Assembly (NCBI GenBank): GCA_030390025.1
Contig: CM059432.1
Location: 59,708,001-59,772,000 of the forward strand
DNA length: 64,000 nt
Reading direction: 5' to 3'
DNA from: Squalus acanthias
Lineage: Eukaryota
Below, one piece after another: positions 1 through 64,000 of this stretch (position 1 is its first letter; every line of letters begins with the position of its first letter). Made by a program: the position numbers and the translations under genes. The notes below the pieces were generated by a model. The model saw only the letters and a list, made by a program, of their open reading frames with translations. It made no database searches and was not told where the DNA came from.

Positions 1-736
1 CACCGGCAGATCGTGACGTCAGTTGAGTGCGCAATGCCCCGGTATCGCCCCGGAGCGGATATTGAGTGGCGCCCCCTGCCTTACCGCCTGACGCTAGCAA
101 CGACAGGTTGAGGGGAGCATTCTGCAGTCATGAAGGGAAAGGGGGAGCGCTATTTAAACGTGACCACTTCCTGCCTTTTATTGTTGGTGCCATTTTTGGC
201 CTACGCATTCTGAGAGAGAGAGAGGGAGAGACTTCTGGAGAGATTCAACGTTGTGTGAAGGAGTTTTGGGTACTGAGCAGCACTTTGCAGGTTCATTTTG
301 ATTTGCCATTCCTTGTATCGATTTAGAAGAGACTGTGGGGGCTGCACTCTGAGCTCTTTGCCTGGTACTCTCCATTGTTCTTTCCAGCAGATTTGATGTG
401 CAGGTCTCTCCAGGCCGAGATTCAAGGCTGCAATGAGCAGGATGTGGATGGAAAGCAAGATTAACCATCCCCTTTAAGAACTGGCCCGTGCCATTGTGTG
501 TGTGTTCCATTGCTGACTGACATTACATGAGCTTCGCCAGTGCTCTGAGGTAGCGCCTCGCTCCTCGGCCTTTGCGCCTTAAGACATGTGTGAAGCGCCT
601 GATTTAGCACTGCAATCACCTCCAGGGGCGATAAAAGTCAAGTTTGCAGTCGGTGGCGATAATTAGCGCCAGGCGCTAATCTTTGCGCCCGGCCGATAAT
701 TGCGCCCCAAATGGGGCGATACTGAATTTCTCCCCC
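1..736 (-). mobile_element. Non-autonomous PIF/Harbinger-type element (MITE), copy A; runs off the window start
   Basis: Ends in TIR ...CTGAATTTCTCCCCC followed by CAT, where the CR1 sequence resumes; reverse complement aligns with 12758-13651 and 13776-14651; many GGCGCTAA/TTAGCGCC subterminal motifs, CpG-rich. Confidence 0.85.
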
Positions 737-2935
737 CATATGCTTTGCTAACCACTCTCTCAATATGTCCTGCCACCTTCAGGGACCTATGCACATTAAC
801 TCCCAGGTCCATCTGTCCCTGCTCTTTAAAACTGTGCCATTAAGTGTATATTGCCTCTCCCTGTTCTTTCTGCCAAAAAGCATCACCTCACACTTCTCTG
901 TATTAAATTCCATCTGCCACTTGTCTGCCCATTCTGCTAGCCTTTCTATGTCCTGTTGCAGTCGATTGGTATCATCATCACTGTTTGACACCCCCCCAAG
1001 TTTGGTGTCATCGGTATTTTTAGAAATTCTACTCTGTATTCCAATATCCAGGTCATTTATATATATCAAAAAAAGCAGTGGCCCCAGCACTGACCCTTGG
1101 GGAACACCACTGTCTACCATCCTCCAGTCAGTCTGAAAAACAGCCATTTACCACAACACGCTGTTTTCTGTCCTTAAGCCAATTCCTTATCCAAGCTGCC
1201 ACTGACCCACCTATTCCATGAGCCTCAATTTTGTTAACCAGCCTTCTATGTGGTACTTTGTCAAACGCCTTCCGAAAATCCATGCAGACAACATCCATTG
1301 GATTCCCTTCATCAATCCTCTCTGTTACTTCATCAAAAAATTCAATTAGAGTAGTCAAACACGATCTGCCTTTTACAAATCTGTGTTGGCTCTCCTTAAT
1401 TAGCTTAAACCTCTCCAAGTGCCCGTTAATTTTTTCCTTGATTATTGTTTCTAAAACTTTACCCACCATTGATGTTAAACTGACCGGCCTGTAGTTACTA
1501 GGATTGTCCTTACACCCTTTCTTGAACAATGGTGTCACATTTGCCACTTTCCAATCCCAAGGCACCTCCCCCGCATCTAGGGAAGATTGGAAAATTATGG
1601 CAAGCCCTTCCGCTATCTCCTCCCCCAATTCCCTTAGCAATCTGGGATGCAAGCCATCTGGACCAGGCGACTTATCCACTCTAAGCATACCCAGCCTTTC
1701 TCGTACATCCTGTCTATCAATTTTCACCCCTTCTATTGCTTACACCTTTTCCACTGCTACCGATATTTTGTCAGCATCCACCTCCTCAGTAAACACCGAT
1801 ACAAATTACTCATTGAGTATTCTAGCCTTGCCCTGTGCCTCTAAGCATATAACACCTTCTTTGTCGCTAATAGGCCCCACCCCGCCTCTTACTACTCGCT
1901 TACTGTTTACATGCCGGTAGAAGATTTTTGGGTTCCCTTTTATGTTAACCGCCATTCTACTCTCATATTCTATCTTTGTCAATCTTATTTTCATCTTCAC
2001 TTCCCCTCTCAACTTATTGTATTTGGTCTGGTTCTCCCTTGAAGAATTCACCTGACATGCATCATACACCCTCTTTTTTTGTTTCATCATCTTCTCTATC
2101 TCCCTCGTCATCCATGGAGCCCTTGCTTTGGTTCCCTTACCCTTCCCTCTTGTTGGAATGTACCTAGCCTGTACTTGGAACATCTCCTCCTTAAAGATCA
2201 CCCATTGTTCCATTACAGTTTTTCCTGTCAGTCTTTGGTTCCATTTTAACCTGGCTAGATCCTTTCGCATCCCATTGAAGTTAGCCTTATTCCAGTTTGG
2301 AAGTTCCACTCTAGATTGTTCCTTGCTCCTCTCCATTGCTAATCTAAATCTTATGATATGATGATCACTCGTACCCAAGTGTTCTCCCACAGACACTTGG
2401 TCGACCTGGACCACCTCATTCCCCATGCAGCAATGCCTCCTTCCTAGTTGGGCCAAGAACATATTGGCCAAGGAAATTCTCCTGAACTCATTTCAGAAAT
2501 TCCTCCCCCTCCTTTCCCTTTACCCTAGCATTATCCCAATCAATATTTGGGTAATTAAAGTCCCCCAATATCACCACTCTATAGCTCTTGCGGATCTCTG
2601 CGATTTCCCTGCAGCTTTGCTCCTCTACATTCCTCTCACTATTTGGAGGCCTATAGAATACCCCCAATAGCGTGATCATACCCTTTTTGCTCCTCAACTC
2701 TAACCAAATGTATTCTGTCCTTGTCCCCTCAAGAACATCCTCCCTTTCCAACACTACAATGTCTTCCTTAATCAGCACCTCCCTTTTTTCCTTCCCTATC
2801 TTTTCTGAACACCTTGTACCCTTGAATATTAAGTGCCCAGTCCTCACCGTTTTTAAGCCACGTTTCTGTTATTGCCACAACATCATATTGCCACGCGAGG
2901 AATTGTGCTTGTAGCTCACCAACCTTATTCACCTT
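737..2935 (-). mobile_element. CR1 LINE ORF2 (APE endonuclease + reverse transcriptase), disrupted
   Basis: ORFs 2488-2847 (GVFYRPP, ILGDFNYPNIDW), 1806-2471, 1128-1727 (KSPGPDG, NYRPVSLTS, DFRKAFDKVPH) and 779-1147 (GVPQGSVLGPLLFLIYINDL, NTDDTKL); broken by stops and frameshifts. Confidence 0.95.
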
Positions 2936-2939
2936 ATTC

Positions 2940-4773
2940 AAAGATTAGTGAAAACAAATGTAGGTCCCTTACAGTCAGAAACAGGAGAATTTATAATGGG
3001 GAACAAGGAAATGGCAGAGCAATTAAACAAATACTTTGGTTCTGTCTTCACGGAAGAGGACACAAATAACTTCCCAGAAATGCTAGGGAACCAAGGGTCT
3101 AGTGAGGAGGAGGAATTCAAGGAAATTAGTATTAGTAAAAAAATAGTGCTGGAGAAATTAATGGGTCTGAAAGCCGATAAATCCCCAGGGCCTGATAATC
3201 TGTATCCCAGAGTACTAAAGGAGGTAGCCATGGAAATAATGGTTGAATTGGTTGTCATCTTCTAAAATTCTATAGATTATGGAACAGTTCCTGCAGATTG
3301 GAGGGTGGCAAATGTAACCCCACTATTTAAAAAAGGAGGGAGAGAGAAAACGGGGAACTACAGACCGGTTAGTCTAACATCAGTAGTAGGGAAAATGCTA
3401 GAGTCTATTATAAAGGATGTGATAACAGGACACTTAGAAAATATCAACGGGATTAGACAAAGTCAACATGGACTTATGAAAGGGAATTCGTGTTTGACAA
3501 ACCTACTGGAGTTTTTGGTGAATGTAACTGGTAGAATAGATAAGGGAGAACCAGTGGATGTGGTGTATTTGGATTTTCAGAAGGCCTTTGATAAAGTCCC
3601 ACATAAGAGGTTAGTGTGCAAAATTAAAGCACATGGGATTGGGGGTAATATACTGGCATGGATTGAGAATTGGTTAATAGACAGGAAACAGAGAGTAGGA
3701 ATAAATGGGTCTTTTTCGGGGTGGCAGGCGGTGACTAGTGGGTTACCGCAGGGATCAGTGCTTGGGCCCCAGCTATTCACAATATATATCAATGATTTGG
3801 ATGAGGGAACCAAATGTAATATTTCCAAGTTTGCTGATGACACGAAACTAGGTGGGATTGTGAGTTGTGAGGAGGATGCAAAGAGGCTTCAAGGCGATTT
3901 AGACAAGTTGAGTGAGTGGGCAAATACATGGCAGATGCAGTATAACGTGGATAAATGTGAAATTATCCACTTCGGTAGGAAAAACAGAAAGGCAGAGTAT
4001 TATTTAAATGGTGATAGATTGGGAAATGTTGATGTACAAAGGGACCTGGGTGTCCTTGTACACCAGTCCCTGAAAGCAAACATGCAGGTGCAGCAAGCAG
4101 TTAGGAAGGTAAATGGTATGTTGGCCTTCATTGCAAGAGGATTTGAGTACAGGAGCAAGGATGTCTTAATACAGTTATACAGGGCCTTGGTGAGACCTCA
4201 CCTGGAGTAATGTGTGCAGTTTTGGTCTCCTTACCTAAGAAAGGATATACTTGCCATAGAGGGAGTGCAGCGAAGGTTCACCAGACTGATTCCTGAGATG
4301 GCAGGACTATCGTATGAGGAGAGATTGGGTCGACTAGGACTGTATTCACTAGAATTTAGAAGACTGAGAGGGGACCTCATTGAAATGTACAAAATTCTGA
4401 CAGGGCTAGACAGACTGGATGCAGGGAGGATGTTTCCCCTGGCCGAGGTGTCTAGAACGAGGGGTCACAGTCTCAGGATATGGGGTAGGACATTTAAGAC
4501 TGAGATGAGGAAAAATGTCTTCACTCAGAGGGTGGTGAACCTGTGGAATTCTCTACCACAGAAGGCTTTGGAGGCCAAGTCACTGAATATATTTAAGAAG
4601 GAGATAGATAGATTTCTAGACACAAAAGGCATCAAGGGGTATGGGGAGAGAGTGGGAATATGGTATTGAGATAGAGGATCAGCCATGATCATATTGAATG
4701 GCAGAGCAGGCTCGAAGGGCCGAATGGCCTACTTCTGCTCCTATTTTTCTATGTTTCTATGTTCTATGTTTCT
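2940..4773 (+). mobile_element. 5'-truncated CR1 LINE (RT + 3' tail) inserted into the minus-strand CR1
   Basis: ORFs 2948-3265, 3305-4210 (PQGSVLGP, FADDTKL) and 4214-4669 are collinear, separated by in-frame stops; ends in GGCCGAATGGCCTAC... plus (TTTCTATG)n tail. Confidence 0.95.
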
Positions 4774-6235
4774 ACCACACTTTGTGCGTTTATGTACATG
4801 CATTCTAAACCCATTTTTGAATTTTTCGTAGTCTTTCTTAGTCTGCTCCTATCTAATATGGTACTACTTCCGCCTCTAGTACTACTTTCTTCTCTAGTAC
4901 TATCCAACACATTCACTCTTTTATGCACCTTATTCCTCTTTTCTACTCTATATGCTGGTGCCTATTCCCCTGCCAAGCTAGTTTAAACCCTCCCCAACAG
5001 CACTAGCAACCACCACCCCCCCCCCCGCCCCCCCCATGAGAATATTGGTCCCAGCTCAGTTGAGATGTAACCCGTCCGGCTTGTACAGGTCCCACCTTCC
5101 CCAAAAATGGTCCCAATGCCTCAGGAATCTAAAGCCCTCCCTCCTGCACCATCTCTCCAACCACGCATTCATCTGTTCTATCCTCCTATTCGTGTACTCA
5201 CTAGCACGTGGCACCAGGAGTAATCTGGAGATTACTACCTTTGAGGTCCTGCTTTTTAATCTCTCTCCTAGCACCCGAAACTCTGCCTGCAGGACCACAT
5301 CCCTCTTTCTGTCTATGTCATTGGTACCGATATGGACAATGACCTCTGGCTGTTCACCCTCCCCCCTCAGAGTGTCCTGCAGCCGCTCAGTGACATCCTT
5401 GACCCTGTCACCAGGCTGGCAACATAACATCCTGGTGTCACGTCTGCGGCCGCAGAAACGCCTTTCTGCACCCCTAACTATCGAATCCCCTACCACTATT
5501 GCTCTTCCACTCTTTTTCCTCCCCCCCTGTGCAGCTGAGCCACCTGTGGTGCCATGGACGTGACTCTGGCTGCACTCCCCAGAGGAACCATCGCCCTCAC
5601 CAGTACTCAGAACCGAATACTGGTTGGAGAGCGCGATGCACTCCGGGGACTCCTGCACTACCTGCCTGGTCCTCCTCTTCTGTCTGGCGGTCACCCATTC
5701 TCTCTCTGCCTGCATACTCTTAAGCTGCAAGCCTCGTGGATGCACTGCAGTGACTCCAGCCGCCGCTCAAGCTCCGAAACCCGGAGCTCGAGTTGCTGTA
5801 GCCGGTGACACTTCCTGAACATGTGGTTGTCCAGGCTACGCGAAGCATCCAGGACTTCCCACATGGTACAGGATGTGCACTCCACGGGACTGAGCTGCCT
5901 TGCCATGCCTCTTGTTAACCAACCCAGCAGAAATAAACTTAAAACTTAACAAAAAACACTCCCCAGCTACTCACCAATCAGCTCTTTCCCTCTATTTTAT
6001 AGCTTATAACTAACTTAGCAGAAGTAAACTTATAAACTTAAAAAAAATTAAAAAATATTTAAATAATTTTAAAAATAAAAAAAATACACTCACCAGCTAC
6101 TCACCAATCAGCTCCTTCCCTTGTGCCAACGTCACTTTTTTTACTCTGACGTCACTTTTCCAAAAACTGCCTCTGTTGAGTTGCTGCCGCTCTTTTTAAC
6201 TGCTCCGCTCTCGCTGTGCTCCCACCAGGTCTGCT
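4774..6235 (-). mobile_element. CR1 LINE 5' part: 5' UTR + ORF1 (Cys-rich N-terminus, leucine zipper, SGNH esterase); continuation of 737-2935
   Basis: ORF 5691-5906 (CTSC...RKC, LELRVSELERRL) frameshifts into ORF 5056-5745 with SGNH blocks GDS, GTND, DGLH; 5' UTR has a duplicated CCAGCTACTCACCAATCAGCTC and a TGACGTCA. Confidence 0.88.
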
Positions 6236-7179
6236 CCTTCCAGAGCCTGAGACGAAGAAGTTGAGGGTGCTGGTGACTTTGACAGCCACTGGCCAGGCGT
6301 ATCCATCAGCTCCTCTGGGCTGCAGATCTTGCTCCAGCAATCTGCAAATGTCTGCGACGACCTAGTGCGATAGCCTGAGCCTCCTTTGGCACTGTTGTTC
6401 AGCCATGTTAAGGAAGCTCATCCTCTGCCTGTATACCCTGTGTTGGGGATATTGCCTCTGGCGCGGTGTAGCCCTGCGCTGATGCCCTCTGTCTTGTGCA
6501 GGATCAGGTGGTTGAGGAGAAGGTTGCTGGTGTTGTTGTTGGTGCTGCTGATGTGCCTACTGCTGCTGGTGTTGGGGCTCATCGGGGTCCGATTCTGAGG
6601 ACCAAGGTGAGACAGTATAACGACACCCATGCTGATGTAATAGATGGCAGGTCGAGTAGAGATGAAAGAAGCAATCTGTCAATGGTGTGATACGTTCTAC
6701 CAATGAGGTGACAGTGGATCCCGACTTTGCTGAATACACTTGCAACCTCTAGAAAGCTAGATCTGTGCTGACAATGCACTCAGCAACAGCATCTGCCTTC
6801 GGAAAGTACCCAGGTGTCAGGTGGGAGTATTTATTGTGCTTTCCATGCTATGCACTAATGAGTTCCATCAATGGCCACTGAACTTCTGCCTCAGGTTCAC
6901 AGACGTGGTTCCCGAGCTACGTGACTCCCGTGGTCATCCGGTGAAATTGGAAAGGTAGGGTTAAAAAGACGCTTCAGGGTCTGACAAGTACCTCATAATG
7001 ATGTAAATTAGCTCAGCTGCCTCTGCCATTCAAGTCGCAGCCGTACTGGCAAACGCGCCCGAGTGAAAGGCGTGTGGAGGCGGGATGACGGTGAGTTCCC
7101 GACCCACTCCAAGTTATTTCAACTTTCACACCTGACCTGCCCCCAATCCCGCCTGCATGGAAGCCAGAAAATTCTGGCC
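6236..7179 (-). mobile_element. Harbinger transposon end with transposase 5' region, truncated by the CR1
   Basis: Translates [17 protein letters not shown] (same motif as other HARBI1-like copies here); terminus GAAAATTCTGGCC followed by TAA; reverse complement matches 59968-60260. Confidence 0.8.
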
Positions 7180-7181
7180 TA

Positions 7182-7890
7182 AGTGTCTAAATGGGGTAGA
7201 GGAGCAGAGGGATCTGGGGGTACGGATCCACAAATCACTAAAAGTAACAATGCAGGTTAATAATGCCATAAAAATGCAAACAAAGCACTGGGGTTCATTT
7301 CTTGAGGGATAGAATTGATAAGCAGGGAAGTCATGTTAAATTTGTATATAACTTAGGTTAGACCACACTTGGAGTATTGTGAACAGTTCTGGTTATATTG
7401 TAAAAAGGATATAGAGGCACTGGAGAAAGTGCAAAAAAGATTTACTAGGATGATACTAGAACTGTGAAGTTATACCTTTCAGGAAAGTTTGAACAGGCTG
7501 GGGCTCTTTTCTCAAGAAAGGAAAAGACTGAGGGGTGACCTGATAGATGTCTTTAAGATTATAAAAGGATTTGATACGGTAAACATAGAGATGATTCCAC
7601 CTGCTGGGGAGACCAAAACTAGGGGCCATAAGTATAAGATAGTCACTAATAGATCCAATAGGGAATTCAGGAAAAACTTCTTTACCCAGAGAGTGGTTAG
7701 AATGTGGAACTCGCTACAACAAGGAGTAGTTGAGGTGATGAGTGCAGATGCATTTAAGGGAAGCTAGATAAACACATGAGGGAGAAAGGAATAGAAGGAT
7801 ATATTGATTGGGTTAGATGAAGAATGGTGGGAAGAGGCTCGTGGGGAGCATGGACCTGTTGGGCCGAATGGCCTGTTTCTTTACTGTAAA
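7182..7890 (+). mobile_element. CR1 LINE 3' fragment
   Basis: ORF 7489-7767 RLRGDLIDVFKI...FFTQRVVRMWNSL; GGGCCGAATGGCCTG tail. Confidence 0.88.
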
Positions 7891-8126
7891 TACTAAAGAT
7901 AGCAAAAAAGAAATCCATGCTGAGTTTTTTGTTCCAATTTGACTGAGGTCAACTAACTAAACACAGGTCAGAGGTTGAACTTGCTACCTTTACAGGCTGT
8001 ATGGCCTGGCTACTAATTCGATAGTTTCACTGCACCAGGGGAGCTGCCAGAAGCAAATCTTTCGAAAACTCCATTTCACATTTACCCCCAATGCCTGATC
8101 AGAAGACAGGTAAGAATATTACTCAG

Positions 8127-8434
8127 AAAGACTTGCATTTATACAGCACAATACCACCTTACTCAGAAACGTCGGAAAGCACTTAATATACAATCAATTA
8201 CTTTGAAGTGCAGCTACTGTCATGTTGTCATGTCGACAAATGCAGCAGCCTTTTGGCACACATTGACATACACAAACAGCAATGGCCAGTTAACCTGTTG
8301 TCAGTAGTATTAGTAGAATAGGGTGGCCATATTTTCTAAACCGAATCTGGGGACACACAGGGTGGGAAAACAGCAAAGTAACGAGGACGGAAAATGTAGG
8401 TCGCGTAGAGTAGCGAGGCAATTTTTTTTAGCAA

Positions 8435-8470
<36 letters not shown>

Positions 8471-8524
8471 ACAAAACAAATGTGCATATAATTACTGCGG
8501 ATGTGATGTCACACTTTTGAAGCG

Positions 8525-8556
<32 letters not shown>

Positions 8557-9090
8557 CACTGCTTGGTTTTGCAGGGCCTTCGATCTCCCTAAAGTAAAAG
8601 TTTGGTTGTCGAGCGAGGCTGGTCGGGAGCACAGCCCAACTCTCTGGCGGCGCATATCTGCCCCTTGGCGTTCGATTGATGTGGACGTTAACCAATAGAC
8701 CAGCCTCTTACACCGCTGAGCCCGCCTCAGAACTGGTCTCACATCCAATCGGTGCTCACGATGGGCGCGATTGACAGGGGGCGCCCAGGAAAGAAACGTG
8801 TAATCGGGGACTCTTCCAAGGACATTGCTTGCCTGGGGACACAGTGCCTCATCCAGGGACTGTCCCCGGAAAACGGGGACGTATGGTCACCCTATAGTAG
8901 AGGCACAGCAGGAGAACTCCCTACTCTTCTTTAAATAGCACCCTGAGATCGTTAGTGTCCACCTGAATAACCAGTTTAACATCTTATCCAAAGGACAGCA
9001 CCCAGATATTACAGCACTCCCTCAACCCATATTATGCCCTCAAATCCTGGAGTGCGGTTTGAATGCATAATCTTCATACCAAAGGATAAA
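8127..9090 (-). mobile_element. Deu-SINE-like SINE (degraded), interrupted by hAT MITE 8319-8894
   Basis: Begins AAAGACTTGCATTTATA, the reverse complement of the 3' end of the SINE at 34205-34585; similarity resumes after 8902; family name from recall, not a search. Confidence 0.6.
8319..8894. mobile_element. Non-autonomous hAT element (Blackjack-type termini), 576 bp
   Basis: TIRs TAGGGTGGCCATA / TATGGTCACCCTA; 8-bp TSD TAGTAGAA (8311-8318) vs TAGTAGAG (8895-8902); repeated GGGGAC subterminal motifs. Confidence 0.85.
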
Positions 9091-9210
9091 ATATCAACTT
9101 AAGCAAGGTTGTACCATGCCTCTAGTTTTGGGAAGACAGCTAAGGTAAAAATTTTAATCTTGAACACTGCAGGTTTCAAAACTGAAGGTTAAGTGTACGC
9201 ACAGACATAT

Positions 9211-9863
9211 TGGGGTCAATTTTAACTCCTAGTCAGGAACGTGGCCTATCAAGCCGATGGCTCATCTGGACATTGCAGCGGGGAGGCCTAGCCAATTTTA
9301 ATGACCGGGCCTCTTTTACATTCTGTGGGATGGCCTCCCGCCTGAAACCGGCAGGAATGACGAGGAAGTCGGCGGGCAGGAGCAGGTTTTCGTGTGGGAG
9401 GAGGCTACCGCTGAAAACCCAAGGGAATGGTCCCAGGAATAAAGTAAGTGGTCGGGTGGTGGACCAGGAGGCAATTGCAGTCAGGGAATGGAAGCCCGGG
9501 GCAGGGGAAGCCCATGGCCTACAAGGAAACTAAATGAATTTTAAAATACCTACCTCTCTTCTGGCAAGTTCAGCCTGGTGGGAAAGCTACGAGAGTTTCT
9601 CTGCGCAGCCCTGGGGTTAATATTTCAGTCAGGTCCAAAGACGTCATTGGGACCTGATCTGCATATTTAAACTAGGACCTTGCCTCCGCCCCCCCGCCCC
9701 CCACTCCCGCCCAGTAACTTCGGGTGAGCGTCCTTGGTGCCTGCAATTTAAAATTACACTTGTCAGGATTGTGGAGGGAGGCCAGTGGGTATGTCTCTTG
9801 CGACATTTTAATTGCCACCCCCCGGCCAAGTTTCCGCCAGTTGGGGAGGATTTAAATTTCCCA
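9211..9863. mobile_element. Probable Harbinger-type MITE (degraded)
   Basis: Termini TGGGGTCAATTTTAACTCC / GGAGGATTTAAATTTCCCA are imperfect inverted repeats; internal similarity to 11066-11640 and 30981-31450. Confidence 0.55.
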
Positions 9864-10605
9864 TGTGTAACTGAATTAACTTCACAACAAAAGTTCCAAT
9901 TAGCAAGTACCAATATAAGAAATTTGATTTTAATTAAATTGTGAAAACATCACTTTTAGAGCATTTATATAGGAAATTATAACATGCATGCAGTACATTC
10001 AAGGAACAGCACAAAACTGCTCTTATTGATAACAAATTAGCATTCTCATTCAAAAGGTGGTCTATAATATACTAAGGTTTACACTTGTGCAAGTAGAGGA
10101 TTCTCTTTTTATATAGGAGACCTGCAGCTATATCTGAAACTAGGAGTGCTTGATGCTGATATAGGATGCAATGTATTTGATTATCCAGCACTCATATCGT
10201 TCACCTACATAGCTGTTAAGGAAAAACAAAAATACTAATTTTGATTTTTTTGTGTTGCAGAGCTGGTTTTGAAGCAGAATATCAGATTACAAAGTTAAAA
10301 AGCAAATAAATAAGGGACTTCTTTGTGGAACATTCTGTGGAGAATGTAACATGCACCTGACTGTGGATTTCTAAGTGCAAACAATTAGACAGGGCAAATT
10401 AAGGTAGTTTGCTGACTGCAAAAAATATCAAGCGTTGTGTGCAGTCTTAACAAGAGATAATCTGAAAATTTATGTTGTAACATCAACTAAAAAAATTGAA
10501 ATTTAATGCAGTCGTGTTCAAGGAAAAGATATAGCTTGAAGCGTGTCTTTTATAGATATTGTCAACTTCACCTGGCCATTAGTCAGAATACAATGTCATT
10601 TGTAG

Positions 10606-10698
10606 TCACATATCTTTGAGGGTTCTTCCAGTGCAACAGGTTTGAACTGATGATTCCTTAATAACAAATGCATCAGCATTTGGCAAAAGATTGGGATT
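10606..10698 (-). CDS. RAB10-like GTPase, probable last coding exon 6 (NPNLLPNADAFVIKESSVQTCCTGRTLKDM*)
   Basis: Strong acceptor CTTTTATTTTTTTCTAG; phase 0 matches the exon 5 donor; contains Cys-Cys; TGA at 10608-10606; followed by ~700 bp of non-repetitive AT-rich sequence with ATTAAA at 9934-9929. Confidence 0.62.
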   Translation of the reverse strand, partial: NPNLLPNADAFVIKESSVQTCCTGRTLKDM

Positions 10699-12757
10699 CT
10701 AGAAAAAAATAAAAGGTAAGATTATCATAATAGAAAGGCAATTCAAACAAAAATCATGTGGTGGGACGGGGGTATTTTTCTCCGCGATCCCATCAAAAAT
10801 CACAGTGGAAATGGCAATAAAATGGGCTGGTGAAGCCAACTGTCATCACACCAACCAACCAGAATTTCCCTCCCCCTGCGCTGCTGGAACTGCCATTGCT
10901 AGCTCCTTCTCTGCCCGCCTCATGCAAATGGTAGCAGGTGGATGGGTGTTGCCTGCATCTTGGCAGATTCTTCTTCTGTCTGTCAGTATTACTGCCACTT
11001 CCCAGGGCTACCATGGGACGGTGACAATAGGGTCCGGGAGAACAAAGCTCAAGATGGAAGACACAGGCCCCGATTTGAATTACTCCCGCCTGGGAGAAAC
11101 CGGGCAGGGGAGCAATTAAAATGAGGCCAGTCACTTACACCCTCTGATGTCCTGCTTGCCTGCTCAAAAGAGCAGGTTAAGATCGGAACATGGCGTGAAG
11201 GCAGTAGGGTCATTCCTTAAATATGCAGATCGGGTCCAATAATGTCATCGGGACTCGATTTGCAATTTAAGTCAGACGCCTGAGTGGGAGAGCGGTGACA
11301 GCTTCCCCGTCAGGCCATACTTGCCGGGACCTGGATTGTGGGCCAGAAGAGGAACAGCAATGTAAGTGTAAAAAAAATTATTTCAGATTTCCTTGTGGAC
11401 CAGGAGGAGCAGAAGTGGTCCTCTGGGCCTCACAGGGAGGTCTTTGGACCTCCCTTGCCCCGGGCAGTCCCTGATCACGGCAAGAGTCCCTCCTCCCATC
11501 CGTTGATCGTGGCCAGAGGCCCCCCCCTCCACATCGCCTCCAGAGTCCACCCCCTCAACTGACTGCCAAGGACCATTCCCACTGGTGCCCAGCTGCGGCC
11601 TTCTGCCAGCGAATTCCCACTCTCGCACGCCGGCCAGGTAGTGGAAATACCACTGGAGGAAGCCACCACTATGGAATACCCTCAGTCGGTAGGAAGAAGT
11701 AGCTCTCCAAATTCTGGATATATACAGAGTGCGAGGTTGGAGTTAAGCTGGCAGCAGAAGTTTGGTGAAGGCAGAGCAAAGCTCATCAGAAATCTTCGCA
11801 GCTTAATGTGCTTTCTCAAAGTATTGCTATGCCCATAAACTCAGCAACTGATTCTTCAAGGGGCAATGCCATGGTTTGTACAGCTAATCAAGCTTCTTTG
11901 TCTTTCACTTCAAAGGGGGAGCTGTTCAGCAAGAGGTTAGTTACTCTGATGACCCACCAGGCACTTCCAAAGAAATAGCTGCTGCAACTCCCAAATCAGT
12001 CATTACTGTCACTTCCTCATAATCTCTGTCATGACATCTAACCTGCACAAACACCAGCACAAAAGACACTCACACATTAGGAAAAACTTAGTGACTCATA
12101 AGGGTTGTCACCTAGCACTGGGCAATAGTGAGACTGAGAGCCTGGGAATAGAAGGGAGGGGCCATTCCTCCACAGAGGGGGCAGTTGACTACCCTCATCT
12201 TGACCATGCCCAGTCTTCAAAAGAGCAATGATTAAGCAGCATAGATCTCATGCGGAGACAGTGAAGACAGTTTCCACACATATAAGTGCGAGATGTCCAC
12301 TACCTGCATCTGCAACACATTACAGGATGTATCTCTTGACCTGCAGAATACCCTGGAGTCAGTGACAGCGCAGAAGATACCTGCAGTATCAAGATGTTGG
12401 GAAAAGCTTCTAAGATCATTATTGGCTTCTAGAATGGCAGCCACCACTGCTTCCCTAGATGATTTCAGCACGACAATGTCACAGGGCTTGCAAGAGCTGA
12501 TTGGGACTATTCAGTCTGTGATGAGATGACACAAACCAGTAGAACTGCTCTGCCTGTGTCCTGCACCAGTGTGCTGGAAGAACTGGACACACATGTCACT
12601 GTCTCTCTGGAGAGTGGCAGTGAGCCTGCTCCTTTAAGGCCTCCTCCGATGTCCAGAAAAGGGCCCGGCATCCCTTGTTATTGCAAGAGAAAGGCTGCCA
12701 GAAACAGATCCCTCTAGCAGCAACTACCCTGAGGCTAGATTCACCTTCAGACTCTAA

Positions 12758-13651
12758 GGGGGAAAAATTAGGTCGCGCCCCATTTGGGGCGCAAATATCG
12801 TCTGGACGCAAATATTAGCGCCTGGCGCTAATTATCGGCACTGACTGGAAACTTCACTTTTACCGCCCCGGGAGGTGAGTGGAGCGCTAAATCAGGCGCT
12901 GCACACCTGTCTTAAGGCGCAAAGGCCAAGGAGTGAGGCGCTAACTCAGAGCGCTGGCGAAGCTCATGTAATGTCAGTCAGCAATGGAACACACACACAA
13001 TGGCACGGGCCAGTTCTTAAAGGGGATGGTTAATCTTGCTTTCCATCCACATCCTGTTCATTGCAGCCTTGAATCTCGGCCTGGAGAGACTTGCACATCA
13101 AATGTGCTGGAAAGAACAATGGAGAGTACCAGGCAAAGAGCTCAGAGTGCAGCTCCCACAGTCTCTGCTAAATCGATACAAGGAATGGCAAATCAAAATG
13201 AACCTGCAAAGTGCTGCTCAGTACCCAAAACTCCTTCACACAACGTTGAATATCTCCAGAAGTCTCTCCCTCTCTCTCTCAGAATGCGTAGTTCAAAAAT
13301 GCCACCAACAATAAAAGACAGGAAGAGGCCCCCTTTAAATAGCGCCCCCCCCCAGCCCCACAGCGATTGATAGCGTTCCAGTCTTCTGGTCATTGGATGC
13401 GCCAGGCGGTAAGGCAAGGGGCGCCACTCAATTTCCGCTCCGGGGCGCCACAAGGGCGTTGCACCATGGAATGACATCACAATCTGCGCGCGCAGGTGGT
13501 CGCAGCGGTAAGTTTTAGCGCCACCACACAATCTCTAGTTAAGTTCCCGAGCGGCGCAAACATCGCTGCGCCCGGGCGTTAGCGGCTTTGCGCCCCATTA
13601 GCGCCCTCTTAAGGCGCTAACGGGAGGCGCAACCAACTGAATTTTTACCCC
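12758..13651 (+). mobile_element. Non-autonomous PIF/Harbinger-type element, copy B (894 bp)
   Basis: TIRs GGGGGAAAAATTAGGT / AACTGAATTTTTACCCC; 3-bp TSD TAA (12755-57, 13652-54). Confidence 0.88.
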
Positions 13652-13775
13652 TAAGGCTCCAGGGGACCATTCTCTGTCAACCATTGCTCAACCTCATCTC
13701 ATTCAGGAAGCAACTTGTATGAGTAGTAGAGTAAGAGCTAGAACAAGTCAGTTAGCTGATACAAAGAAGAGTCAT

Positions 13776-14651
13776 GGGGGAGAAATTCGGTATCGCCCCA
13801 TTTGGGGCGCAATTATCGGCCGGGCGCAAAGTTTAGCGCCTGCCGCTAATTATCGCCTCCGACTGCAAACTTGGCTTCTATCACCCCTGGAGGTGATTGG
13901 AGCGCTAAATCAGGTGCTACACACCTCTCTTAAGGTGCTAACGCCGAGGAGTGAGGCGCTACCTCAGAGCGCTGGCGAAGCTCATGTGATGTCAGTCAGC
14001 AATGGAACACAGACACAATGGCGCCGGCCAGTTCTTAAAGAGGAGGGTCGACCTTGTTCTCCATCCACACCCTACTCATTGCAGCCTTGAATCTCGGCCT
14101 AGACAGACCTGTACATCAATTCTGCTGGAAAGAACAATGGAGAGGCCCAGGGAAAGAGCTCAGAGTGCAGCCCCCAAGTCTCTTCTAAATCGATGCAAGG
14201 AAGGTCAAATCAAAATGAACCTGCAAAGTTGCTCAGTGCCCAAAACTCCTTCACACAGCGTTGACTCTCTCCAGAAGTCTCTCTCTCTCAGAATGTGTGG
14301 TGCAAAAATGTTGCCGACAAAAAAGGCAGGAAGCGGTCGCCTTTAAATAGCGCTCCCCCAGTCCCTTCCCGACTGCAAAACGTTCCCCTCAACCTGTCGT
14401 TGCTAGCGGCAGGCAGAAAGGCAGGGGGCACCACTCAATATCTGGTCCGGGGTGCTACCGGGGCGTTGCACGCTCGACTGACGTCACGATCTGTGGGCGC
14501 AGGAGATCGTGGCGGTAGTGTTTAGCGCCGCTGCAAAATGTCTGATCAATTTCACGAGCGGCGCAAACATCGCCATGCCCGTTGCTTTGCATCCCATTAG
14601 CGCCCTCTTAGGGCACTAATGGGAGGCGCAAAGCAACCGAATTTTTCCCCC
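13776..14651 (+). mobile_element. Non-autonomous PIF/Harbinger-type element, copy C (876 bp)
   Basis: TIRs GGGGGAGAAATTCGGT / ACCGAATTTTTCCCCC; collinear with copies A and B; CAT flanks the left end and overlaps the right end. Confidence 0.88.
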
Positions 14652-14899
14652 ATAGTGTTAAGAAGTAGTTGTAGATAAGGAGAATTAATTTTTATGGCAC
14701 CCTGTTGCTGAATGTTGTTGTTTAATATAAACATGGCTTGATCACATGGAGTTGTGAGTTCATGTCTGTGTATGCTTTCTGGGAGTTTGATGATGGCAGA
14801 GGAAATGAAGACTTCTGACTTATGAAAAAACTTGAAAGAAGTCTTGGAGAGTGAGGTACTTTGTGAGGATGTGGGGGAGTTCAGGCAGAGGTGAAGTGA

Positions 14900-15720
14900 C
14901 TTTATTTTGGTAAGTCAACATTTATTTTTTGAAAGTGCTAGGCTATTATTTATGCTCCCCTTGCTTTGGTACTTGGCTGCTTGCTATCCTGTTCCAGTTC
15001 CTTTCCTTGCTGCGAATCCGCCTCATGCTGTGGAGCTGCAGGTGCTGCCTCCTCCTCCTCGTCATCAGCCTTCAGGTTCTGGAACCAGCAAGCCTTTCTT
15101 CTTGCAATGTTATGAAGCACACAACATGCGACCAAGGACCTGGAGACTCTGGCTGGGCTGTACACCAGTACTCCACCATATTTATCCAGCCACCTAAAAT
15201 GAGACTTCAGATTGTCTATAGTCTGCTCTATGACACTTCTTGTGGTTACCTGGTCTTATTATATCTGTTATTCCTATCTGTCTGCGGAATTTTCACTGAA
15301 GTCAGCAACCAGGAGCAGAGGGGATAGCCCTGGTCACCAATTAACGACACTGATACATGGCTTTGAGTCAAGGCAGCTCCCTGGGTATATGGCATTGACA
15401 CATAGGATTAGGTGGTTAGCATTGAATACTAGCTGCACAATGATGGAATGGAAACCCTTTCTGTTCATGAAATAGAGAGGGCTTTCATAGACGACTTTGA
15501 ATGACACATGAGTTTCATCAGTTGCTCCCTGCACCAGTGGGAAGCCAGTGGACATGAAAAGGAATGGGTCGGAGAGGCCGGTCATGCTTCTGTGATCCCA
15601 TTTACATGGAACAGGAAGCACTTTTGGTGAGTTTTAAAGGGGATTGGTGTTTTTTTTTGACAGCAGAAAGGAGGTGCAGCTTTTTTGTGGCAGATTGGAG
15701 GTGGCAACCTTAAAGAACCC
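14900..15720 (-). pseudogene. Degraded Harbinger (HARBI1-like) transposase
   Basis: GFPLVQGATDETHV, NRKGFHSIIVQLV, YPGS, YSPARVSRSLVACCVLHNIA, then an acidic tail. Confidence 0.8.
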
Positions 15721-15779
15721 ATTCTGCTCTTTTTACTGCCCCCAAACAGGCGGTAACTCAGAGGAATCTCCCCTCTCAT

Positions 15780-16110
15780 GTCTAAAGGTTTTGATAGAAG
15801 TAGGGGCAGAGCAAAACTAGAGGCCATCAATATAAGATCATCACCCAGAAATCAAATAGGGAATTCAGAAGAAACTTCTTTGAGAGTGGTGAGAATGTGG
15901 AACTCACTACCACAGGGAGTAGTTGAGGCGAATGGTATAGATGCATTTAAGGGGAAGCTAAATAAGCATATGAGGGAGAAGGGAATAGAGGGTTATGCTG
16001 ATAGAGATAGATGAGGAAGGATAGGAGGAGGCTTGAGTGCAGCATAAATGCCGGCATGGACTGGTTGGGCTGAGTGGCCTGTTTATGTGCTGTATATTCT
16101 ATGTAATGCT
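15780..16110 (+). mobile_element. CR1 LINE 3' end fragment
   Basis: RVVRMWNSLPQGVVEA...FKGKL; GGGCTGAGTGGCCTG and TTCTATG tail. Confidence 0.8.
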
Positions 16111-16250
16111 ATATAAACTATAGAGAAGGATCTATCTGTCCAAACAATGCAATCTCTTCTTCAGCACGCCATTGCTATGTTCTACCAGAATTTGAGCTTC
16201 ATTGAATTTCCAGTCTGTATCTATTGTTCTCAAGTAGTCGTAGCTGCAGT

Positions 16251-16405
16251 CAATGTTCTTGCTAAGCTGCGTGGCCGCACAGCGGTCTGGAGGGCCCACG
16301 CAGGCCGCTCACCGGCTTTTATATGGAAGAAACTGCGCATGCGTGAAAATCTGAATGGGCCGCGCAGCCAGTAAAAGGGACTAAAAAAAATTAGAGGGTA
16401 CATTG
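16251..16405. mobile_element. hAT-type MITE, 155 bp
   Basis: TIRs CAATGTTCTTGCTAA / TTAGAGGGTACATTG; perfect 8-bp TSD GCTGCAGT (16243-50, 16406-13). Confidence 0.85.
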
Positions 16406-16904
16406 GCTGCAGTGGGTATCCTTGGTTCTCTAGCAGTCACTTATCGATTCTGCCTGTTCCTTCAAATAATAGTGACATGGTGAACTACTACAAAATGAAG
16501 GCCACATGACTGGTTCCATAGTATCATGCATTCATGTTCATTATTCATATCTTACAGTCTGAGACCAGCTGCATATTAATAGAATGGAAGCTGTCATGTT
16601 TCAAGATTTCAAGATTTTTTGATCATTTTTCCATAGAAAGGAGTTGAAGAAAAGAATTACTTTTGAGTTTTAGGGTTTTAAAACAAAGCAGAATTGCACA
16701 AGTTTTAAAAGAAGGCCACAGGCTGATGGCATTTGCCGAATGTGTCTTTTGCATGTTTTTAAAAAAAATCTCCAAAGGCAGGCCAAGCTAATTCTTGGTG
16801 ATAAGAGGCTTGATACAAATTGTTAAGCTGCTTTATTTCACATCAGGTGAACATACGGAGCCAGAGTTATGATCAGAGTTACTTATTTCAGTCAATACAA
16901 CTTG

Positions 16905-17088
16905 GCCTAGAAATTCATCTTGGGCAGTGGCGCAAAACAGGTGGTATCAGATTGGCTGCCCGTTATACGCAGCGCCTCATATTCCGTTCCATTGCAGTCA
17001 ATGGAACTGAATATCAGGTGTTGCATATAATGGACAGCTGATCCGATAACGCCCGTTTTGCGCCACCGCCCGAGATAAATTTCTAGGC
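16905..17088. mobile_element. Fold-back MITE (184-bp imperfect palindrome) with Harbinger-type termini
   Basis: GCCTAGAAATT...AATTTCTAGGC; arms pair along the whole length around a central CCATTG-CAGT-CAATGG. Confidence 0.8.
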
Positions 17089-17674
17089 TGTTGTCTTTGC
17101 ATCCTAAAGCAAAATAAAGAATATGCCACACTTCCCCATGTCTTGACTTAAACAAGAGGGGGGAGAAATTGGGCTCTGTAGTGCCCGTATTTTAGGTGCT
17201 ACATGGTGTCCTGACACTCGAAAATGGGGTCCAAGATGAGCGTGCACACTTCCAATGGGAAGTGTGCCAAACACCATCTTGGTAAATGGGTTTGCGCGTG
17301 CGCACCTAACAACTGCCGGCAGCATGACGAGCTGTCAGATTAAGATGTCAATTAGTGTGCAACGCAGATTTAATGCCAGCACTGCCACTTTTGAACGCCA
17401 CGCTCCAGCCTACGCTCTTGTCTTAACCTCGCGCAGCTGAACACGACATTAAACGGAATAAGAGGAACCCCACCTCCGCTATTTAAAGAGATCACAACAT
17501 ACTTACAGGTTAGTTGTTGGATTATTTCCTCTGGCTGCTGGTGCAATTGTAAGCATTTTTGGAGCTTTCCTATACTTGCCTAAAGTTTCAATAGTCCACA
17601 GGGAGTGCTCTGGCTGGTGCTGAAGTACTTTTGTGTTGATTTAAAAACTTGTGCTGAAACAAGTTGCTTCCAGA

Positions 17675-18595
17675 CATAGGAGGCCATTTCGGCCCATCAT
17701 GTCCGCGCCGGCCAACAACGAGCTATCCAGTCTAATCCCAGTTCCCAGCTCTTGGTCCGTAGCCCTGCAGGTTAGAGCATCCCAAGTGCACATCCAAGTA
17801 CTTTTTAAATGTGGTTAGGGTTCCTGCCTCTACCACCCTTTCAGGCAGTGAGTTCCAGACCCCCACAACCCTCTGGGTGAAGGAATTTCCCCTCAAATCC
17901 CCTCTAAACCTTCCACCAATTACTTTAAATCTGTGCCCCCTGGTTTTTGACCCCTCTGCTCAGGGAAATAGGTCCTTTCTATCCACTTTATCTATGCCCC
18001 TCATAATTTTATACACCTCAATAAGGTCTCCCCTCAGCCTCCTCTGTTCCAAGGAAAACAGACCCAGCCTATCCAGTCTTTCCTCATAGCTAAGATTCTC
18101 TACTCCCGGCAACATCCTTGTAAATCTCCTCTGTACCCTCTCTAGTGCAATCACATCTTTCCTGTAATGTGGTGACCAGAACTAGACGCAGTACTCTAGC
18201 TGAGGCCTAACTAGTGTTTTATACAGTGGAAGCATAACCCCCCTGCTCTTGTATTCTATGCCACGGCTAATAAAGGCAAGCATTCCGTATGCCTTCTTAA
18301 CCACCTTATCTACTTGGCCTGCTATCTTCAGGGATCTGTGGACATGCACTCCAAGGTCCCTTTGTTCCTCTACACTACTCAGTGTCCTACCATTTAATGT
18401 GTATTCCCTTTCCTTGTTAGCCCTCCCCAAATGCATTACCTCACACTTCTCTGGATTGAATTCCATTTGCCACTGTTCTGCCCACCTGACCAATTTATTG
18501 ATATCTTCCTGCAGTCTACAGCTTCCTTCTTCAGTATCAACCACACAGCCGATTTTAGTATCATCTGCAAACTTCTTAATCATACCCCTATATTC
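17675..18595 (-). mobile_element. CR1 LINE RT/3' fragment
   Basis: FADDTKIG...LYKTLVRPQLEYCV, RRLRGDLIEVYKIM; reverse-complemented 3' tail near 17680. Confidence 0.92.
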
Positions 18596-18596
18596 A

Positions 18597-19418
18597 AGTT
18601 CTGGAGCACAAGTCTTCAGCACTACAGCCGGGTTGTTGTTGGGGCCCATAGTCTTGGCTACATTTAATGCGATCAGCTGTTTTTTGATATCACGTGGAGT
18701 GAATTGAATTGGTTGAAGACTGGCTTCTATGATGGTGGGGATCTCCGGAGGAGGCCGAGATGGATCATCCACTCGGCACTTCTAGCTGAAGATGGTTGCG
18801 AATGCTTCAGCCTTGTCTTTTGTACTCACATGCTGGGCTCTGCCATCACTGAGGTTGGGGATGTTCATGGAGCCTCCTCACATTAGTTGTTTAACTGTCC
18901 ACCACTATTCATGACTAGATGTGGCAGGACTGCAGAGCTTTAATCTGATTCGTTGGTTGTGGGATCACTTAGCTATGTCTATAGCATGCTGTTTCTGCTT
19001 ATTAGCATGCATGTAGTCCTGTGTTGTAGCTTCACCAGGTTGGCACCTCATTTTTAGGTATGACTGGTGCTGCTCCTGACATGCTCTTCTGCACTCTTCA
19101 TTGAACCAAGGTTGGTCACCTGGTTTGATGGTAATGTTAGAGTGATGGATATGCCGGGACAAGAGGTTACAGATTGTGGTGGAAAACAACTCTGCTGCTG
19201 CTGATGGCCCACAACGCCTCATGGATGCATAGTTTTGAGCTGCTAGATCTGTTCTGAATCTATCCCATTAGCGCGACATGATGGAGGGTGTCCTCAGTGT
19301 GAAGACAGGACTTTGTCTCCACAAGGACTGTGCGGTGGTCACTTCTATCAATACTGTCATGGACAGATGCATCTGTGACAGGTATATTGGTGAGGTCGAG
19401 GTCAAATAAGTTCTTCCC
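18597..19418 (-). mobile_element. Second LINE family (L2/CR1-group) fragment, host of the solo LTR
   Basis: MRRCGPSAAAELFSTTICNL...PGDQPWFNEECRRA matches 37766-38287 and 54494-55831. Confidence 0.85.
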
Positions 19419-20900
19419 TGTAAGATTCTCAAAATTCACAGATCTCCCAAAACTCAAAGAAAAACCCTAAGGAAAAAGACTTTGGACTCTTTTCTAGCTA
19501 TTACAGGGTGGTGAAATACATTGGGCCTAACCGAAGGACTTTTTTGAGCAAAAACCAAGATTTGGTATTTTAAAAGACATGTCTGGGCTTGTAAGGGAGA
19601 AAAGGCTGTGAAGGAAGGTGGGTTGAACCTCTGTAAAGACAGTTTGGGTATTGGAGCTAATGTCTGGGGAACCGCATGATCTCGCTGGGAGTTAAATTGG
19701 CCCCTATCAGACATTAACATCCTAACAATAAACCCGAGGAAAAGCAGTCTCCACCCCAATTTACAGAGCCCATTAAAAACATGCATAAAACAGATCACTG
19801 TGACCTACTCTATAGAAATCCCAGGCCCAGTCAAGAAACCCAAAACTTGGGGACAATCAACTACGATTAAGTGGCAAATCGACAGGATGGAACCATCCCG
19901 AAACCACTTCACACCTTAACAAACAAGTTACCGTTAACGAGCCCGCCAAAATCTAACAATGACCGGGATCTGATTTGGCGCGCAGATAAGGAAGCTTCAA
20001 TTAGTATAATTGAAGGCCCGTTCTCAACCTGAAAAAGAAGAAGAGGAAGGAAGAAGGACAAATCATCCATGGAGGCGTTCTCCGCAACACAGTTCTCCAG
20101 CACCACCGTTCAGCATTCCGTGTCCAGCCAGAAGGTCGACAGCTCGAAGGCCAGACCATTCAACAAAGTAGGCCGACACGTGGAAGAAACCCGAACGACC
20201 GCCTCAGTGACCATCGGACACCTCGCGGCAACAAGGCCCTCATGAAAACAACCAACCGAACATCAAGTACCAAGATTGGGCCACCGCGACCAAAGAAAAC
20301 CAACTCGAAGAAAAACCGAAGATCTGCAAAGTTTCCACTCTACAATCTACTCCTGACTTACCCCTGGATAAGATTTTCCCTAAAAAACTCTAAACCCTAC
20401 TTCTAAACCAAAGAAAAGTGGGTACTCACCTGATAGATCCAATACGCACCCTACCGCATCAGCGGACTAGCGAAGACTGACCAGATACGCAGTTGAAGTC
20501 CTCTACCGCGTACGGGGTACGGCAGACACCAACCAACATATAGAGCAAACCCCAAAAACGCGAACTAGCCCAACTGTCAAGGATTCTGGTGAGTATCATC
20601 CCTGGTCCTCCGGAGTCCAACCTAGCTGGTGAAGTGGGATTGGGAGGGGTGAAGTATTCTTCTAATGTTATTTCCCTCGTTTGTACCGAAGTGTTCCCCA
20701 CTTTTAGAGTGTTAAGAGTGTTTGTGTTATATTTTACTTTCTTGAATAAAGATCAAAGTTCTTGCATCAAAACCAGTTGTCTGCTGCACTTTTTATCACA
20801 ACCCCCCAAATAAGTCCAAGGTCTAGAACCAAGGGAGTGGGAGCGATTTGAACCACTCAGAAGTCAGAGGTGAAGCTGACACAAACCACCACCCCCTACA
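19419..20900 (+). mobile_element. Solo LTR, 1482 bp
   Basis: Starts TGTAAG, ends CCTACA (short inverted termini, TG...CA); 4-bp TSD TCCC (19415-18, 20901-04); AATAAA at 20745-50; interrupts a LINE; no recognisable coding domain. Confidence 0.8.
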
Positions 20901-21375
20901 TCCCTCATGTTTGCAGGTTTTGTTCACCCTGTTCCTGTCCCGTCAATCCAGATGACCAACCTTGGGGCTTGCTTCTTGACCTCTCCCCCATCCTGGAATT
21001 AGCCAGAAGAGCTACTAATCAAACCTGCTACCATACCCACTGCATTTGAAACAAACTTCATGCAAAGCTAAATAGGAAGGGGCATTCAACCCCGAAAGTG
21101 TTAATGTTTGCTGGGAACAGATAATGACTCAGCTATGATTTTCCATCATCTTGGGTAACAGTATCAATAGCCCCAATTTGAACTCAAAGCGGTATTCCGG
21201 CAGCAAGGGCTGAGGCGGGTGGCAAACCATCCTGACATCAGCAACGTGAAGCACAGGCGATTTTAACTCCTGGGCCTCAGCTGCGTGACCCCGGTCAGTT
21301 GCCTGCCCAAAACCGGCAGAAGAGCAGGCTGAAATTCAGTGTGGGACATTGGCGGGTAAGTCTCCTGGGCAATTT

Positions 21376-22500
21376 TAACCATGCCCGCCCAGCTTAATGT
21401 TTGGCTTTACTACACATTTGGGAAATGCCTGCAACTTGCGGCTTTTCTTTTTAAACCTGTGCAAATCCCAACATTTAAAAATAACTTTTTTTTCCAAATC
21501 CTTTCTGTGGAAAAAATGATCAAAAAGTCTAGAAACATTACAGAAGCCTTTTTTATTCATGTAAGACATGCGATTGTTTTATAGGTCCAGATGGCTACTG
21601 CATGTCATCAATGTGGCCCTTTGGGGAAATTTGGCACCTGGTAAAAGTTTTGTGCCCTCTTGTGCCTTTTCATAGGGAAAGTGAGGAAAGTGTTTTACCT
21701 GACAAACACGACTTCTGTCACTTGTTTCATGTAATAATGTTCACTGATGTCATCAGTTGTGGCTTGAAAGGATCGAGTACCGTAGAAATAGAATGTTGTG
21801 GTAACCGTCACAGCCATTGGCAGAAGTATCCCTGTGGTGTAATTTGCCTGGAAGTTGTGTTCAAGAAGATGGTATAACTTGGTGAAAGCCTCCCTTGTGA
21901 AGTGCAGATGTGAAGGGAGGTCTCGTTAGACATACCCAGGTAGATGTGCTTGGGTCTAAACATGCAAATCCTAGGACAAGGGTGTGTGGCTCCAATTGCC
22001 TGAGGTGCAGTAGCTTCTGCCTTTCTTCTCTCTGCATAAACTGCTGTTCCTCTTCCAAATCTTGGACTGCCATAGGATTTCCATGCTGGACAATTTGCTT
22101 GTGCAAGTGAAATGACAGCTGTCAGTAAGAACGTTATCAAAAAAGGATTATGAAAAACAGTATTGCAATAAATAAAAAAGTGCCAAACACCAGCAAGGAT
22201 AATGCAGATGTATCAAAAAAGCTTAAAAAAAAGACTGAACTTCAGATGCACTTAGATACAGTCAAACACAGCTTTAAGAAGGAAACTTCCAAAGGCCAGA
22301 GATGCAAATCCTGGCAGTGTTGGCTTTATATAGTTGAGCACGACTAATGGAATGAGCCAGTGGAAACAATCAGTAATATTTATGTGGGACCAACTAACAT
22401 ATGATTGCATTAAAGTAAAAGGCCAAATGAGGCTTTCACACACTCTTTGCGAGGCCTTCACAAAGTAGCGCTGAATATAGTGCCTCATGAATCCAGCACT
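21376..22500 (-). mobile_element. Highly degraded Harbinger element (transposase 5' region)
   Basis: Fragments HPCPRICMFRPKHIYLGMS, distorted AVTVTTTFYFYGTRSF and YMNKKGF resemble the other transposase copies. Confidence 0.5.
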
Positions 22501-25040
22501 TGAGCTTACTTACCGGATTCAATGAGGCGCATTGTCTGAATGCGTGGGAGGCTTCAGAGAGCACTATTGCTGAATTGGCTCTATAATCTCAGATGTCTGG
22601 TGTGTTCTGTAAAAAAAGGCAGAAATCACTGAATAAAAATATATGGATAACCTTTGTGGGGCTCCACTCCTGGCACAGAGTCTCACTCAATGGGGGCAGG
22701 AGGAATTAACATGGAGGACAACGCTGCCAATCTGTGATGCTTCTGATTTTCCATTTATTAAAATTAATTATCAACAGGAAATCAAGAAAGATGCAAAATG
22801 GGTGCACTGACCCTGAATACGATGTGCACCACCAGAAGAGCCTCATAAGATTTATTCTATAGTGTGCAAAGTTGGATCTGAGGTCACACATTGCTGAAAT
22901 AGAAAACCGCATAGAAATGACTTAAGGTAGTCTCTGACATAGAACATGCACATATGTGCAAAGGCTTGAAAAATATTGGCAAGGAAGGCCTAGGTAAAGA
23001 ATGCAAGCTCTGGAATAGTGCTTGCATTCACAGAGGTGGGAGGGGGTGGGGGGGGCAAGTTTAATGATTTATTTTTCAGAGTTAATTATTTTATTTTAAG
23101 CCCCAATTTTCCAAGTCCCATGGAAATTAGGGTTGTATACACTTGCTGCAAGTGCAGTCCTCCACATGATATGAGGGGGCTGATCTGGTCAAATAATCTG
23201 AGCTAGACTCAGCCTGTGTCATTTTAATGGTCTCCCTGTGCATAGAAAATGTATGCAAGGATTGAGGCCCATTTGTTGGTTGACTGCCAAATGGAAAATT
23301 GGGCCAGCCTGCTGAGGCTGGTCCTTAAAGGAGAGACTCTGATTGCCAGAAACTGAGAGGACTAGCAGAGTATTTGGAATAGCAAAGAGGTTGGCCGTGA
23401 GGAAGATTCCAGCTTTTAGCTGTAATGTTGTGAAGCTGTTGATTGTGGAGATGCAGAAGAGGAGGGATTTTTGGGGCATGTCACCACACCCTCTTGAAAG
23501 CTGTGGCTCAAGCTGCATATGAAGTAATTGCTCAGTGAATAAGTGCTGCTTCCAAGGTCTGGTGGACCCAGGAACAAACGAGGAAAAAAGTTGTGTGGCA
23601 TCAGAAGAAGTGCCAAGGTAAGCGTACTCCCTGAGACACACATGAATGCTCGTTCTCTACACAAGGCATGGCTCTGTGCAACTGCCCATTTGCTGGCCAT
23701 TGAAACACCTTTGAACCTAGTTTTGATCAGATTTGACAATAAACATGTCTAATAAACTAAATATTCCTCTTTTAAAATAATATCCCCTATTACACAAATT
23801 GATGAAGAGTTTTTATTTTATGCTTATGGGACTGCCTGTGCAGGTTTATCCCCCATCTGTGATAAATGAGCTGATCTCAGCAGAGGTGGTGGTAGATGCC
23901 CTAAAATTGACATCAGTGCCCTGGTTTAGGGAGAGTAAAATCAGATAAGGTTCCTCAGGGTAGAAATTGGTATGCATTGCACCCATTTTACACCAAAAAT
24001 GATGACAAATTTAGGAGTGGGATAGCTCGCACCCAATCCATGTTTGCATTTGGGCCACTGCTAAATTCGTTGGGTTAATTTTTCAGGCGTCCCTGATGGC
24101 CACCTAAAACAGGCGTTAGGCCCCTTACATATGTAAATGAGGAGCCTAATACTTGTATTAGGCCGCCTTGCCGAAAGTGGTTAGCAATGAGTGGAGCAGA
24201 AGCCGGGCCTGTTCTGCTTGGGATTCTTCAATGGCCCCTGTGGCTGCCAACGAAATGCAAGTACATTTTTAAAAAATCTATCAGTCATCGTTGTGGAGCC
24301 ACGAGGAGGAGGAGTGCTCCCCCGATTCCACAGTACTCATGATCGGTTCCCCCACCTGTTGTTGCTCCACCTCCCTCCTGGGATTTACTTTTGATCTAGA
24401 GCCAGCAAGCCAAGTGGCTTGATATTCACATCTTCAAATGGCCGAGCTGCCTGTGGAGGCATGACAGGTGCCGACAGCTCACCTAAATGGTTGAAATGAG
24501 GTACAAGGTCCAACTTTGGACCTATCTCGGGCTTCCCAATTGGAGCATGTGGTGCCCACACATTGCTGATTCTGAACCCGAAAGCGGGCCCAGATGATCT
24601 TCTACCCACACATCTCTAACCAGCAGCTCCTGCTGGAAGCCAATAGCTGGATGTTGGACGATGAGTGAACTGAGTAGAGCAGTGATGGCACTTATGCCTG
24701 AATGGCCTGCCACCACTCACTGTTAAAGCTCACACAGAATTGCTATTGGAGTGAAGTCCTGGGGCTCGATTTTAATGGAGGAGGCGGGTTGGAGTCGGGT
24801 TGCCTGGTGTGCTGGTTTCTGTCCCCCTGCTGGTTTCAGCTGCTCCCGATTTCCCATTTTGGCTCAATTGGACCAATTAGTCCCGTCGTGCGCACTGCCT
24901 GCTGCAATGAGTTGGAGTGGGTCTGTTGGTCTGCACTGATGAGGTCTTACTGCTGCTTTGTTTTGAAGGGCTCCATGTAGCCTCAGCCTCTCATTTCTCA
25001 TTTCTCATTGCTGCTGCTGCTAGAAAGGGCCAGGATCACC

Positions 25041-26926
25041 ATGAGTGCTGCCACAGGCAAGAAGGCTGCTCCTAGATTCAATGACGACTTCCTGCAAGCT
25101 CTTGTAGAGGGAGTAAGAGAGCGCAGGGAGATTCTGTTCCCTGCCGATGGCCGCAGGAAGCCATCCTCAACAGACAAAGGCAGCCTGGTTGGAGATAGCT
25201 GAGGAGGTCAGCGCAAGGTCGCTGTGTGGACTCATCTGGCTCCAGTGCCGCAAACGCTTCAATGGTCTTGTCCGAACATCAAAAGTGAGTATCACATCAC
25301 ACTCACCTTCACTCTGCTTCCCTTCTCTTCTCATCACCAGCACTCTGCATTGTCAGCCTGTTCCTCCACATCCCACCTTACCCTTACTTCTCTTGCACCC
25401 TTACCTTTCCATCTCTCTCTCTATACTGAATCATTTCACCATCCTGCTATGCAGCCCTCACACTCGCTCTCACTGTTATGCAATGACAACAACTAACAAC
25501 GCACAGGGAGGCTCCTTCCTCTTGCCACCTCACTCCATCCTGGCCTCCCTCTAAGATTCTACCTTATACATTCTTCACACTCACTTGTGTCCCTCCTTGC
25601 AGGAAAGGATAGCCCACAATAAGAGGGAGAGAGCCAAGACAGGAGAAGGCACACCATCACTCGCCACATTAACTCATGCTGAGGAGGCTGCTCGCGACAT
25701 CATGGGAGGTGACGAGGAGCTGGAAGTGGGGGACGGAGAGACAGGCGCACTAGAGGAAGCTGGTGACAGAATGCATTTTCATCCCTGGCATTTACAATTC
25801 ATGATTGACTGCAATGGCATATGTTGCTCATAGAGATTGACTTCTGATCATCTGCACAATAGGATGTGTCTGCTACCTCCAAATCTGATGTCTAACTCAT
25901 GCCTTTACTCTCCCACATGACCATCGAGAGCCCCGCTGCCCACTAGGAAGAGCCAGATGAATCCTCAGAGGAACCTGGAGCCTCTGAGGGAGTAGCGTCA
26001 CCAGGACTCAGCGCACCCAGCACCAGCACAGATACGCACACCTCGGGGGGTCCTTCGCGACATACAGTGTGTTGTCACCTGGTGTATCACAGATCATAAG
26101 TGAGCATCAGCAGGTGCTGGAGACAGCGACAGCAGTGGACAGTCCTCGTCGGAGGTCGCAGGACTCTCCTAGCTCAGCTCAGCTGCATGTAGACGCTGTG
26201 CCTCTGGATCCATCCAGAAAGAGAGCGGTGCTGGTACTCCAGGAACAAGTGCAGGAGTCTCTGACAGGGTTTGCATCCAGGGTAACTCCGAGTGTGGAGA
26301 GAATGGAGGAGTCCATCTCTAACATGAGCACTGCCTTTGTGGAGGCAATGGCGCATGAACGTGCCGCCATTGAGAGGGTGGCAACCTCCTTGGAGGACAT
26401 AAGTCGCCACACTCAACAGAGCATGGTGACTCTTCTAAATAGATGGTCTGCTATGGAGGATAGATGGGCATCTATTGAGGAGAGACACCAGAGGTACATG
26501 GACGTCCCCGTTATGAGGACTGTCAGTACTGAGATGGGTCCTCATGGCCCCACTGAGGTGCAGCAGGTTGCTCTCCAGCCACTTGCTAGCAGTGAAGTGC
26601 AGGTGACCCATGAGAGGGATGTTGGTGGCAGACAACAAGGAAGTGTGGGCTCCTCTCTAAGAGCTCACACGACCATGCCACTGCGGAGCCCTCCGTCAGA
26701 GCCCCAGGTTCCACACGCAACTGAGATGGCCGACTCAGCCCCTGCACAACCGCAGGAAGAGCAGATTGTGGAGGAGCCCTCACAGGTTCTCAAACCCAGA
26801 GGACACCCGCCAAAGGCGTCTAAGCAGGAGCAGCACCAAAGTGAGCAAGGTGACTCTACATCTGCTGAAGCCACAGGGGAAGCACCACGTAGGAGCACGC
26901 GTAAGAGGAAGTTAAAGCACAAATAG
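25041..26926 (+). pseudogene. Harbinger Myb/SANT-like DNA-binding protein; exons ~25041-25284, 25603-25762, ~25920-26926
   Basis: APRFNDDFLQALVEGV...ILFP...KAAWLEIAEEV...WLQCRKRFN (frameshift near 25165); GTGAGT donor at 25285; TTGCAG acceptor at 25602; C-terminal basic PRRSTRKRKLK. Confidence 0.88.
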
Positions 26927-27249
26927 TCACAAGGGTAGTCACTTGGGTGTTTTATAGTGTTGTTAAATATTGAGTGTCATCTTTTTGTGATGTAATTAAA
27001 CAAAGAGTTGAGGTTCTGGCCTATGTGCTCTGGGAAATGGAAGTTCAAGAGTGAGCGCTCAGGGCTAATTCCATTTATAATGATGGTGGTGAGAGTGAGC
27101 GGAAACCACCGTTTATTGGACAGATGATGCATGAGGTTTTGAGAATGTCAGCCTTATATTCATCTCCATCTGCCAGCCACCTGTATTTGAAGCGTAAGCT
27201 TACGTAAATCTGGCATGGATGAGTGCTTCCCTTGCCAGATGGCCAGCAA

Positions 27250-28462
27250 TGTGGTCGCATGCAGCTGCATTGGGCACATCCGGCCCCCGCAACGCGTGGT
27301 TCCCCATCCTCCTCCTCATCCTCCTCCTCATGCTCCTCCTCATCCTCCTCCTCGTCCTCTTCTTCCGAGGAGTGTGTGTGCTGAGCCACTTGTTCATCTG
27401 GCAGCACTAAGCCGCACTGCTGTGCGATGTTGTGCATGGCACAGCAGACCACAATGATTCTGGACACCCTGGCTGGTGCATACTGCAGGGCTCCACCAGA
27501 TCTGTCCATCGGAAGCGCATTTTGAGCAAGCCGATGGTTTGCTTGATGATGCTTCTGGTGGATAAGTGACTCAGATTGTAGTGCTCCTCAGCCTCGTTTG
27601 TTGGCCTCCTCATCGCTGTCATAAGCCACTTTTTCAGGGGATAGCCCTTGTCGCCAAGTAACCATCCGGAAAGTTGGGTTGGCGGATGGAAGAGCTGAGG
27701 CACAGTAGATTGGCGCAGGATGAAGGAGTCATGGCAACTGCCAGGTTACTTTGCGCAAACATGCATGATGATCTTCCTGTGGTTACACACCAGCTGGACG
27801 TTCAGGGAGTGGAATCCCTTGCAGTTAACAAATACAGCTGGGTTGTGATAGGGGGCCCTAATGGCTACATGTGTGCAGTCTATAATGCCCTGCACCATTG
27901 GCAAGCCTGCCATATTGGCAAAGCCAACTGCACGCGCGGTCACACTTGGGCCATCCGTGGAGAAGTGGGTATAATTGTGCGCCTTTGCAAAGAGGGCATT
28001 GGTGACCTGCGTGATGCAGGTGTGTGTGGCCGACTGGGATATGCTGCTGATGTCTGCAGCTGATCCCTGGAAGGAGCCCAAAGCAAAGAAGTTGAGTGCG
28101 GTGGTGACTTTGACAGCCACTGGTAAGGAGTGTCCACACGCTCCCCTGGGCTCCAGGTATTGGTGCAGCATTGCGCAGATGTCAGCGACTACGTCTCTCG
28201 AAAGTCTCAGCCTCCTTTGGCACTGCTGCTCAGTCATGCTGAGGAAGCTGATCCTCTGCCCGTAAGCCCTGTGTTCGGGGTATCTACTGTGGCGAGTTGC
28301 AGCCCTGCGCTGACGCCCTCTGCCCTGTGCAGCATCAGGTGGGTGTGGAGGAGGTTGATGTTCCTAGTGCTGGAGCTGCTGTTGTGGCTGGTTGTGGTGC
28401 TGCTGCGGCTGCTCTTCCTCCGAATCTGACGACCAGGATGAGAGGATATAAATGGTTCCCAT
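27250..28462 (-). pseudogene. Harbinger DDE transposase (HARBI1-like), with stops and frameshifts
   Basis: [52 protein letters not shown], acidic tail. Confidence 0.92.
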
Positions 28463-29660
28463 ACCGTTGCTATAGATTTCAGTTGAGGCAAGAAGCTTGC
28501 AAGCGCACAGTCAAAGTGGCCTGAGATTATTCCAATCAGGTCACACTGCAGATGGCTGTCAGCTTGACCAGTCACAAGGTCAGTAGAGTTGCAAAATCTT
28601 ATCCCAAGCTTCCAACAACAAAGTTGTGGCATTTGAATGTCAGCCATGTTGCAGGAGCACTTTTAAGCGGCTGCAGCAATTGACAACAAATCATGTCCTC
28701 GAGAAACCCGACTCATTGCAGCTGGCGTGTTTCTCAGACGACGGGAAACAGGAGCCAAAAGCACCAAAATCGGAATCGCATTTTAAAATAGGATTAGCAA
28801 GTCACTTAACAGGCTATTAACTGCCTTAACTGCCTGTCCTGCCGTTTGGTGTCGGGTCAGTTCGGGAGCGGCTGACCCGACACTTACGAAATTAGCGTGG
28901 GGGCAGGTTGGAGGCGGGTTTGCAGCCAACCGGCAATTTTTCCGATTTTCGCTGCCGACCCGCCTCAAACCTGCACTCTGAAGTCCATTAAAATGAAGCC
29001 TCTGGAGTGCACCTGGTGCCTGTGGCAACACACTCCGGCAATGAGGCAACAACGTCAACATTTCTTGGGTTGTAATTCCGGCGGTTATGCTGGGATTGTG
29101 CCTGAAGGTGTCTTCCAGCGCTAACCCCATCAGACTTTGTAGGGTCAGTGGGAGGACATCTCCTTTACTTGAGAGAGACAGGCACAAGCACCATTTTACG
29201 AGCATCTCCAGTGTCTCACTGTCCGTGTTGACCAGAAAGGGGTGTTACCTAGGCCCCCACCCCACAATCCCAGCCATACACCCATCGGCCCCTAAGCAAG
29301 GGGGACGATCCACAATTTTTTTTTAAATCCTTGTGTTCGGGGGTCAAATCTCCTTGTCTGGTATGATCAGACTGGTGGAGCTCACATCAGCCCTTGTGGA
29401 AGCGATGCGCCTCTGCTTACTCAATGTACAGGCCTCCACTGATATGGTGGGTCCCACTGGAGCCTGAGGAGAGGGAACTCCCGACTCTACCCCCAGCCGT
29501 CATTTGTCTTGTAAGGGACTTACAAGTCAACCAGGAAATTCCCAGAAATAGCAGAGACCTGGCGCATGCCCTGAGGAATTTTGGGCCCAACATCTATAGG
29601 AGAAAGGGAATGAAAAAAAAGTGACCACTTGGGCGTTTTACCAAGTTATATAAATCACAC

Positions 29661-29762
29661 CTTTCTTACTATTTCTTCTCCTAGGGCTGCAAATGCTTTC
29701 TCGATGTTCATGTCCTCTTTTGCACTGGTCTCAAAGAATTGCATCCCATGTTCCTGGGCAAG
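29661..29762 (-). CDS. RAB10-like GTPase exon 5 ([34 protein letters not shown])
   Basis: G5 motif ETSAK; acceptor TTTTAAG, donor GTGTGA; 102 bp, phase 0-0. Confidence 0.95.
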
Positions 29763-29942
29763 CTTAAAATACAAAACACCATATTTCAGAACATATCCTT
29801 GCTTTTCTTTGTCCATAATAGATTTTATATTTCTAAATTATCCAATCATTAAACTGTTCAGAACTGAAAGGCTATTCTCATACAGGTTACAACACATTTT
29901 AAAATCTCTAAATTGTAATTAAGTTTGAATATTAAAACGTAC

Positions 29943-30032
29943 CCTTTTCCCATTGTCCCATGAAACCTGCCGTGCCACTAGCATGTCACATTTATTACCA
30001 ATCAATATTCGGCCAACATCGTTCCCTGCATG
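29943..30032 (-). CDS. RAB10-like GTPase exon 4 (HAGNDVGRILIGNKCDMLVARQVSWDNGKR)
   Basis: G4 motif NKCD; acceptor TTTCAG, donor GTACGT; 90 bp. Confidence 0.95.
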
Positions 30033-30770
30033 CTGAAATTAAAATTATATCCATCTTTATACATTCACTAAACATTGCATGCATTTGCTGTACATCTTAA
30101 CAGTGTGCATCATTAGTTTGAAAATCAGAACCATTTTCTCACCGTTACTGCTTTAATAGCGTAACCATTTCATGAGGCTAAACACTCTTTCCTTCCCATA
30201 CTGGATTAATTATGCAGATTTAGAATGCTACCTGCTGGATATGCTCATATGACACTGAAATAAACTGTTTAGTGTGCTTACACAGTGCTCTTAATCTTCT
30301 GTCTATTAAAATGAATGGAAACAAAATTGTGGGTTGTGTGCCTGAGATTTCCTGAGATGTGCTCTTTCTGAGTGCAGCTCCCACCTGGGATCACTAGATT
30401 GTGCAATTATCTCTCAAGTATCCGTGCGCATTAAGAAATCATCGACTCTTAGATGGTGCAGTTGCACATTACACCGAAGCACTTACATACTGTATTATGA
30501 AGTGATGGGACAGATGATCAGTTCTTTCATTGAATTCAGTCCTTTGTCATGGCTACATTGCTGTACAGAGGTGCGGAATGTCCCCACCCATAGGATTTAG
30601 GCTGCCGTCACACCTTTGAGCAAACATCTCAAAAGCTGCAGGAGCAACAGCCTGGGGACAAGCTGCTCTCCATCATAGATAGAAGCAGTGTATCCTAGAA
30701 AGGTAGGAACAACAGAGAAAAATGTAAAAGTAAAAGAAAAAGGGGACAGTAACATACTAAAAAAACTCAC

Positions 30771-30909
30771 CTCATCAGTGTCTTTAATCCAATATGTGAT
30801 ATTAATGAAGGTCTTTAAATTTGTAATGTCATAGACAAGCATAAGACCATTTGACCCACGAAAATAATGAGTTGTAAGGGCGTGGAAACGTTCCTGGCCA
30901 GCTGTATCC
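30771..30909 (-). CDS. RAB10-like GTPase exon 3 ([47 protein letters not shown])
   Basis: G3 motif DTAGQE; acceptor TTGACAG, donor GTGAGT; 139 bp. Confidence 0.96.
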
Positions 30910-31902
30910 CTGTCAATAGATAAGCCAGAAGTTGCATCATCCACTTTTTACACAAATCCAGAGGGGAAAGAGAAGATATTTGGCCCTGATTTTAACTCTC
31001 CCCGCCTGGCGGAAACCAGATGGGGGGGTGGGGGGGGGGAGTTAAAATGGAATGGGGGACTTACCCACTCCTTTCCCTCCCCGATCTGACCGACTACAAT
31101 TTTAAATTTCAGGCAGCAAGGACACCCACCCAAGCTGGCGGGGTCCCCTTTAAATATGCAAATCAGGTTCCGATCACTTCAGCAGGGCACAATCTGCTAC
31201 TATAACCAGAGGCCTGAGCGGGGCAGCTTGATGGCTCCCCCGCCTAGCCAAAACTGCCAGGAGAACATAAGTACATAAGAAATAGGAGGTCATACGGCCC
31301 CTTGAGCCTGCTCCACCATTCAATAAGATCATGGCTAATCTACTACCTCAACTCCACTTTCCTGACCAATCCCCATATCCCTGGGAGCTGGATTGAGGGC
31401 CAGAAGAGGCCCAGTAAGGTGAATTTTTTTTAAAGTTTCCTTGTGGGCCATTTTGAACAGAAATACATAAACCGCCAGAGTCAGAGGAATGAAGTGCATG
31501 CTGGGCTGATATAGGGCAGGAGAAAATTACAGAGATAGGGTAGGGAAAAGTCACGGAGGGATTTAAAGATGAGGATATTAAATTTAATGTGTTGATGGAT
31601 GGGGAGCCAATGGAGATCAGCGAGGACAGAAGTGATGAATGAGGAGTACATAGTACAGGACAGGATGTGTGCAGCAGAGTCTTGCATAATTTGTACTTTA
31701 TTGAGGATTGAAAAATTGCGGTCAGACTCTCCGCTATCTCCATTCTGACTCATTTCAACAGTCTAGGGTGCATGCAATCATGGGCCAGTGACTTATTCAC
31801 CTTGAGTTCTGCTAATCTTTTTCAGCACCAATTCCTTTTCTAGTTATTTCTAACAATTATTCCACATCCTCCTCCAATATACCTACATTCTCACTTGAAC
31901 CA

Positions 31903-32688
31903 TCATTTGGGGAGGGCTAACAAGGCAAGGGAATACACTATAAATGGTAGGACACTGAGAAGTGCAGAAGATCAGAGGGACCTTGGAGTGCATGTCCACA
32001 GATCCCTGAAGGTAGCAGGACAGGTATATAAGGTGGTTAAGAAGGCATACGGGATACTTGCCTTTATTAGCTGAGGCATAGAATATAAGAGCAGGGAGGT
32101 TATGCTTGAACTGTATAAAACACTAGTTAGGCCACAGCTAGAATACTGCATGCAGTTCTGGTCACCACATTACAGGAAGGATGTGATTGCACTAGAGGGG
32201 GTGCAGAGGAGATTTACGAGGATGTTGCCTGGGCTGGGGAATTTTAGCTATGAGGAAAGATTGGATAGGCTGGGGTTGTTTTCTTTGGAACAGAGGAGGC
32301 TGAGGGGAGACCTAATTGAGGTGTATAAAATTATGAGGGGCCTAGATAGAGTGGATAGGAAACACCTATTTCCCTTGGCAGAAGGGTCAATAACCAGGGG
32401 GCATAGATTTAAAGTAATTGGTCGGAGGTTTAGAGGGGATTTGAGGAGAAACATTTTCACCCAGAGGGTGGTGGGGGTCTGGAACTCACTGCCTGAAAGG
32501 GTGGTAGAGGCAGAGACCCTCATCACATTTAAAAAGTACTTGGATATGCACTTGAAGTGCCATAACCTACAAGGCTACGGACCAAGTGTTGGAAAGTGGG
32601 ATTAGGGTGGATAGCTCTTTGTCGGCCGGCACGGACAAGATGGGCCGAATGGCCTCCTTCTGTGCTGTAAATTTCTATGATTCTATGA
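31903..32688 (+). mobile_element. CR1 LINE 3' fragment
   Basis: ORF 32102-32605 LYKTLVRPQLEYC...GYGPSVGKWD; (TTCTATGA)n tail. Confidence 0.92.
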
Positions 32689-32689
32689 T

Positions 32690-33088
32690 GATTTGGTGGG
32701 AGCAGGAAGTTGCAACGGGACATAGGCAGATTAAGTGAGTGGGCAAAACTATAGCAAATGATGTTCAGTGTGGGCGTGAGGTCATACACTTCAGACTCGA
32801 AAGATAAATCAAAGTATTTTCTAAATGGTGTGAAACTAGGGACTGTAGAGGAGCAAAGAGATTTGGGAGTCCAAGTACACAAATCAATAAAAGCCAGTAG
32901 ACAGGTACAAAAAGCAATCAAAAAGGCTAATGGAATGTTGGCTTTTATCACAAGGGGCTGGAATACAAAGGGGAGGAAGTTATGCTTCAGTTGTATAGAG
33001 CTTTGGTCAGACCCCATCTAGAGTACTACATCCAGTTTTAGCCATCACAGCTCAGGAAGGATATATTGGCATTGGAGGGGGTGCAGCC
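32690..33088 (+). mobile_element. Older CR1 RT fragment
   Basis: EEQRDLGVQVHKSIK...KKANGML. Confidence 0.75.
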
Positions 33089-33546
33089 TTGTTGAATACA
33101 GCATAGGTCCAATTTCAGACTAGCCTCATAGTTATGTGTGTGTGTTCTGGAATGGCTCAATCACAGAAAAACAGGAAACTAGCTGGTTACCTGCTTGCTG
33201 CTTAGTAATGCCTCCCTATTGATGTCACTGGAGTGGACAGCCAGCATGGACAGCTAACTTGGCAGATCACAGTGGGGATGAGAAATTTAATTTTTTTGTA
33301 ACATCAGTTAATACTTTTCTAGATACTTTTTTCAGTATAAAATGAGGAATACTTTGAACAACTCCAGGATTTTCCTTTCCCATTAAGTAAACAAGAGCAG
33401 ACATGAAGAATGGTCATGGGGTGTTGCCATAACCTGTGAAACCACAGTCTTGCACAAGTCAATTGCTGATTTTAGGAGAGATGGGGTAATGGGAGAAAAC
33501 TGGATGTAAAATTAAATCATTGAATTTATATTCAAACTGATCGTAC

Positions 33547-33610
33547 CATATTTGCAGCTTAATTGTGCTGTTCTCTTTTATCTTGATAGTTTTTACCCTG
33601 AAATCGATTC
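33547..33610 (-). CDS. RAB10-like GTPase exon 2 (gIDFRVKTIKIKENSTIKLQIw)
   Basis: RabF1 IGIDF and RabF2 KLQIW; acceptor TTTTCTTTTAG, donor GTACGA; 64 bp, phase 1-2 joins exons 1 and 3 in frame; too short for the ORF track. Confidence 0.94.
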
Positions 33611-34204
33611 CTAAAAGAAAAAAGTCAAACTAAAATAAATTGATTCAATGCGACATCCTCAAAGTTCCACTAACTATATACAGCAGGGTCGGGTTCAACT
33701 CGATCCGTCCAGCATAAACGGAGAGGTAACAGCCTGAAAATGGCATCGGGACACTTGTCGCCCTGTTTACGCTGATGCCCTATCTGCCAGCATCTTGCGT
33801 AGGTTCGTGAGACAAGCGATCAAAGAGCCTGTCTGTTTTAGGCAGGAGGCCACTTTTGATATAAAAATCGGGGTCCCATGACGTACGTAGGACCCTGATT
33901 GCAATTTTGAGGTACAAATTGGCCGAGTGTGCGCCACACACACTGCACCCATTTGTACCAGATTTTGACCGACTTAACGAGTGGTCCCTTAAAGGTACAC
34001 TGGAGGATGCTCAGAAAAGCACCCCAGTAAACGTTTAATTTTGGTGGGGCCAGGTTCCCTATGCTGGCGCATTCAAAGTCCCCAACCCAGAATCACCCCC
34101 TTCCACCCTAGGAGCACTTTCCCCGCCAAGGTCCACCAGTCCATGACAAGATTCTCTTATGAGTGGCCTCCAAAGTGGTGGTGGATGAAGCAGTGGGGCC
34201 CATA

Positions 34205-34585
34205 TTGTACTGAGGGAGTGCTGCAATGTCGGAGGTGCCGTCTTTTGGATGAGATGTTAAACTGTGGTCCCGTCTGCTCTCCCAGGTGGACATAAGAGAT
34301 CCCATGGCACTATTTCGAAGAATAGCAGGGGAGTTAGCCCTGGTGTCCTGGCCAATATTTATCCTACAATCAACATCACTAAAAAAAAATTATCTGGTCA
34401 TTATCACATTGCTGTTTGCAATTTGGCTACAGCGTTTCCTACAGAACATCCCAAAGCGCTTTACAGCCAATGAAGTACTTTTGAAGTGTAGTCACTACAC
34501 TTCAAAAGTACTTCATTGGCTGTAAAGCGCTTTAGAATGTTCTGAGGTTGTGGATGGCGCTATATAAATGCAAGTCTTTCTTGCT
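34205..34585 (+). mobile_element. Deu-SINE-like SINE containing an internal inverted duplication
   Basis: Ends GGCGCTATATAAATGCAAGTCTTTCTT; reverse-complement copies at 8127-9090 and 37070-37412; family name from recall. Confidence 0.7.
34442..34544. repeat. Near-perfect palindrome (40-bp perfect arms, 1-nt spacer)
   Basis: 34453-34492 is the exact reverse complement of 34494-34533; extends 11 bp further each side with 2 mismatches. Confidence 0.95.
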
Positions 34586-35244
34586 TTCATATTGCATAAG
34601 GTCCATGCAGAAGATTTCCTACCAGAGACATCTTGCTTGTGGGCCAGATCAAAGTTGAACTGGTGCTGGAGAAGTGACTAGGGTTGCCACTTGTGCAATT
34701 GTTCACCAGCCAGGAAGATACTTTTTGGACAGAGTATGATAAACAGCTGGAATGGTTGCCAAGGAAGAGTAACTGAGGCCAAGACACTAGACTCATTTAA
34801 GAAACAACTAAATACTATAATAGGAAGACAATTAAGTTGGTATTCTGAAAAGTAGGAATTTATCGGCTGAAGTATCTTTTCCACCTGAATCTATCTTGAG
34901 ATTCAATGTGAATGCTGTCTCTGCAGAGCTCCATATAAATGAAGAGTATTGTTATTTTGTCCCTTTTGTCCTGTCATGTGCACCATCAATTCATTAAATG
35001 CATTAACAACAGCAAATGGTATTGGAGGATTTCTAGTGATTTTTGCCACAATGCTCAGCAGTGCTGTGTCTGCCTTTCATGTTGTGCATGAGCAGCATAC
35101 CAGTGAATTGCTAGATGCTGAAGGCAAATTTTAATCATGTGATAGGCAATTTATACGATTATAAGTTAGACTAGGGTTGTAATTGCATCAGCTGAGAGGA
35201 AGAATCCTGAATAGACAAAATTCAGTCCATCCATCCCACTGAAT

Positions 35245-35415
35245 AAATGTAGAAAAAGCTGGAAATATGTAGGGTTAGTCAGCAAGAGGGAGAGAGACAG
35301 GTTAGCATTTCATGTGGAAGCTTTCATTGATAAAAGGTTCTATCTACAATGTTAGCCTTTCTCTTTCAGATGCTGACCAGCTGTGTATTTCCATCATTTT
35401 CTGTTTTTATTTCAA
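35245..35415. mobile_element. Old, degraded inverted Penelope-like terminal fragment
   Basis: Right part CAGATGCTGACC...TATTTCCATCATTTTCTGTTTTTATT resembles 58001-58049; left part is its decayed reverse complement. Confidence 0.5.
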
Positions 35416-36911
35416 ATGTCCAACTTGCATATTTTTTCTTTTTTGTCCCAGGGAATAAATATGACAGAGAAGGGTTAGTTTAGATAAATTGATATTGTCA
35501 TATTGCAGTAAGGTATAGCCCAGGTCTCACTGCTGTGTAACATAACCTTGTCTGGAACTATACAGACGCCTATAGCAGTTGTGCCACACCCCAACTTACA
35601 CACTTCAAAAGATTACAAAATAATTATGGATGAGGAAAGCCACTCAGCCCATTTTAGTTTATTGATGCAGAAAGAGCCTGCAATGTGGCATCCAATTATT
35701 TCTTAATTAGCTCCACGATTTCCATCTTATGCTACATATTTGAGTCAAGCCTGAATCTTAAAAAGTGCACTGAAATGGCCTCTGTATCCAATTTAACCCA
35801 GGAACATCAAGCCTTTCTTAAAAACAATCCAAAATACATTAAATTCAACGTGAATCAGACAGTGAATGAGAAATGAGGCTATAAAATTCTCTGGTCTCAT
35901 GTACGCAATTTGTCTTCTGCTGCCACAAATACCCGTTGCACACAGCTCGTAAGGCTGATGTCTGCCTATTAATAAGTATCGCATGTGTCCACACAAAGGG
36001 GGTAATTTTAAACCTGCCATGATGGGCCAGTGAGGGTCGAGAGTGTGTGTTCATGAACAAGTGATAATCAACACTTCAGAATTCGAAAAAATGGGAAATC
36101 CGACCCCAACTCACCGCGACACGCCTACTTCTGGTTTAACCGGGGCAGGTTTGGGGTCGGACGAGTAACTCGTTATGCAGAGGCGAGTCAGTAATTATAA
36201 TATTTAAATGAAGCTGTGTGCTTCAGATTTTGTCAGCAATTTAGAGTTTACAACTCCGGGCTGGGTTTCCCAGGGCTCGGTAAATCCGGCAGCTAAAAGG
36301 AGGCAGGAGCTACCGGCTGTAGCAGGCAAGTTATTTTCCAGCACTGCTTGTGGGCCAGGAGGAGCAGGAGTTCTTCCCCTGGCTTCTCAAGCAAACCTGC
36401 CATGACCTGTCTCCCTCTCCGCGATCTCCAGACCCCCACCGCCGCGATCTCTCTTCCCACCCCACGATCCGAGCTCACCCTGCATCGATCCCCGATCTTC
36501 TCAATTGCCGGAGACCAACCCCAGCAGGTCTCTGGCTGCTGCCTTGTAGCATAGGCTTTCGCACCTGATGGCCAGCCAGCCTTCAATCTGGCCGGCTGTC
36601 GGGCGGCAAATGGAGTAAAAAAATTCTAATGAGGTCCTGCCATTAAATTCGGTAGGACCTTCGCGTTCCCACATTTCCAGGTTTCCCGGCTGTTGGCAGA
36701 TGCCCCCGCCTCCCCGTAAATATAGGTGGGCAAAGTTTGAAAGAAAATTAAACTCCAACAAACTTAAAAAACAGAAATTCAGGAAATGATCTGTACTAAG
36801 AATGCTTGATGAGAATGGAAGCCTTGATTCCTGTCACATGTATTGTTCCTATGAGATTAAATTTAGATCCATATGAAATCTCTTTTGTTTAGAGCAAAAT
36901 GTAAATCCATT

Positions 36912-36974
36912 GGGGGTAATTTTGACTTTGTGTGATAGCATTTTACACTATCGCACAAAGTCAAAATGACCCTC
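36912..36974. mobile_element. 63-bp TIR-only mini-MITE (Harbinger-type)
   Basis: 27-bp arms GGGGGTAATTTTGACTTTGTGTGATAG / CTATCGCACAAAGTCAAAATGACCCTC, 9-nt spacer, 3-bp TSD ATT. Confidence 0.8.
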
Positions 36975-37069
36975 ATTGGGTTTTGGCTCTTTTTCATTAC
37001 TGCTGTTGCATCTCAGTCTTTTGCAGTCTCCCCAGAAATCAGTATGATGGCCTAAATTTGGAATTGAAG

Positions 37070-37412
37070 AAAGAACTTGCACTTTTAAAGCGCCTTTCAT
37101 GACCTCAGGACATCCCAAAGAGCTTCAAAGCTGATGGAGTACATTTACAGTGGAGAAACTGTTATAATGTAGGGAAACGCAGTAGCCAATTTGTGCACAG
37201 CAAGATTCCACAAACAGTAATATGATAAATGACCAAGTAATCTATTTTAGTGATGTTTCAGGAATACCAGGAGAATTTCCCCATTCTTCTTTTGAATTGT
37301 GCCATAAAATCTTTTATGTCCGCCTGAAAGGGCAGATCGGACCTCATTTTAACAACTCATTCAAAAGATGGCACCTTCGACAGTGCAGTACTCCGTCTGT
37401 CCATCAGTCCTA
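37070..37412 (-). mobile_element. Deu-SINE-like SINE
   Basis: Reverse complement of 34205-34585 (AAGAACTTGCAC...AAAGATGGCACCTTCGACAGTGCAG). Confidence 0.7.
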
Positions 37413-37419
37413 GATTCCT

Positions 37420-39902
37420 CCATCACCATCGCTAGGTATGTCCTATCCTACCGGCAGGACAGACACACCAGAGGTGGGGGCACAGTGGTATAAAGTCAGG
37501 GCGGGAGTTCTAAACATTGACTCTGGACCCAAGAGTCCAGCTTCAAGTCAAATATGGGCAAGGAAACTTCCTGCTGATTACCACCTATCGCCCTCCCTCA
37601 AGCTGATGAATAAGTACTCCTCTATGTTGAACACCACTTGGAGGAAGCATTAAGGGTAGCAAGGGCGCAGAACGTACTCTGGGTGGGGGACTTCAATGTC
37701 CATCGCCAAGTGTGGCTAGGTAGTGCCATGACAGCATTGGTAGGAGTGACCACCACACAGTCCTTGTGGAGACCAATTCCCATCTTCATATTGAGGACAC
37801 CCTCCATCATGTCGTGTGGCACTACCACTGTGTTAAGAGGATAGATCTAGCAGCTCAAAACTGGACACCCACAAGGTGCTATGGGCCATCAGCAGCAGCA
37901 GAATTGTATACCACTACAATCTGTAACCTTATGGGCCAGCATATCCCTCACTTCCCCATTACCATCAAGCCAGGTGACCAACCCTGGTTCAATAAGGACT
38001 GTAGAAGAGCATGCTGGAAACAGCACCAGGCACACTTGAAAATGAGGTGCCAACCTGGTGAAGCTACAACACAGGACTACATGCATGCTAAACAACGAAA
38101 ACAGCATGCTACAGATAGAGCTAAGCGATCCCATAACCAACGGATCAGGTCAAAGCTCTGTCATCCTGTCACATCCAGCCGTGAATGGTGGTGGACAGTT
38201 AAGCAACTAATGGGAGAAGAAAGCACCGTGAACATTGCCATTCTCAACAATGGTGGAGCTCAGCACATGTGCAAAAGACAAGGCTGAAGCATCTGCAACC
38301 AACTTCAGCCAAAAGTGTTGAGTGGATGATCCTTCTTGGCCTCCTCATGAGGTTCCCGCCATCATGATGCCCGTCTTCAGACAATTCGATTCACTCCACG
38401 TGACATCAACAGATGAGTGCACCGGACACAGCAAAGGCTATGGTCGCTGACAAAACCCCAGCTGTGGTACCCCAGCTGTAAAAGACCTGTGTTCCAGAAT
38501 TAGTTATCCTCCTAGGTAAGCGGTGGCAGTGCTCCTAAAACACTTGCAGCTACCTGATAAAATGGAAAATTGACCAGGTATGTCCTTGCCACAAAAAACA
38601 GGACAAATCCAACGCTGCAAATTACCGCCCCATCAGTCAGCAAAGTGATGGAAAGAGTTGTCAACAGTGCTATCAAGCGCCACTTACTCACCAATACTCA
38701 GTTTGGGTTCTACCGGGACCACTCAGCTCCAGAACTAATTACAGCCTTGGCCCAAACATGGACACAAGAGCTGAATTCCAGAGGTGAGATGAGAGTGGCT
38801 GCCCTTGACATCAAGGCAGCATTTGACCAAGTGTACTACCAAGGAGCCCTAGTAAAATTGAAGTCAGTGGGGATTAAGGGAAAACTCTGCAGTGGCTAGA
38901 GTCATGCCTAGAACAAAGGAAGATGGTTGTGGTTGTTGGAGGCAATCATCTCAGCCCCAGGACATCGCTGCATGAGTTCCTCGGGGCATCGTCCTAGGCC
39001 CAACTAACCTCAGCTGCTTCATCAATGCCCTTCTCTCCATCATAAGGTCAGAAGTGGGGCTGTGCACTGATGATTGCACAGTGTTAATCTTCCTTCACAA
39101 TTCATCAGATAATGGAGCAGTTTATGCCGACACGCAGCAAGACCTGGACAATATCAAGGCTTAGGCTGATAAGTGGCATGTAACATTTGTGCCATGTAGG
39201 CGCCAGGCAATGACCATCTCCAACAAGAGAGAGAATAACCACCATCCTTGACATTCAATGGGAATACCATCGTCGAATGCCCCACCATCAACAGCCTGGG
39301 GATCGTCATTGACCAGATACTCAACTGGACCAACCACATAAATACTGTGGCTACTAGAGCAGGTCAGAGGCTGGGTATTCTGTGGTGACTGACCCACCTC
39401 CTGACTCACTAAAGCCAGTCCATCATCTACAAGGCACAAGTCAGGAATGTGATGAAATATTCTCCACTTGCCTGGATGGGTGCAGCTGCAACAATACTCA
39501 AGAAGCTCGACACCAACCAGGAAAAAGTAGTCCGGTTGATTGGCACCCCATCCACTGGCGTAAAAGTCCACTCCCTCCACCACCAGCATACCGTGGCTGC
39601 AGTGTGTACTATCTACAGGATGTACTGCAGCAGGTTCCAAGGTATCTTCGGCAGCATCACCCAAACCCACAACCTCCACCACCTAGATGAACAAGGGCAG
39701 CAGGTGCATGGGAACACCATCACCTCCAAGTCACATACCATACTGACTTGGACATATATCGCCGTACCTTCATCGCCGCTGGATCAAAATCCTGTAAGTC
39801 CCTACCTAACAGCATTGTGGAAGTATCTTCACCACACAGACAGCAGTGGTTCAAGAAGAAGGCTCACTACCTTCTCAAGGGCAACTAGAGATGGGAAATA
39901 AA
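37420..39902 (+). mobile_element. Second LINE family (L2/CR1-group): endonuclease to RT to 3' tail, degraded
   Basis: WVGDFNVH, PGDQPWFN, LDIKAAFD, decayed PQG/ADD region, YSPLAW; tail resumes at 40738-40790 after nested insertions. Confidence 0.88.
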
Positions 39903-40011
39903 GGAAAATTTTGTGGCGCTATGGGGAAAGAGCAGGGGAATGGGATTAATTCGAAGAGTTGGCACAGGCACAATGGGCCGAATGGCCTCCTTCTGTGCTG
40001 TAAGATTCTAT
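39903..40011 (+). mobile_element. CR1 3'-terminal fragment inserted into the LINE tail
   Basis: GCTATGGGGAAAGAGCAGGG...GGGCCGAATGGCCTCCTTCTGTGCTGTAAGATTCTAT; tail continues at 40726-40738. Confidence 0.8.
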
Positions 40012-40725
40012 GGGGGAAAAAATTGGGTCGCACCTCCTTTGGGGCGCTAATTTTGCCGGGGCGCTACTTTTAGCGCCCCGAAAATGTTAGCACCCCCGCG
40101 CCCAAAATTCACCAGTAGCACCCCAAGAGGGAGGCGGGGCGCTACTAGAAGCGCCCCGCCTCCCTCTTGGGGCGCTGCGAGTGAATATCGCGGCGCTATG
40201 TGCTGCAGCACGTCACGCTGTGGTACTGCAGGCCTTCCTCCCCTTATTAAAGGGGAGGGGCCTAGCGCAGTGCGACTCGGGGCCCAACTGGGGCACCAGG
40301 GATCGGAGTGCCGGCAAAAGAGCCCGGCACTCAAGAGAAGTGCCGGGCTCACGGAGCGCAGCCGGCACTCCGCGGGGGGGGGGGGCTGCTCAGAAGGCCG
40401 GGGACGGCAAAGCAGGCAGGCGCTGGCAGGCGGCTAGCAACAAAAATCGCCGCCCGGCACCTTCCCTTTAATTAGCGCCGCCCTGGCTGCAGGTAGGCCC
40501 CCCTGACCCCGTCGGACATAGCATCCGGCGGTAAGTCAGGGGGCGCTACCGAAGATCGCAGCCGGGGCGCGAGCGGGGTGCTAATGGTTACCACCGCCGC
40601 TAACCTCCCGCTGAATTTCACGGGAGGCGTTAGCGGCACTGCGCCCAGGCGCTGGTTGCTTTTCGCCCCATTAGCGCCCTCTTAGGACACTAACGGGAGG
40701 CGCTAATCAACCGAATTTTTCCCAC
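40012..40725. mobile_element. GC/CpG-rich Harbinger-type MITE (714 bp)
   Basis: TIRs GGGGGAAAAAATTGGGT / ACCGAATTTTTCCCAC; TSD TAT (40009-11, 40726-28); right end similar to copies B and C. Confidence 0.85.
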
Positions 40726-41329
40726 TATGATTCTATGAAATTCTGACCTTGCCAGTGACGGCCACATCCCAAGAACTAATTAAAAAAAGTTTTGCAATGA
40801 TATTCATAAGTGGCAGTTTCACATTATATATCAGGGCAGTTTTCAGATAATTACATGCAGGAAAGTTAAGAATTTTGCACAAAATAATCAGAGCATGAGC
40901 TACAATACAGTGCCATCTAGTGGCAGCATTTGGACACACCTCATCACATTGTTCTGAAACATTCACACACAGCACTGAACTTGTTATAACTTGTTATGTA
41001 GGCAAATGTGGCAGCTACTTTTTATACAACAAGGTCTCACAAACAGCAATGAGTAAGAAAGACTTCTAGTTGACCGGTAGGGTTCCCAACTCTTGTTGGA
41101 CGCATTCCTGGAGGTTTCATCACATGGCCTGCCGCTTCCAACTGCCCTGCCCAGTCAAACAGCCTTTTTTACCCATCTCCAATATTACATAGATTTAACA
41201 GCACAGAAACGGTTCATTTGGCCCAACAGGTCTATGCCGGTGTTTATGCGCCACTCGAGCCTCCACCCACCTTACTTCATCTCACCCTATCAACATATCC
41301 TTCTATTCCTTTCTCCCTCATGTACTGAT

Positions 41330-41706
41330 GGGTACGGTAGCATAGTGGTTATGTTATTGGATGAATAATCCAGAGGCATAGACTAATGATCTGGTGATGT
41401 GAATTCAAACCCCACCATGGCAGCTGGGGAATTTAAATTCAGTTAATTAAATAAATCTGGAATAAAAAGCTAGTATCATTAATGGTGACCATGAAAACTA
41501 CTGGATTGTTGTAAAAACCCATCTGGTTCACTAATGTCCTTTAGTGAAGGAAATCTGCCGTTCCTACCTATAGTGATTCAAGAAGAAGGCCCACAGCAAT
41601 ATGGTTGACTCTTCACTGCCCTCTAACCATCACTTTCTCAAGGGCAATTAGGGATGGGCAATAAATGCTGGCCTTGCCCAGATCATGTGAACAAATAACA
41701 AAAAAC
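41330..41706 (+). mobile_element. tRNA-derived SINE with 3' tail shared with the second LINE family; inserted in a minus-strand CR1 fragment (~41187-41985)
   Basis: A-box-like TAGCATAGTGG, B-box-like ATTCAAACCC; tail TTCTCAAGGGCAATTAGGGATGGGCAATAAATGCTGGCCTTGCC and A-rich end. Confidence 0.78.
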
Positions 41707-42467
41707 TTATCTAGCTTCCCTTAAATACATCTATGGTATTGGCCTCAACTCCTTGTGGTAGCGAGTTCTATATTCTCACCACTCTCTAAGTAAAGAAACT
41801 TCTCCTGAATTCCTTATTGGATTTTTTAGTGATTAACTTATAATCATGGCCCCTAGTTTTAGGATTACCCCACAAGTGGAAACATTTTCTCTACGTCTAC
41901 CCTGTCAAACCCCTTCATAATTTTAAAGACCTCAATCAGGTCACCTGTCAGTCTTGTCTTTTCATCGAGAAAAGAGCCCCAGTTTCAGCAGTCTCGAAGG
42001 CCAGATGACACATGTTTACATTTAGATTCACTTTATCACCTATCACCCACCCCCCAACTGGAGACTCAGTTCTCTTGTTAGGCCTTTCTAACCCAAACAT
42101 TGGTACTTTCTGTGCAACTTTGAGAGCATAATATTTAACCGGCCTAGAGACATCTAGATAGGGACTGGTACCAAAAGTGGATCAGTAGTTATGGAATGCA
42201 GGTGCCTTTGGATTAGTGTAGCTGTATAAACAGGGTAAAATCATAGTCAAAGGTAGGGAGTTGAAGAAGGGAGGCATCTGGAGGGTTGAGTTTACCTGAC
42301 TAATGTGTGTGTCTTTTGGGCGAATTATCCTTTGTAATCCCGGAGTTGGCCGTGAGTATGTAACAGTTAGGCCAAGAAATTGGGTGGTTTATCGCCACAC
42401 GTTAACGCCATAATCGGGTGGAAAAATGGCGGCCGTCGCTATTCCGCCAGCTGGCGGCGGCTCCCGC

Positions 42468-43180
42468 AGTTCGCCATCCATCACTGCATCCAGGAGGTCA
42501 CTGAGGCTCTCTACACCAGGAGAAGGGACTACGTTGTCTTCTCTCTGAATAGCGAGAAGCAGGACAAGCACGCATGTGGCTTTGCCAGGATAGCGGGCTT
42601 CACCATGGTGCAGGGCATCAGCGACTGCACACACGTGGCTTTGTGGGGGCTGTATAACAATCCTGAGATCTTCCGTAACCATAAAGGCTACCACTCACTT
42701 AATATACACTTGGTGTGTGACCACGCCCAGAGATTCCTGATGGTCAATGCCCGCTATCCTGGCAGCAGCCATGATGCCTTCATTCTGCTTCAGTCCGGTG
42801 AGCCAACAATCTTCCAGTCACCACAGGAAACTCAAGGGTGGCTGCTCGGAGACAAGAGCTATCCGATCTCCGCCTGGCTCATGACTCCCTTCCGCAACCT
42901 CACCACTCGTGCCCAGCACTCAGGTAATGAGAACCATGCTTCCACCAGGAACATCATCGAGCAGACCATCGGGCTACTGAAGCAACGGTTCTGCTGCCTT
43001 GACTGCTTGGGAGGAGTTCTCCAGTACATGGCTGAGCGGTTGTCCCATTTTGTGGTGGTCTGCTGCATGCTTCACAATTTGGCCATCATGAGGACGCAGC
43101 GCTTGCCACCAGGGATCGCGGGACCACCTCAGGAGGAAGACGAGGGAGAGGAGGAGGAGGACAAGGAAGAGGATGAGTAG
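42468..43180 (+). pseudogene. Harbinger transposase, C-terminal DDE portion (open frame, N-terminus missing)
   Basis: QGISDCTHV, KGYHSLNIHLVCD, PGSSHDAFIL, LLGDKSYP, RNIIEQTIGLLKQRF, CCMLHNLA. Confidence 0.9.
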
Positions 43181-43479
43181 GAAGGGAGCATGGAGACAGC
43201 CAATCCCCCTTCCAGACAGGCTGACTGTAAACGGCTCATCAGACTTTGATTCCAATGAATGAAACCCCAGATCCCCGTTGCTCACCACATCCCCATCATA
43301 GCATCCCTCCATCACAGAATAATCTCAGCGTCCTCCTGGGCACAAAGCTGAAATGAGAGACACCACAAAAGATTCCAAACAAAATTAATAAATTTATCAA
43401 AAATCACATATTTACAGCAAAAATATGAACTAATCACCCTTGTGCAATCCCTTAGTGCCTGTCGTTTGTGTGCCTTTTC

Positions 43480-45246
43480 CTACTCTAGTGCTCCTACGAA
43501 GTGTTCCCCCAGTGGCTGCAGTATGGCTGGTGGAAGACTGCTGAGTTTCCATGGGGGGGACAAAAGATGGCCTTGCAGGATGACCTCGAGCAGCTCAGGC
43601 CTTAGAAGGCCCGGCTGCAGACTTCACCACCTTCACATGGGCGGCAGCAGTCTGGGCTGGCTGGCTGACAGGCAGCGGCAAGGGCAATGGTGGAGTGGCA
43701 GTGGTGGGAACACGAATGCAGTCATGTTGAGAGAGGACAGCTGAGTCCTGCTCCACTGTGTCGCCCCGGGGGAGTGGCAGTGGGTCAGTGGATCAATCAG
43801 AGCTTGGGTGGCGTCAAACTGAGACTGCATGACAGTGGTCTGAGCTTGGGTGTCATCACGCTGAGACTGCATGAGAGCAGTCTGAGTTTGGATGGCACCA
43901 AGCAGAGACTGCATGAGAGCGGTCTGCCCTTCCGCTGCAGCACTAAGGCGTTGGGTCGCTTCTGCCTGTGCTGCAATGGCAGATGCGGCATCACCCATCA
44001 CACGCACCATCACATCTGGTGCGACATGGTCTCTTCGGGAGTCTTCCATCATTTTCAGCCTGGAAATCCTGGGCTCCAAGCTCTGCGCAGAGCCCCGTGC
44101 AATGTTGGAGGCAAACTCCTCTATGCTCCTTGACATTGCCACGAGGCTCTCTGGGAGGCTTGCCATTGCGCCTATCAATTCAGTGTGCATGCCCAGCACC
44201 CTTATTCTGAAGGCCGCCCCATCAAGCTCCTCATCTGAACTCTCACGCGAACTCGCCCTCTGGGGAGCTGGCCCCTGAGCTACCCTGTCCCCCTGGCCTT
44301 GCTGCAGCCCACTCATGCCCGGTGCCTCACCCTGTGCAGATCCTGCTACTACACTAGCCTCTAAAGTACGCGTAGTGCCAGTTTCTGAGCTGGTGTCTGT
44401 GAGTGACAGATGCGATGTCTTCTTCTTCCTCTTCTTCTCCCCCCTTGCTCGTCTTCTTCTTCCTCTTCTTCTGCCCCCTCGCATACAGCTTGAAAGTCAG
44501 ACGAGATTGTGGGATGAGGGGGAAGTGGGATGTGAGAAGAAGGATTAGGAATGTCCATACCGTCATTGTCCCCAAGAGGTTCAACCTCGCCAGTTGCCAC
44601 GGCCTCTACGATCTGCTGCCCAATGATTTGCACAACTCTCTCCTCCAGCTAGCTGAGGTCCTGCATGTCAGCCTGCACCCCGCCTGTCTGTTGTTGCTCC
44701 CTCCGGTTGTGAGCCACCTTGGCCTGCAAGACAAAGAGAAGTGCGTGAGTGTGGTGCAATGGGTTTGGCTGATATGCCTGATATGGTTGAATAGTTGTCA
44801 GTGTGTGCAAGATGTGAGATGTGGGTGTGATTGTTATAGCAGTGGTAACGTTGCGAGGGTGAAGTGAAGCTATGATTGTGAGGTATGAGTGGTGATAGGT
44901 AGAGATTGTTGGTAGGTGAATGCTGGGGGTGTGGTGCATTGAGTAGTGTGTGAGGCTTGTGGTGCAGTTGCTGGGATATGGCATTTGCTGAAGCCTTCAC
45001 CCACCTTGACCACCTGTGTGAGGTCATTAAACTTCTTTCGGCACTGGATGGCAGACCTTGGAACCACAGTGCTGGCCGTCACATGTGCGACTATCTCCTG
45101 CCACATTGTTCGGGAGGTGTATGGCGAGCGCTTCCTTCCAGTTTGGGGGAAAAGTCAGCCCACCTCCTCTCCACGGCCACAACCAGTACTTCCAGAGCTG
45201 CGCCCGAAAATCTCCGAGCTCTCTACCTTTGAGGATGCTCTGCCAT
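43480..45246 (-). pseudogene. Harbinger Myb/SANT-like gene, 3 exons, disabled
   Basis: WQEIVAHVTASTVVPRSAIQCRKKFNDL; exon 2 AKVAHNRREQQQTGG; exon 3 ORF 43633-44484; early in-frame TAG. Confidence 0.82.
43800..43925. repeat. Three tandem 42-bp units (14-aa repeat) in Myb-like exon 3
   Basis: GAGACTGCATGA core recurs every 42 bp; encodes QTALMQS.../QTALMQS.../QTTVMQS... Confidence 0.85.
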
Positions 45247-45949
45247 TGCTTTGGAGCTCCTTACTTTTCCTTCTTCTTTTTCTGTTTTATCTTCTTGTGG
45301 CAGCTGCAGTTGGAACTGCCTTGACAATGAGGTGATGTAGCATCAATGCACCTCCTCTTTAAGTAGTGGAAAAAGCTTGTGCCACACAGGACTAGGAATT
45401 AGACTGCCCCGATATTGGTCCACCTGTTGAGCGTTAAGCTAATGAGCAGCAGTTTTAGCGCTGAAATCATGACTATAATCATGTTAATGAGGAGTGAGCA
45501 CGAATTTTGCATGCTACCTAGACCATTTTGTGGTGGCGCAGCTTAACATCGTTAGGCCTTAACACGGCTATATCCAATTTCTAGGCCTTAATCTTTAATA
45601 AACCACAAATGTTTGACTCTGTGTCCAAGAATTCATTCTTGGCATATAGGCACAGGACTGCAGCCTTTGTCTATATTATTACAAAAGTCACATTCCTAAC
45701 TGTACCTCTATCTGTATAATGGCTTCATAAAATGTTACATACAATTACATAGAATTTACAACACAAAAACAGGGCATTTGGCCCAACAGGTCTATTTATG
45801 CTCCACACGACCTCCTACCACCTTATTTCATCTCAACGTATCAACATATCCTTCTGTTCCTTTCTCCCTCATGTACTTATCTAGCCACCCCTTAAATGCA
45901 CCTATGCTATTCACCTCAACCACTCCATGTGGTTGCAAGTTCTACATCT

Positions 45950-47197
45950 TAACTGGGATGTAACTGGGAAAATAGATAAGGGAGAACCAGTAGATGTGGT
46001 GTATTTGGACTTTCAAAAGGCTTTCGATAAGGTCCCACATAAGAGATTAGCGTGTAAAGTTAAGGCACATGGGATTGGGGGCAAGGTATTGACTTGGATA
46101 GAGAACTGGTTGGCGGACAGAAAGCAGAGAGTAGGAATTAATGGGTCTTTTTCCGAGTGGCAAGCAGTGACTAGTGGGGTACCGCAGGGATCGGTCCTTG
46201 GACCCCAGCTATTCACAATATACATTAATGATCTAGATAAGGGAACTAAATGTAATATCTCCAAGTTTGCAGATGACACAAAGCTGGGTGGGAGTGTGTG
46301 CTGCGAGGAGGATACCGAGAAACTCCAGGATGATTTGGACAGGTTGGGTGAGTGGGTAGGAGCGTGGCAGATGCAATATAACATGGATAAGTGCGAGGTT
46401 ATCCACTTTGGTGTCAAAAACAGAAAGGCAGACTATTATCTGAATGGCAATAGATTGGGAGAAGGGGAAGTGCAACGAGACCTGGGTGTCCTTGTGCACC
46501 AGTCGCTGAAAGTAAGCATGCAGGTGCAGCAGGCGGTGAAGAAGGCAAATGGTATGTTGGCCTTCATAGCGAAAGGGTTTGAGTATAGGAACAGGGATGT
46601 CCTGCTGCAGTTGTACAGGGCCTTGGTGAGACCACACCTTGAGTACTGTGTGCAGTTTTGGTCGCCTTATCTGAGGAAGGATGTTCTTGCCATGGAAGGA
46701 GTTCAGCGAAGATTCACAAGGCTGATACCTGGGATGGCAGGAATGACATATGAGGAGAGATTGGGTCGATTGGGCTTATACTTGCTGGAGTATAGAAGAA
46801 TTAGAGGGGATCTCATCAAAACATATAAAATTCTGACAGGTCTGGACAAACTAGATGCAGGAAGAATGTTCCCGATGGTCAGAGAGTCCAGAACCAGGGG
46901 TCATAATCTAAGGATAAGGGGTAAGCCATTTAGGACAGAAATGAGGAAGAATTTCTTCACCCAGAGAGTGGTGAACCTGTGGAATTCTCTACCGCAGAAG
47001 GTAGTTGAGGCCAAGTCATTAAATATATTCAAGAATGAGTTAGATATATTTCTTAAAGCTAAAGGTATCAAAGGATATGGGGAGAAGGCAGGGACAGGGT
47101 ACTGAGTTTGGATGATCAGCCATGATCTCATCGAATGGCGGAGCAGGCTCGAAGGCCGAATGGCCTACTCCTGCTCCTATCTTCTATGTTTCTATGT
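45950..47197 (+). mobile_element. Young 5'-truncated CR1 LINE with uninterrupted RT C-terminal frame
   Basis: ORF 45927-47105 has no stop from DVVYLDFQKAFDKVPH through FADD to GYGEKAGTGY*; TTCTATG tail; inserted in an older minus-strand CR1 fragment (~45745-47255). Confidence 0.95.
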
Positions 47198-49667
47198 TAA
47201 CCACTCTCTAGGTAAAGTAATGCCTCTTGAATTCCCTATTGGAAATATTAGTGACTATGGGCTGAATTTTAATCTGCAGGAGCGCATGGGTTTGGGTGTG
47301 GATTGGGTTAAAACCGGCGAAATTGACAGGCTCCAACTCACTAACTTCCGCATTTCACTGCAGCGCTTTAGGCTGCGTGCGAGCAACCACTTAAGGTATG
47401 TTAATCGCTCAATTAGAACGATATTGACATGGGATTTCTACTTTAACTTTGGGCTTCCTGGAACTCGCCGGTGAAAGCAAGGTGAGAACAAAGCAGCAAT
47501 TGAGGGGGCTGAAGCCGTATCAGGGAAATATACCAATAAGTACTCAGTACTCACAGCTACTTTCTTACCTACTTGTGGGAAAGCATTTGTTCACAGTACT
47601 TGTGCTGAGAGGTTACTTTACACACTTTGGAGGTCTCTTCAACACTTTGGAGGTGTCATCTACATTTTGGAGGTTTGGAACTCTGATCTATCAGATCAGC
47701 ATGGGTGCCGCTTACACTGCCTTATATTGAACCTCAGATGAGGATGAAGATGACCAGCAACAGCACCAGCAACAGCAACAGGCTGCTGCTCACAGACCCG
47801 TAGCTTCACAGGAGAGAGGGGAGCAGCAGAGAGCTGCAGCTTGCAGGAGGCCATACCTGGCACACAGGGTCTACAGGCAGTAGATGAGCTTCCTCGACAT
47901 GTCTGAACACCAGTGTCTCAGGAGGCTCAGGGTGTTGCATCAGGTGGTGGCAGACATTTGCAGGCTGCTGGAACAAGACCACCTGCCAACTGGACCTGGT
48001 GGCCACGCTTGACCAGTGACTGTCAAAGTCACCACCGCCCTCAACTTTTTTGCCTCTGGATCCTTCCAGGGCTCTGCCGGAGACATTTGCGGGATCTCAC
48101 AGTTAGCGGCACACAAATGCTTAAGACAGGTAACTGATGGCTTGTTTGCTGGGGCCGTCAATTATGTCAACTTTGCCTGCGATGACGCCAGTGCAGGTGC
48201 TCAGGTTTGCGGCTCTGGCTGGCTTCCCACAGGGGCAGGGCATCATTGACTGCACATATGTGGCAGATAAGGCACCCATAGATCACCCAGGAGTGTTTGT
48301 CAACTGCAAGGGCTTCCACTCCATCAATGTGCAGCTGGTGTACAACCACAAAAAGATCTTTATGCAGGTGTGCGGAAGATTCCAGGGCAGTTGCCATGAT
48401 GCTTTCGTCCTGCACCAGTCCACCCTCCCAGACTTTGCACCTGGAAGCAGTTACAGGCTGGCTGCTGGAAGATAAGGGATACCCACTTAAAATGTGGCTG
48501 ATAACACCTCTCAGAAACCCAAGGAATGAGGCCCAGGAGCGCTACAATGAATGCCACATGACCACCAGATGTGTCATTGACAAGCCATTGGCATGCTGAA
48601 GATGCACTTCAGGTGCCTGGACAGATCTGGAGTTGCCCTTCAGTACGCACCAGCTAGGGTCTCCAGAATGGTCATGCTGTGCTGTGCTCAGCACAACATT
48701 GCATAGCAGCAAGGTTTGGATCTTCAGGAAAATCAAGGTGCAAAGCACAGAGCTCCTTTGGAGGATTCCGAGGAGGAAGAGAAGGATGAAGATGAGGAGG
48801 AGGAGGAGGAAGATGAGGAGGTGGAAGGTGATGCGGACAATGCACCACCTGCGGCGCACATTGCTGCCCGGGATACTTGTGAAGTGCAACTCACCATGTG
48901 AGAACCTAACTAGCTCTGTAACTACTGCCACGAAAGTGCAAGTATCTGAGCTGGTACATGGTCTGCATAAGTCCTACGGTGGTGCACCCTCAGAGGGAGT
49001 GAGCTCCTCTGAGGAGTCATCATTGTGGGAAACCTCTACCACCTTCTGATGGATGTGTGAAGGCCCTGTGGGAGATAAAAGACATGAATGAGTACAGTCA
49101 AGGTAAGAATGCTTTAAGTTATCATTCTGCACATGATCATATTTCAGTCGCTGTTGACATTAAGTCAACTTGAGTATGCCATGTGACTGCCTGATGTTTA
49201 ATTCTGTCACCAGGTATCTGGAAGACCCCTACCTCGGACAGCCAGGCACACCGAGACTCCGCCGATCTCCAGCGCCTCCTCCTCTGCAGCTGCTAATTCA
49301 GAGATCTGCGGAGGGCCACCTCCGGTTCTCTGCCCCTTCCTGCTGTTCTGTACTCTTTTCTCCTGCAAGAAGGGAAAGAAGAGACCTATGAGTGAGAGTA
49401 ATGTGTTCACCCGATGGATGGAGAGCATTTGTTGAGCGTGACTATGAAGGATAGGCATGGCATTGCACAAGGATGAGGGTGAGTGTCAGTGGTGGATGGA
49501 TAGATGGGGATGTGAGGAAGTGCGTAGACAGAGAGGGATGGATGCACCTGCAAGGTAAGTTGGTGTGAGGAGTGATGTGCTGGAGTAGGCTTGAGAAGGC
49601 AGAGTGAGGGGGCTAGAGTGATACGCACATCAGAATTCAGGGCAATGTGCCATTACTCTCATGTTTC

Positions 49668-50911
49668 ATAGAGTCAATAGAGTCATAAAGGCACAGAAGG
49701 AGGCCATTTGGCCCATCGAGTCTATGCCGGCTCTCTGTAGAGCAATCCAGTCAGTCCCATTCCCCCGCTCTAATAGCCCTGCAAGTTTATTTCCTTCAAG
49801 TGCCTATCCAGTCTCCCCTTGAAAACATTGAGTGTCTCCGCTTCCACCACTTCCGTCGGCAGCGAATTCCAGGTCATCACCACTCGCTGCGTAAAAATGT
49901 TTTCCCTCACGTCCTCCCTGTATCTCTTGCCCAAAACCTTAAATCTGTGCCCCCTAGCCCTTGTACCATCAACTAGTGGGAACAGCCTTTCCCCGTCTAG
50001 CCTATCCAAACCCATCATAATCTTGTACACCTCTATCAAATCACCCCTCAACCTCCTTTGCTCTAATGAAAACAAATCCAGCTTCTCCAACCTGTCCTTG
50101 TAGCTAAGATCCCCCATCCCCGGAACCATTCTGGTAAATCTCCTCTGCACCCTCTCAAGGGCCTTCACATCCTTCCTAAAGTGTGGTGACCAGAACTGGA
50201 CGCAATACTCCAGTTGTGGCCTAACCAGCGCTTTATAAAGGTTCAGCATAACTTCTCTACTTTTGTACTCAATACCTCTATTTATGAAGCCCAAGATCCC
50301 ATATGCTTTGTTAACCACTCTCTCAATATGTCCTGCCACCTTCAAGGACCTATGCACATTAACTCCCAGGTCCATCTGTCCCTGCACACTCTTTAAAACT
50401 GTGCCATTAAGTATATATTGCCTCTCCCTGTTCCTTCTGCCAAAATGCATCACCTCACACTTCTCTGTATTAAATTCCATCTGCCACTTGTCTGCCCATT
50501 CTGCTAGCCTTTCTATGTCCTGTTGCAGTCGATTGATATCATCCTCACTGTTTGCCACACCCCCAAATTTGGTGTCATCGGCAAATTTAGAAATTCTACT
50601 CTGTATTCCAATATCCAGGTCATTTACATATATCAAAAAAAGCAGTGGCCCCAGCACTGACCCTTGGGGAACACCACTGTCTACCATCCTCCAGTCTAAA
50701 AAACTGCCATTCACCACAACTCGCTGTTTTCTGTCCTTAAGGCAATTCCTTATCCAAGCTGCCCACTTATTCCATGAGCCTCAATTTTGTTAACCAGCCT
50801 TCTATGTGGTACTTTTTCAAACGCCTTCCAAAAATCCATGTAGACAATATCCATTGCATTCCCATCATCAATCCTCTCTGTTACTTCATCGAAAAATTAA
50901 ATTAGATTAGT
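49668..50911 (-). mobile_element. CR1 LINE RT + 3' end (same subfamily as 737-2935)
   Basis: ORF 49770-50717 GVPQGSVLGP...FADDTK...INLQGY; very similar to 737-1350. Confidence 0.95.
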
Positions 50912-51060
50912 TTCCTGCCCTGCATATGTCATTGAAGCGTTTCCTGCATTGGATCCAAGAATGTGGCATCACACTCCTGCTGCTGTCCTCCTGGGCATCC
51001 TCTAACCACACCTTCTTTGTGTCAGCAGCAGGCTTCTTCCTCCCATTACTAGGGAATAGT

Positions 51061-51825
51061 GGGCCAGAAATTCGGCTGTTGTCGGGTGAGTACAGACTGT
51101 GTATTCACCCGTAAGGCCACCTGAAGTGCCGGTTTCCTGCATGCACTGCGCATGCGCGGGAAACCAGAACTTCCGTTCCCCTGAAGGGAGGGGTTCAGAA
51201 GTCGAACGCGTGCGCGGGAGAGGCTGCGCGCACGCAGCGAACTTCAGGTTTTTTTTCAGGTTTCTCCAGGAAGGTAAGTATGAAGAAGCTGCGCTTTTAA
51301 AAAGGAGGTGCAGGGCCTGTTTTTAACAAGGTAAGTGGTTAATTAATTACAATTAAAAAAAAATTTCAACAGGTTTATCTTTTTTAGATACTTTAAAGAA
51401 AGGTAAGTTTATTTTTAGCACCGTTAAAAAGTATAATTAATTGTTTCAAAAATTTTTATTTTTGTTTAAAGTAGTTAATTTATTTAACTTATAGTTATTT
51501 TAAAAATTTGATTTTTTTTTTTCAATTTATTTGAAGTTTAAGTGTGGTTTTGGGGCCGATCTCTATTAATAGATTTGACAGGTCTTCCTGTCAAATCTAT
51601 GAATGAAAATGCCCTGCTAGGATTGGCTCTCCATGGCCCATGTGATCCCAGGGGACGCTTCGAACTAACTGCGCCCCTGGGATACACAAGCACTGCGCGC
51701 CGGCAGCTGCAGGAGGCCCAGGACCCGAAGTCCTCGTGGGCCCAAAGCACAACTGCAGGCGCGGTAGGCAAGTACGTGCGCGATGCTTGCACCCGCAGGA
51801 AGCCGAAAAGCCGAATTTCTGGCCC
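51061..51825. mobile_element. Harbinger-type MITE (765 bp) with AT-rich core
   Basis: Perfect 17-bp TIRs GGGCCAGAAATTCGGCT / AGCCGAATTTCTGGCCC; TSD AGT/AAT (1 mismatch); splits the Myb-like motif EILFP. Confidence 0.88.
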
Positions 51826-53499
51826 AATATCTCCTTCTGGGTCCTCACAGATCCCAGTAGCACCTCCAGGGAGGCATCTGTGAAACAGGACGCATCCTTT
51901 GCCCATCTCGACTCCAATGCAATACTTGTTTGTCTCTCCCTCCTAACTCCAACTGCTTCAACTTGCATGTTTGGAGTGTCCCTTTAAATACTGGAGTTGC
52001 GATCGCGCCATGAGGGTCATCATCACGCCCGCTGACGCTGGATAATAACAGATTCAGGAAGTGAGCCACCTCAGATAAGTGATATTAGCCAGGAGAGTGA
52101 TCCGTCAGGGACTGGAGCTGGAGAACAATACAATCAGGCAAAGTATTTAGGAGTAAATGACAAAGGAACAGATAATGTAGGGCCCGAATAGCCACATATA
52201 TGACCATTGGCTCAAAACTCATGGAGATGCAGAGTGGTGTTTTCTGGTATGCATGTTTTTCTAGTATAAAAGCAAGGCATTCATCAAGAAGTAAATGAGT
52301 GGCTGGCAGCATAGTGTTTGTACAACAATGCTGCCTTCATAAATAACTGGGAATTCTTCAAGAATAAAAAGTACTTCTACAGGAGAGAAAGGCTACACCA
52401 AGTAAGAACAAAAATTCTTGTAAGGTACATGGAAGCAGCAATAGAAAATTATTTAAACTAGACAGATGGTGAGGGGAGGGGAGGGAAGAAAAGGGATCTC
52501 AGATGAGACAGATCATAGGGTAGAAGGTAGTCAGCATTCAGGTATGGACTAGAAACTCTAAAACCTGCCGACAAAACAATGCTGCTTTCTGAGCACCATT
52601 AATTTATTGAGTCCTTTGAGAATGTGCAAAGAACCCTGCAAAGTGTGACAGATAGTATGGAGGTGTCCATCACCCTTATCTGTGCAATGACATTTGATTG
52701 CTTCACAAAAGTGCAGTCCACCCTCGAGGGCTTAGCATATCCAGGGCATCCGTAGCAATGCCCCACCTTAGCAGAGGTCCTAAGCACAGCTATGGATTCT
52801 CTCAGGAGTAGTATAACTGATGTCATTGAGACATTGGGCTCCAATGTCCTTGAGTTGGTTCTGTCTAGATTCATCACACTGGTGAGTCATCTGGACAGAA
52901 CCTGACAGAGGGCTTCAGCAAGGTCATTGTAGCATCAACACAGACGGCCGGACATGTTGAGGGAATTGGCAGCAGCAGGGGCATGGCAGAAGTAGGCACA
53001 TATGAATTCTGTCAGCTCTCATCCATGCCACCTAGCCACTCCACTCAAATGATCCATGTAGAACCAGAAAGCAAGCAGGCCCAGGAAGCTACTATAGTAT
53101 CATACATGGCACCTGCAGTTGCAGGATGATTTTATTACCCTGCTTAAGGAGATAGCAACCCACCCCGTCCCAGGAAGCCTTCATGGATTTCCAGCAATAA
53201 GCCAGCTCACTTCATTCTTCCACTAGGATAGCACCTAAAAGAAACCATAGATTAGGTAGCAGAAGACACTCACCAGTCACAAAGGGGAAGAACCTCGGTA
53301 AGAAACATTGATGCTGCACAAAGAAACTCTTGCATAAATGCATTTTTAGAATTTGGAATTGAACTTTGTGCTGGAAAATCATTTGTCTCGTAACACATTT
53401 CTGCTTCAACAAACTTGGAGCAAACAAAACTGGTAAAGTGGGATTTCCTTTGGGGTGCAAATAGTGCTACATGATTTGGATGAAAAAGATGATTTGATG

Positions 53500-53870
53500 A
53501 GGAGGCAAAAGGGCACCTGAAATTCCATTTGAGGCATTATGTAGATACCTATTCTTAACCCAGGACCCACATTTACAGACAAATACATACCTACCTGGGT
53601 CTCTCAGAGGAGGCTTGTCTTTGCTTCACTTCACAAGGAAGCCCGTTAGTGAGTTGTGCCATCTCCACCAGAATGACCTGCAGACAACTTTGGCAACAGG
53701 GAAGGCGCTTCCTGTAGCTGTGAAGGTCACCACTGTATTAAGTTTTTATGCTACTGGATCCAGAGCGGCATTTGCCAATTCAGCCAATCTCTTTACCACA
53801 GATGCATCAAACAATCAGGCAGAATACAGCAGTCTAGCAATTCTTGGCTACCACAAAAGCTGCAGGTGCA
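53500..53870 (+). pseudogene. Degraded Harbinger transposase 5' fragment
   Basis: [19 protein letters not shown]. Confidence 0.65.
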
Positions 53871-54602
53871 ACCATGGTCGGGGTTAACGGCCGTCAAAAA
53901 TGGTGGCACTGGCAGGACCGAAAAATTGGCACTGGGAACTAATTATCATTCGCCCAGCACTTAACTCACCGTGGAACACCGTCCTGGTGGCGTTGGTCCC
54001 GGCAGGAGGCTCCAATGTGGCGTGGCCCAAGCGTCGTTGCCTCTAGAACAGCCTGCTCTGAAAGCAAGGCTGTGATTTCAGAAAGCACTGTCATTTTCTT
54101 GAAAGGGCAATGCCTTCTGAATTGAAAAAAATAAAAATGATGTAAAAATATATGCAGTTTGTAGTCCTTACAGCTCAACTGCCTTCTGAAAGAGAAATAA
54201 CATTAAAAAGAATTCCCAAATGGGAGTCTTTAGCACTTAAAGCTGAATTCCTTCCGCACCTAAAAAAATGGGAAAAGTTCTTCAGCACTAACACAAATAG
54301 CTCAGCAAGCCAGGGAAGGGGCATCCAAGGTCTCGTATACAGTACTCCAACTTTGTGCAGGGAGTTAACACTGCAAGAGAAGTCCTCTATCCACAGGGGC
54401 CAGGAGGCCCTCCAGAAAGAACGACATCACTGAGGCCATCACTCCCAGCAGTGTCACTTCCCATGACCTGGCTGTAGTGTCCAAAGAAACTTCATGACCT
54501 CAGACCAGTGGTCAAGGTCAGTGACTGCATCTTCAAAAGCCGTCGCCTACCAACTGCATCACTCGCCTCACACACTCCACGCCCGCCCCCCCCCACCGCC
54601 AT

Positions 54603-55905
54603 CGTGTTGTGTGGCACACCGCCGTGCTAAATGGGATAGATTCAGAACAGATCTATCAGCTCAAAACTGGGCATCCATGAGGCGCTGTGGGCCATCAGCA
54701 GCAACAGAATTGTATTCCACCACAATCTGTAATCGCATGGCCCGGCATATCCCTCACTCTACCATTACCATCAAGCCAGGGGACCAACCCTGGTTCAATA
54801 AGGAATGTAGAAGAGCATGCCAGGAGCAACACCAGGCGTACCTAAAAATGCGGTGCCAACCTGGGGAAGCTGCAACACAGGATTACATGCATGCTAAAAA
54901 GTGGAAGCAGCATGCTATAGACAGAGCTAAGCAATCCCACAATCAACGGATCAGATCAAAGCTCTGCAGTCCTGCCACATCCAGTCGTGAATGGTGGTGG
55001 ACCATTAAGCAACTAACGGGAGGCGGAGGCTCCATGAATATCCCCATCCTCAATGATGGTGGAGCCCAGCATGTGAGTGAAAAAGACAAAGCTAAAGCAT
55101 TTGCAACCATCTTCAGCCAGAAGTGCCAAGTGGATGATCCATATCGGCATCTTCCTGAGGTCCCCACCACCACAGAAGCCAGTCTTCAGCCAACTCGATT
55201 CACTCCACGTGATATCAAGAAATGGCTGAGCGCACTGGATACAGCAAAGGCTGTGGGCCCCGACAACATCCCGGCTGTCGTGCTGAAGACTTGTGCTCCA
55301 GAACTAGTCGCGCCTCTAGCCAAGCTGTTCCAGTACAGCTGCAACACTGGCATCTATCCGACAATGTGGAAAACTGCCCAGGTATGTCCTGTCCACAAAA
55401 AGCAGGACAAATCCAATCCGGCCAATTACCGCCCCATCAGTCTACTCTCAATCATCAGCAAAGTGATGGAAGGTGTCGTTGACATTGCTATCAAGCAGCA
55501 CTTACTCACCAATAACCTGCTCACTGATGCCCAGTTTGGGTTCCTCCAGGACCACTTGACTCCAGACCTCATTACAGCCTTGGTCCAAACATGGACAAAA
55601 GAGCTGAATTCCAGAGGTCAGGTGAGAGTGACTGCCCTTGACATCAAGACAGCATTTGACCGAGTGTGGCATAAAGGAGCCCTAGTAAAACTGAAGTCAA
55701 TGGGAATCGGGGGGAAAACTCTCCACTGGCTGGAGTCATACCTAGCACAAAGGAAAATGGTTGTGATGGTTGGAGGTCAATCATCACAGCCCCAGGACAT
55801 CGCTGTAGGACTTCCTCAGATAGTGTTCTAGACCCAACCATCTTCAGCTGCTTCATCAATGACCTTCCCTCCATCATAAGGTCAGACGTGGGGATGTTCA
55901 TCTAC
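54603..55905 (+). mobile_element. Second LINE family fragment (tether + RT N-half, long open frame)
   Basis: ORF 54494-55831: PGDQPWFN, GPDNIP, NYRPISLLS, QFGF, LDIKTAFDRVWH. Confidence 0.92.
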
Positions 55906-57339
55906 CAACAATCACGAGGCACACCTCCCATTCCTAGCTTCACCTCACCCCCTTGGAGGAGATGGTGCAGGCCATCCTTGGCAGGGGCATGGCTGAGCCC
56001 TTGGCCAGCGGTGGGGCTGAAAGGATATAAGATGCTGGTATCCTCATACGTTATCCTCCTTCTTGAATGCACCTGTTGCTTTCCTGCCCTCCTCTCACAA
56101 CTCCAACCTTGTGCCTTCCTCATTTCACACACCCAAGAAATGCAGCCTGCCCAGCCAGTGGTTGGCCAAGAAGAGGGAGAGGAGAGTGAAGAAGAAACAC
56201 TGTCACTCGATTTCACACTCCCAGCCACCAGCTCCTCAAGGTCGACCAGCAGTGCCATTTTCAGTGTCCCCCACTGAAAGTCAGCAGCATTCCACCAGCC
56301 ATGGTGCAGCCACTGGGGTAGCACTACGTGACATCAGTAGGATAGGCAAAGGCACACACAAGACAGTCACTAAGGGAATGCATAAGGTTGATGAGTTGAT
56401 TTCTTGATGTCATATTGGATGGATAGATGTATAAAGTTCGATTGAAAAGTTTGCTTTATGGTGGCTTTTATTTCAGCATTGTGTCCAAGAGGATGCTGTG
56501 ATGGTCAGTAACAGAGGGAAGGTAAGGTGTTGGACAAATGTTGAAAGGGGAATTGGAGTTGTGGTCACTGGTACTGCAGGCGGATGATTCAATCCCGGAT
56601 ATCCCGGCCAGAAAGGGGCTGTCTGGGCTGCATCCTTCCTTCTGCTTCCTCCTCTTCTATGTCTTCCTCTTCTGCGCCTTCCTCTTCTGCACCTTCCTCT
56701 TCCCTCTATGAGCGGATGATGTAAATCTGAAATAAAAGCATAGAATGCTGGAAATACTCAGCAGATCAGGCAGCATCTTGACCTGAGATATGAACTTTGT
56801 TTTTCTCTCCACGGATGCTGCCTGACCTGCTGAGTATTTCGAGCATTTTCTGTCTTCTTAGAGGCCTTCCTTTACTATCTGCAGCCTTTCAAGCATCCAG
56901 CAGCACTCCCTACACATTTAAAAATCTTTTAACATGTATTGCCCCAAGCCACTACTACAATAAAATTTAAAAATCCAGTACAAAAGCTTAAATGCAAACT
57001 TACCTGAAAGATGTGTGTGTCCTTTAAGAGGTGCTGACAGCATCTCTGTCAGCCTGCTGAACGCTGGGCTTTCATGGCGAGCTTAGGACCGAGCGCTGAA
57101 CTTAGCGCTAAGGTCAAAGCTCGCTGAGGTGACGTTAAGTCGACATTGCACGCCGACTGATGTCACCCTCTCTTAATTTACATTTACAGGGCCAGCGCTG
57201 CTATTGGCAGCGCTAAGGCCCTCACCAAAATGGCGGCTGCCGAGTCCCGCGCCAGAGAATGGCGTTCGAGTGGCCGTCACCATTTTTCGACTGGATTGTG
57301 GCAAAATCTCGTGGTGGTAAGTGGCCCAATTTCTAGGCC
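55906..57339. mobile_element. Internally deleted Harbinger remnant with right TIR
   Basis: Myb-like exon pieces (EEGEESEEETLSL), acidic transposase tail on minus strand near 56640-56705, terminus CCAATTTCTAGGCC identical to that of 42370-45587. Confidence 0.6.
56744..56847. mobile_element. Inverted Penelope-like terminal fragment (34-bp arms)
   Basis: AATGCTGGAAATACTCAGCAGATCAGGCAGCATC / GATGCTGCCTGACCTGCTGAGTATTTCGAGCATT; right arm matches 58004-58037. Confidence 0.65.
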
Positions 57340-57911
57340 AGAAAGTGCAGGGGGAAATTGAAAAAAGATATAAGGAGAGGGCAAGGAGAGGGTATAAGTA
57401 AATATTAGTGGGTAACATAAAAAGGAACCCAAAAATCTTTTATAAACATATAAAAAGTAAAAGGATAGTTAAAGGAATGGTGGGGCAGATCAGATACAAA
57501 ATAGGAAATTTTCTTGTGGAGTCAGAGAAGTACCACCTAACAGACTTATTCGGAAAATAGAAGTACACGGTATTAAAGGGATGGTGGTAACTTGGGTACG
57601 TAATTGGCTAAGGGATAGGAGGCAGAGAGTAGTGGTGCACAGATGTTTTTTGGGCTGCAGAGAAGTATACAGTGGGGTCCCCCAGGTATTAGGACCATTG
57701 CTTTTCTTGTTATATATAAACGACCAGGACTTGGGTATAGGGAGTACAATTTTGAAGTTTGTGATTAATAAAGAACTTGCAACGTAGAAAATAGTGAGGA
57801 GGATCGTAGCAGACTGGTGAAATGGGCATACACATAGTAGATGCAATTTAACATGTTTAAGTGTGAAGTGATGCACTTTAGGAGAAACAACATGGAGAGG
57901 CAGTATAATCT

Positions 57912-58049
57912 GCACTTGCTTAAAATCTGTTACATCTCTAACTTTTTCCAGTTCTGACGAAAGGTCATCGACCTGAAACGTTAACTCTGTTTCTCTCTCC
58001 ACAGATGCTGCCTGACCTGCTGAGTATTTCCAGCATTTTCTGTTTTTAT
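57912..58049 (+). mobile_element. Penelope-like element terminal fragment inserted in CR1
   Basis: Flanked by 8-bp direct repeat TATAATCT (57904-11, 58050-57); removing it restores the CR1 reading QYNLNG; carries a hammerhead core. Confidence 0.75.
57950..57986 (+). ncRNA. Minimal hammerhead ribozyme motif (PLE type)
   Basis: AGTT-CTGACGA-A-AGGTC/ATC/GACCT-GAAA-CG-TT-AACT: both catalytic boxes, 5-bp stem II, palindromic stem III (ACGT), 4-bp stem I. Confidence 0.65.
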
Positions 58050-59706
58050 TATAATCTAAATGGTGCTATTTTGAGGAGAGTGCAAGAGCAGGGGGACCTG
58101 GGGTGCATATTCACAAATCCTTGAAGGTGGAAGGGCAAGTTGATAAGGCAGTTAAGAAAGCATATGGGATATTTGTCTTTGGAAATAGGGGCATTGACTA
58201 CAAAAACAAGGAAGGCATGCTAAACTTTTACAAATCATTGGTTAGGCCTCAGCTGGAGTATTGTGTACAATTCTGGGTACCACACTTTAGGAAGGATGTC
58301 AAGGCCTTGGAGAAGATACAGAGGAGGTTTACTAGGATGATACCAGGTATAAGGGACTTCAATTATGTGGAGAGATTGGAGAAGCTGGGGTTGTTCTCCT
58401 TAGAGCTGAAAAGGTTGCGGGGAGAGCTAATAGAGGTATTCAAAATTATGAGAGGTTTTGATAGAGCAAGTAGTGAGAAACAGTTTCCTCTGGTAAGTGG
58501 GTTGATAACCAGCGGTCATAGATTTAAAATATCTGGCAAAAGTACTAGAGGGGAAATGAGGAGAAATTATTTCACAGAGAGGGTTATGATCTGGAACGCA
58601 CTTCCTGAAAGAGAAGTGGAATCAGACTCCATAGGAACTATCAAAAGGCAATTGGACATGTATTTGAAGAGAACTAATTTGCAGGGTTATGGGACTAAAT
58701 TGGACAGCTCTTTCAAAGAGCTGGCACAGACATGATGGGTCGAATGACTCCCCATTCTGTGCTGTAAGATTCTATGATTCTAAGTGACAGACAGCCGTCA
58801 TTTGCAAGGGGCAATACCTTCATCACTTTCACTGTGAAAAGGAGGAATCAGTCTGACAGGGCACCGAACTTTTACTGGATCGTGGTGTTGCCAAGATGGC
58901 AGGGCATCATAGATGTGTAAGTCAATGCCTAATATCCAGGAAGCACCCATGACGCCTTCATAATGCAGCAGAACATTATATGATTTATATGAAGGCCCAG
59001 GAAGATCAGATGGATGACTGCGAAGAGAGCAGGACTAACCTCTTCAGCCCTGGCTGATTAACCCCTCAAATTTATCAACGCACAATAGCCCAATAATCAC
59101 CATGTTTTCCATTCTCATATACACTACCATTCCTCTCATCTGCTGCTACCTGAATATAGCCCTCCCCAAAAAAATATTCTGGATGAAGGTAAAATAAAAT
59201 TTACCAAAGCTAATGACCTAATGGCCCAGATTTTGCTGGAGCATGGCATCTCGTGGCGTGCTCCATTAGTTAGACATTTTCCCTCACGCTTCAGTTCGAA
59301 CAGTTTTTGCTGTGCAAGTTGCTGGAAGTACAAGCTGATAATGGCGCGGCAAACACAACCTGGGACGTAGTTAAATGACGGGACCAATAGTCTAGCTCCT
59401 TAACCAATGAGATTTAATGATTGAGAATTAAACAGGAATGACGAAGATAGGTTGATTGGCATTGCAGGGACATAAATCTCACTTGAAAGGTATTTATGCT
59501 GTTAAGTAGTAGCCCTAACTTTCTGCGGCGAGTTTAATTGGCAATTAAGGCACAAATGCAGCAATTTCATGAAACTCATGGTGAGGGTGAGGGTGAGGGC
59601 GAGCTTTGTTTTTGCGAGGCTAATGGCGGAGCAGCGCAAATCACCAGCAACATGTGGCGATTCAAAATTTACGGGGTATCACTTCCTCACTACAAGTTGC
59701 TGGACG

Positions 59707-59967
59707 ATTTTTTTTTCCATTCACAGCATGTGGGCATCGCAGGCAAGGTCAGCATTTATTGCCCATCCCTAATTGCCCTAGAGAAGGTGGTGGTGATCCG
59801 CCTACTTGAACCACTTCAGTCTGTGAGGTGAAGCTACTCCCACAGTGCTTTTAGGTAGGGAGTTCCAGGATTTTGACCCAGCGACAATGAAGGAAAGGCG
59901 ATATTTTTCCAAGTCAGGATGGTGTGTGACTTGGAGGGGAACTTGGAGGTGGTGGTGTTCCCATGCA
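59707..59967 (-). mobile_element. 3' tail of the second LINE family
   Basis: CATTTATTGCCCATCCCTAATTGCCCTAGAGAAGG is the reverse complement of the tail at 39870-39902 and 41635-41665. Confidence 0.82.
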
Positions 59968-60778
59968 GGCTGCGAGTCTTTCCAGCAAAGTCTCTATCCA
60001 GTGTCACCTCATTGGAAGAATCTCTCTCACCATTGACAGATTGCTTCTGTCATCTCAACTTCACCTGCCATGTATTCCATCAACATGGGTGCCATTTAAA
60101 CTGCCTCACCTTGGTCCTCAGAATCTGACCACGATGAGCCCCAACACCTACAGCACCAGGCACACCAGCAGCACCAATAACAACACCAACCTTCTCTGCA
60201 ATCACCTGATGCTGCACAGGACAGAGGGCATCAGCAACCAAGCACTTTGCTGCCTGGGAGGCTAGGGATGGCCTCATCATGGCCAGATTTACTTAACTTT
60301 ACGCTGTACACCCATATGGCTGCCACATGATGCACCAGATTGGCACCACCCCACACTAACACCATAAAGCATCCCTACAATGACCAAGCCATTTCTTTCA
60401 CACTCAACACCATTGCTGGAGGTACTGTTATGTCTCACCATTCACTGCAACTCACTAAGCCACTTCCAAAGGTGCACACAAATCTGTCCAAGACCGGAAA
60501 GTGTTGAAAATAAACATGTTTATGTTTGACAGCACATTAGCAGAAACTTTACATAAACATCGGATAAAACACTCAAGTGGCTACCCTTGTGAATCTACTT
60601 GCGTGTCATCTTTCTCTTCCACTTGCTTCTATGAGGTGCTACTCCTGTGGCTTCAGCAGAGGCAGCCTGCGCACTTCTCTGCTGCCAAGGAGCTGGAGAG
60701 CACCTTGCTGCACATCAGTAGGGCCATGAGGACCCACGTCTACGCTGACATCCCTCCTAGAGAGGTCTATTAGCCTCT

Positions 60779-60837
60779 GCCATCTATTCTCCATACATAG
60801 CCATCTATTCTCCATACATAGCCATCTATTCTCCATA
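60779..60837. repeat. About three tandem 21-bp units (MENRWLC heptad) in Myb-like exon 3
   Basis: GCCATCTATTCTCCATACATA x2 plus a partial third unit. Confidence 0.92.
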
Positions 60838-62331
60838 GAGACCATGTGCTCCTGTGAGTGGCACATTAGCTGCTCCATGTAGGTGGCCATCCTATCCATG
60901 GAGGAGCCTACAGTCGCCATCACCTGCGACATGGTGGTGCTCATGTTGGAGATGGACTCTTCCATTTTCTGAACATTTGCAGACATCACGCTCGCAAAAC
61001 CTGTCAGAGTCCCCTGCACCTCCAGGATCGCCCTCTTTCTGGATGGCCCCCAAGGCTCAGCGTCTGCATGCAGCTGAGCAGAACTGGGAGCATCCTGCAC
61101 CCTCTGGCAAGGCCTCTCCACTGCTGACCCTGTCTCCACCATCTGCTCTTGCTCACTTGTGAGACACCAGGTGACAAGACTACTCTATGTTGCATGGGAC
61201 CCACCCAGGTGTGCGTATCTGCGCTGGTGCTGGGTGCACTTATGTCTGGTGACGGTGCGCCCTCAGAGGCTGGTGGCTCCTCTGAGGCATCGCCTTCCTC
61301 TTCCTCCTGGACGGGGGGGGGGGGGGGGCGGGGAAGGGGCTCTTGATGGACCTGTGGGAGAGTAAAGAGGTGAGTTAGATATGTCATATGAGGAATGGGG
61401 ATAGATATCATTATGCACATGATGACCATTCAATGGCTGCTGACATCAGTTCCCATATGAGTGACTGATGTGGCCATGTAGCTGTATGATATGCAATTCT
61501 ATCACCAGGTTGCTGAGATGTCCTCCTCTCTTCGTCTCCCACCTCCAGCTTCTCGGCGACTCCAGATATTTCTAAAGCAGCCTCCTCTGCTGTTGTAAGG
61601 TTTGCAAATGATGGAGGGCCACCACTGGTTCTCTCCATTTCCCTCTTATTTTGGGCTCTCTTTTCCTGCAAGGAGGGAAAGAAAAGGTTGAGTGAGAGTA
61701 ATGGAATGAGTGTAAGGTATGGATGGGTTAGATCTTTAGAGGGACACTATGATGGAGTGGGGTGCCAAAGCAAGTGGCCTCCTTGTGTGTTGTTAGTTGG
61801 TATGATTGCATTAGGATGAGGGTAAATGTGAGGGGTGGTTAGTCAGATGGGGATGTGATAATGTAGATAGAGAGGGATGGGTGGACATGCAAGGTATGTT
61901 GGTGTAAGGATGTGCAGGTGTAGGGTTGGGAAGGCAGAGTGATAGGGATGTGATGAGAGGCACAGCAGGATGAAATTGAGTGTGGCTTTGCACTCACGTT
62001 TCCTGATCCAATGAGTTCATTGAAACATTTGCAGCACTGCACCCAGGTCCTCCTGACCACATCCCTGCTGTTGACCTCCTCTGCAATCTCCAACCAGGCC
62101 GTTTGTCACCTGGGGAGGTGTTTTCCACCCCTTGGAAGGGAAGAGGACCTCTCTGCGTGCTTTGACTCCCTCCACAAGCATATGGAAGGAGTCATCGGAG
62201 AAGCTGGGTGCAGCCCTCTGCCTCTGTGCAGTCATTTCCAAAGTGTTTTCAGCAGTCCAATGCTGTAGTGCACTGACTGCACTATTTTAGATTAACCTTC
62301 AAATGTAATGTGGCCATGGCCCCTTTAAATA

Positions 62332-62507
62332 TGAGAGGTCGCACAACACCAGGTTATAGTCCAACAGTTTTATTTTAAATCACAAGCTTTCGGAAGGAGT
62401 TGTAACTCCGAAAGCTTGTGATTTCAAATAAAACTGTTGGACTATAACCTGGTGTTGTGCGACCTCTCAATTTTGTCCACCCCAGTCCAACACCGGCATC
62501 TCCGCAT
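62332..62507. mobile_element. Inverted (fold-back) Penelope-like terminal fragment with flanking direct repeat
   Basis: 63-bp arms 62332-62394 / 62407-62469 with 1 mismatch; GGAGTT-GT-AACTCC-GAAA remnant; direct repeat CATGGCCC(C)TTTAAATAT at 62315-32 and 62508-24. Confidence 0.72.
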
Positions 62508-63720
62508 CATGGCCCTTTAAATATCCCAGTTGAAAACGGATGACGTCAGCAGACCTGCACCATTTAATGGGGCCGGGTAATGCGCAGGTTGGGTTGAATA
62601 GGTCCTATTGATGTAAAGTCATTTTGTGCAGCAGGATGGAGCCAGCAACGGGGTCGCGATCCGCCATGGCCACCACCCGCACCGGACCCTCCCAAGTAGG
62701 GAAAATTCTGGCCATAGTGTGTGCTATGCTGCTGTTCTGCAAAGTATACCTCCTGAAAGCATACACAACACATCCAGATTTTAGAATTTGGAAGAGCTAG
62801 ACAACCAACCTTGTGGTCACACTACATTCTTCCTTGTAAGAATCCATCAGAATGCAGTATGCATATATTTTCTGTCAGCAGTGTTGGTTCAGGGTACACC
62901 TTACAAGATTTATGGAGACAATGGAAACTACATCATTGGCACATTGAAAGTGTACCCTATAGCTTTATTTCCATGAAAGCATGTGTGAAAACAGTGAAAG
63001 GTTGTCTCCATGTTTTGTATGCTGCCTCTGAGGATGCTCCAGGACAAGTTCTGTTGGTACCATAATGTTATGTACCAATAGTAACCATCTGTTGAAATTA
63101 GGATACACTTATCTTAGCACTCCTGATACTTTAACATTTCTTGTGCATTTGCTTCTGCAGACCTGGGAGACTGCACTCATTATCTTATTAACCTCCATTC
63201 AGGCAGCTTGCACCTTTGCTTTCACATGAGCTTTAAAGATGGACACCCTTCTTCGCCACAACTTTTAAAGTAGGGCCTCCAAGATATCATCAAAAGGCAT
63301 TATTTGACATTGTACACTTCTAAAAACTTTTAACAAACCAATTACTAAATATTCCAGTACAAACACTACATCTGGCACATCAAAAAATTCAGTGATGAGC
63401 AGCAGCACTTTAAGAGTCGCTGTCATGATGGATTTCCCACCCCAACCAATCATGTCCCTCCCTGCACTTGTGCATGCACAGAGTCTATTAAAATTAGTAG
63501 GAAGGGCTGGCCTTGCAAAATGTAGCGAGGCCAGCCGTCTGTAATCCTGGCCCAAGCCTGCCTGTGCTACTCTTATTTTTGGAAGAGAGAAAACTGATCT
63601 TGTGCTTCTTTTCCTCAATTAACTTAGTTTTGATGTCTTACATGAAGTTAACTCTTGGTGTAGGAAGGTTGGAGAAACTCATGAAAATCAGCTCTTTTAG
63701 ATTTGTCTGACAATACTTGC

Positions 63721-63853
63721 CTATTGTGGGTAAGAATGAAGCATGGAAATTGTCCTCAGTTAATCTCTTTAATATGGCAGTTTTACCTACATTGGAGTCT
63801 CCCACCATAATTATTTTTGAAAGAATATCTCCAGATAGATTCACTTCTTCCAT
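63721..63853 (-). CDS. RAB10-like GTPase first coding exon (MEEVNLSGDILSKIIMVGDSNVGKTAILKRLTEDNFHASFLPTIg)
   Basis: P-loop GDSNVGKT, switch-I PTIG; ATG 63853 in context AACATGG; donor AG|GCAAGT; upstream acceptor TTTCAG at 63897-63892. Confidence 0.93.
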
Positions 63854-64000
63854 GTTAAAGCCAGCAGAGTCACAGAGTAAACATCCTTCCACTGAAATTC
63901 ATATACTTATTCAAAATTCAAGCTTGTAGAGGTAACCCTTTCAATTAACTCCTTGTCAGATGGGCCTAACTTGAATAGACAGTCCTCAATTTCTATTTGG

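Follow-up and report, generated by a model that had tools for sequence, protein, structure and literature searches.

A divergent second RAB10-type gene of jawed vertebrates, very probably a genome-duplication twin of RAB10

To our knowledge, vertebrate RAB10 is usually treated as a single-copy gene. Ohnologues that have been lost in mammals are common, so the gene described here does not represent a novel type of system; it is a real, ancient and under-described variant of a known Rab. Its closest characterised relative is human RAB10 (PDB 5szj/5lpn), the best structural-sequence match of the catshark orthologue with an E value of 2.5e-61 compared with 1.6e-54 for Rab8A. The contacts described between Rab10 and bMERB domains include Lys3/Lys4, Tyr6, Asp7, Leu9, Lys11, Asp31 and Ser40 (Rai 2016), and Thr73 is given as the LRRK2 site of RAB10 (Steger 2017, PMC5695910). 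The frog and chicken members of the present family appear as 'XeLa_Rab10_2' and 'GaGa_Rab10_2' in supplement 4 of Kloepper 2012 (PMC3425129), where the names stand without discussion, and a second vertebrate copy is not raised in two of the three mentions of Rab10 in the main text of that paper. Orthologues are also found in RefSeq as 'ras-related protein Rab-10-like' (XP_072324732 of catshark, XP_419183 of chicken and NP_001088524, Xenopus LOC495396), which belong to the same clade and carry the same signature residues; these labels are automatic, and exon 1 or exon 6 is missing from several of the shark models, whereas the model given below has both. Mislabelling of the family as 'Rab-10' or 'Rab-8' is frequent in databases and can confuse expression studies. 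A sequence-only reading of this DNA had called the gene possibly uncharacterised, which is overstated in view of the automatic annotation in many genomes and the names of 2012; a functional study of the family was not found in the literature searched, which did not cover the chordate Rab survey of Coppola et al. 2019.

The gene lies in a window of 64,000 nucleotides of the Squalus acanthias genome (GCA_030390025.1, contig CM059432.1, positions 59,708,001 to 59,772,000), which is the whole stretch of DNA that was analysed. As the sequence-only reading had proposed, six minus-strand exons of 133, 64, 139, 90, 102 and 93 nt are joined in frame into 621 nt encoding 206 amino acids, followed by TGA and with zero internal stops. 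Exon 1 (63721..63853) contains the ATG and encodes an acidic N-terminus, the P-loop GDSNVGKT and Thr43 of switch I; exon 2 (33547..33610) is one codon longer than the 61-nt exon of RAB10 in the same genome, which bears out the insertion noted earlier, and the extra codon falls in the beta2-beta3 loop and is common to chondrichthyans including chimaera but absent from bony vertebrates. Exon 3 (30771..30909), unsplit like that of RAB10, encodes DTAGQ and switch II including Ala76 (codon 30879..30881), which corresponds to Thr73 of RAB10. Exon 4 (29943..30032) encodes NKCD, exon 5 (29661..29762), likewise unsplit, encodes ETSAK and helix 5, and exon 6 (10606..10698) encodes the hypervariable tail with a CC motif, eight further residues and the stop codon. 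All five acceptors are AG and four of the five donors are GT, the donor of intron 1 (63719..63720) being GC. The description of the introns as transposon-filled applies to the three large ones, of which intron 1 (33611..63720; 30,110 nt) consists of at least 62% repeats, intron 5 (10699..29660; 18,962 nt) of at least 45% and the remaining one of at least 56%, these lower bounds being derived from self-comparison and 250 kb of other loci; it does not apply to the 738- and 180-nt introns (0%). The repeats of intron 1 include LINE reverse-transcriptase fragments and one DDE_Tnp_4 transposase fragment. Exon 3 as sole query retrieves seven chondrichthyan proteins at 89-98% identity, and the spliced protein is 82-89% identical to five independent shark models. 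Judged by these comparisons, the gene is not a chance result. Exon 1 is covered in one piece and with few listed differences by contigs from three other organisms.

A canonical RAB10 is located separately on another chromosome of the same genome (G000:C9:63.09-63.16 Mb). It is composed of exons of 127/61/139/90/102/84 nt with the same intron positions as the window gene and is 97.6% identical to human RAB10 over residues 8-174. The window protein shares 56.9% identity with this protein compared with 53.9% and 51.3% with the RAB8-type and RAB13-type proteins of the same genome. A canonical RAB10 would show more than 90% G-domain identity and lie beside GAREM2/HADHA, a role that is filled by the C9 gene and not by the window gene. 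The window gene resembles vertebrate RAB10 in its intron positions, the FH of switch II and its paralogous neighbourhood, and differs in its identity of 57% and in tree distances within its family that are about 40-fold longer. RAB8A, RAB8B and RAB13 belong to the same Rab8 group and are likely to have a similar secretory or recycling role, but differ in gene structure: as the earlier reading had stated for RAB8, the RAB8-type and RAB13-type genes of this genome have 61+78 nt in place of the 139-nt exon, with a 66-nt exon where the window gene has 102, whereas the window gene has the RAB10-type 139/90/102 arrangement.

The comparison of neighbourhoods, which the same reading had suggested, reveals mirror-image blocks. 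On the chromosome of the window (C8), a CABIT/GAREM gene (59.58-59.65 Mb, minus strand) is followed by the window Rab gene (59.72-59.77 Mb, minus), a BACK/kelch gene (59.93 Mb, minus), an ASXH (ASXL) gene (60.76 Mb, plus) and a dystrobrevin-type gene (61.69 Mb, plus), while C9 carries a dystrobrevin-type gene (62.22 Mb, minus), an ASXH (ASXL) gene (62.52 Mb, minus), RAB10 (63.09 Mb, plus), GAREM (63.24-63.33 Mb, plus) and a HADHA-type gene (63.42 Mb, minus). The four pairs of dystrobrevin, ASXL, Rab and GAREM genes match in order and relative orientation, and the neighbouring genes are paralogues with 57-78% identity. Because of these mirror-image blocks, compared within this genome, the window gene is very probably a RAB10 ohnologue from an early vertebrate genome duplication. 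A better candidate for the chicken orthologue was not found elsewhere in the genome, nor was a RAB10-like match found near a third ASXL gene on C11. TRAPPC8 and a meprin-type gene were rejected as local synteny, both being on C8 but 54 Mb away, and transthyretin, with matches on C6 only, was uninformative as a block marker.

In a careful tree of 27 rows, calculated under a site-heterogeneous model with three long-branched Rab1-labelled outgroups left out, all 13 family rows form one clade (support 100/99) that branches like the vertebrate phylogeny and spans chimaera, sharks, non-teleost fish, coelacanth, amphibians, reptiles and birds; a larger quick tree likewise unites 33 of 33. The family falls within the Rab10 group against RAB8/13 with support of 97/96 (two outgroup rows), and a grouping of the chondrichthyan genes with RAB8/RAB13 is rejected (p = 0.026). 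A duplication before the split of sharks and bony vertebrates agrees with this tree and with the rejection of a shark-specific origin given below; for a duplication after the split from invertebrates, the grouping of the family with vertebrate RAB10 has support of 68/77. The reading of the gene as an intact RAB10 duplicate, and not the only RAB10 of the genome, is upheld. So is its rapid evolution: the tree distance between shark and bowfin is 1.96 for this family compared with 0.05 between shark and teleost for canonical RAB10. The G-domain is 91-96% identical among sharks, which implies that the divergence is for the most part old. The gene is not lineage-restricted, as had been suggested; an AU test rejects a duplication specific to sharks (p = 0.004), and on these comparisons the gene is jawed-vertebrate-wide. 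Orthology with the bony-vertebrate copies rests on the tree, on shared residues and on chromosome identities. The family is kept in all sampled non-teleost, non-mammal groups of jawed vertebrates (136 database proteins), and none of the 136 comes from a mammal or teleost. The absence from these two groups is based on the best 120 and best 150 matches of two lists and on two mammals in one catalogue; lizards and crocodilians are likewise absent from these best matches, and a second RAB10 copy was not found when the catalogues of human and mouse were consulted.

All G-boxes that had been listed are present in the window protein (GDSNVGKT, T43, DTAGQ, NKCD and SAK), as are the RabF motifs and the aromatic triad (F46, W63 and Y78 in RAB10 numbering), and the catalytic and triad residues are kept in 31-33 of 33 family rows. 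The catshark orthologue P0003 (89% identical to the window protein) matches Pfam Ras with an E value of 2.3e-55, and its predicted model shows the six-strand, five-helix order of a G-domain (mean pLDDT 70.5); the pheasant orthologue retrieved generic Rab clusters only from the ESM Atlas. On the retention of K22, T23, T41, D64, G67, Q68, NKxD, SAK and F46/W63/Y78, the protein is predicted to bind and hydrolyse GTP and to be handled by REP/GDI. The effector side is altered, as the sequence-only reading had inferred. Compared with RAB10, the family lacks the N-terminal lysines and Tyr6 (Lys3, Lys4 and Tyr6 occur in 0/33 rows), and Gly19 of the P-loop is replaced in all 31 rows covering it. Leu9 and Lys11 are kept, as is Asp7 in the window protein, and Asp31 has become Glu, which means that the described bMERB surface survives in part. 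In the shark form, Ser40 is replaced by Pro and Thr73 by Ala (nine of ten shark rows, the tenth having Ser; 23 of 23 other rows have Thr or Ser), in addition to the one-residue insertion and the CC followed by eight residues. The window protein thus lacks the canonical set of Lys3/4, Tyr6, Ser40 and Thr73; several of the described N-terminal effector contacts are lost family-wide, and Ala at the LRRK2 site is a shark oddity. The Ala, the GC donor, the paralogous blocks and the displaced prenylation motif were all missing from the earlier reading.

It is proposed, with a probability of roughly 0.7, that this second RAB10-type gene, a genome-duplication twin, encodes a GTP/GDP switch of secretory or recycling traffic whose partners are likely to be unlike those of RAB10; an active Rab with changed partners is by itself a moderately favoured reading. 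MICAL/EHBP bMERB effectors may be bound weakly or not at all, given the missing lysines and Tyr6 and, in sharks, Pro for Ser40, and the shark protein, having Ala for Thr73, would escape LRRK2 phosphorylation at switch II and hence phospho-dependent binding of RILPL1/2. A bolder and less likely version is that of an unnamed jawed-vertebrate Rab subfamily with its own effectors, overlooked because the gene is absent from the human, mouse and teleost models, the shark form being LRRK2-proof and lipid-anchored through cysteines eight residues from the end, outside the listed patterns. Somewhat less likely still, a copy of the same origin may do RAB10's job with RAB10's partners in a subset of tissues, its divergence reflecting relaxed selection on a partly redundant gene. 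The retention of I44, F71, L9, K11 and K59 along with the triad would fit such redundancy, as would the high rates that continue in several lineages of the tree and the apparent loss in two large lineages, which suggests dispensability. However, family-wide replacements are fixed at positions that hardly vary among Rab10 proteins from insects to humans (D106 and L140 in 33/33 rows, F79 in 32/33 and S37 in 31/33), and both the broad retention and the conservation among sharks speak against this reading. The family offers a natural experiment on which Rab surfaces can vary around a constant switch core.

The tail raises a further alternative. The candidate geranylgeranylation site, Cys197-Cys198 (10633..10638), is followed by eight residues, and 8-10 residues follow the terminal CC in six of six shark proteins having one, whereas, of the 81 family proteins that carry a terminal CC or CxC motif, 75 have exactly two residues after it. 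No cysteine motif lies among the last five residues of the window protein, whereas bony-vertebrate orthologues have one there. PMC5902227 lists six prenylation patterns of human Rabs, and the tail lies outside all of them. Standard prenylation is therefore less likely, with Rab ancestry unaffected, and it is conceivable, though unlikely, that the shark tail blocks geranylgeranylation and leaves the protein cytosolic or palmitoylated, acting either as a soluble switch or as a decoy that occupies GEFs and effectors. At the third codon after the CC (10624-10626), the point where bony-vertebrate orthologues stop, the window gene has AGA, which differs from TGA by a single base; under the proposed switch with changed partners, geranylgeranylation on the CC is probably retained in spite of eight residues added by likely stop-codon loss. 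The shark form would serve as a natural Thr73-to-Ala variant and as a test of the reach of RabGGTase from the C-terminus.

It is improbable that the chondrichthyan gene and the 'Rab-10-like' genes of bony vertebrates arose by separate duplications and are joined by long-branch attraction. Identity between shark and chicken is 55.7%, no higher than the 56.9% to canonical RAB10, and the tree program gives a warning of meeting long branches; against this stand the 100/99 clade and its species-like topology, the shared derived residues, a tail that can be aligned and the rejected shark-specific origin. A gene decaying or silent in this species, as the non-canonical first donor and displaced CC might hint, is very improbable given the frame open across six exons, G-domain identities of 96.4% to Heptranchias and 95.8% to Heterodontus, and a GC donor that stands in an otherwise consensus context and is GT in a related species.

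A narrow, low-expression role is probable, as is a loss of the gene on the lineages leading to human/mouse and to teleosts. Three presumed RNA runs yielded no contig covering exon 1 or exons 2-5, which is no evidence either way; one contig of 192 nt (depth 2.9) starts 9 nt upstream of the ATG of the window gene and was set aside. Chicken and Xenopus have retained this twin, which has diverged rapidly, so that it can be tested directly in two standard models. Transcript records exist in relatives, including the Xenopus cDNA-type entries AAH84867 and AAI55535, full-length family proteins on contigs of 1-5 kb in newts, and a newt iris transcript whose best match is LOC495396.

The RAB10-like gene occupies six minus-strand exons of 133, 64, 139, 90, 102 and 93 nt, for which the sequence-only reading had given exact positions; spliced, they yield 621 nt encoding 206 amino acids and a stop, with zero internal stops. 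Every acceptor is AG, and each donor reads GT except the first, which is GC (gcaagt). Exon 1 is matched without a break by contigs from three other organisms, and donor 1 is supported because its second base differs in one of them, giving GT, and the other two retain GC. Introns 1-5 measure 30,110, 2,637, 738, 180 and 18,962 nt; their description as transposon-filled holds for the three large ones (at least 62, 56 and 45% repeat for 30,110, 2,637 and 18,962 nt) and fails for the 738- and 180-nt introns, which like all exons have no repeat matches. Many public chondrichthyan models lack or replace exon 1 (P0004, P0007, P0190, P0198) or exon 6 (P0005, P0006, P0189, P0191, P0192, P0193, P0009), perhaps because of the GC donor and the long introns.

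A genome search with human Rab10 located a separate canonical RAB10 on another contig (C9), which excludes that the window gene is the only RAB10 of the genome. The rebuilt C9 gene (exons 127/61/139/90/102/84, 200 aa) is 97.6% identical to human Rab10 over residues 8-174, and its intron positions equal those of the window gene. In contrast, the RAB8-type and RAB13-type genes of Squalus carry 61+78 nt for the 139-nt exon, a split already noted for RAB8, and 66 nt for the 102-nt exon. The window protein shares 56.9% identity with RAB10, 53.9% with RAB8-type and 51.3% with RAB13-type proteins, and the nearest solved structure to the catshark orthologue, an 89% identical stand-in, is Rab10. Elsewhere on the contig with the window gene (C8), three small-GTPase-like matches at 109.82-109.88 Mb, with equal scores, about 29 kb apart and each containing a stop, are tandem copies or an assembly repeat.

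The window gene (C8 59.71-59.77 Mb, minus strand) is, with a probability of about 0.9, an ancient RAB10 ohnologue. Family searches placed a GAREM-type CABIT gene (59.58-59.65 Mb, minus), a BACK-domain gene (59.93 Mb, minus), an ASXH gene (60.76 Mb, plus) and a dystrobrevin-type EF-hand gene (61.69 Mb, plus) around it on C8, and on C9 a dystrobrevin-type gene (62.22 Mb, minus), an ASXH gene (62.52 Mb, minus), a GAREM-type gene (63.24-63.33 Mb, plus) and a HADHA-type gene (63.42 Mb, minus) around canonical RAB10 (63.09 Mb, plus); neighbour names derive from Pfam family and order. With one block inverted, four gene pairs coincide in order and orientation, and paired neighbour exons are 57, 78 and 76% identical. 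The C9 block corresponds to human 2p23 (DTNB, ASXL2, RAB10, GAREM2, HADHA) and the C8 block to human 18q12 (GAREM1, KLHL14, ASXL3, DTNA), where no Rab is known in the GAREM1-KLHL14 interval. In chicken and Xenopus tropicalis the gene is on sequences of 149.5 and 154.5 Mb, presumably chromosomes 2 and 6, which carry the 18q12 block. TRAPPC8 and a meprin-type gene, which in human are near GAREM1, lie at C8 5.11-5.29 Mb, 54 Mb from the GAREM-type gene, and this separation marks a rearrangement breakpoint near the block.

Protein searches found close relatives in sharks and chimaera and further ones in bichir, sturgeon, paddlefish, gar, bowfin, coelacanth, frogs, salamanders, caecilians, snakes, a tortoise and birds. 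Two local profiles assigned 136 of 465 fetched proteins to the family by at least 38 bits, 133 of them named and three clustering with newts. Mammals and teleosts are missing from the 136, and rays and skates too have no member among the matches listed, which is no more than suggestive of absence in these groups; the Rab10 proteins tested from mammals and teleosts score as canonical by more than 100 bits. Of the 27 rows in a tree, the 13 from the family make up a single clade (100/99) whose branching mirrors vertebrate phylogeny and which joins Rab10 against RAB8/13 (97/96), with support of only 68/77 for family plus vertebrate RAB10. Grouping with RAB8/13 was rejected (p = 0.026), as was a shark-specific duplication (p = 0.004), so that with relatives from chimaera to birds the suggested lineage restriction does not stand. 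Family distances are 1.96 for shark-bowfin versus 0.05 for canonical shark-teleost, and 2.13 for shark-chicken versus 0.03 for canonical shark-human; the G domain of the window gene is 91-96% conserved among sharks and 74% to chimaera.

On top of this ancient RAB10-type origin the gene has two shark-specific oddities. Among 33 aligned family rows (RAB10 numbering), K22, T23 and T41 are kept in 31, the other two being models lacking exon 1, D64, G67, Q68, N122, K123, D125, S152, A153, K154, I44, F46, W63 and F71 in all and Y78 in 31; this conservation leaves intact the switch core and the triad that effectors, REP and GDI use, and a predicted model of the catshark protein has the G-domain element order. 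P-loop Gly19 is never Gly in the family and is Asn in the window protein. Bird and snake orthologues (P0241-P0253, P0249, P0290) have a Pro/Ala/Ser-rich stretch inserted immediately ahead of switch I, and amphibian orthologues a deletion there. bMERB effectors were found to touch Tyr6, Asp7, Leu9, Lys11, Asp31 and Ser40 of Rab10 and to favour its lysines at the N-terminus over acidic residues there (Rai et al. 2016, PMC5026484). Lys3, Lys4 and Tyr6 occur in 0/33 family rows, and the window protein has two N-terminal glutamates and Pro at 40 and retains Asp7, Leu9 and Lys11; bMERB binding would be weaker than that of RAB10. Thr73, described as the LRRK2 site required for RILPL1/2 binding (Steger et al. 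2017, PMC5695910), is Ala in nine and Ser in one of ten shark rows, and Thr or Ser in chimaera and 22/22 bony rows, suggesting that sharks may have lost LRRK2 control through this residue.

The tail aligns with bony orthologues as far as the CC. A terminal CC or CxC is present in 81 family proteins; 75 of these end two residues past it, and the six shark proteins with terminal CC run 8-10 residues beyond; the third codon past CC in the window gene is AGA, one base from TGA, and stop loss is therefore the likely origin of the extension. The human Rab patterns listed in one source confine the cysteines to the final five residues (PMC5902227), and RabGGTase is described as leaving recognition to REP (PMC3864799). 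As the cysteines are conserved, the preferred prediction is prenylation on the CC. Frog orthologues end in CxxC.

Xenopus relatives have cDNA-type accessions and newts full-length proteins on short contigs. A newt iris transcript whose best match is LOC495396, a BLAST label in the published table, has RPKM 4.8 dorsally versus 0.3 ventrally four days after lens removal (PMC3628982). RefSeq labels family proteins 'Rab-10-like', and the 27 Rab10 entries in supplementary file 4 of Kloepper et al. 2012 (PMC3425129) include XeLa_Rab10_2 and GaGa_Rab10_2 and one Rab10 each for human and mouse; main-text passages of that paper name only Rab8b and Rab13 as vertebrate Rab8-group duplications. The gene is already catalogued yet apparently unstudied: the literature searched, which excluded bioRxiv supplements and subscription papers, held no study of it, and the chordate-Rab survey of Coppola et al. 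2019 may describe it.

Eight long frames scanned in the window comprise four LINE reverse-transcriptase fragments (3266-4207, 45885-47102, 49773-50780, 54467-55828), a frame with a GDSL-like domain, as is usual in LINE ORF1 (5059-5766), a plus-strand DDE_Tnp_4 transposase fragment in intron 1 (42371-43177, E 2.8e-30), presumably PIF/Harbinger-type, one frame matching a sub-threshold family only and one without a match. Long stretches without repeat matches at 20905-25047 (intron 5) and 7896-12757 (around exon 6 and the 3' end) could be regulatory or UTR sequence, and candidate ATTAAA signals lie near exon 6 and the 3' end at about 10507, 9934 and 9812.

What the first reader, a model, noticed from the sequence alone, without database searches (positions are those of the whole stretch)
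30879..30881. Natural 'T73A': the LRRK2 phosphosite of RAB10 is alanine
Seen: switch II reads [14 protein letters not shown] (codon GCC). Known: RAB10 reads [11 protein letters not shown]73-ITT; T73 (T72 in RAB8A) is the LRRK2 target that blocks GDI binding and recruits RILPL1/2, and T73A is the standard phospho-dead mutant. Inference: this paralogue would escape LRRK2/PPM1H control, a naturally evolved kinase-insensitive RAB10.
Basis: partly seen in the sequence, partly recalled or inferred. Interest (0 to 1): 0.75.

Follow-up and report, generated by a model that had tools for sequence, protein, structure and literature searches.

The report
Shark Rab10 duplicate lost LRRK2 site
Sharks keep a normal RAB10 membrane-traffic switch, but their second, fast-evolving Rab10-like gene has alanine where the Parkinson's-disease kinase LRRK2 tags RAB10, so this copy likely lies outside LRRK2 control, probably through relaxed constraint rather than a selected escape.

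Summary
In detail: 30881-30879 (minus strand) is GCC, Ala76, at the RAB10 T73 position of an intact six-exon, 206-aa Rab. But the gene is not RAB10. Canonical RAB10 lies on another contig, is 97.6% identical to human and keeps Thr. The window gene (57% identical to it) is an old duplicate: same five intron positions, a mirrored four-gene block, and its own clade inside the Rab10 subfamily, with members in chimaera, gar, bichir, coelacanth, amphibians, reptiles and birds. Ala is in 12 of 13 sharks (one has Ser); chimaera and 57 of 59 bony orthologues keep Thr, so the site was lost once in the shark lineage. It is the only shark-only change among 63 deeply conserved columns. Phosphorylation there is impossible, but that the paralogue was ever an LRRK2 substrate is untested, Ala here is ordinary in other Rabs, and human T73A is reported non-functional, not cleanly phospho-dead. 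Sharks also moved the CC lipid motif eight residues from the end; two related species carry a G3-box Gly-to-Asp change. An earlier unreviewed scan note on this gene's first exon (same genome) reached the same duplicate reading. Verdict: real, modest interest.

The parts
63721..63853 (-). Coding exon 1 (133 nt): start codon, P-loop GDSNVGKT, switch I; followed by a non-canonical GC donor at 63720-63719
33547..33610 (-). Coding exon 2 (64 nt): IGIDF (RabF1) to KLQIW (RabF2)
   Evidence: spliced junction to exon 3 seen in run X16
30771..30909 (-). Coding exon 3 (139 nt): G3 box, switch II, alpha-3
   Evidence: same size and phases as exon 3 of canonical RAB10
30879..30881 (-). GCC = Ala76, the position of RAB10 T73 / RAB8A T72
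   Evidence: unchanged in runs laid
30870..30875 (-). Thr78-Thr79, equal to RAB10 T75-T76 (present in human RAB10 too)
30897..30899 (-). Gly70 of the G3 box; intact here, Asp in two related organisms (X10, X11)
29943..30032 (-). Coding exon 4 (90 nt): G4 box GNKCD
29661..29762 (-). Coding exon 5 (102 nt): G5 box ETSAK; read-through into the intron gives Val-stop, the ending used by several database models
   Evidence: single copy in the genome
10606..10698 (-). Coding exon 6 (93 nt incl. stop): hypervariable tail
10606..10638 (-). Cys-Cys followed by eight more residues before the stop (CC+8); the third codon after CC is AGA, one base from TGA

Best explanation
The codon is a real alanine in an intact shark gene that is an ancient duplicate of RAB10, not RAB10 itself, and it likely replaced an ancestral LRRK2-type phosphorylation site once in the shark lineage under relaxed constraint, leaving a likely still-working GTP/GDP switch that cannot be phosphorylated at that position. 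Shown: sequence, gene structure, paralogy, distribution of Thr/Ser/Ala, an intact canonical RAB10 and an LRRK2 gene in the same genome. Inferred: the paralogue arose in an early vertebrate genome duplication, diverged fast into a specialised role (changed N-terminus, P-loop flank, switch-II flank), and in sharks no longer depended on switch-II phosphorylation, so ACN to GCC was tolerated. In consequence it would not be locked off GDI/GEF by LRRK2, would not recruit RILPL1/2 or JIP3/4 through phospho-Thr and would give PPM1H nothing to remove, while canonical RAB10 would keep those jobs.
For: ORF of 206 aa over six exons with all G boxes, the hydrophobic triad (F, W, Y) and the catalytic Gln kept; predicted small-GTPase topology, mean pLDDT 69, pTM 0.71, for the catshark orthologue. 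Five intron positions identical to canonical RAB10 on C9. Mirrored block: C9 dystrobrevin-type EF-hand(-) 62.19, ASXH(-) 62.52, RAB10(+) 63.09-63.16, CABIT(+) 63.24-63.33 Mb; C8 EF-hand(+) 61.73, ASXH(+) 60.76, this gene(-) 59.72-59.77, CABIT(-) 59.65-59.58 Mb. Tree: 12-row clade (SH-aLRT 99) inside the Rab10 subfamily (99), apart from Rab8/13; grouping with vertebrate RAB10 not rejected, p-AU 0.68. State counts: Ala 12 of 13 sharks, Thr in chimaera, 57 of 59 bony orthologues and 18 of 18 canonical RAB10. Relaxed but present constraint: 89-96% identity among sharks against 97.6% shark-to-human for RAB10; exon-3 differences in four related organisms are 5 synonymous and 4 non-synonymous; Ala itself changed to Ser in S. 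canicula. Spliced exon 2-3 junction in a related organism.
Against: No biochemistry: LRRK2 phosphorylation of any Thr-bearing orthologue is untested. T73A is the only shark-only change among 63 columns conserved in both paralogues, which is more specific than general drift would need. Human RAB10 T73A is cytosolic and was not prenylated in vitro (PMC6219843), so 'still working' is not assured; the CC+8 tail and Gly70Asp in X10/X11 point the same way. No RNA holder was listed for this species, so expression here is unknown. The tree is a quick search on 170 columns; grouping with Rab8/13 was not formally rejected (p-AU 0.065).
Confidence: 0.5

Rival explanations
1. The paralogue was never (or long ago ceased to be) an LRRK2 substrate; its Thr is kept in other vertebrates for escort-protein, GEF or other-kinase contacts, so the shark Ala says nothing about LRRK2.
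For: Only 14 of about 50 Rabs with the residue scored as LRRK2 substrates and substrate status cannot be read from sequence (PMC5695910, passages). All orthologues examined changed flanking and docking residues: +1 Ile to Leu/Phe in 48 of 59 bony and all sharks, +2 Thr to Ser in 51 of 59 bony, RAB10 R105 (RAB8A R104) to Lys in 47 of 59 bony and all sharks; in RAB8A changes at -3..+3 and R104A lower phosphorylation and T72S abolishes it (PMC12599248, parts 1-3 read). Bichirs have Ser.
Against: ERFH, the Arg at +7 and Thr itself are kept in most orthologues; R-to-K is conservative; LRRK2 substrates cluster in this branch of the Rab tree.
Confidence: 0.2
2. The shark copy is a weakened or decaying Rab: the Ala and the displaced cysteines impair prenylation and membrane targeting, and the gene is on its way out in some lineages.
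For: Human RAB10 T73A is cytosolic and non-functional. CC+8 or longer tail in 6 of 6 shark sequences that include exon 6, against terminal CCxx or CxxCx in bony orthologues; listed RabGGTase motifs end at CCXXX (PMC9141697). Gly70Asp in X10 and X11. Database models disagree at both ends. No ray or skate entry among listed hits.
Against: Intact ORF and splice sites; 89-96% identity across distant shark orders; synonymous changes at least as many as non-synonymous; RabGGTase tolerated up to 5 added residues (Wu et al. as cited in PMC3504004); T73A RAB10 bound GDI better than T73E (PMC4769169); the GC donor can explain the bad 5' models.
Confidence: 0.15
3. One reading: sharks were selected to keep a kinase-insensitive Rab10 that stays active when LRRK2 shuts down canonical RAB10, for example in cilia or phagocytes.
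For: Only shark-only change at a deeply conserved column; nearly fixed across six shark orders; LRRK2 and canonical RAB10 T73 both present.
Against: 57% identity to RAB10 with altered effector-facing N-terminus makes a RAB10 back-up role doubtful; Ala changed to Ser in one catshark; one substitution cannot show selection; signs of relaxed constraint elsewhere in the shark gene.
Confidence: 0.13
4. Assembly error or pseudogene fragment.
For: None found beyond the lack of raw reads.
Against: Same residue in 11 of 12 named shark species and in independent runs; complete gene.
Confidence: 0.01

Closest known systems
RAB10 (human, PDB 5LPN/5SZJ; canonical shark copy at G000:C9:63.09-63.16 Mb)
   Same: Best solved-structure sequence match (E 2e-62 against 7e-57 for RAB8A); ERFH switch-II signature; identical intron positions; same neighbouring gene families.
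   Different: 57% identity in the G domain; Ala for T73; one-residue insertion in the interswitch; Cys24 to Ala, Arg105 to Lys, different N-terminus; CC+8 tail.
'ras-related protein Rab-10-like' of non-mammalian jawed vertebrates (e.g. chicken XP_419183, Xenopus LOC495396, Latimeria, Amia, Callorhinchus A0A4W3H3Y1)
   Same: One clade with the window protein; automatic database label only.
   Different: They keep Thr (Ser in bichirs) and, in bony vertebrates, a terminal cysteine motif usually preceded by basic residues; sharks have Ala and an extended tail.
Engineered RAB10 T73A / RAB8A T72A
   Same: Same substitution at the same position.
   Different: Made in the human background, where RAB10 T73A is reported cytosolic and non-functional (PMC6219843); the shark protein carries it with about 70 other G-domain differences.
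Rabs with natural Ala at this position (RAB21-type and RAB14-type exons in this genome; names recalled)
   Same: Ala at the switch-II phospho position (L004, L008, L016); about 30% of Rabs lack Ser/Thr here (PMC12599248).
   Different: Those are other subfamilies; within the Rab10 subfamily of vertebrates the loss was seen only in this shark paralogue.

Membership tests
Rab small GTPase | G1-G5 nucleotide motifs and Ras-family domain | tested here: met
   All boxes present; PF00071 E 2e-56 for the Heterodontus orthologue; fold topology.
Rab small GTPase | RabF motifs and hydrophobic triad | tested here: met
   IGIDF, KLQIW, triad F/W/Y kept; RabF3/F4 diverged.
Rab small GTPase | C-terminal di-cysteine prenylation motif (CC to CCXXX) | tested here: inconclusive
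   CC present but followed by eight residues, beyond the listed motifs.
Rab small GTPase | Binds and hydrolyses GTP; cycles through REP/GDI | not testable with these tools
   Needs biochemistry.
Rab10 subfamily | Groups with RAB10 to the exclusion of RAB8/RAB13 | tested here: met
   SH-aLRT 99 in a quick tree; the alternative has p-AU 0.065, not formally rejected.
Rab10 subfamily | RAB10 exon-intron structure | tested here: met
   Exons 133/64/139/90/102/93 against 127/61/139/90/102 plus tail, same phases.
Canonical RAB10 (orthologue of human RAB10) | Near-identity and orthology to human RAB10 | tested here: not met
   57.1% identity; the C9 gene (97.6%) is the orthologue.
Whole-genome-duplication paralogue (ohnologue) of RAB10 | Lies in a collinear paralogous block | tested here: met
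   Four gene families in the same order and relative orientation on C8 and C9; a third ASXH locus on C11.
Whole-genome-duplication paralogue (ohnologue) of RAB10 | Duplication dated between invertebrate chordates and the jawed-vertebrate radiation | tested here: inconclusive
   Present in cartilaginous and bony lineages, none seen in cyclostome or invertebrate hits, but the base of the Rab10 clade is unresolved.
LRRK2-substrate Rabs | Thr (or Ser) at the switch-II acceptor | tested here: not met
   Ala76.
LRRK2-substrate Rabs | Recognition residues around the site and in alpha-3 (RAB8A R79, R104) | tested here: inconclusive
   R79 equivalent kept (Gln in 3 of 13 sharks); R104 equivalent is Lys; +1 Leu (PMC12599248).
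LRRK2-substrate Rabs | MLi-2-sensitive phosphorylation and phospho-dependent RILPL binding | not testable with these tools
   Needs assays.

The most novel reading that the evidence does not exclude
Sharks evolved a Rab10 paralogue that left both the LRRK2/PPM1H circuit and the standard prenyl-GDI cycle together (Thr to Ala plus loss of the old stop codon that moved the cysteines inward), yet is kept by selection. Its background would hold the compensations that make Ala at this site functional, giving the clean non-phosphorylatable Rab10-type protein that engineered T73A is not, and the overlooked Thr-bearing paralogue of birds, reptiles and frogs would be an unrecognised LRRK2 substrate.
Probability: 0.15. 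Interest if true: 0.6.

Novelty: new variant of a known kind. Interest (0 to 1): 0.33.

Why it matters
It is a dated natural loss of the best-studied LRRK2 acceptor position inside the Rab10 subfamily, with a built-in control series (chimaera Thr, bichir and one catshark Ser, other sharks Ala). That series could separate what the Thr does for phosphorylation from what it does for escort-protein handling, a known problem with T73A mutants. It does not show that sharks lack LRRK2-RAB10 signalling, and the paralogue appears not to be among the mammalian or teleost entries seen, which limits direct medical relevance.

Tried and rejected
Sequencing or assembly error: rejected (orthologues, contigs). 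'Sharks have a phospho-dead RAB10': rejected, canonical RAB10 keeps ACC Thr. RAB21 identity (shares ERFHAL): rejected by the rest of the protein, intron pattern, synteny and solved-structure ranking; RAB21 was not in the trees. Retrocopy or second copy in this genome: none found. ESM Atlas for the C8 CABIT exon gave only THEMIS-type CABIT clusters at 0.89 or less, so the name GAREM rests on recall. COR-A search did not find LRRK2 (its best locus looks like LRRK1 by recall); the ARM_LRRK2 family did. The 50%-cluster search gave Rab8/13/1 outgroups but no new named orthologue. The careful tree did not finish in time; quick trees are reported; three rows were dropped from the second tree for length or motif reasons (P0228, P0491, P0492). 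An 11-codon stretch at 60441-60409 resembling the first exon of the Pristiophorus model lacks an equivalent donor here and was treated as a model artefact. A search for the effect of G3 Gly-to-Asp was read as a listing only. No complex prediction was run: it cannot score one Thr/Ala change.

Full report
Observation. Window 30879-30881 reads GGC on the plus strand, GCC on the minus strand, within an exon translating [21 protein letters not shown]. The exon (30909-30771) is the third of six coding exons spread over 53 kb: 63853-63721, 33610-33547, 30909-30771, 30032-29943, 29762-29661, 10698-10606. Joined, they give an open 206-aa protein with all five G boxes; the residue is Ala76 and aligns with human RAB10 T73. 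Intron 1 has a GC donor; the others are GT-AG. Eight public runs from eight coded organisms were laid on 30740-30960; all are assembled contigs. Five span the codon well and show no difference, one covers it with short contigs and lists none, two do not cover it.

What the gene is. A search of the own genome with the exon found one perfect match and, next best at 65%, an exon on contig C9 reading ERFHTITTSYYRG. The C9 gene, joined from fetched pieces, is 97.6% identical to human RAB10 over 168 G-domain columns and keeps ACC Thr; the window protein is 57.1% identical to it. Both genes have the same five intron positions and phases. Their surroundings mirror each other: on C9 a dystrobrevin-type EF-hand gene (minus, 62.19 Mb), an ASXH gene (minus, 62.52), RAB10 (plus, 63.09-63.16) and a CABIT gene (plus, 63.24-63.33); on C8 the same four families at 61.73 (plus), 60.76 (plus), 59.72-59.77 (minus) and 59.65-59.58 Mb (minus). 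Kelch-repeat exons lie 25-55 kb upstream on the same strand (3 of 4 pieces scanned matched Kelch_1). The names DTNB/ASXL2/GAREM2 and DTNA/ASXL3/KLHL14/GAREM1 (human 2p23 and 18q12) are recalled, not given by a tool. In a quick maximum-likelihood tree of 33 G domains the window protein falls in a 12-row clade (SH-aLRT 99) with chimaera, bowfin, bichir, coelacanth, frog, axolotl, chicken, turtle and anole 'Rab-10-like' proteins, nested in the Rab10 subfamily (99) and apart from Rab8/Rab13 (a 51-row tree gave the same clade). Forcing it to group with vertebrate RAB10 gave a slightly better likelihood (p-AU 0.68); forcing it with Rab8/13 was worse but not rejected (p-AU 0.065). The simplest reading is a whole-genome-duplication paralogue of RAB10. 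No ray, skate, teleost or mammal member appeared among listed hits; these lists are truncated, so loss is not shown.

History of the site. Among 12 named shark species 11 have Ala and Scyliorhinus canicula has Ser; Callorhinchus milii has Thr. In the alignment (13 sharks including the window, one second Pristiophorus isoform left out; 59 bony orthologues chosen one per species from the larger lists; 18 canonical RAB10), the counts are Ala 12 and Ser 1 in sharks, Thr 57 and Ser 2 (bichirs) in bony orthologues, Thr 18 of 18 in RAB10. So Thr is ancestral and was lost once after the chimaera split; rays are unsampled. Of 168 columns, 63 keep the human residue in at least 90% of both bony orthologues and RAB10; sharks differ at 7, six of them shared with chimaera, leaving T73 as the only shark-only change. 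This was a test chosen after seeing the site, and one change on that branch is not by itself unusual.

Other shark features. All 6 shark sequences that include the last exon end in CC plus eight or more residues, whereas the bony orthologues that include it end in CCxx or CxxCx, mostly after basic residues; the third codon after CC is AGA, one base from a stop, which suggests stop loss (inference). Shark G domains are 89-96% identical to the window protein, indicating continued but looser constraint than on RAB10. Exon-3 differences in four related organisms were 5 synonymous and 4 non-synonymous, one being Gly70 to Asp in the G3 box in X10 and X11. Run X16 holds a contig joining exon 3 exactly to exon 2 and another joining inside exon 3 to inside exon 4: a transcript or a processed copy, either way a sign that the gene has been transcribed and spliced in a relative. 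An AlphaFold model of the catshark orthologue has ordinary small-GTPase topology, with low confidence in the switches and tail. Eleven exon matches to ARM_LRRK2 lie in order on C10; RILPL1/2 and PPM1H were not searched.

How it likely works. Alanine cannot take a phosphate, and in human RAB10 the T73A change removes the LRRK2-dependent band shift although T75 and T76 remain (PMC5003698, one results section read). RILPL2 reads phospho-T72 through R132 (PMC7139218, passages). So the shark protein very likely lacks this phospho-switch. Three cautions come from papers. First, only 14 of about 50 Rabs with the residue scored as substrates and sequence does not predict it (PMC5695910, passages). Second, RAB8A residues at -3 to +3, R79 and R104 matter and T72S is not phosphorylated (PMC12599248, first three of six parts read); this paralogue differs at +1, often +2, and at the R104 equivalent in most lineages, so even the Thr-bearing forms may be poor substrates. 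Third, RAB10 T73A was cytosolic, not prenylated in vitro and failed to rescue knockouts (PMC6219843, passages), though it bound GDI better than T73E (PMC4769169, passages). About 30% of Rabs lack Ser/Thr here (PMC12599248), and this shark's own RAB21- and RAB14-type exons have Ala (names recalled), so Ala is compatible with function in other backgrounds. Listed prenylation motifs extend to CCXXX (PMC9141697, passages) and up to five added residues were tolerated (as cited in PMC3504004, passages; PMC5902227, passages); eight is outside what I saw tested. I therefore favour loss of an ancestral site under relaxed constraint in a still-working specialised Rab (0.5) over never-a-substrate (0.2), decay (0.15) and selected escape (0.13).

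Novelty. Databases already label these proteins 'Rab-10-like'. Four paper searches aimed at the paralogue or at loss of this site (also 23) listed no study of it; the only mention found was a newt iris transcript table naming Xenopus LOC495396 (PMC3628982, one passage). A 2019 survey of the chordate Rab family (Coppola and colleagues; recalled, not seen) may cover the paralogue, and no supplements were read. An unreviewed scan note on exon 1 of this same gene had the same duplicate reading; I had reached it before that look-up and took the KLHL14 lead from it. Verdict: real and lineage-specific, but a single substitution in a divergent paralogue with the canonical pathway intact; interest 0.33.

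Noticed in passing
P0205-P0238 (frog orthologues): Frog members of this paralogue end in C-x-x-C-x rather than CC, CXC or CAAX, an unusual cysteine spacing for a Rab.
   Followed up: no
window 30898 in runs X10 and X11: G3-box Gly70 to Asp in two related organisms of one study; would likely disturb the GTP switch.
   Followed up: partly
window 30910/33575 and 30812/30008 in run X16: Spliced exon 2-3 junction and an internal exon 3-4 join in a run guessed to be DNA: possible processed retrocopy in that organism.
   Followed up: partly
window 63719-63720: GC-AG first intron; several database shark models lack or shorten exon 1, which this donor could explain.
   Followed up: partly
window 29655-29660: Read-through of exon 5 into the intron gives Val-stop; four shark database models end this way with no cysteine. 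Real isoform or model artefact unknown.
   Followed up: no
window 27746-28363 (-) and 32075-32605 (+): Intronic ORFs that look by eye like a Harbinger-type transposase and a LINE reverse-transcriptase tail.
   Followed up: no
G000:C8:14.55-14.60 Mb (L003, L031, L032): A RAB12-type exon with the same 139-nt layout lies next to an apparently open THEMIS-type CABIT gene (names recalled).
   Followed up: no
P0009, P0015, P0027: Some invertebrate Rab10-like proteins also have Ala at this position, so the change has happened elsewhere.
   Followed up: no
G000:C17:23309742 and C11:105116711 (L004, L008): Two RAB21-type exons in this genome, i.e. likely two paralogues.
   Followed up: no
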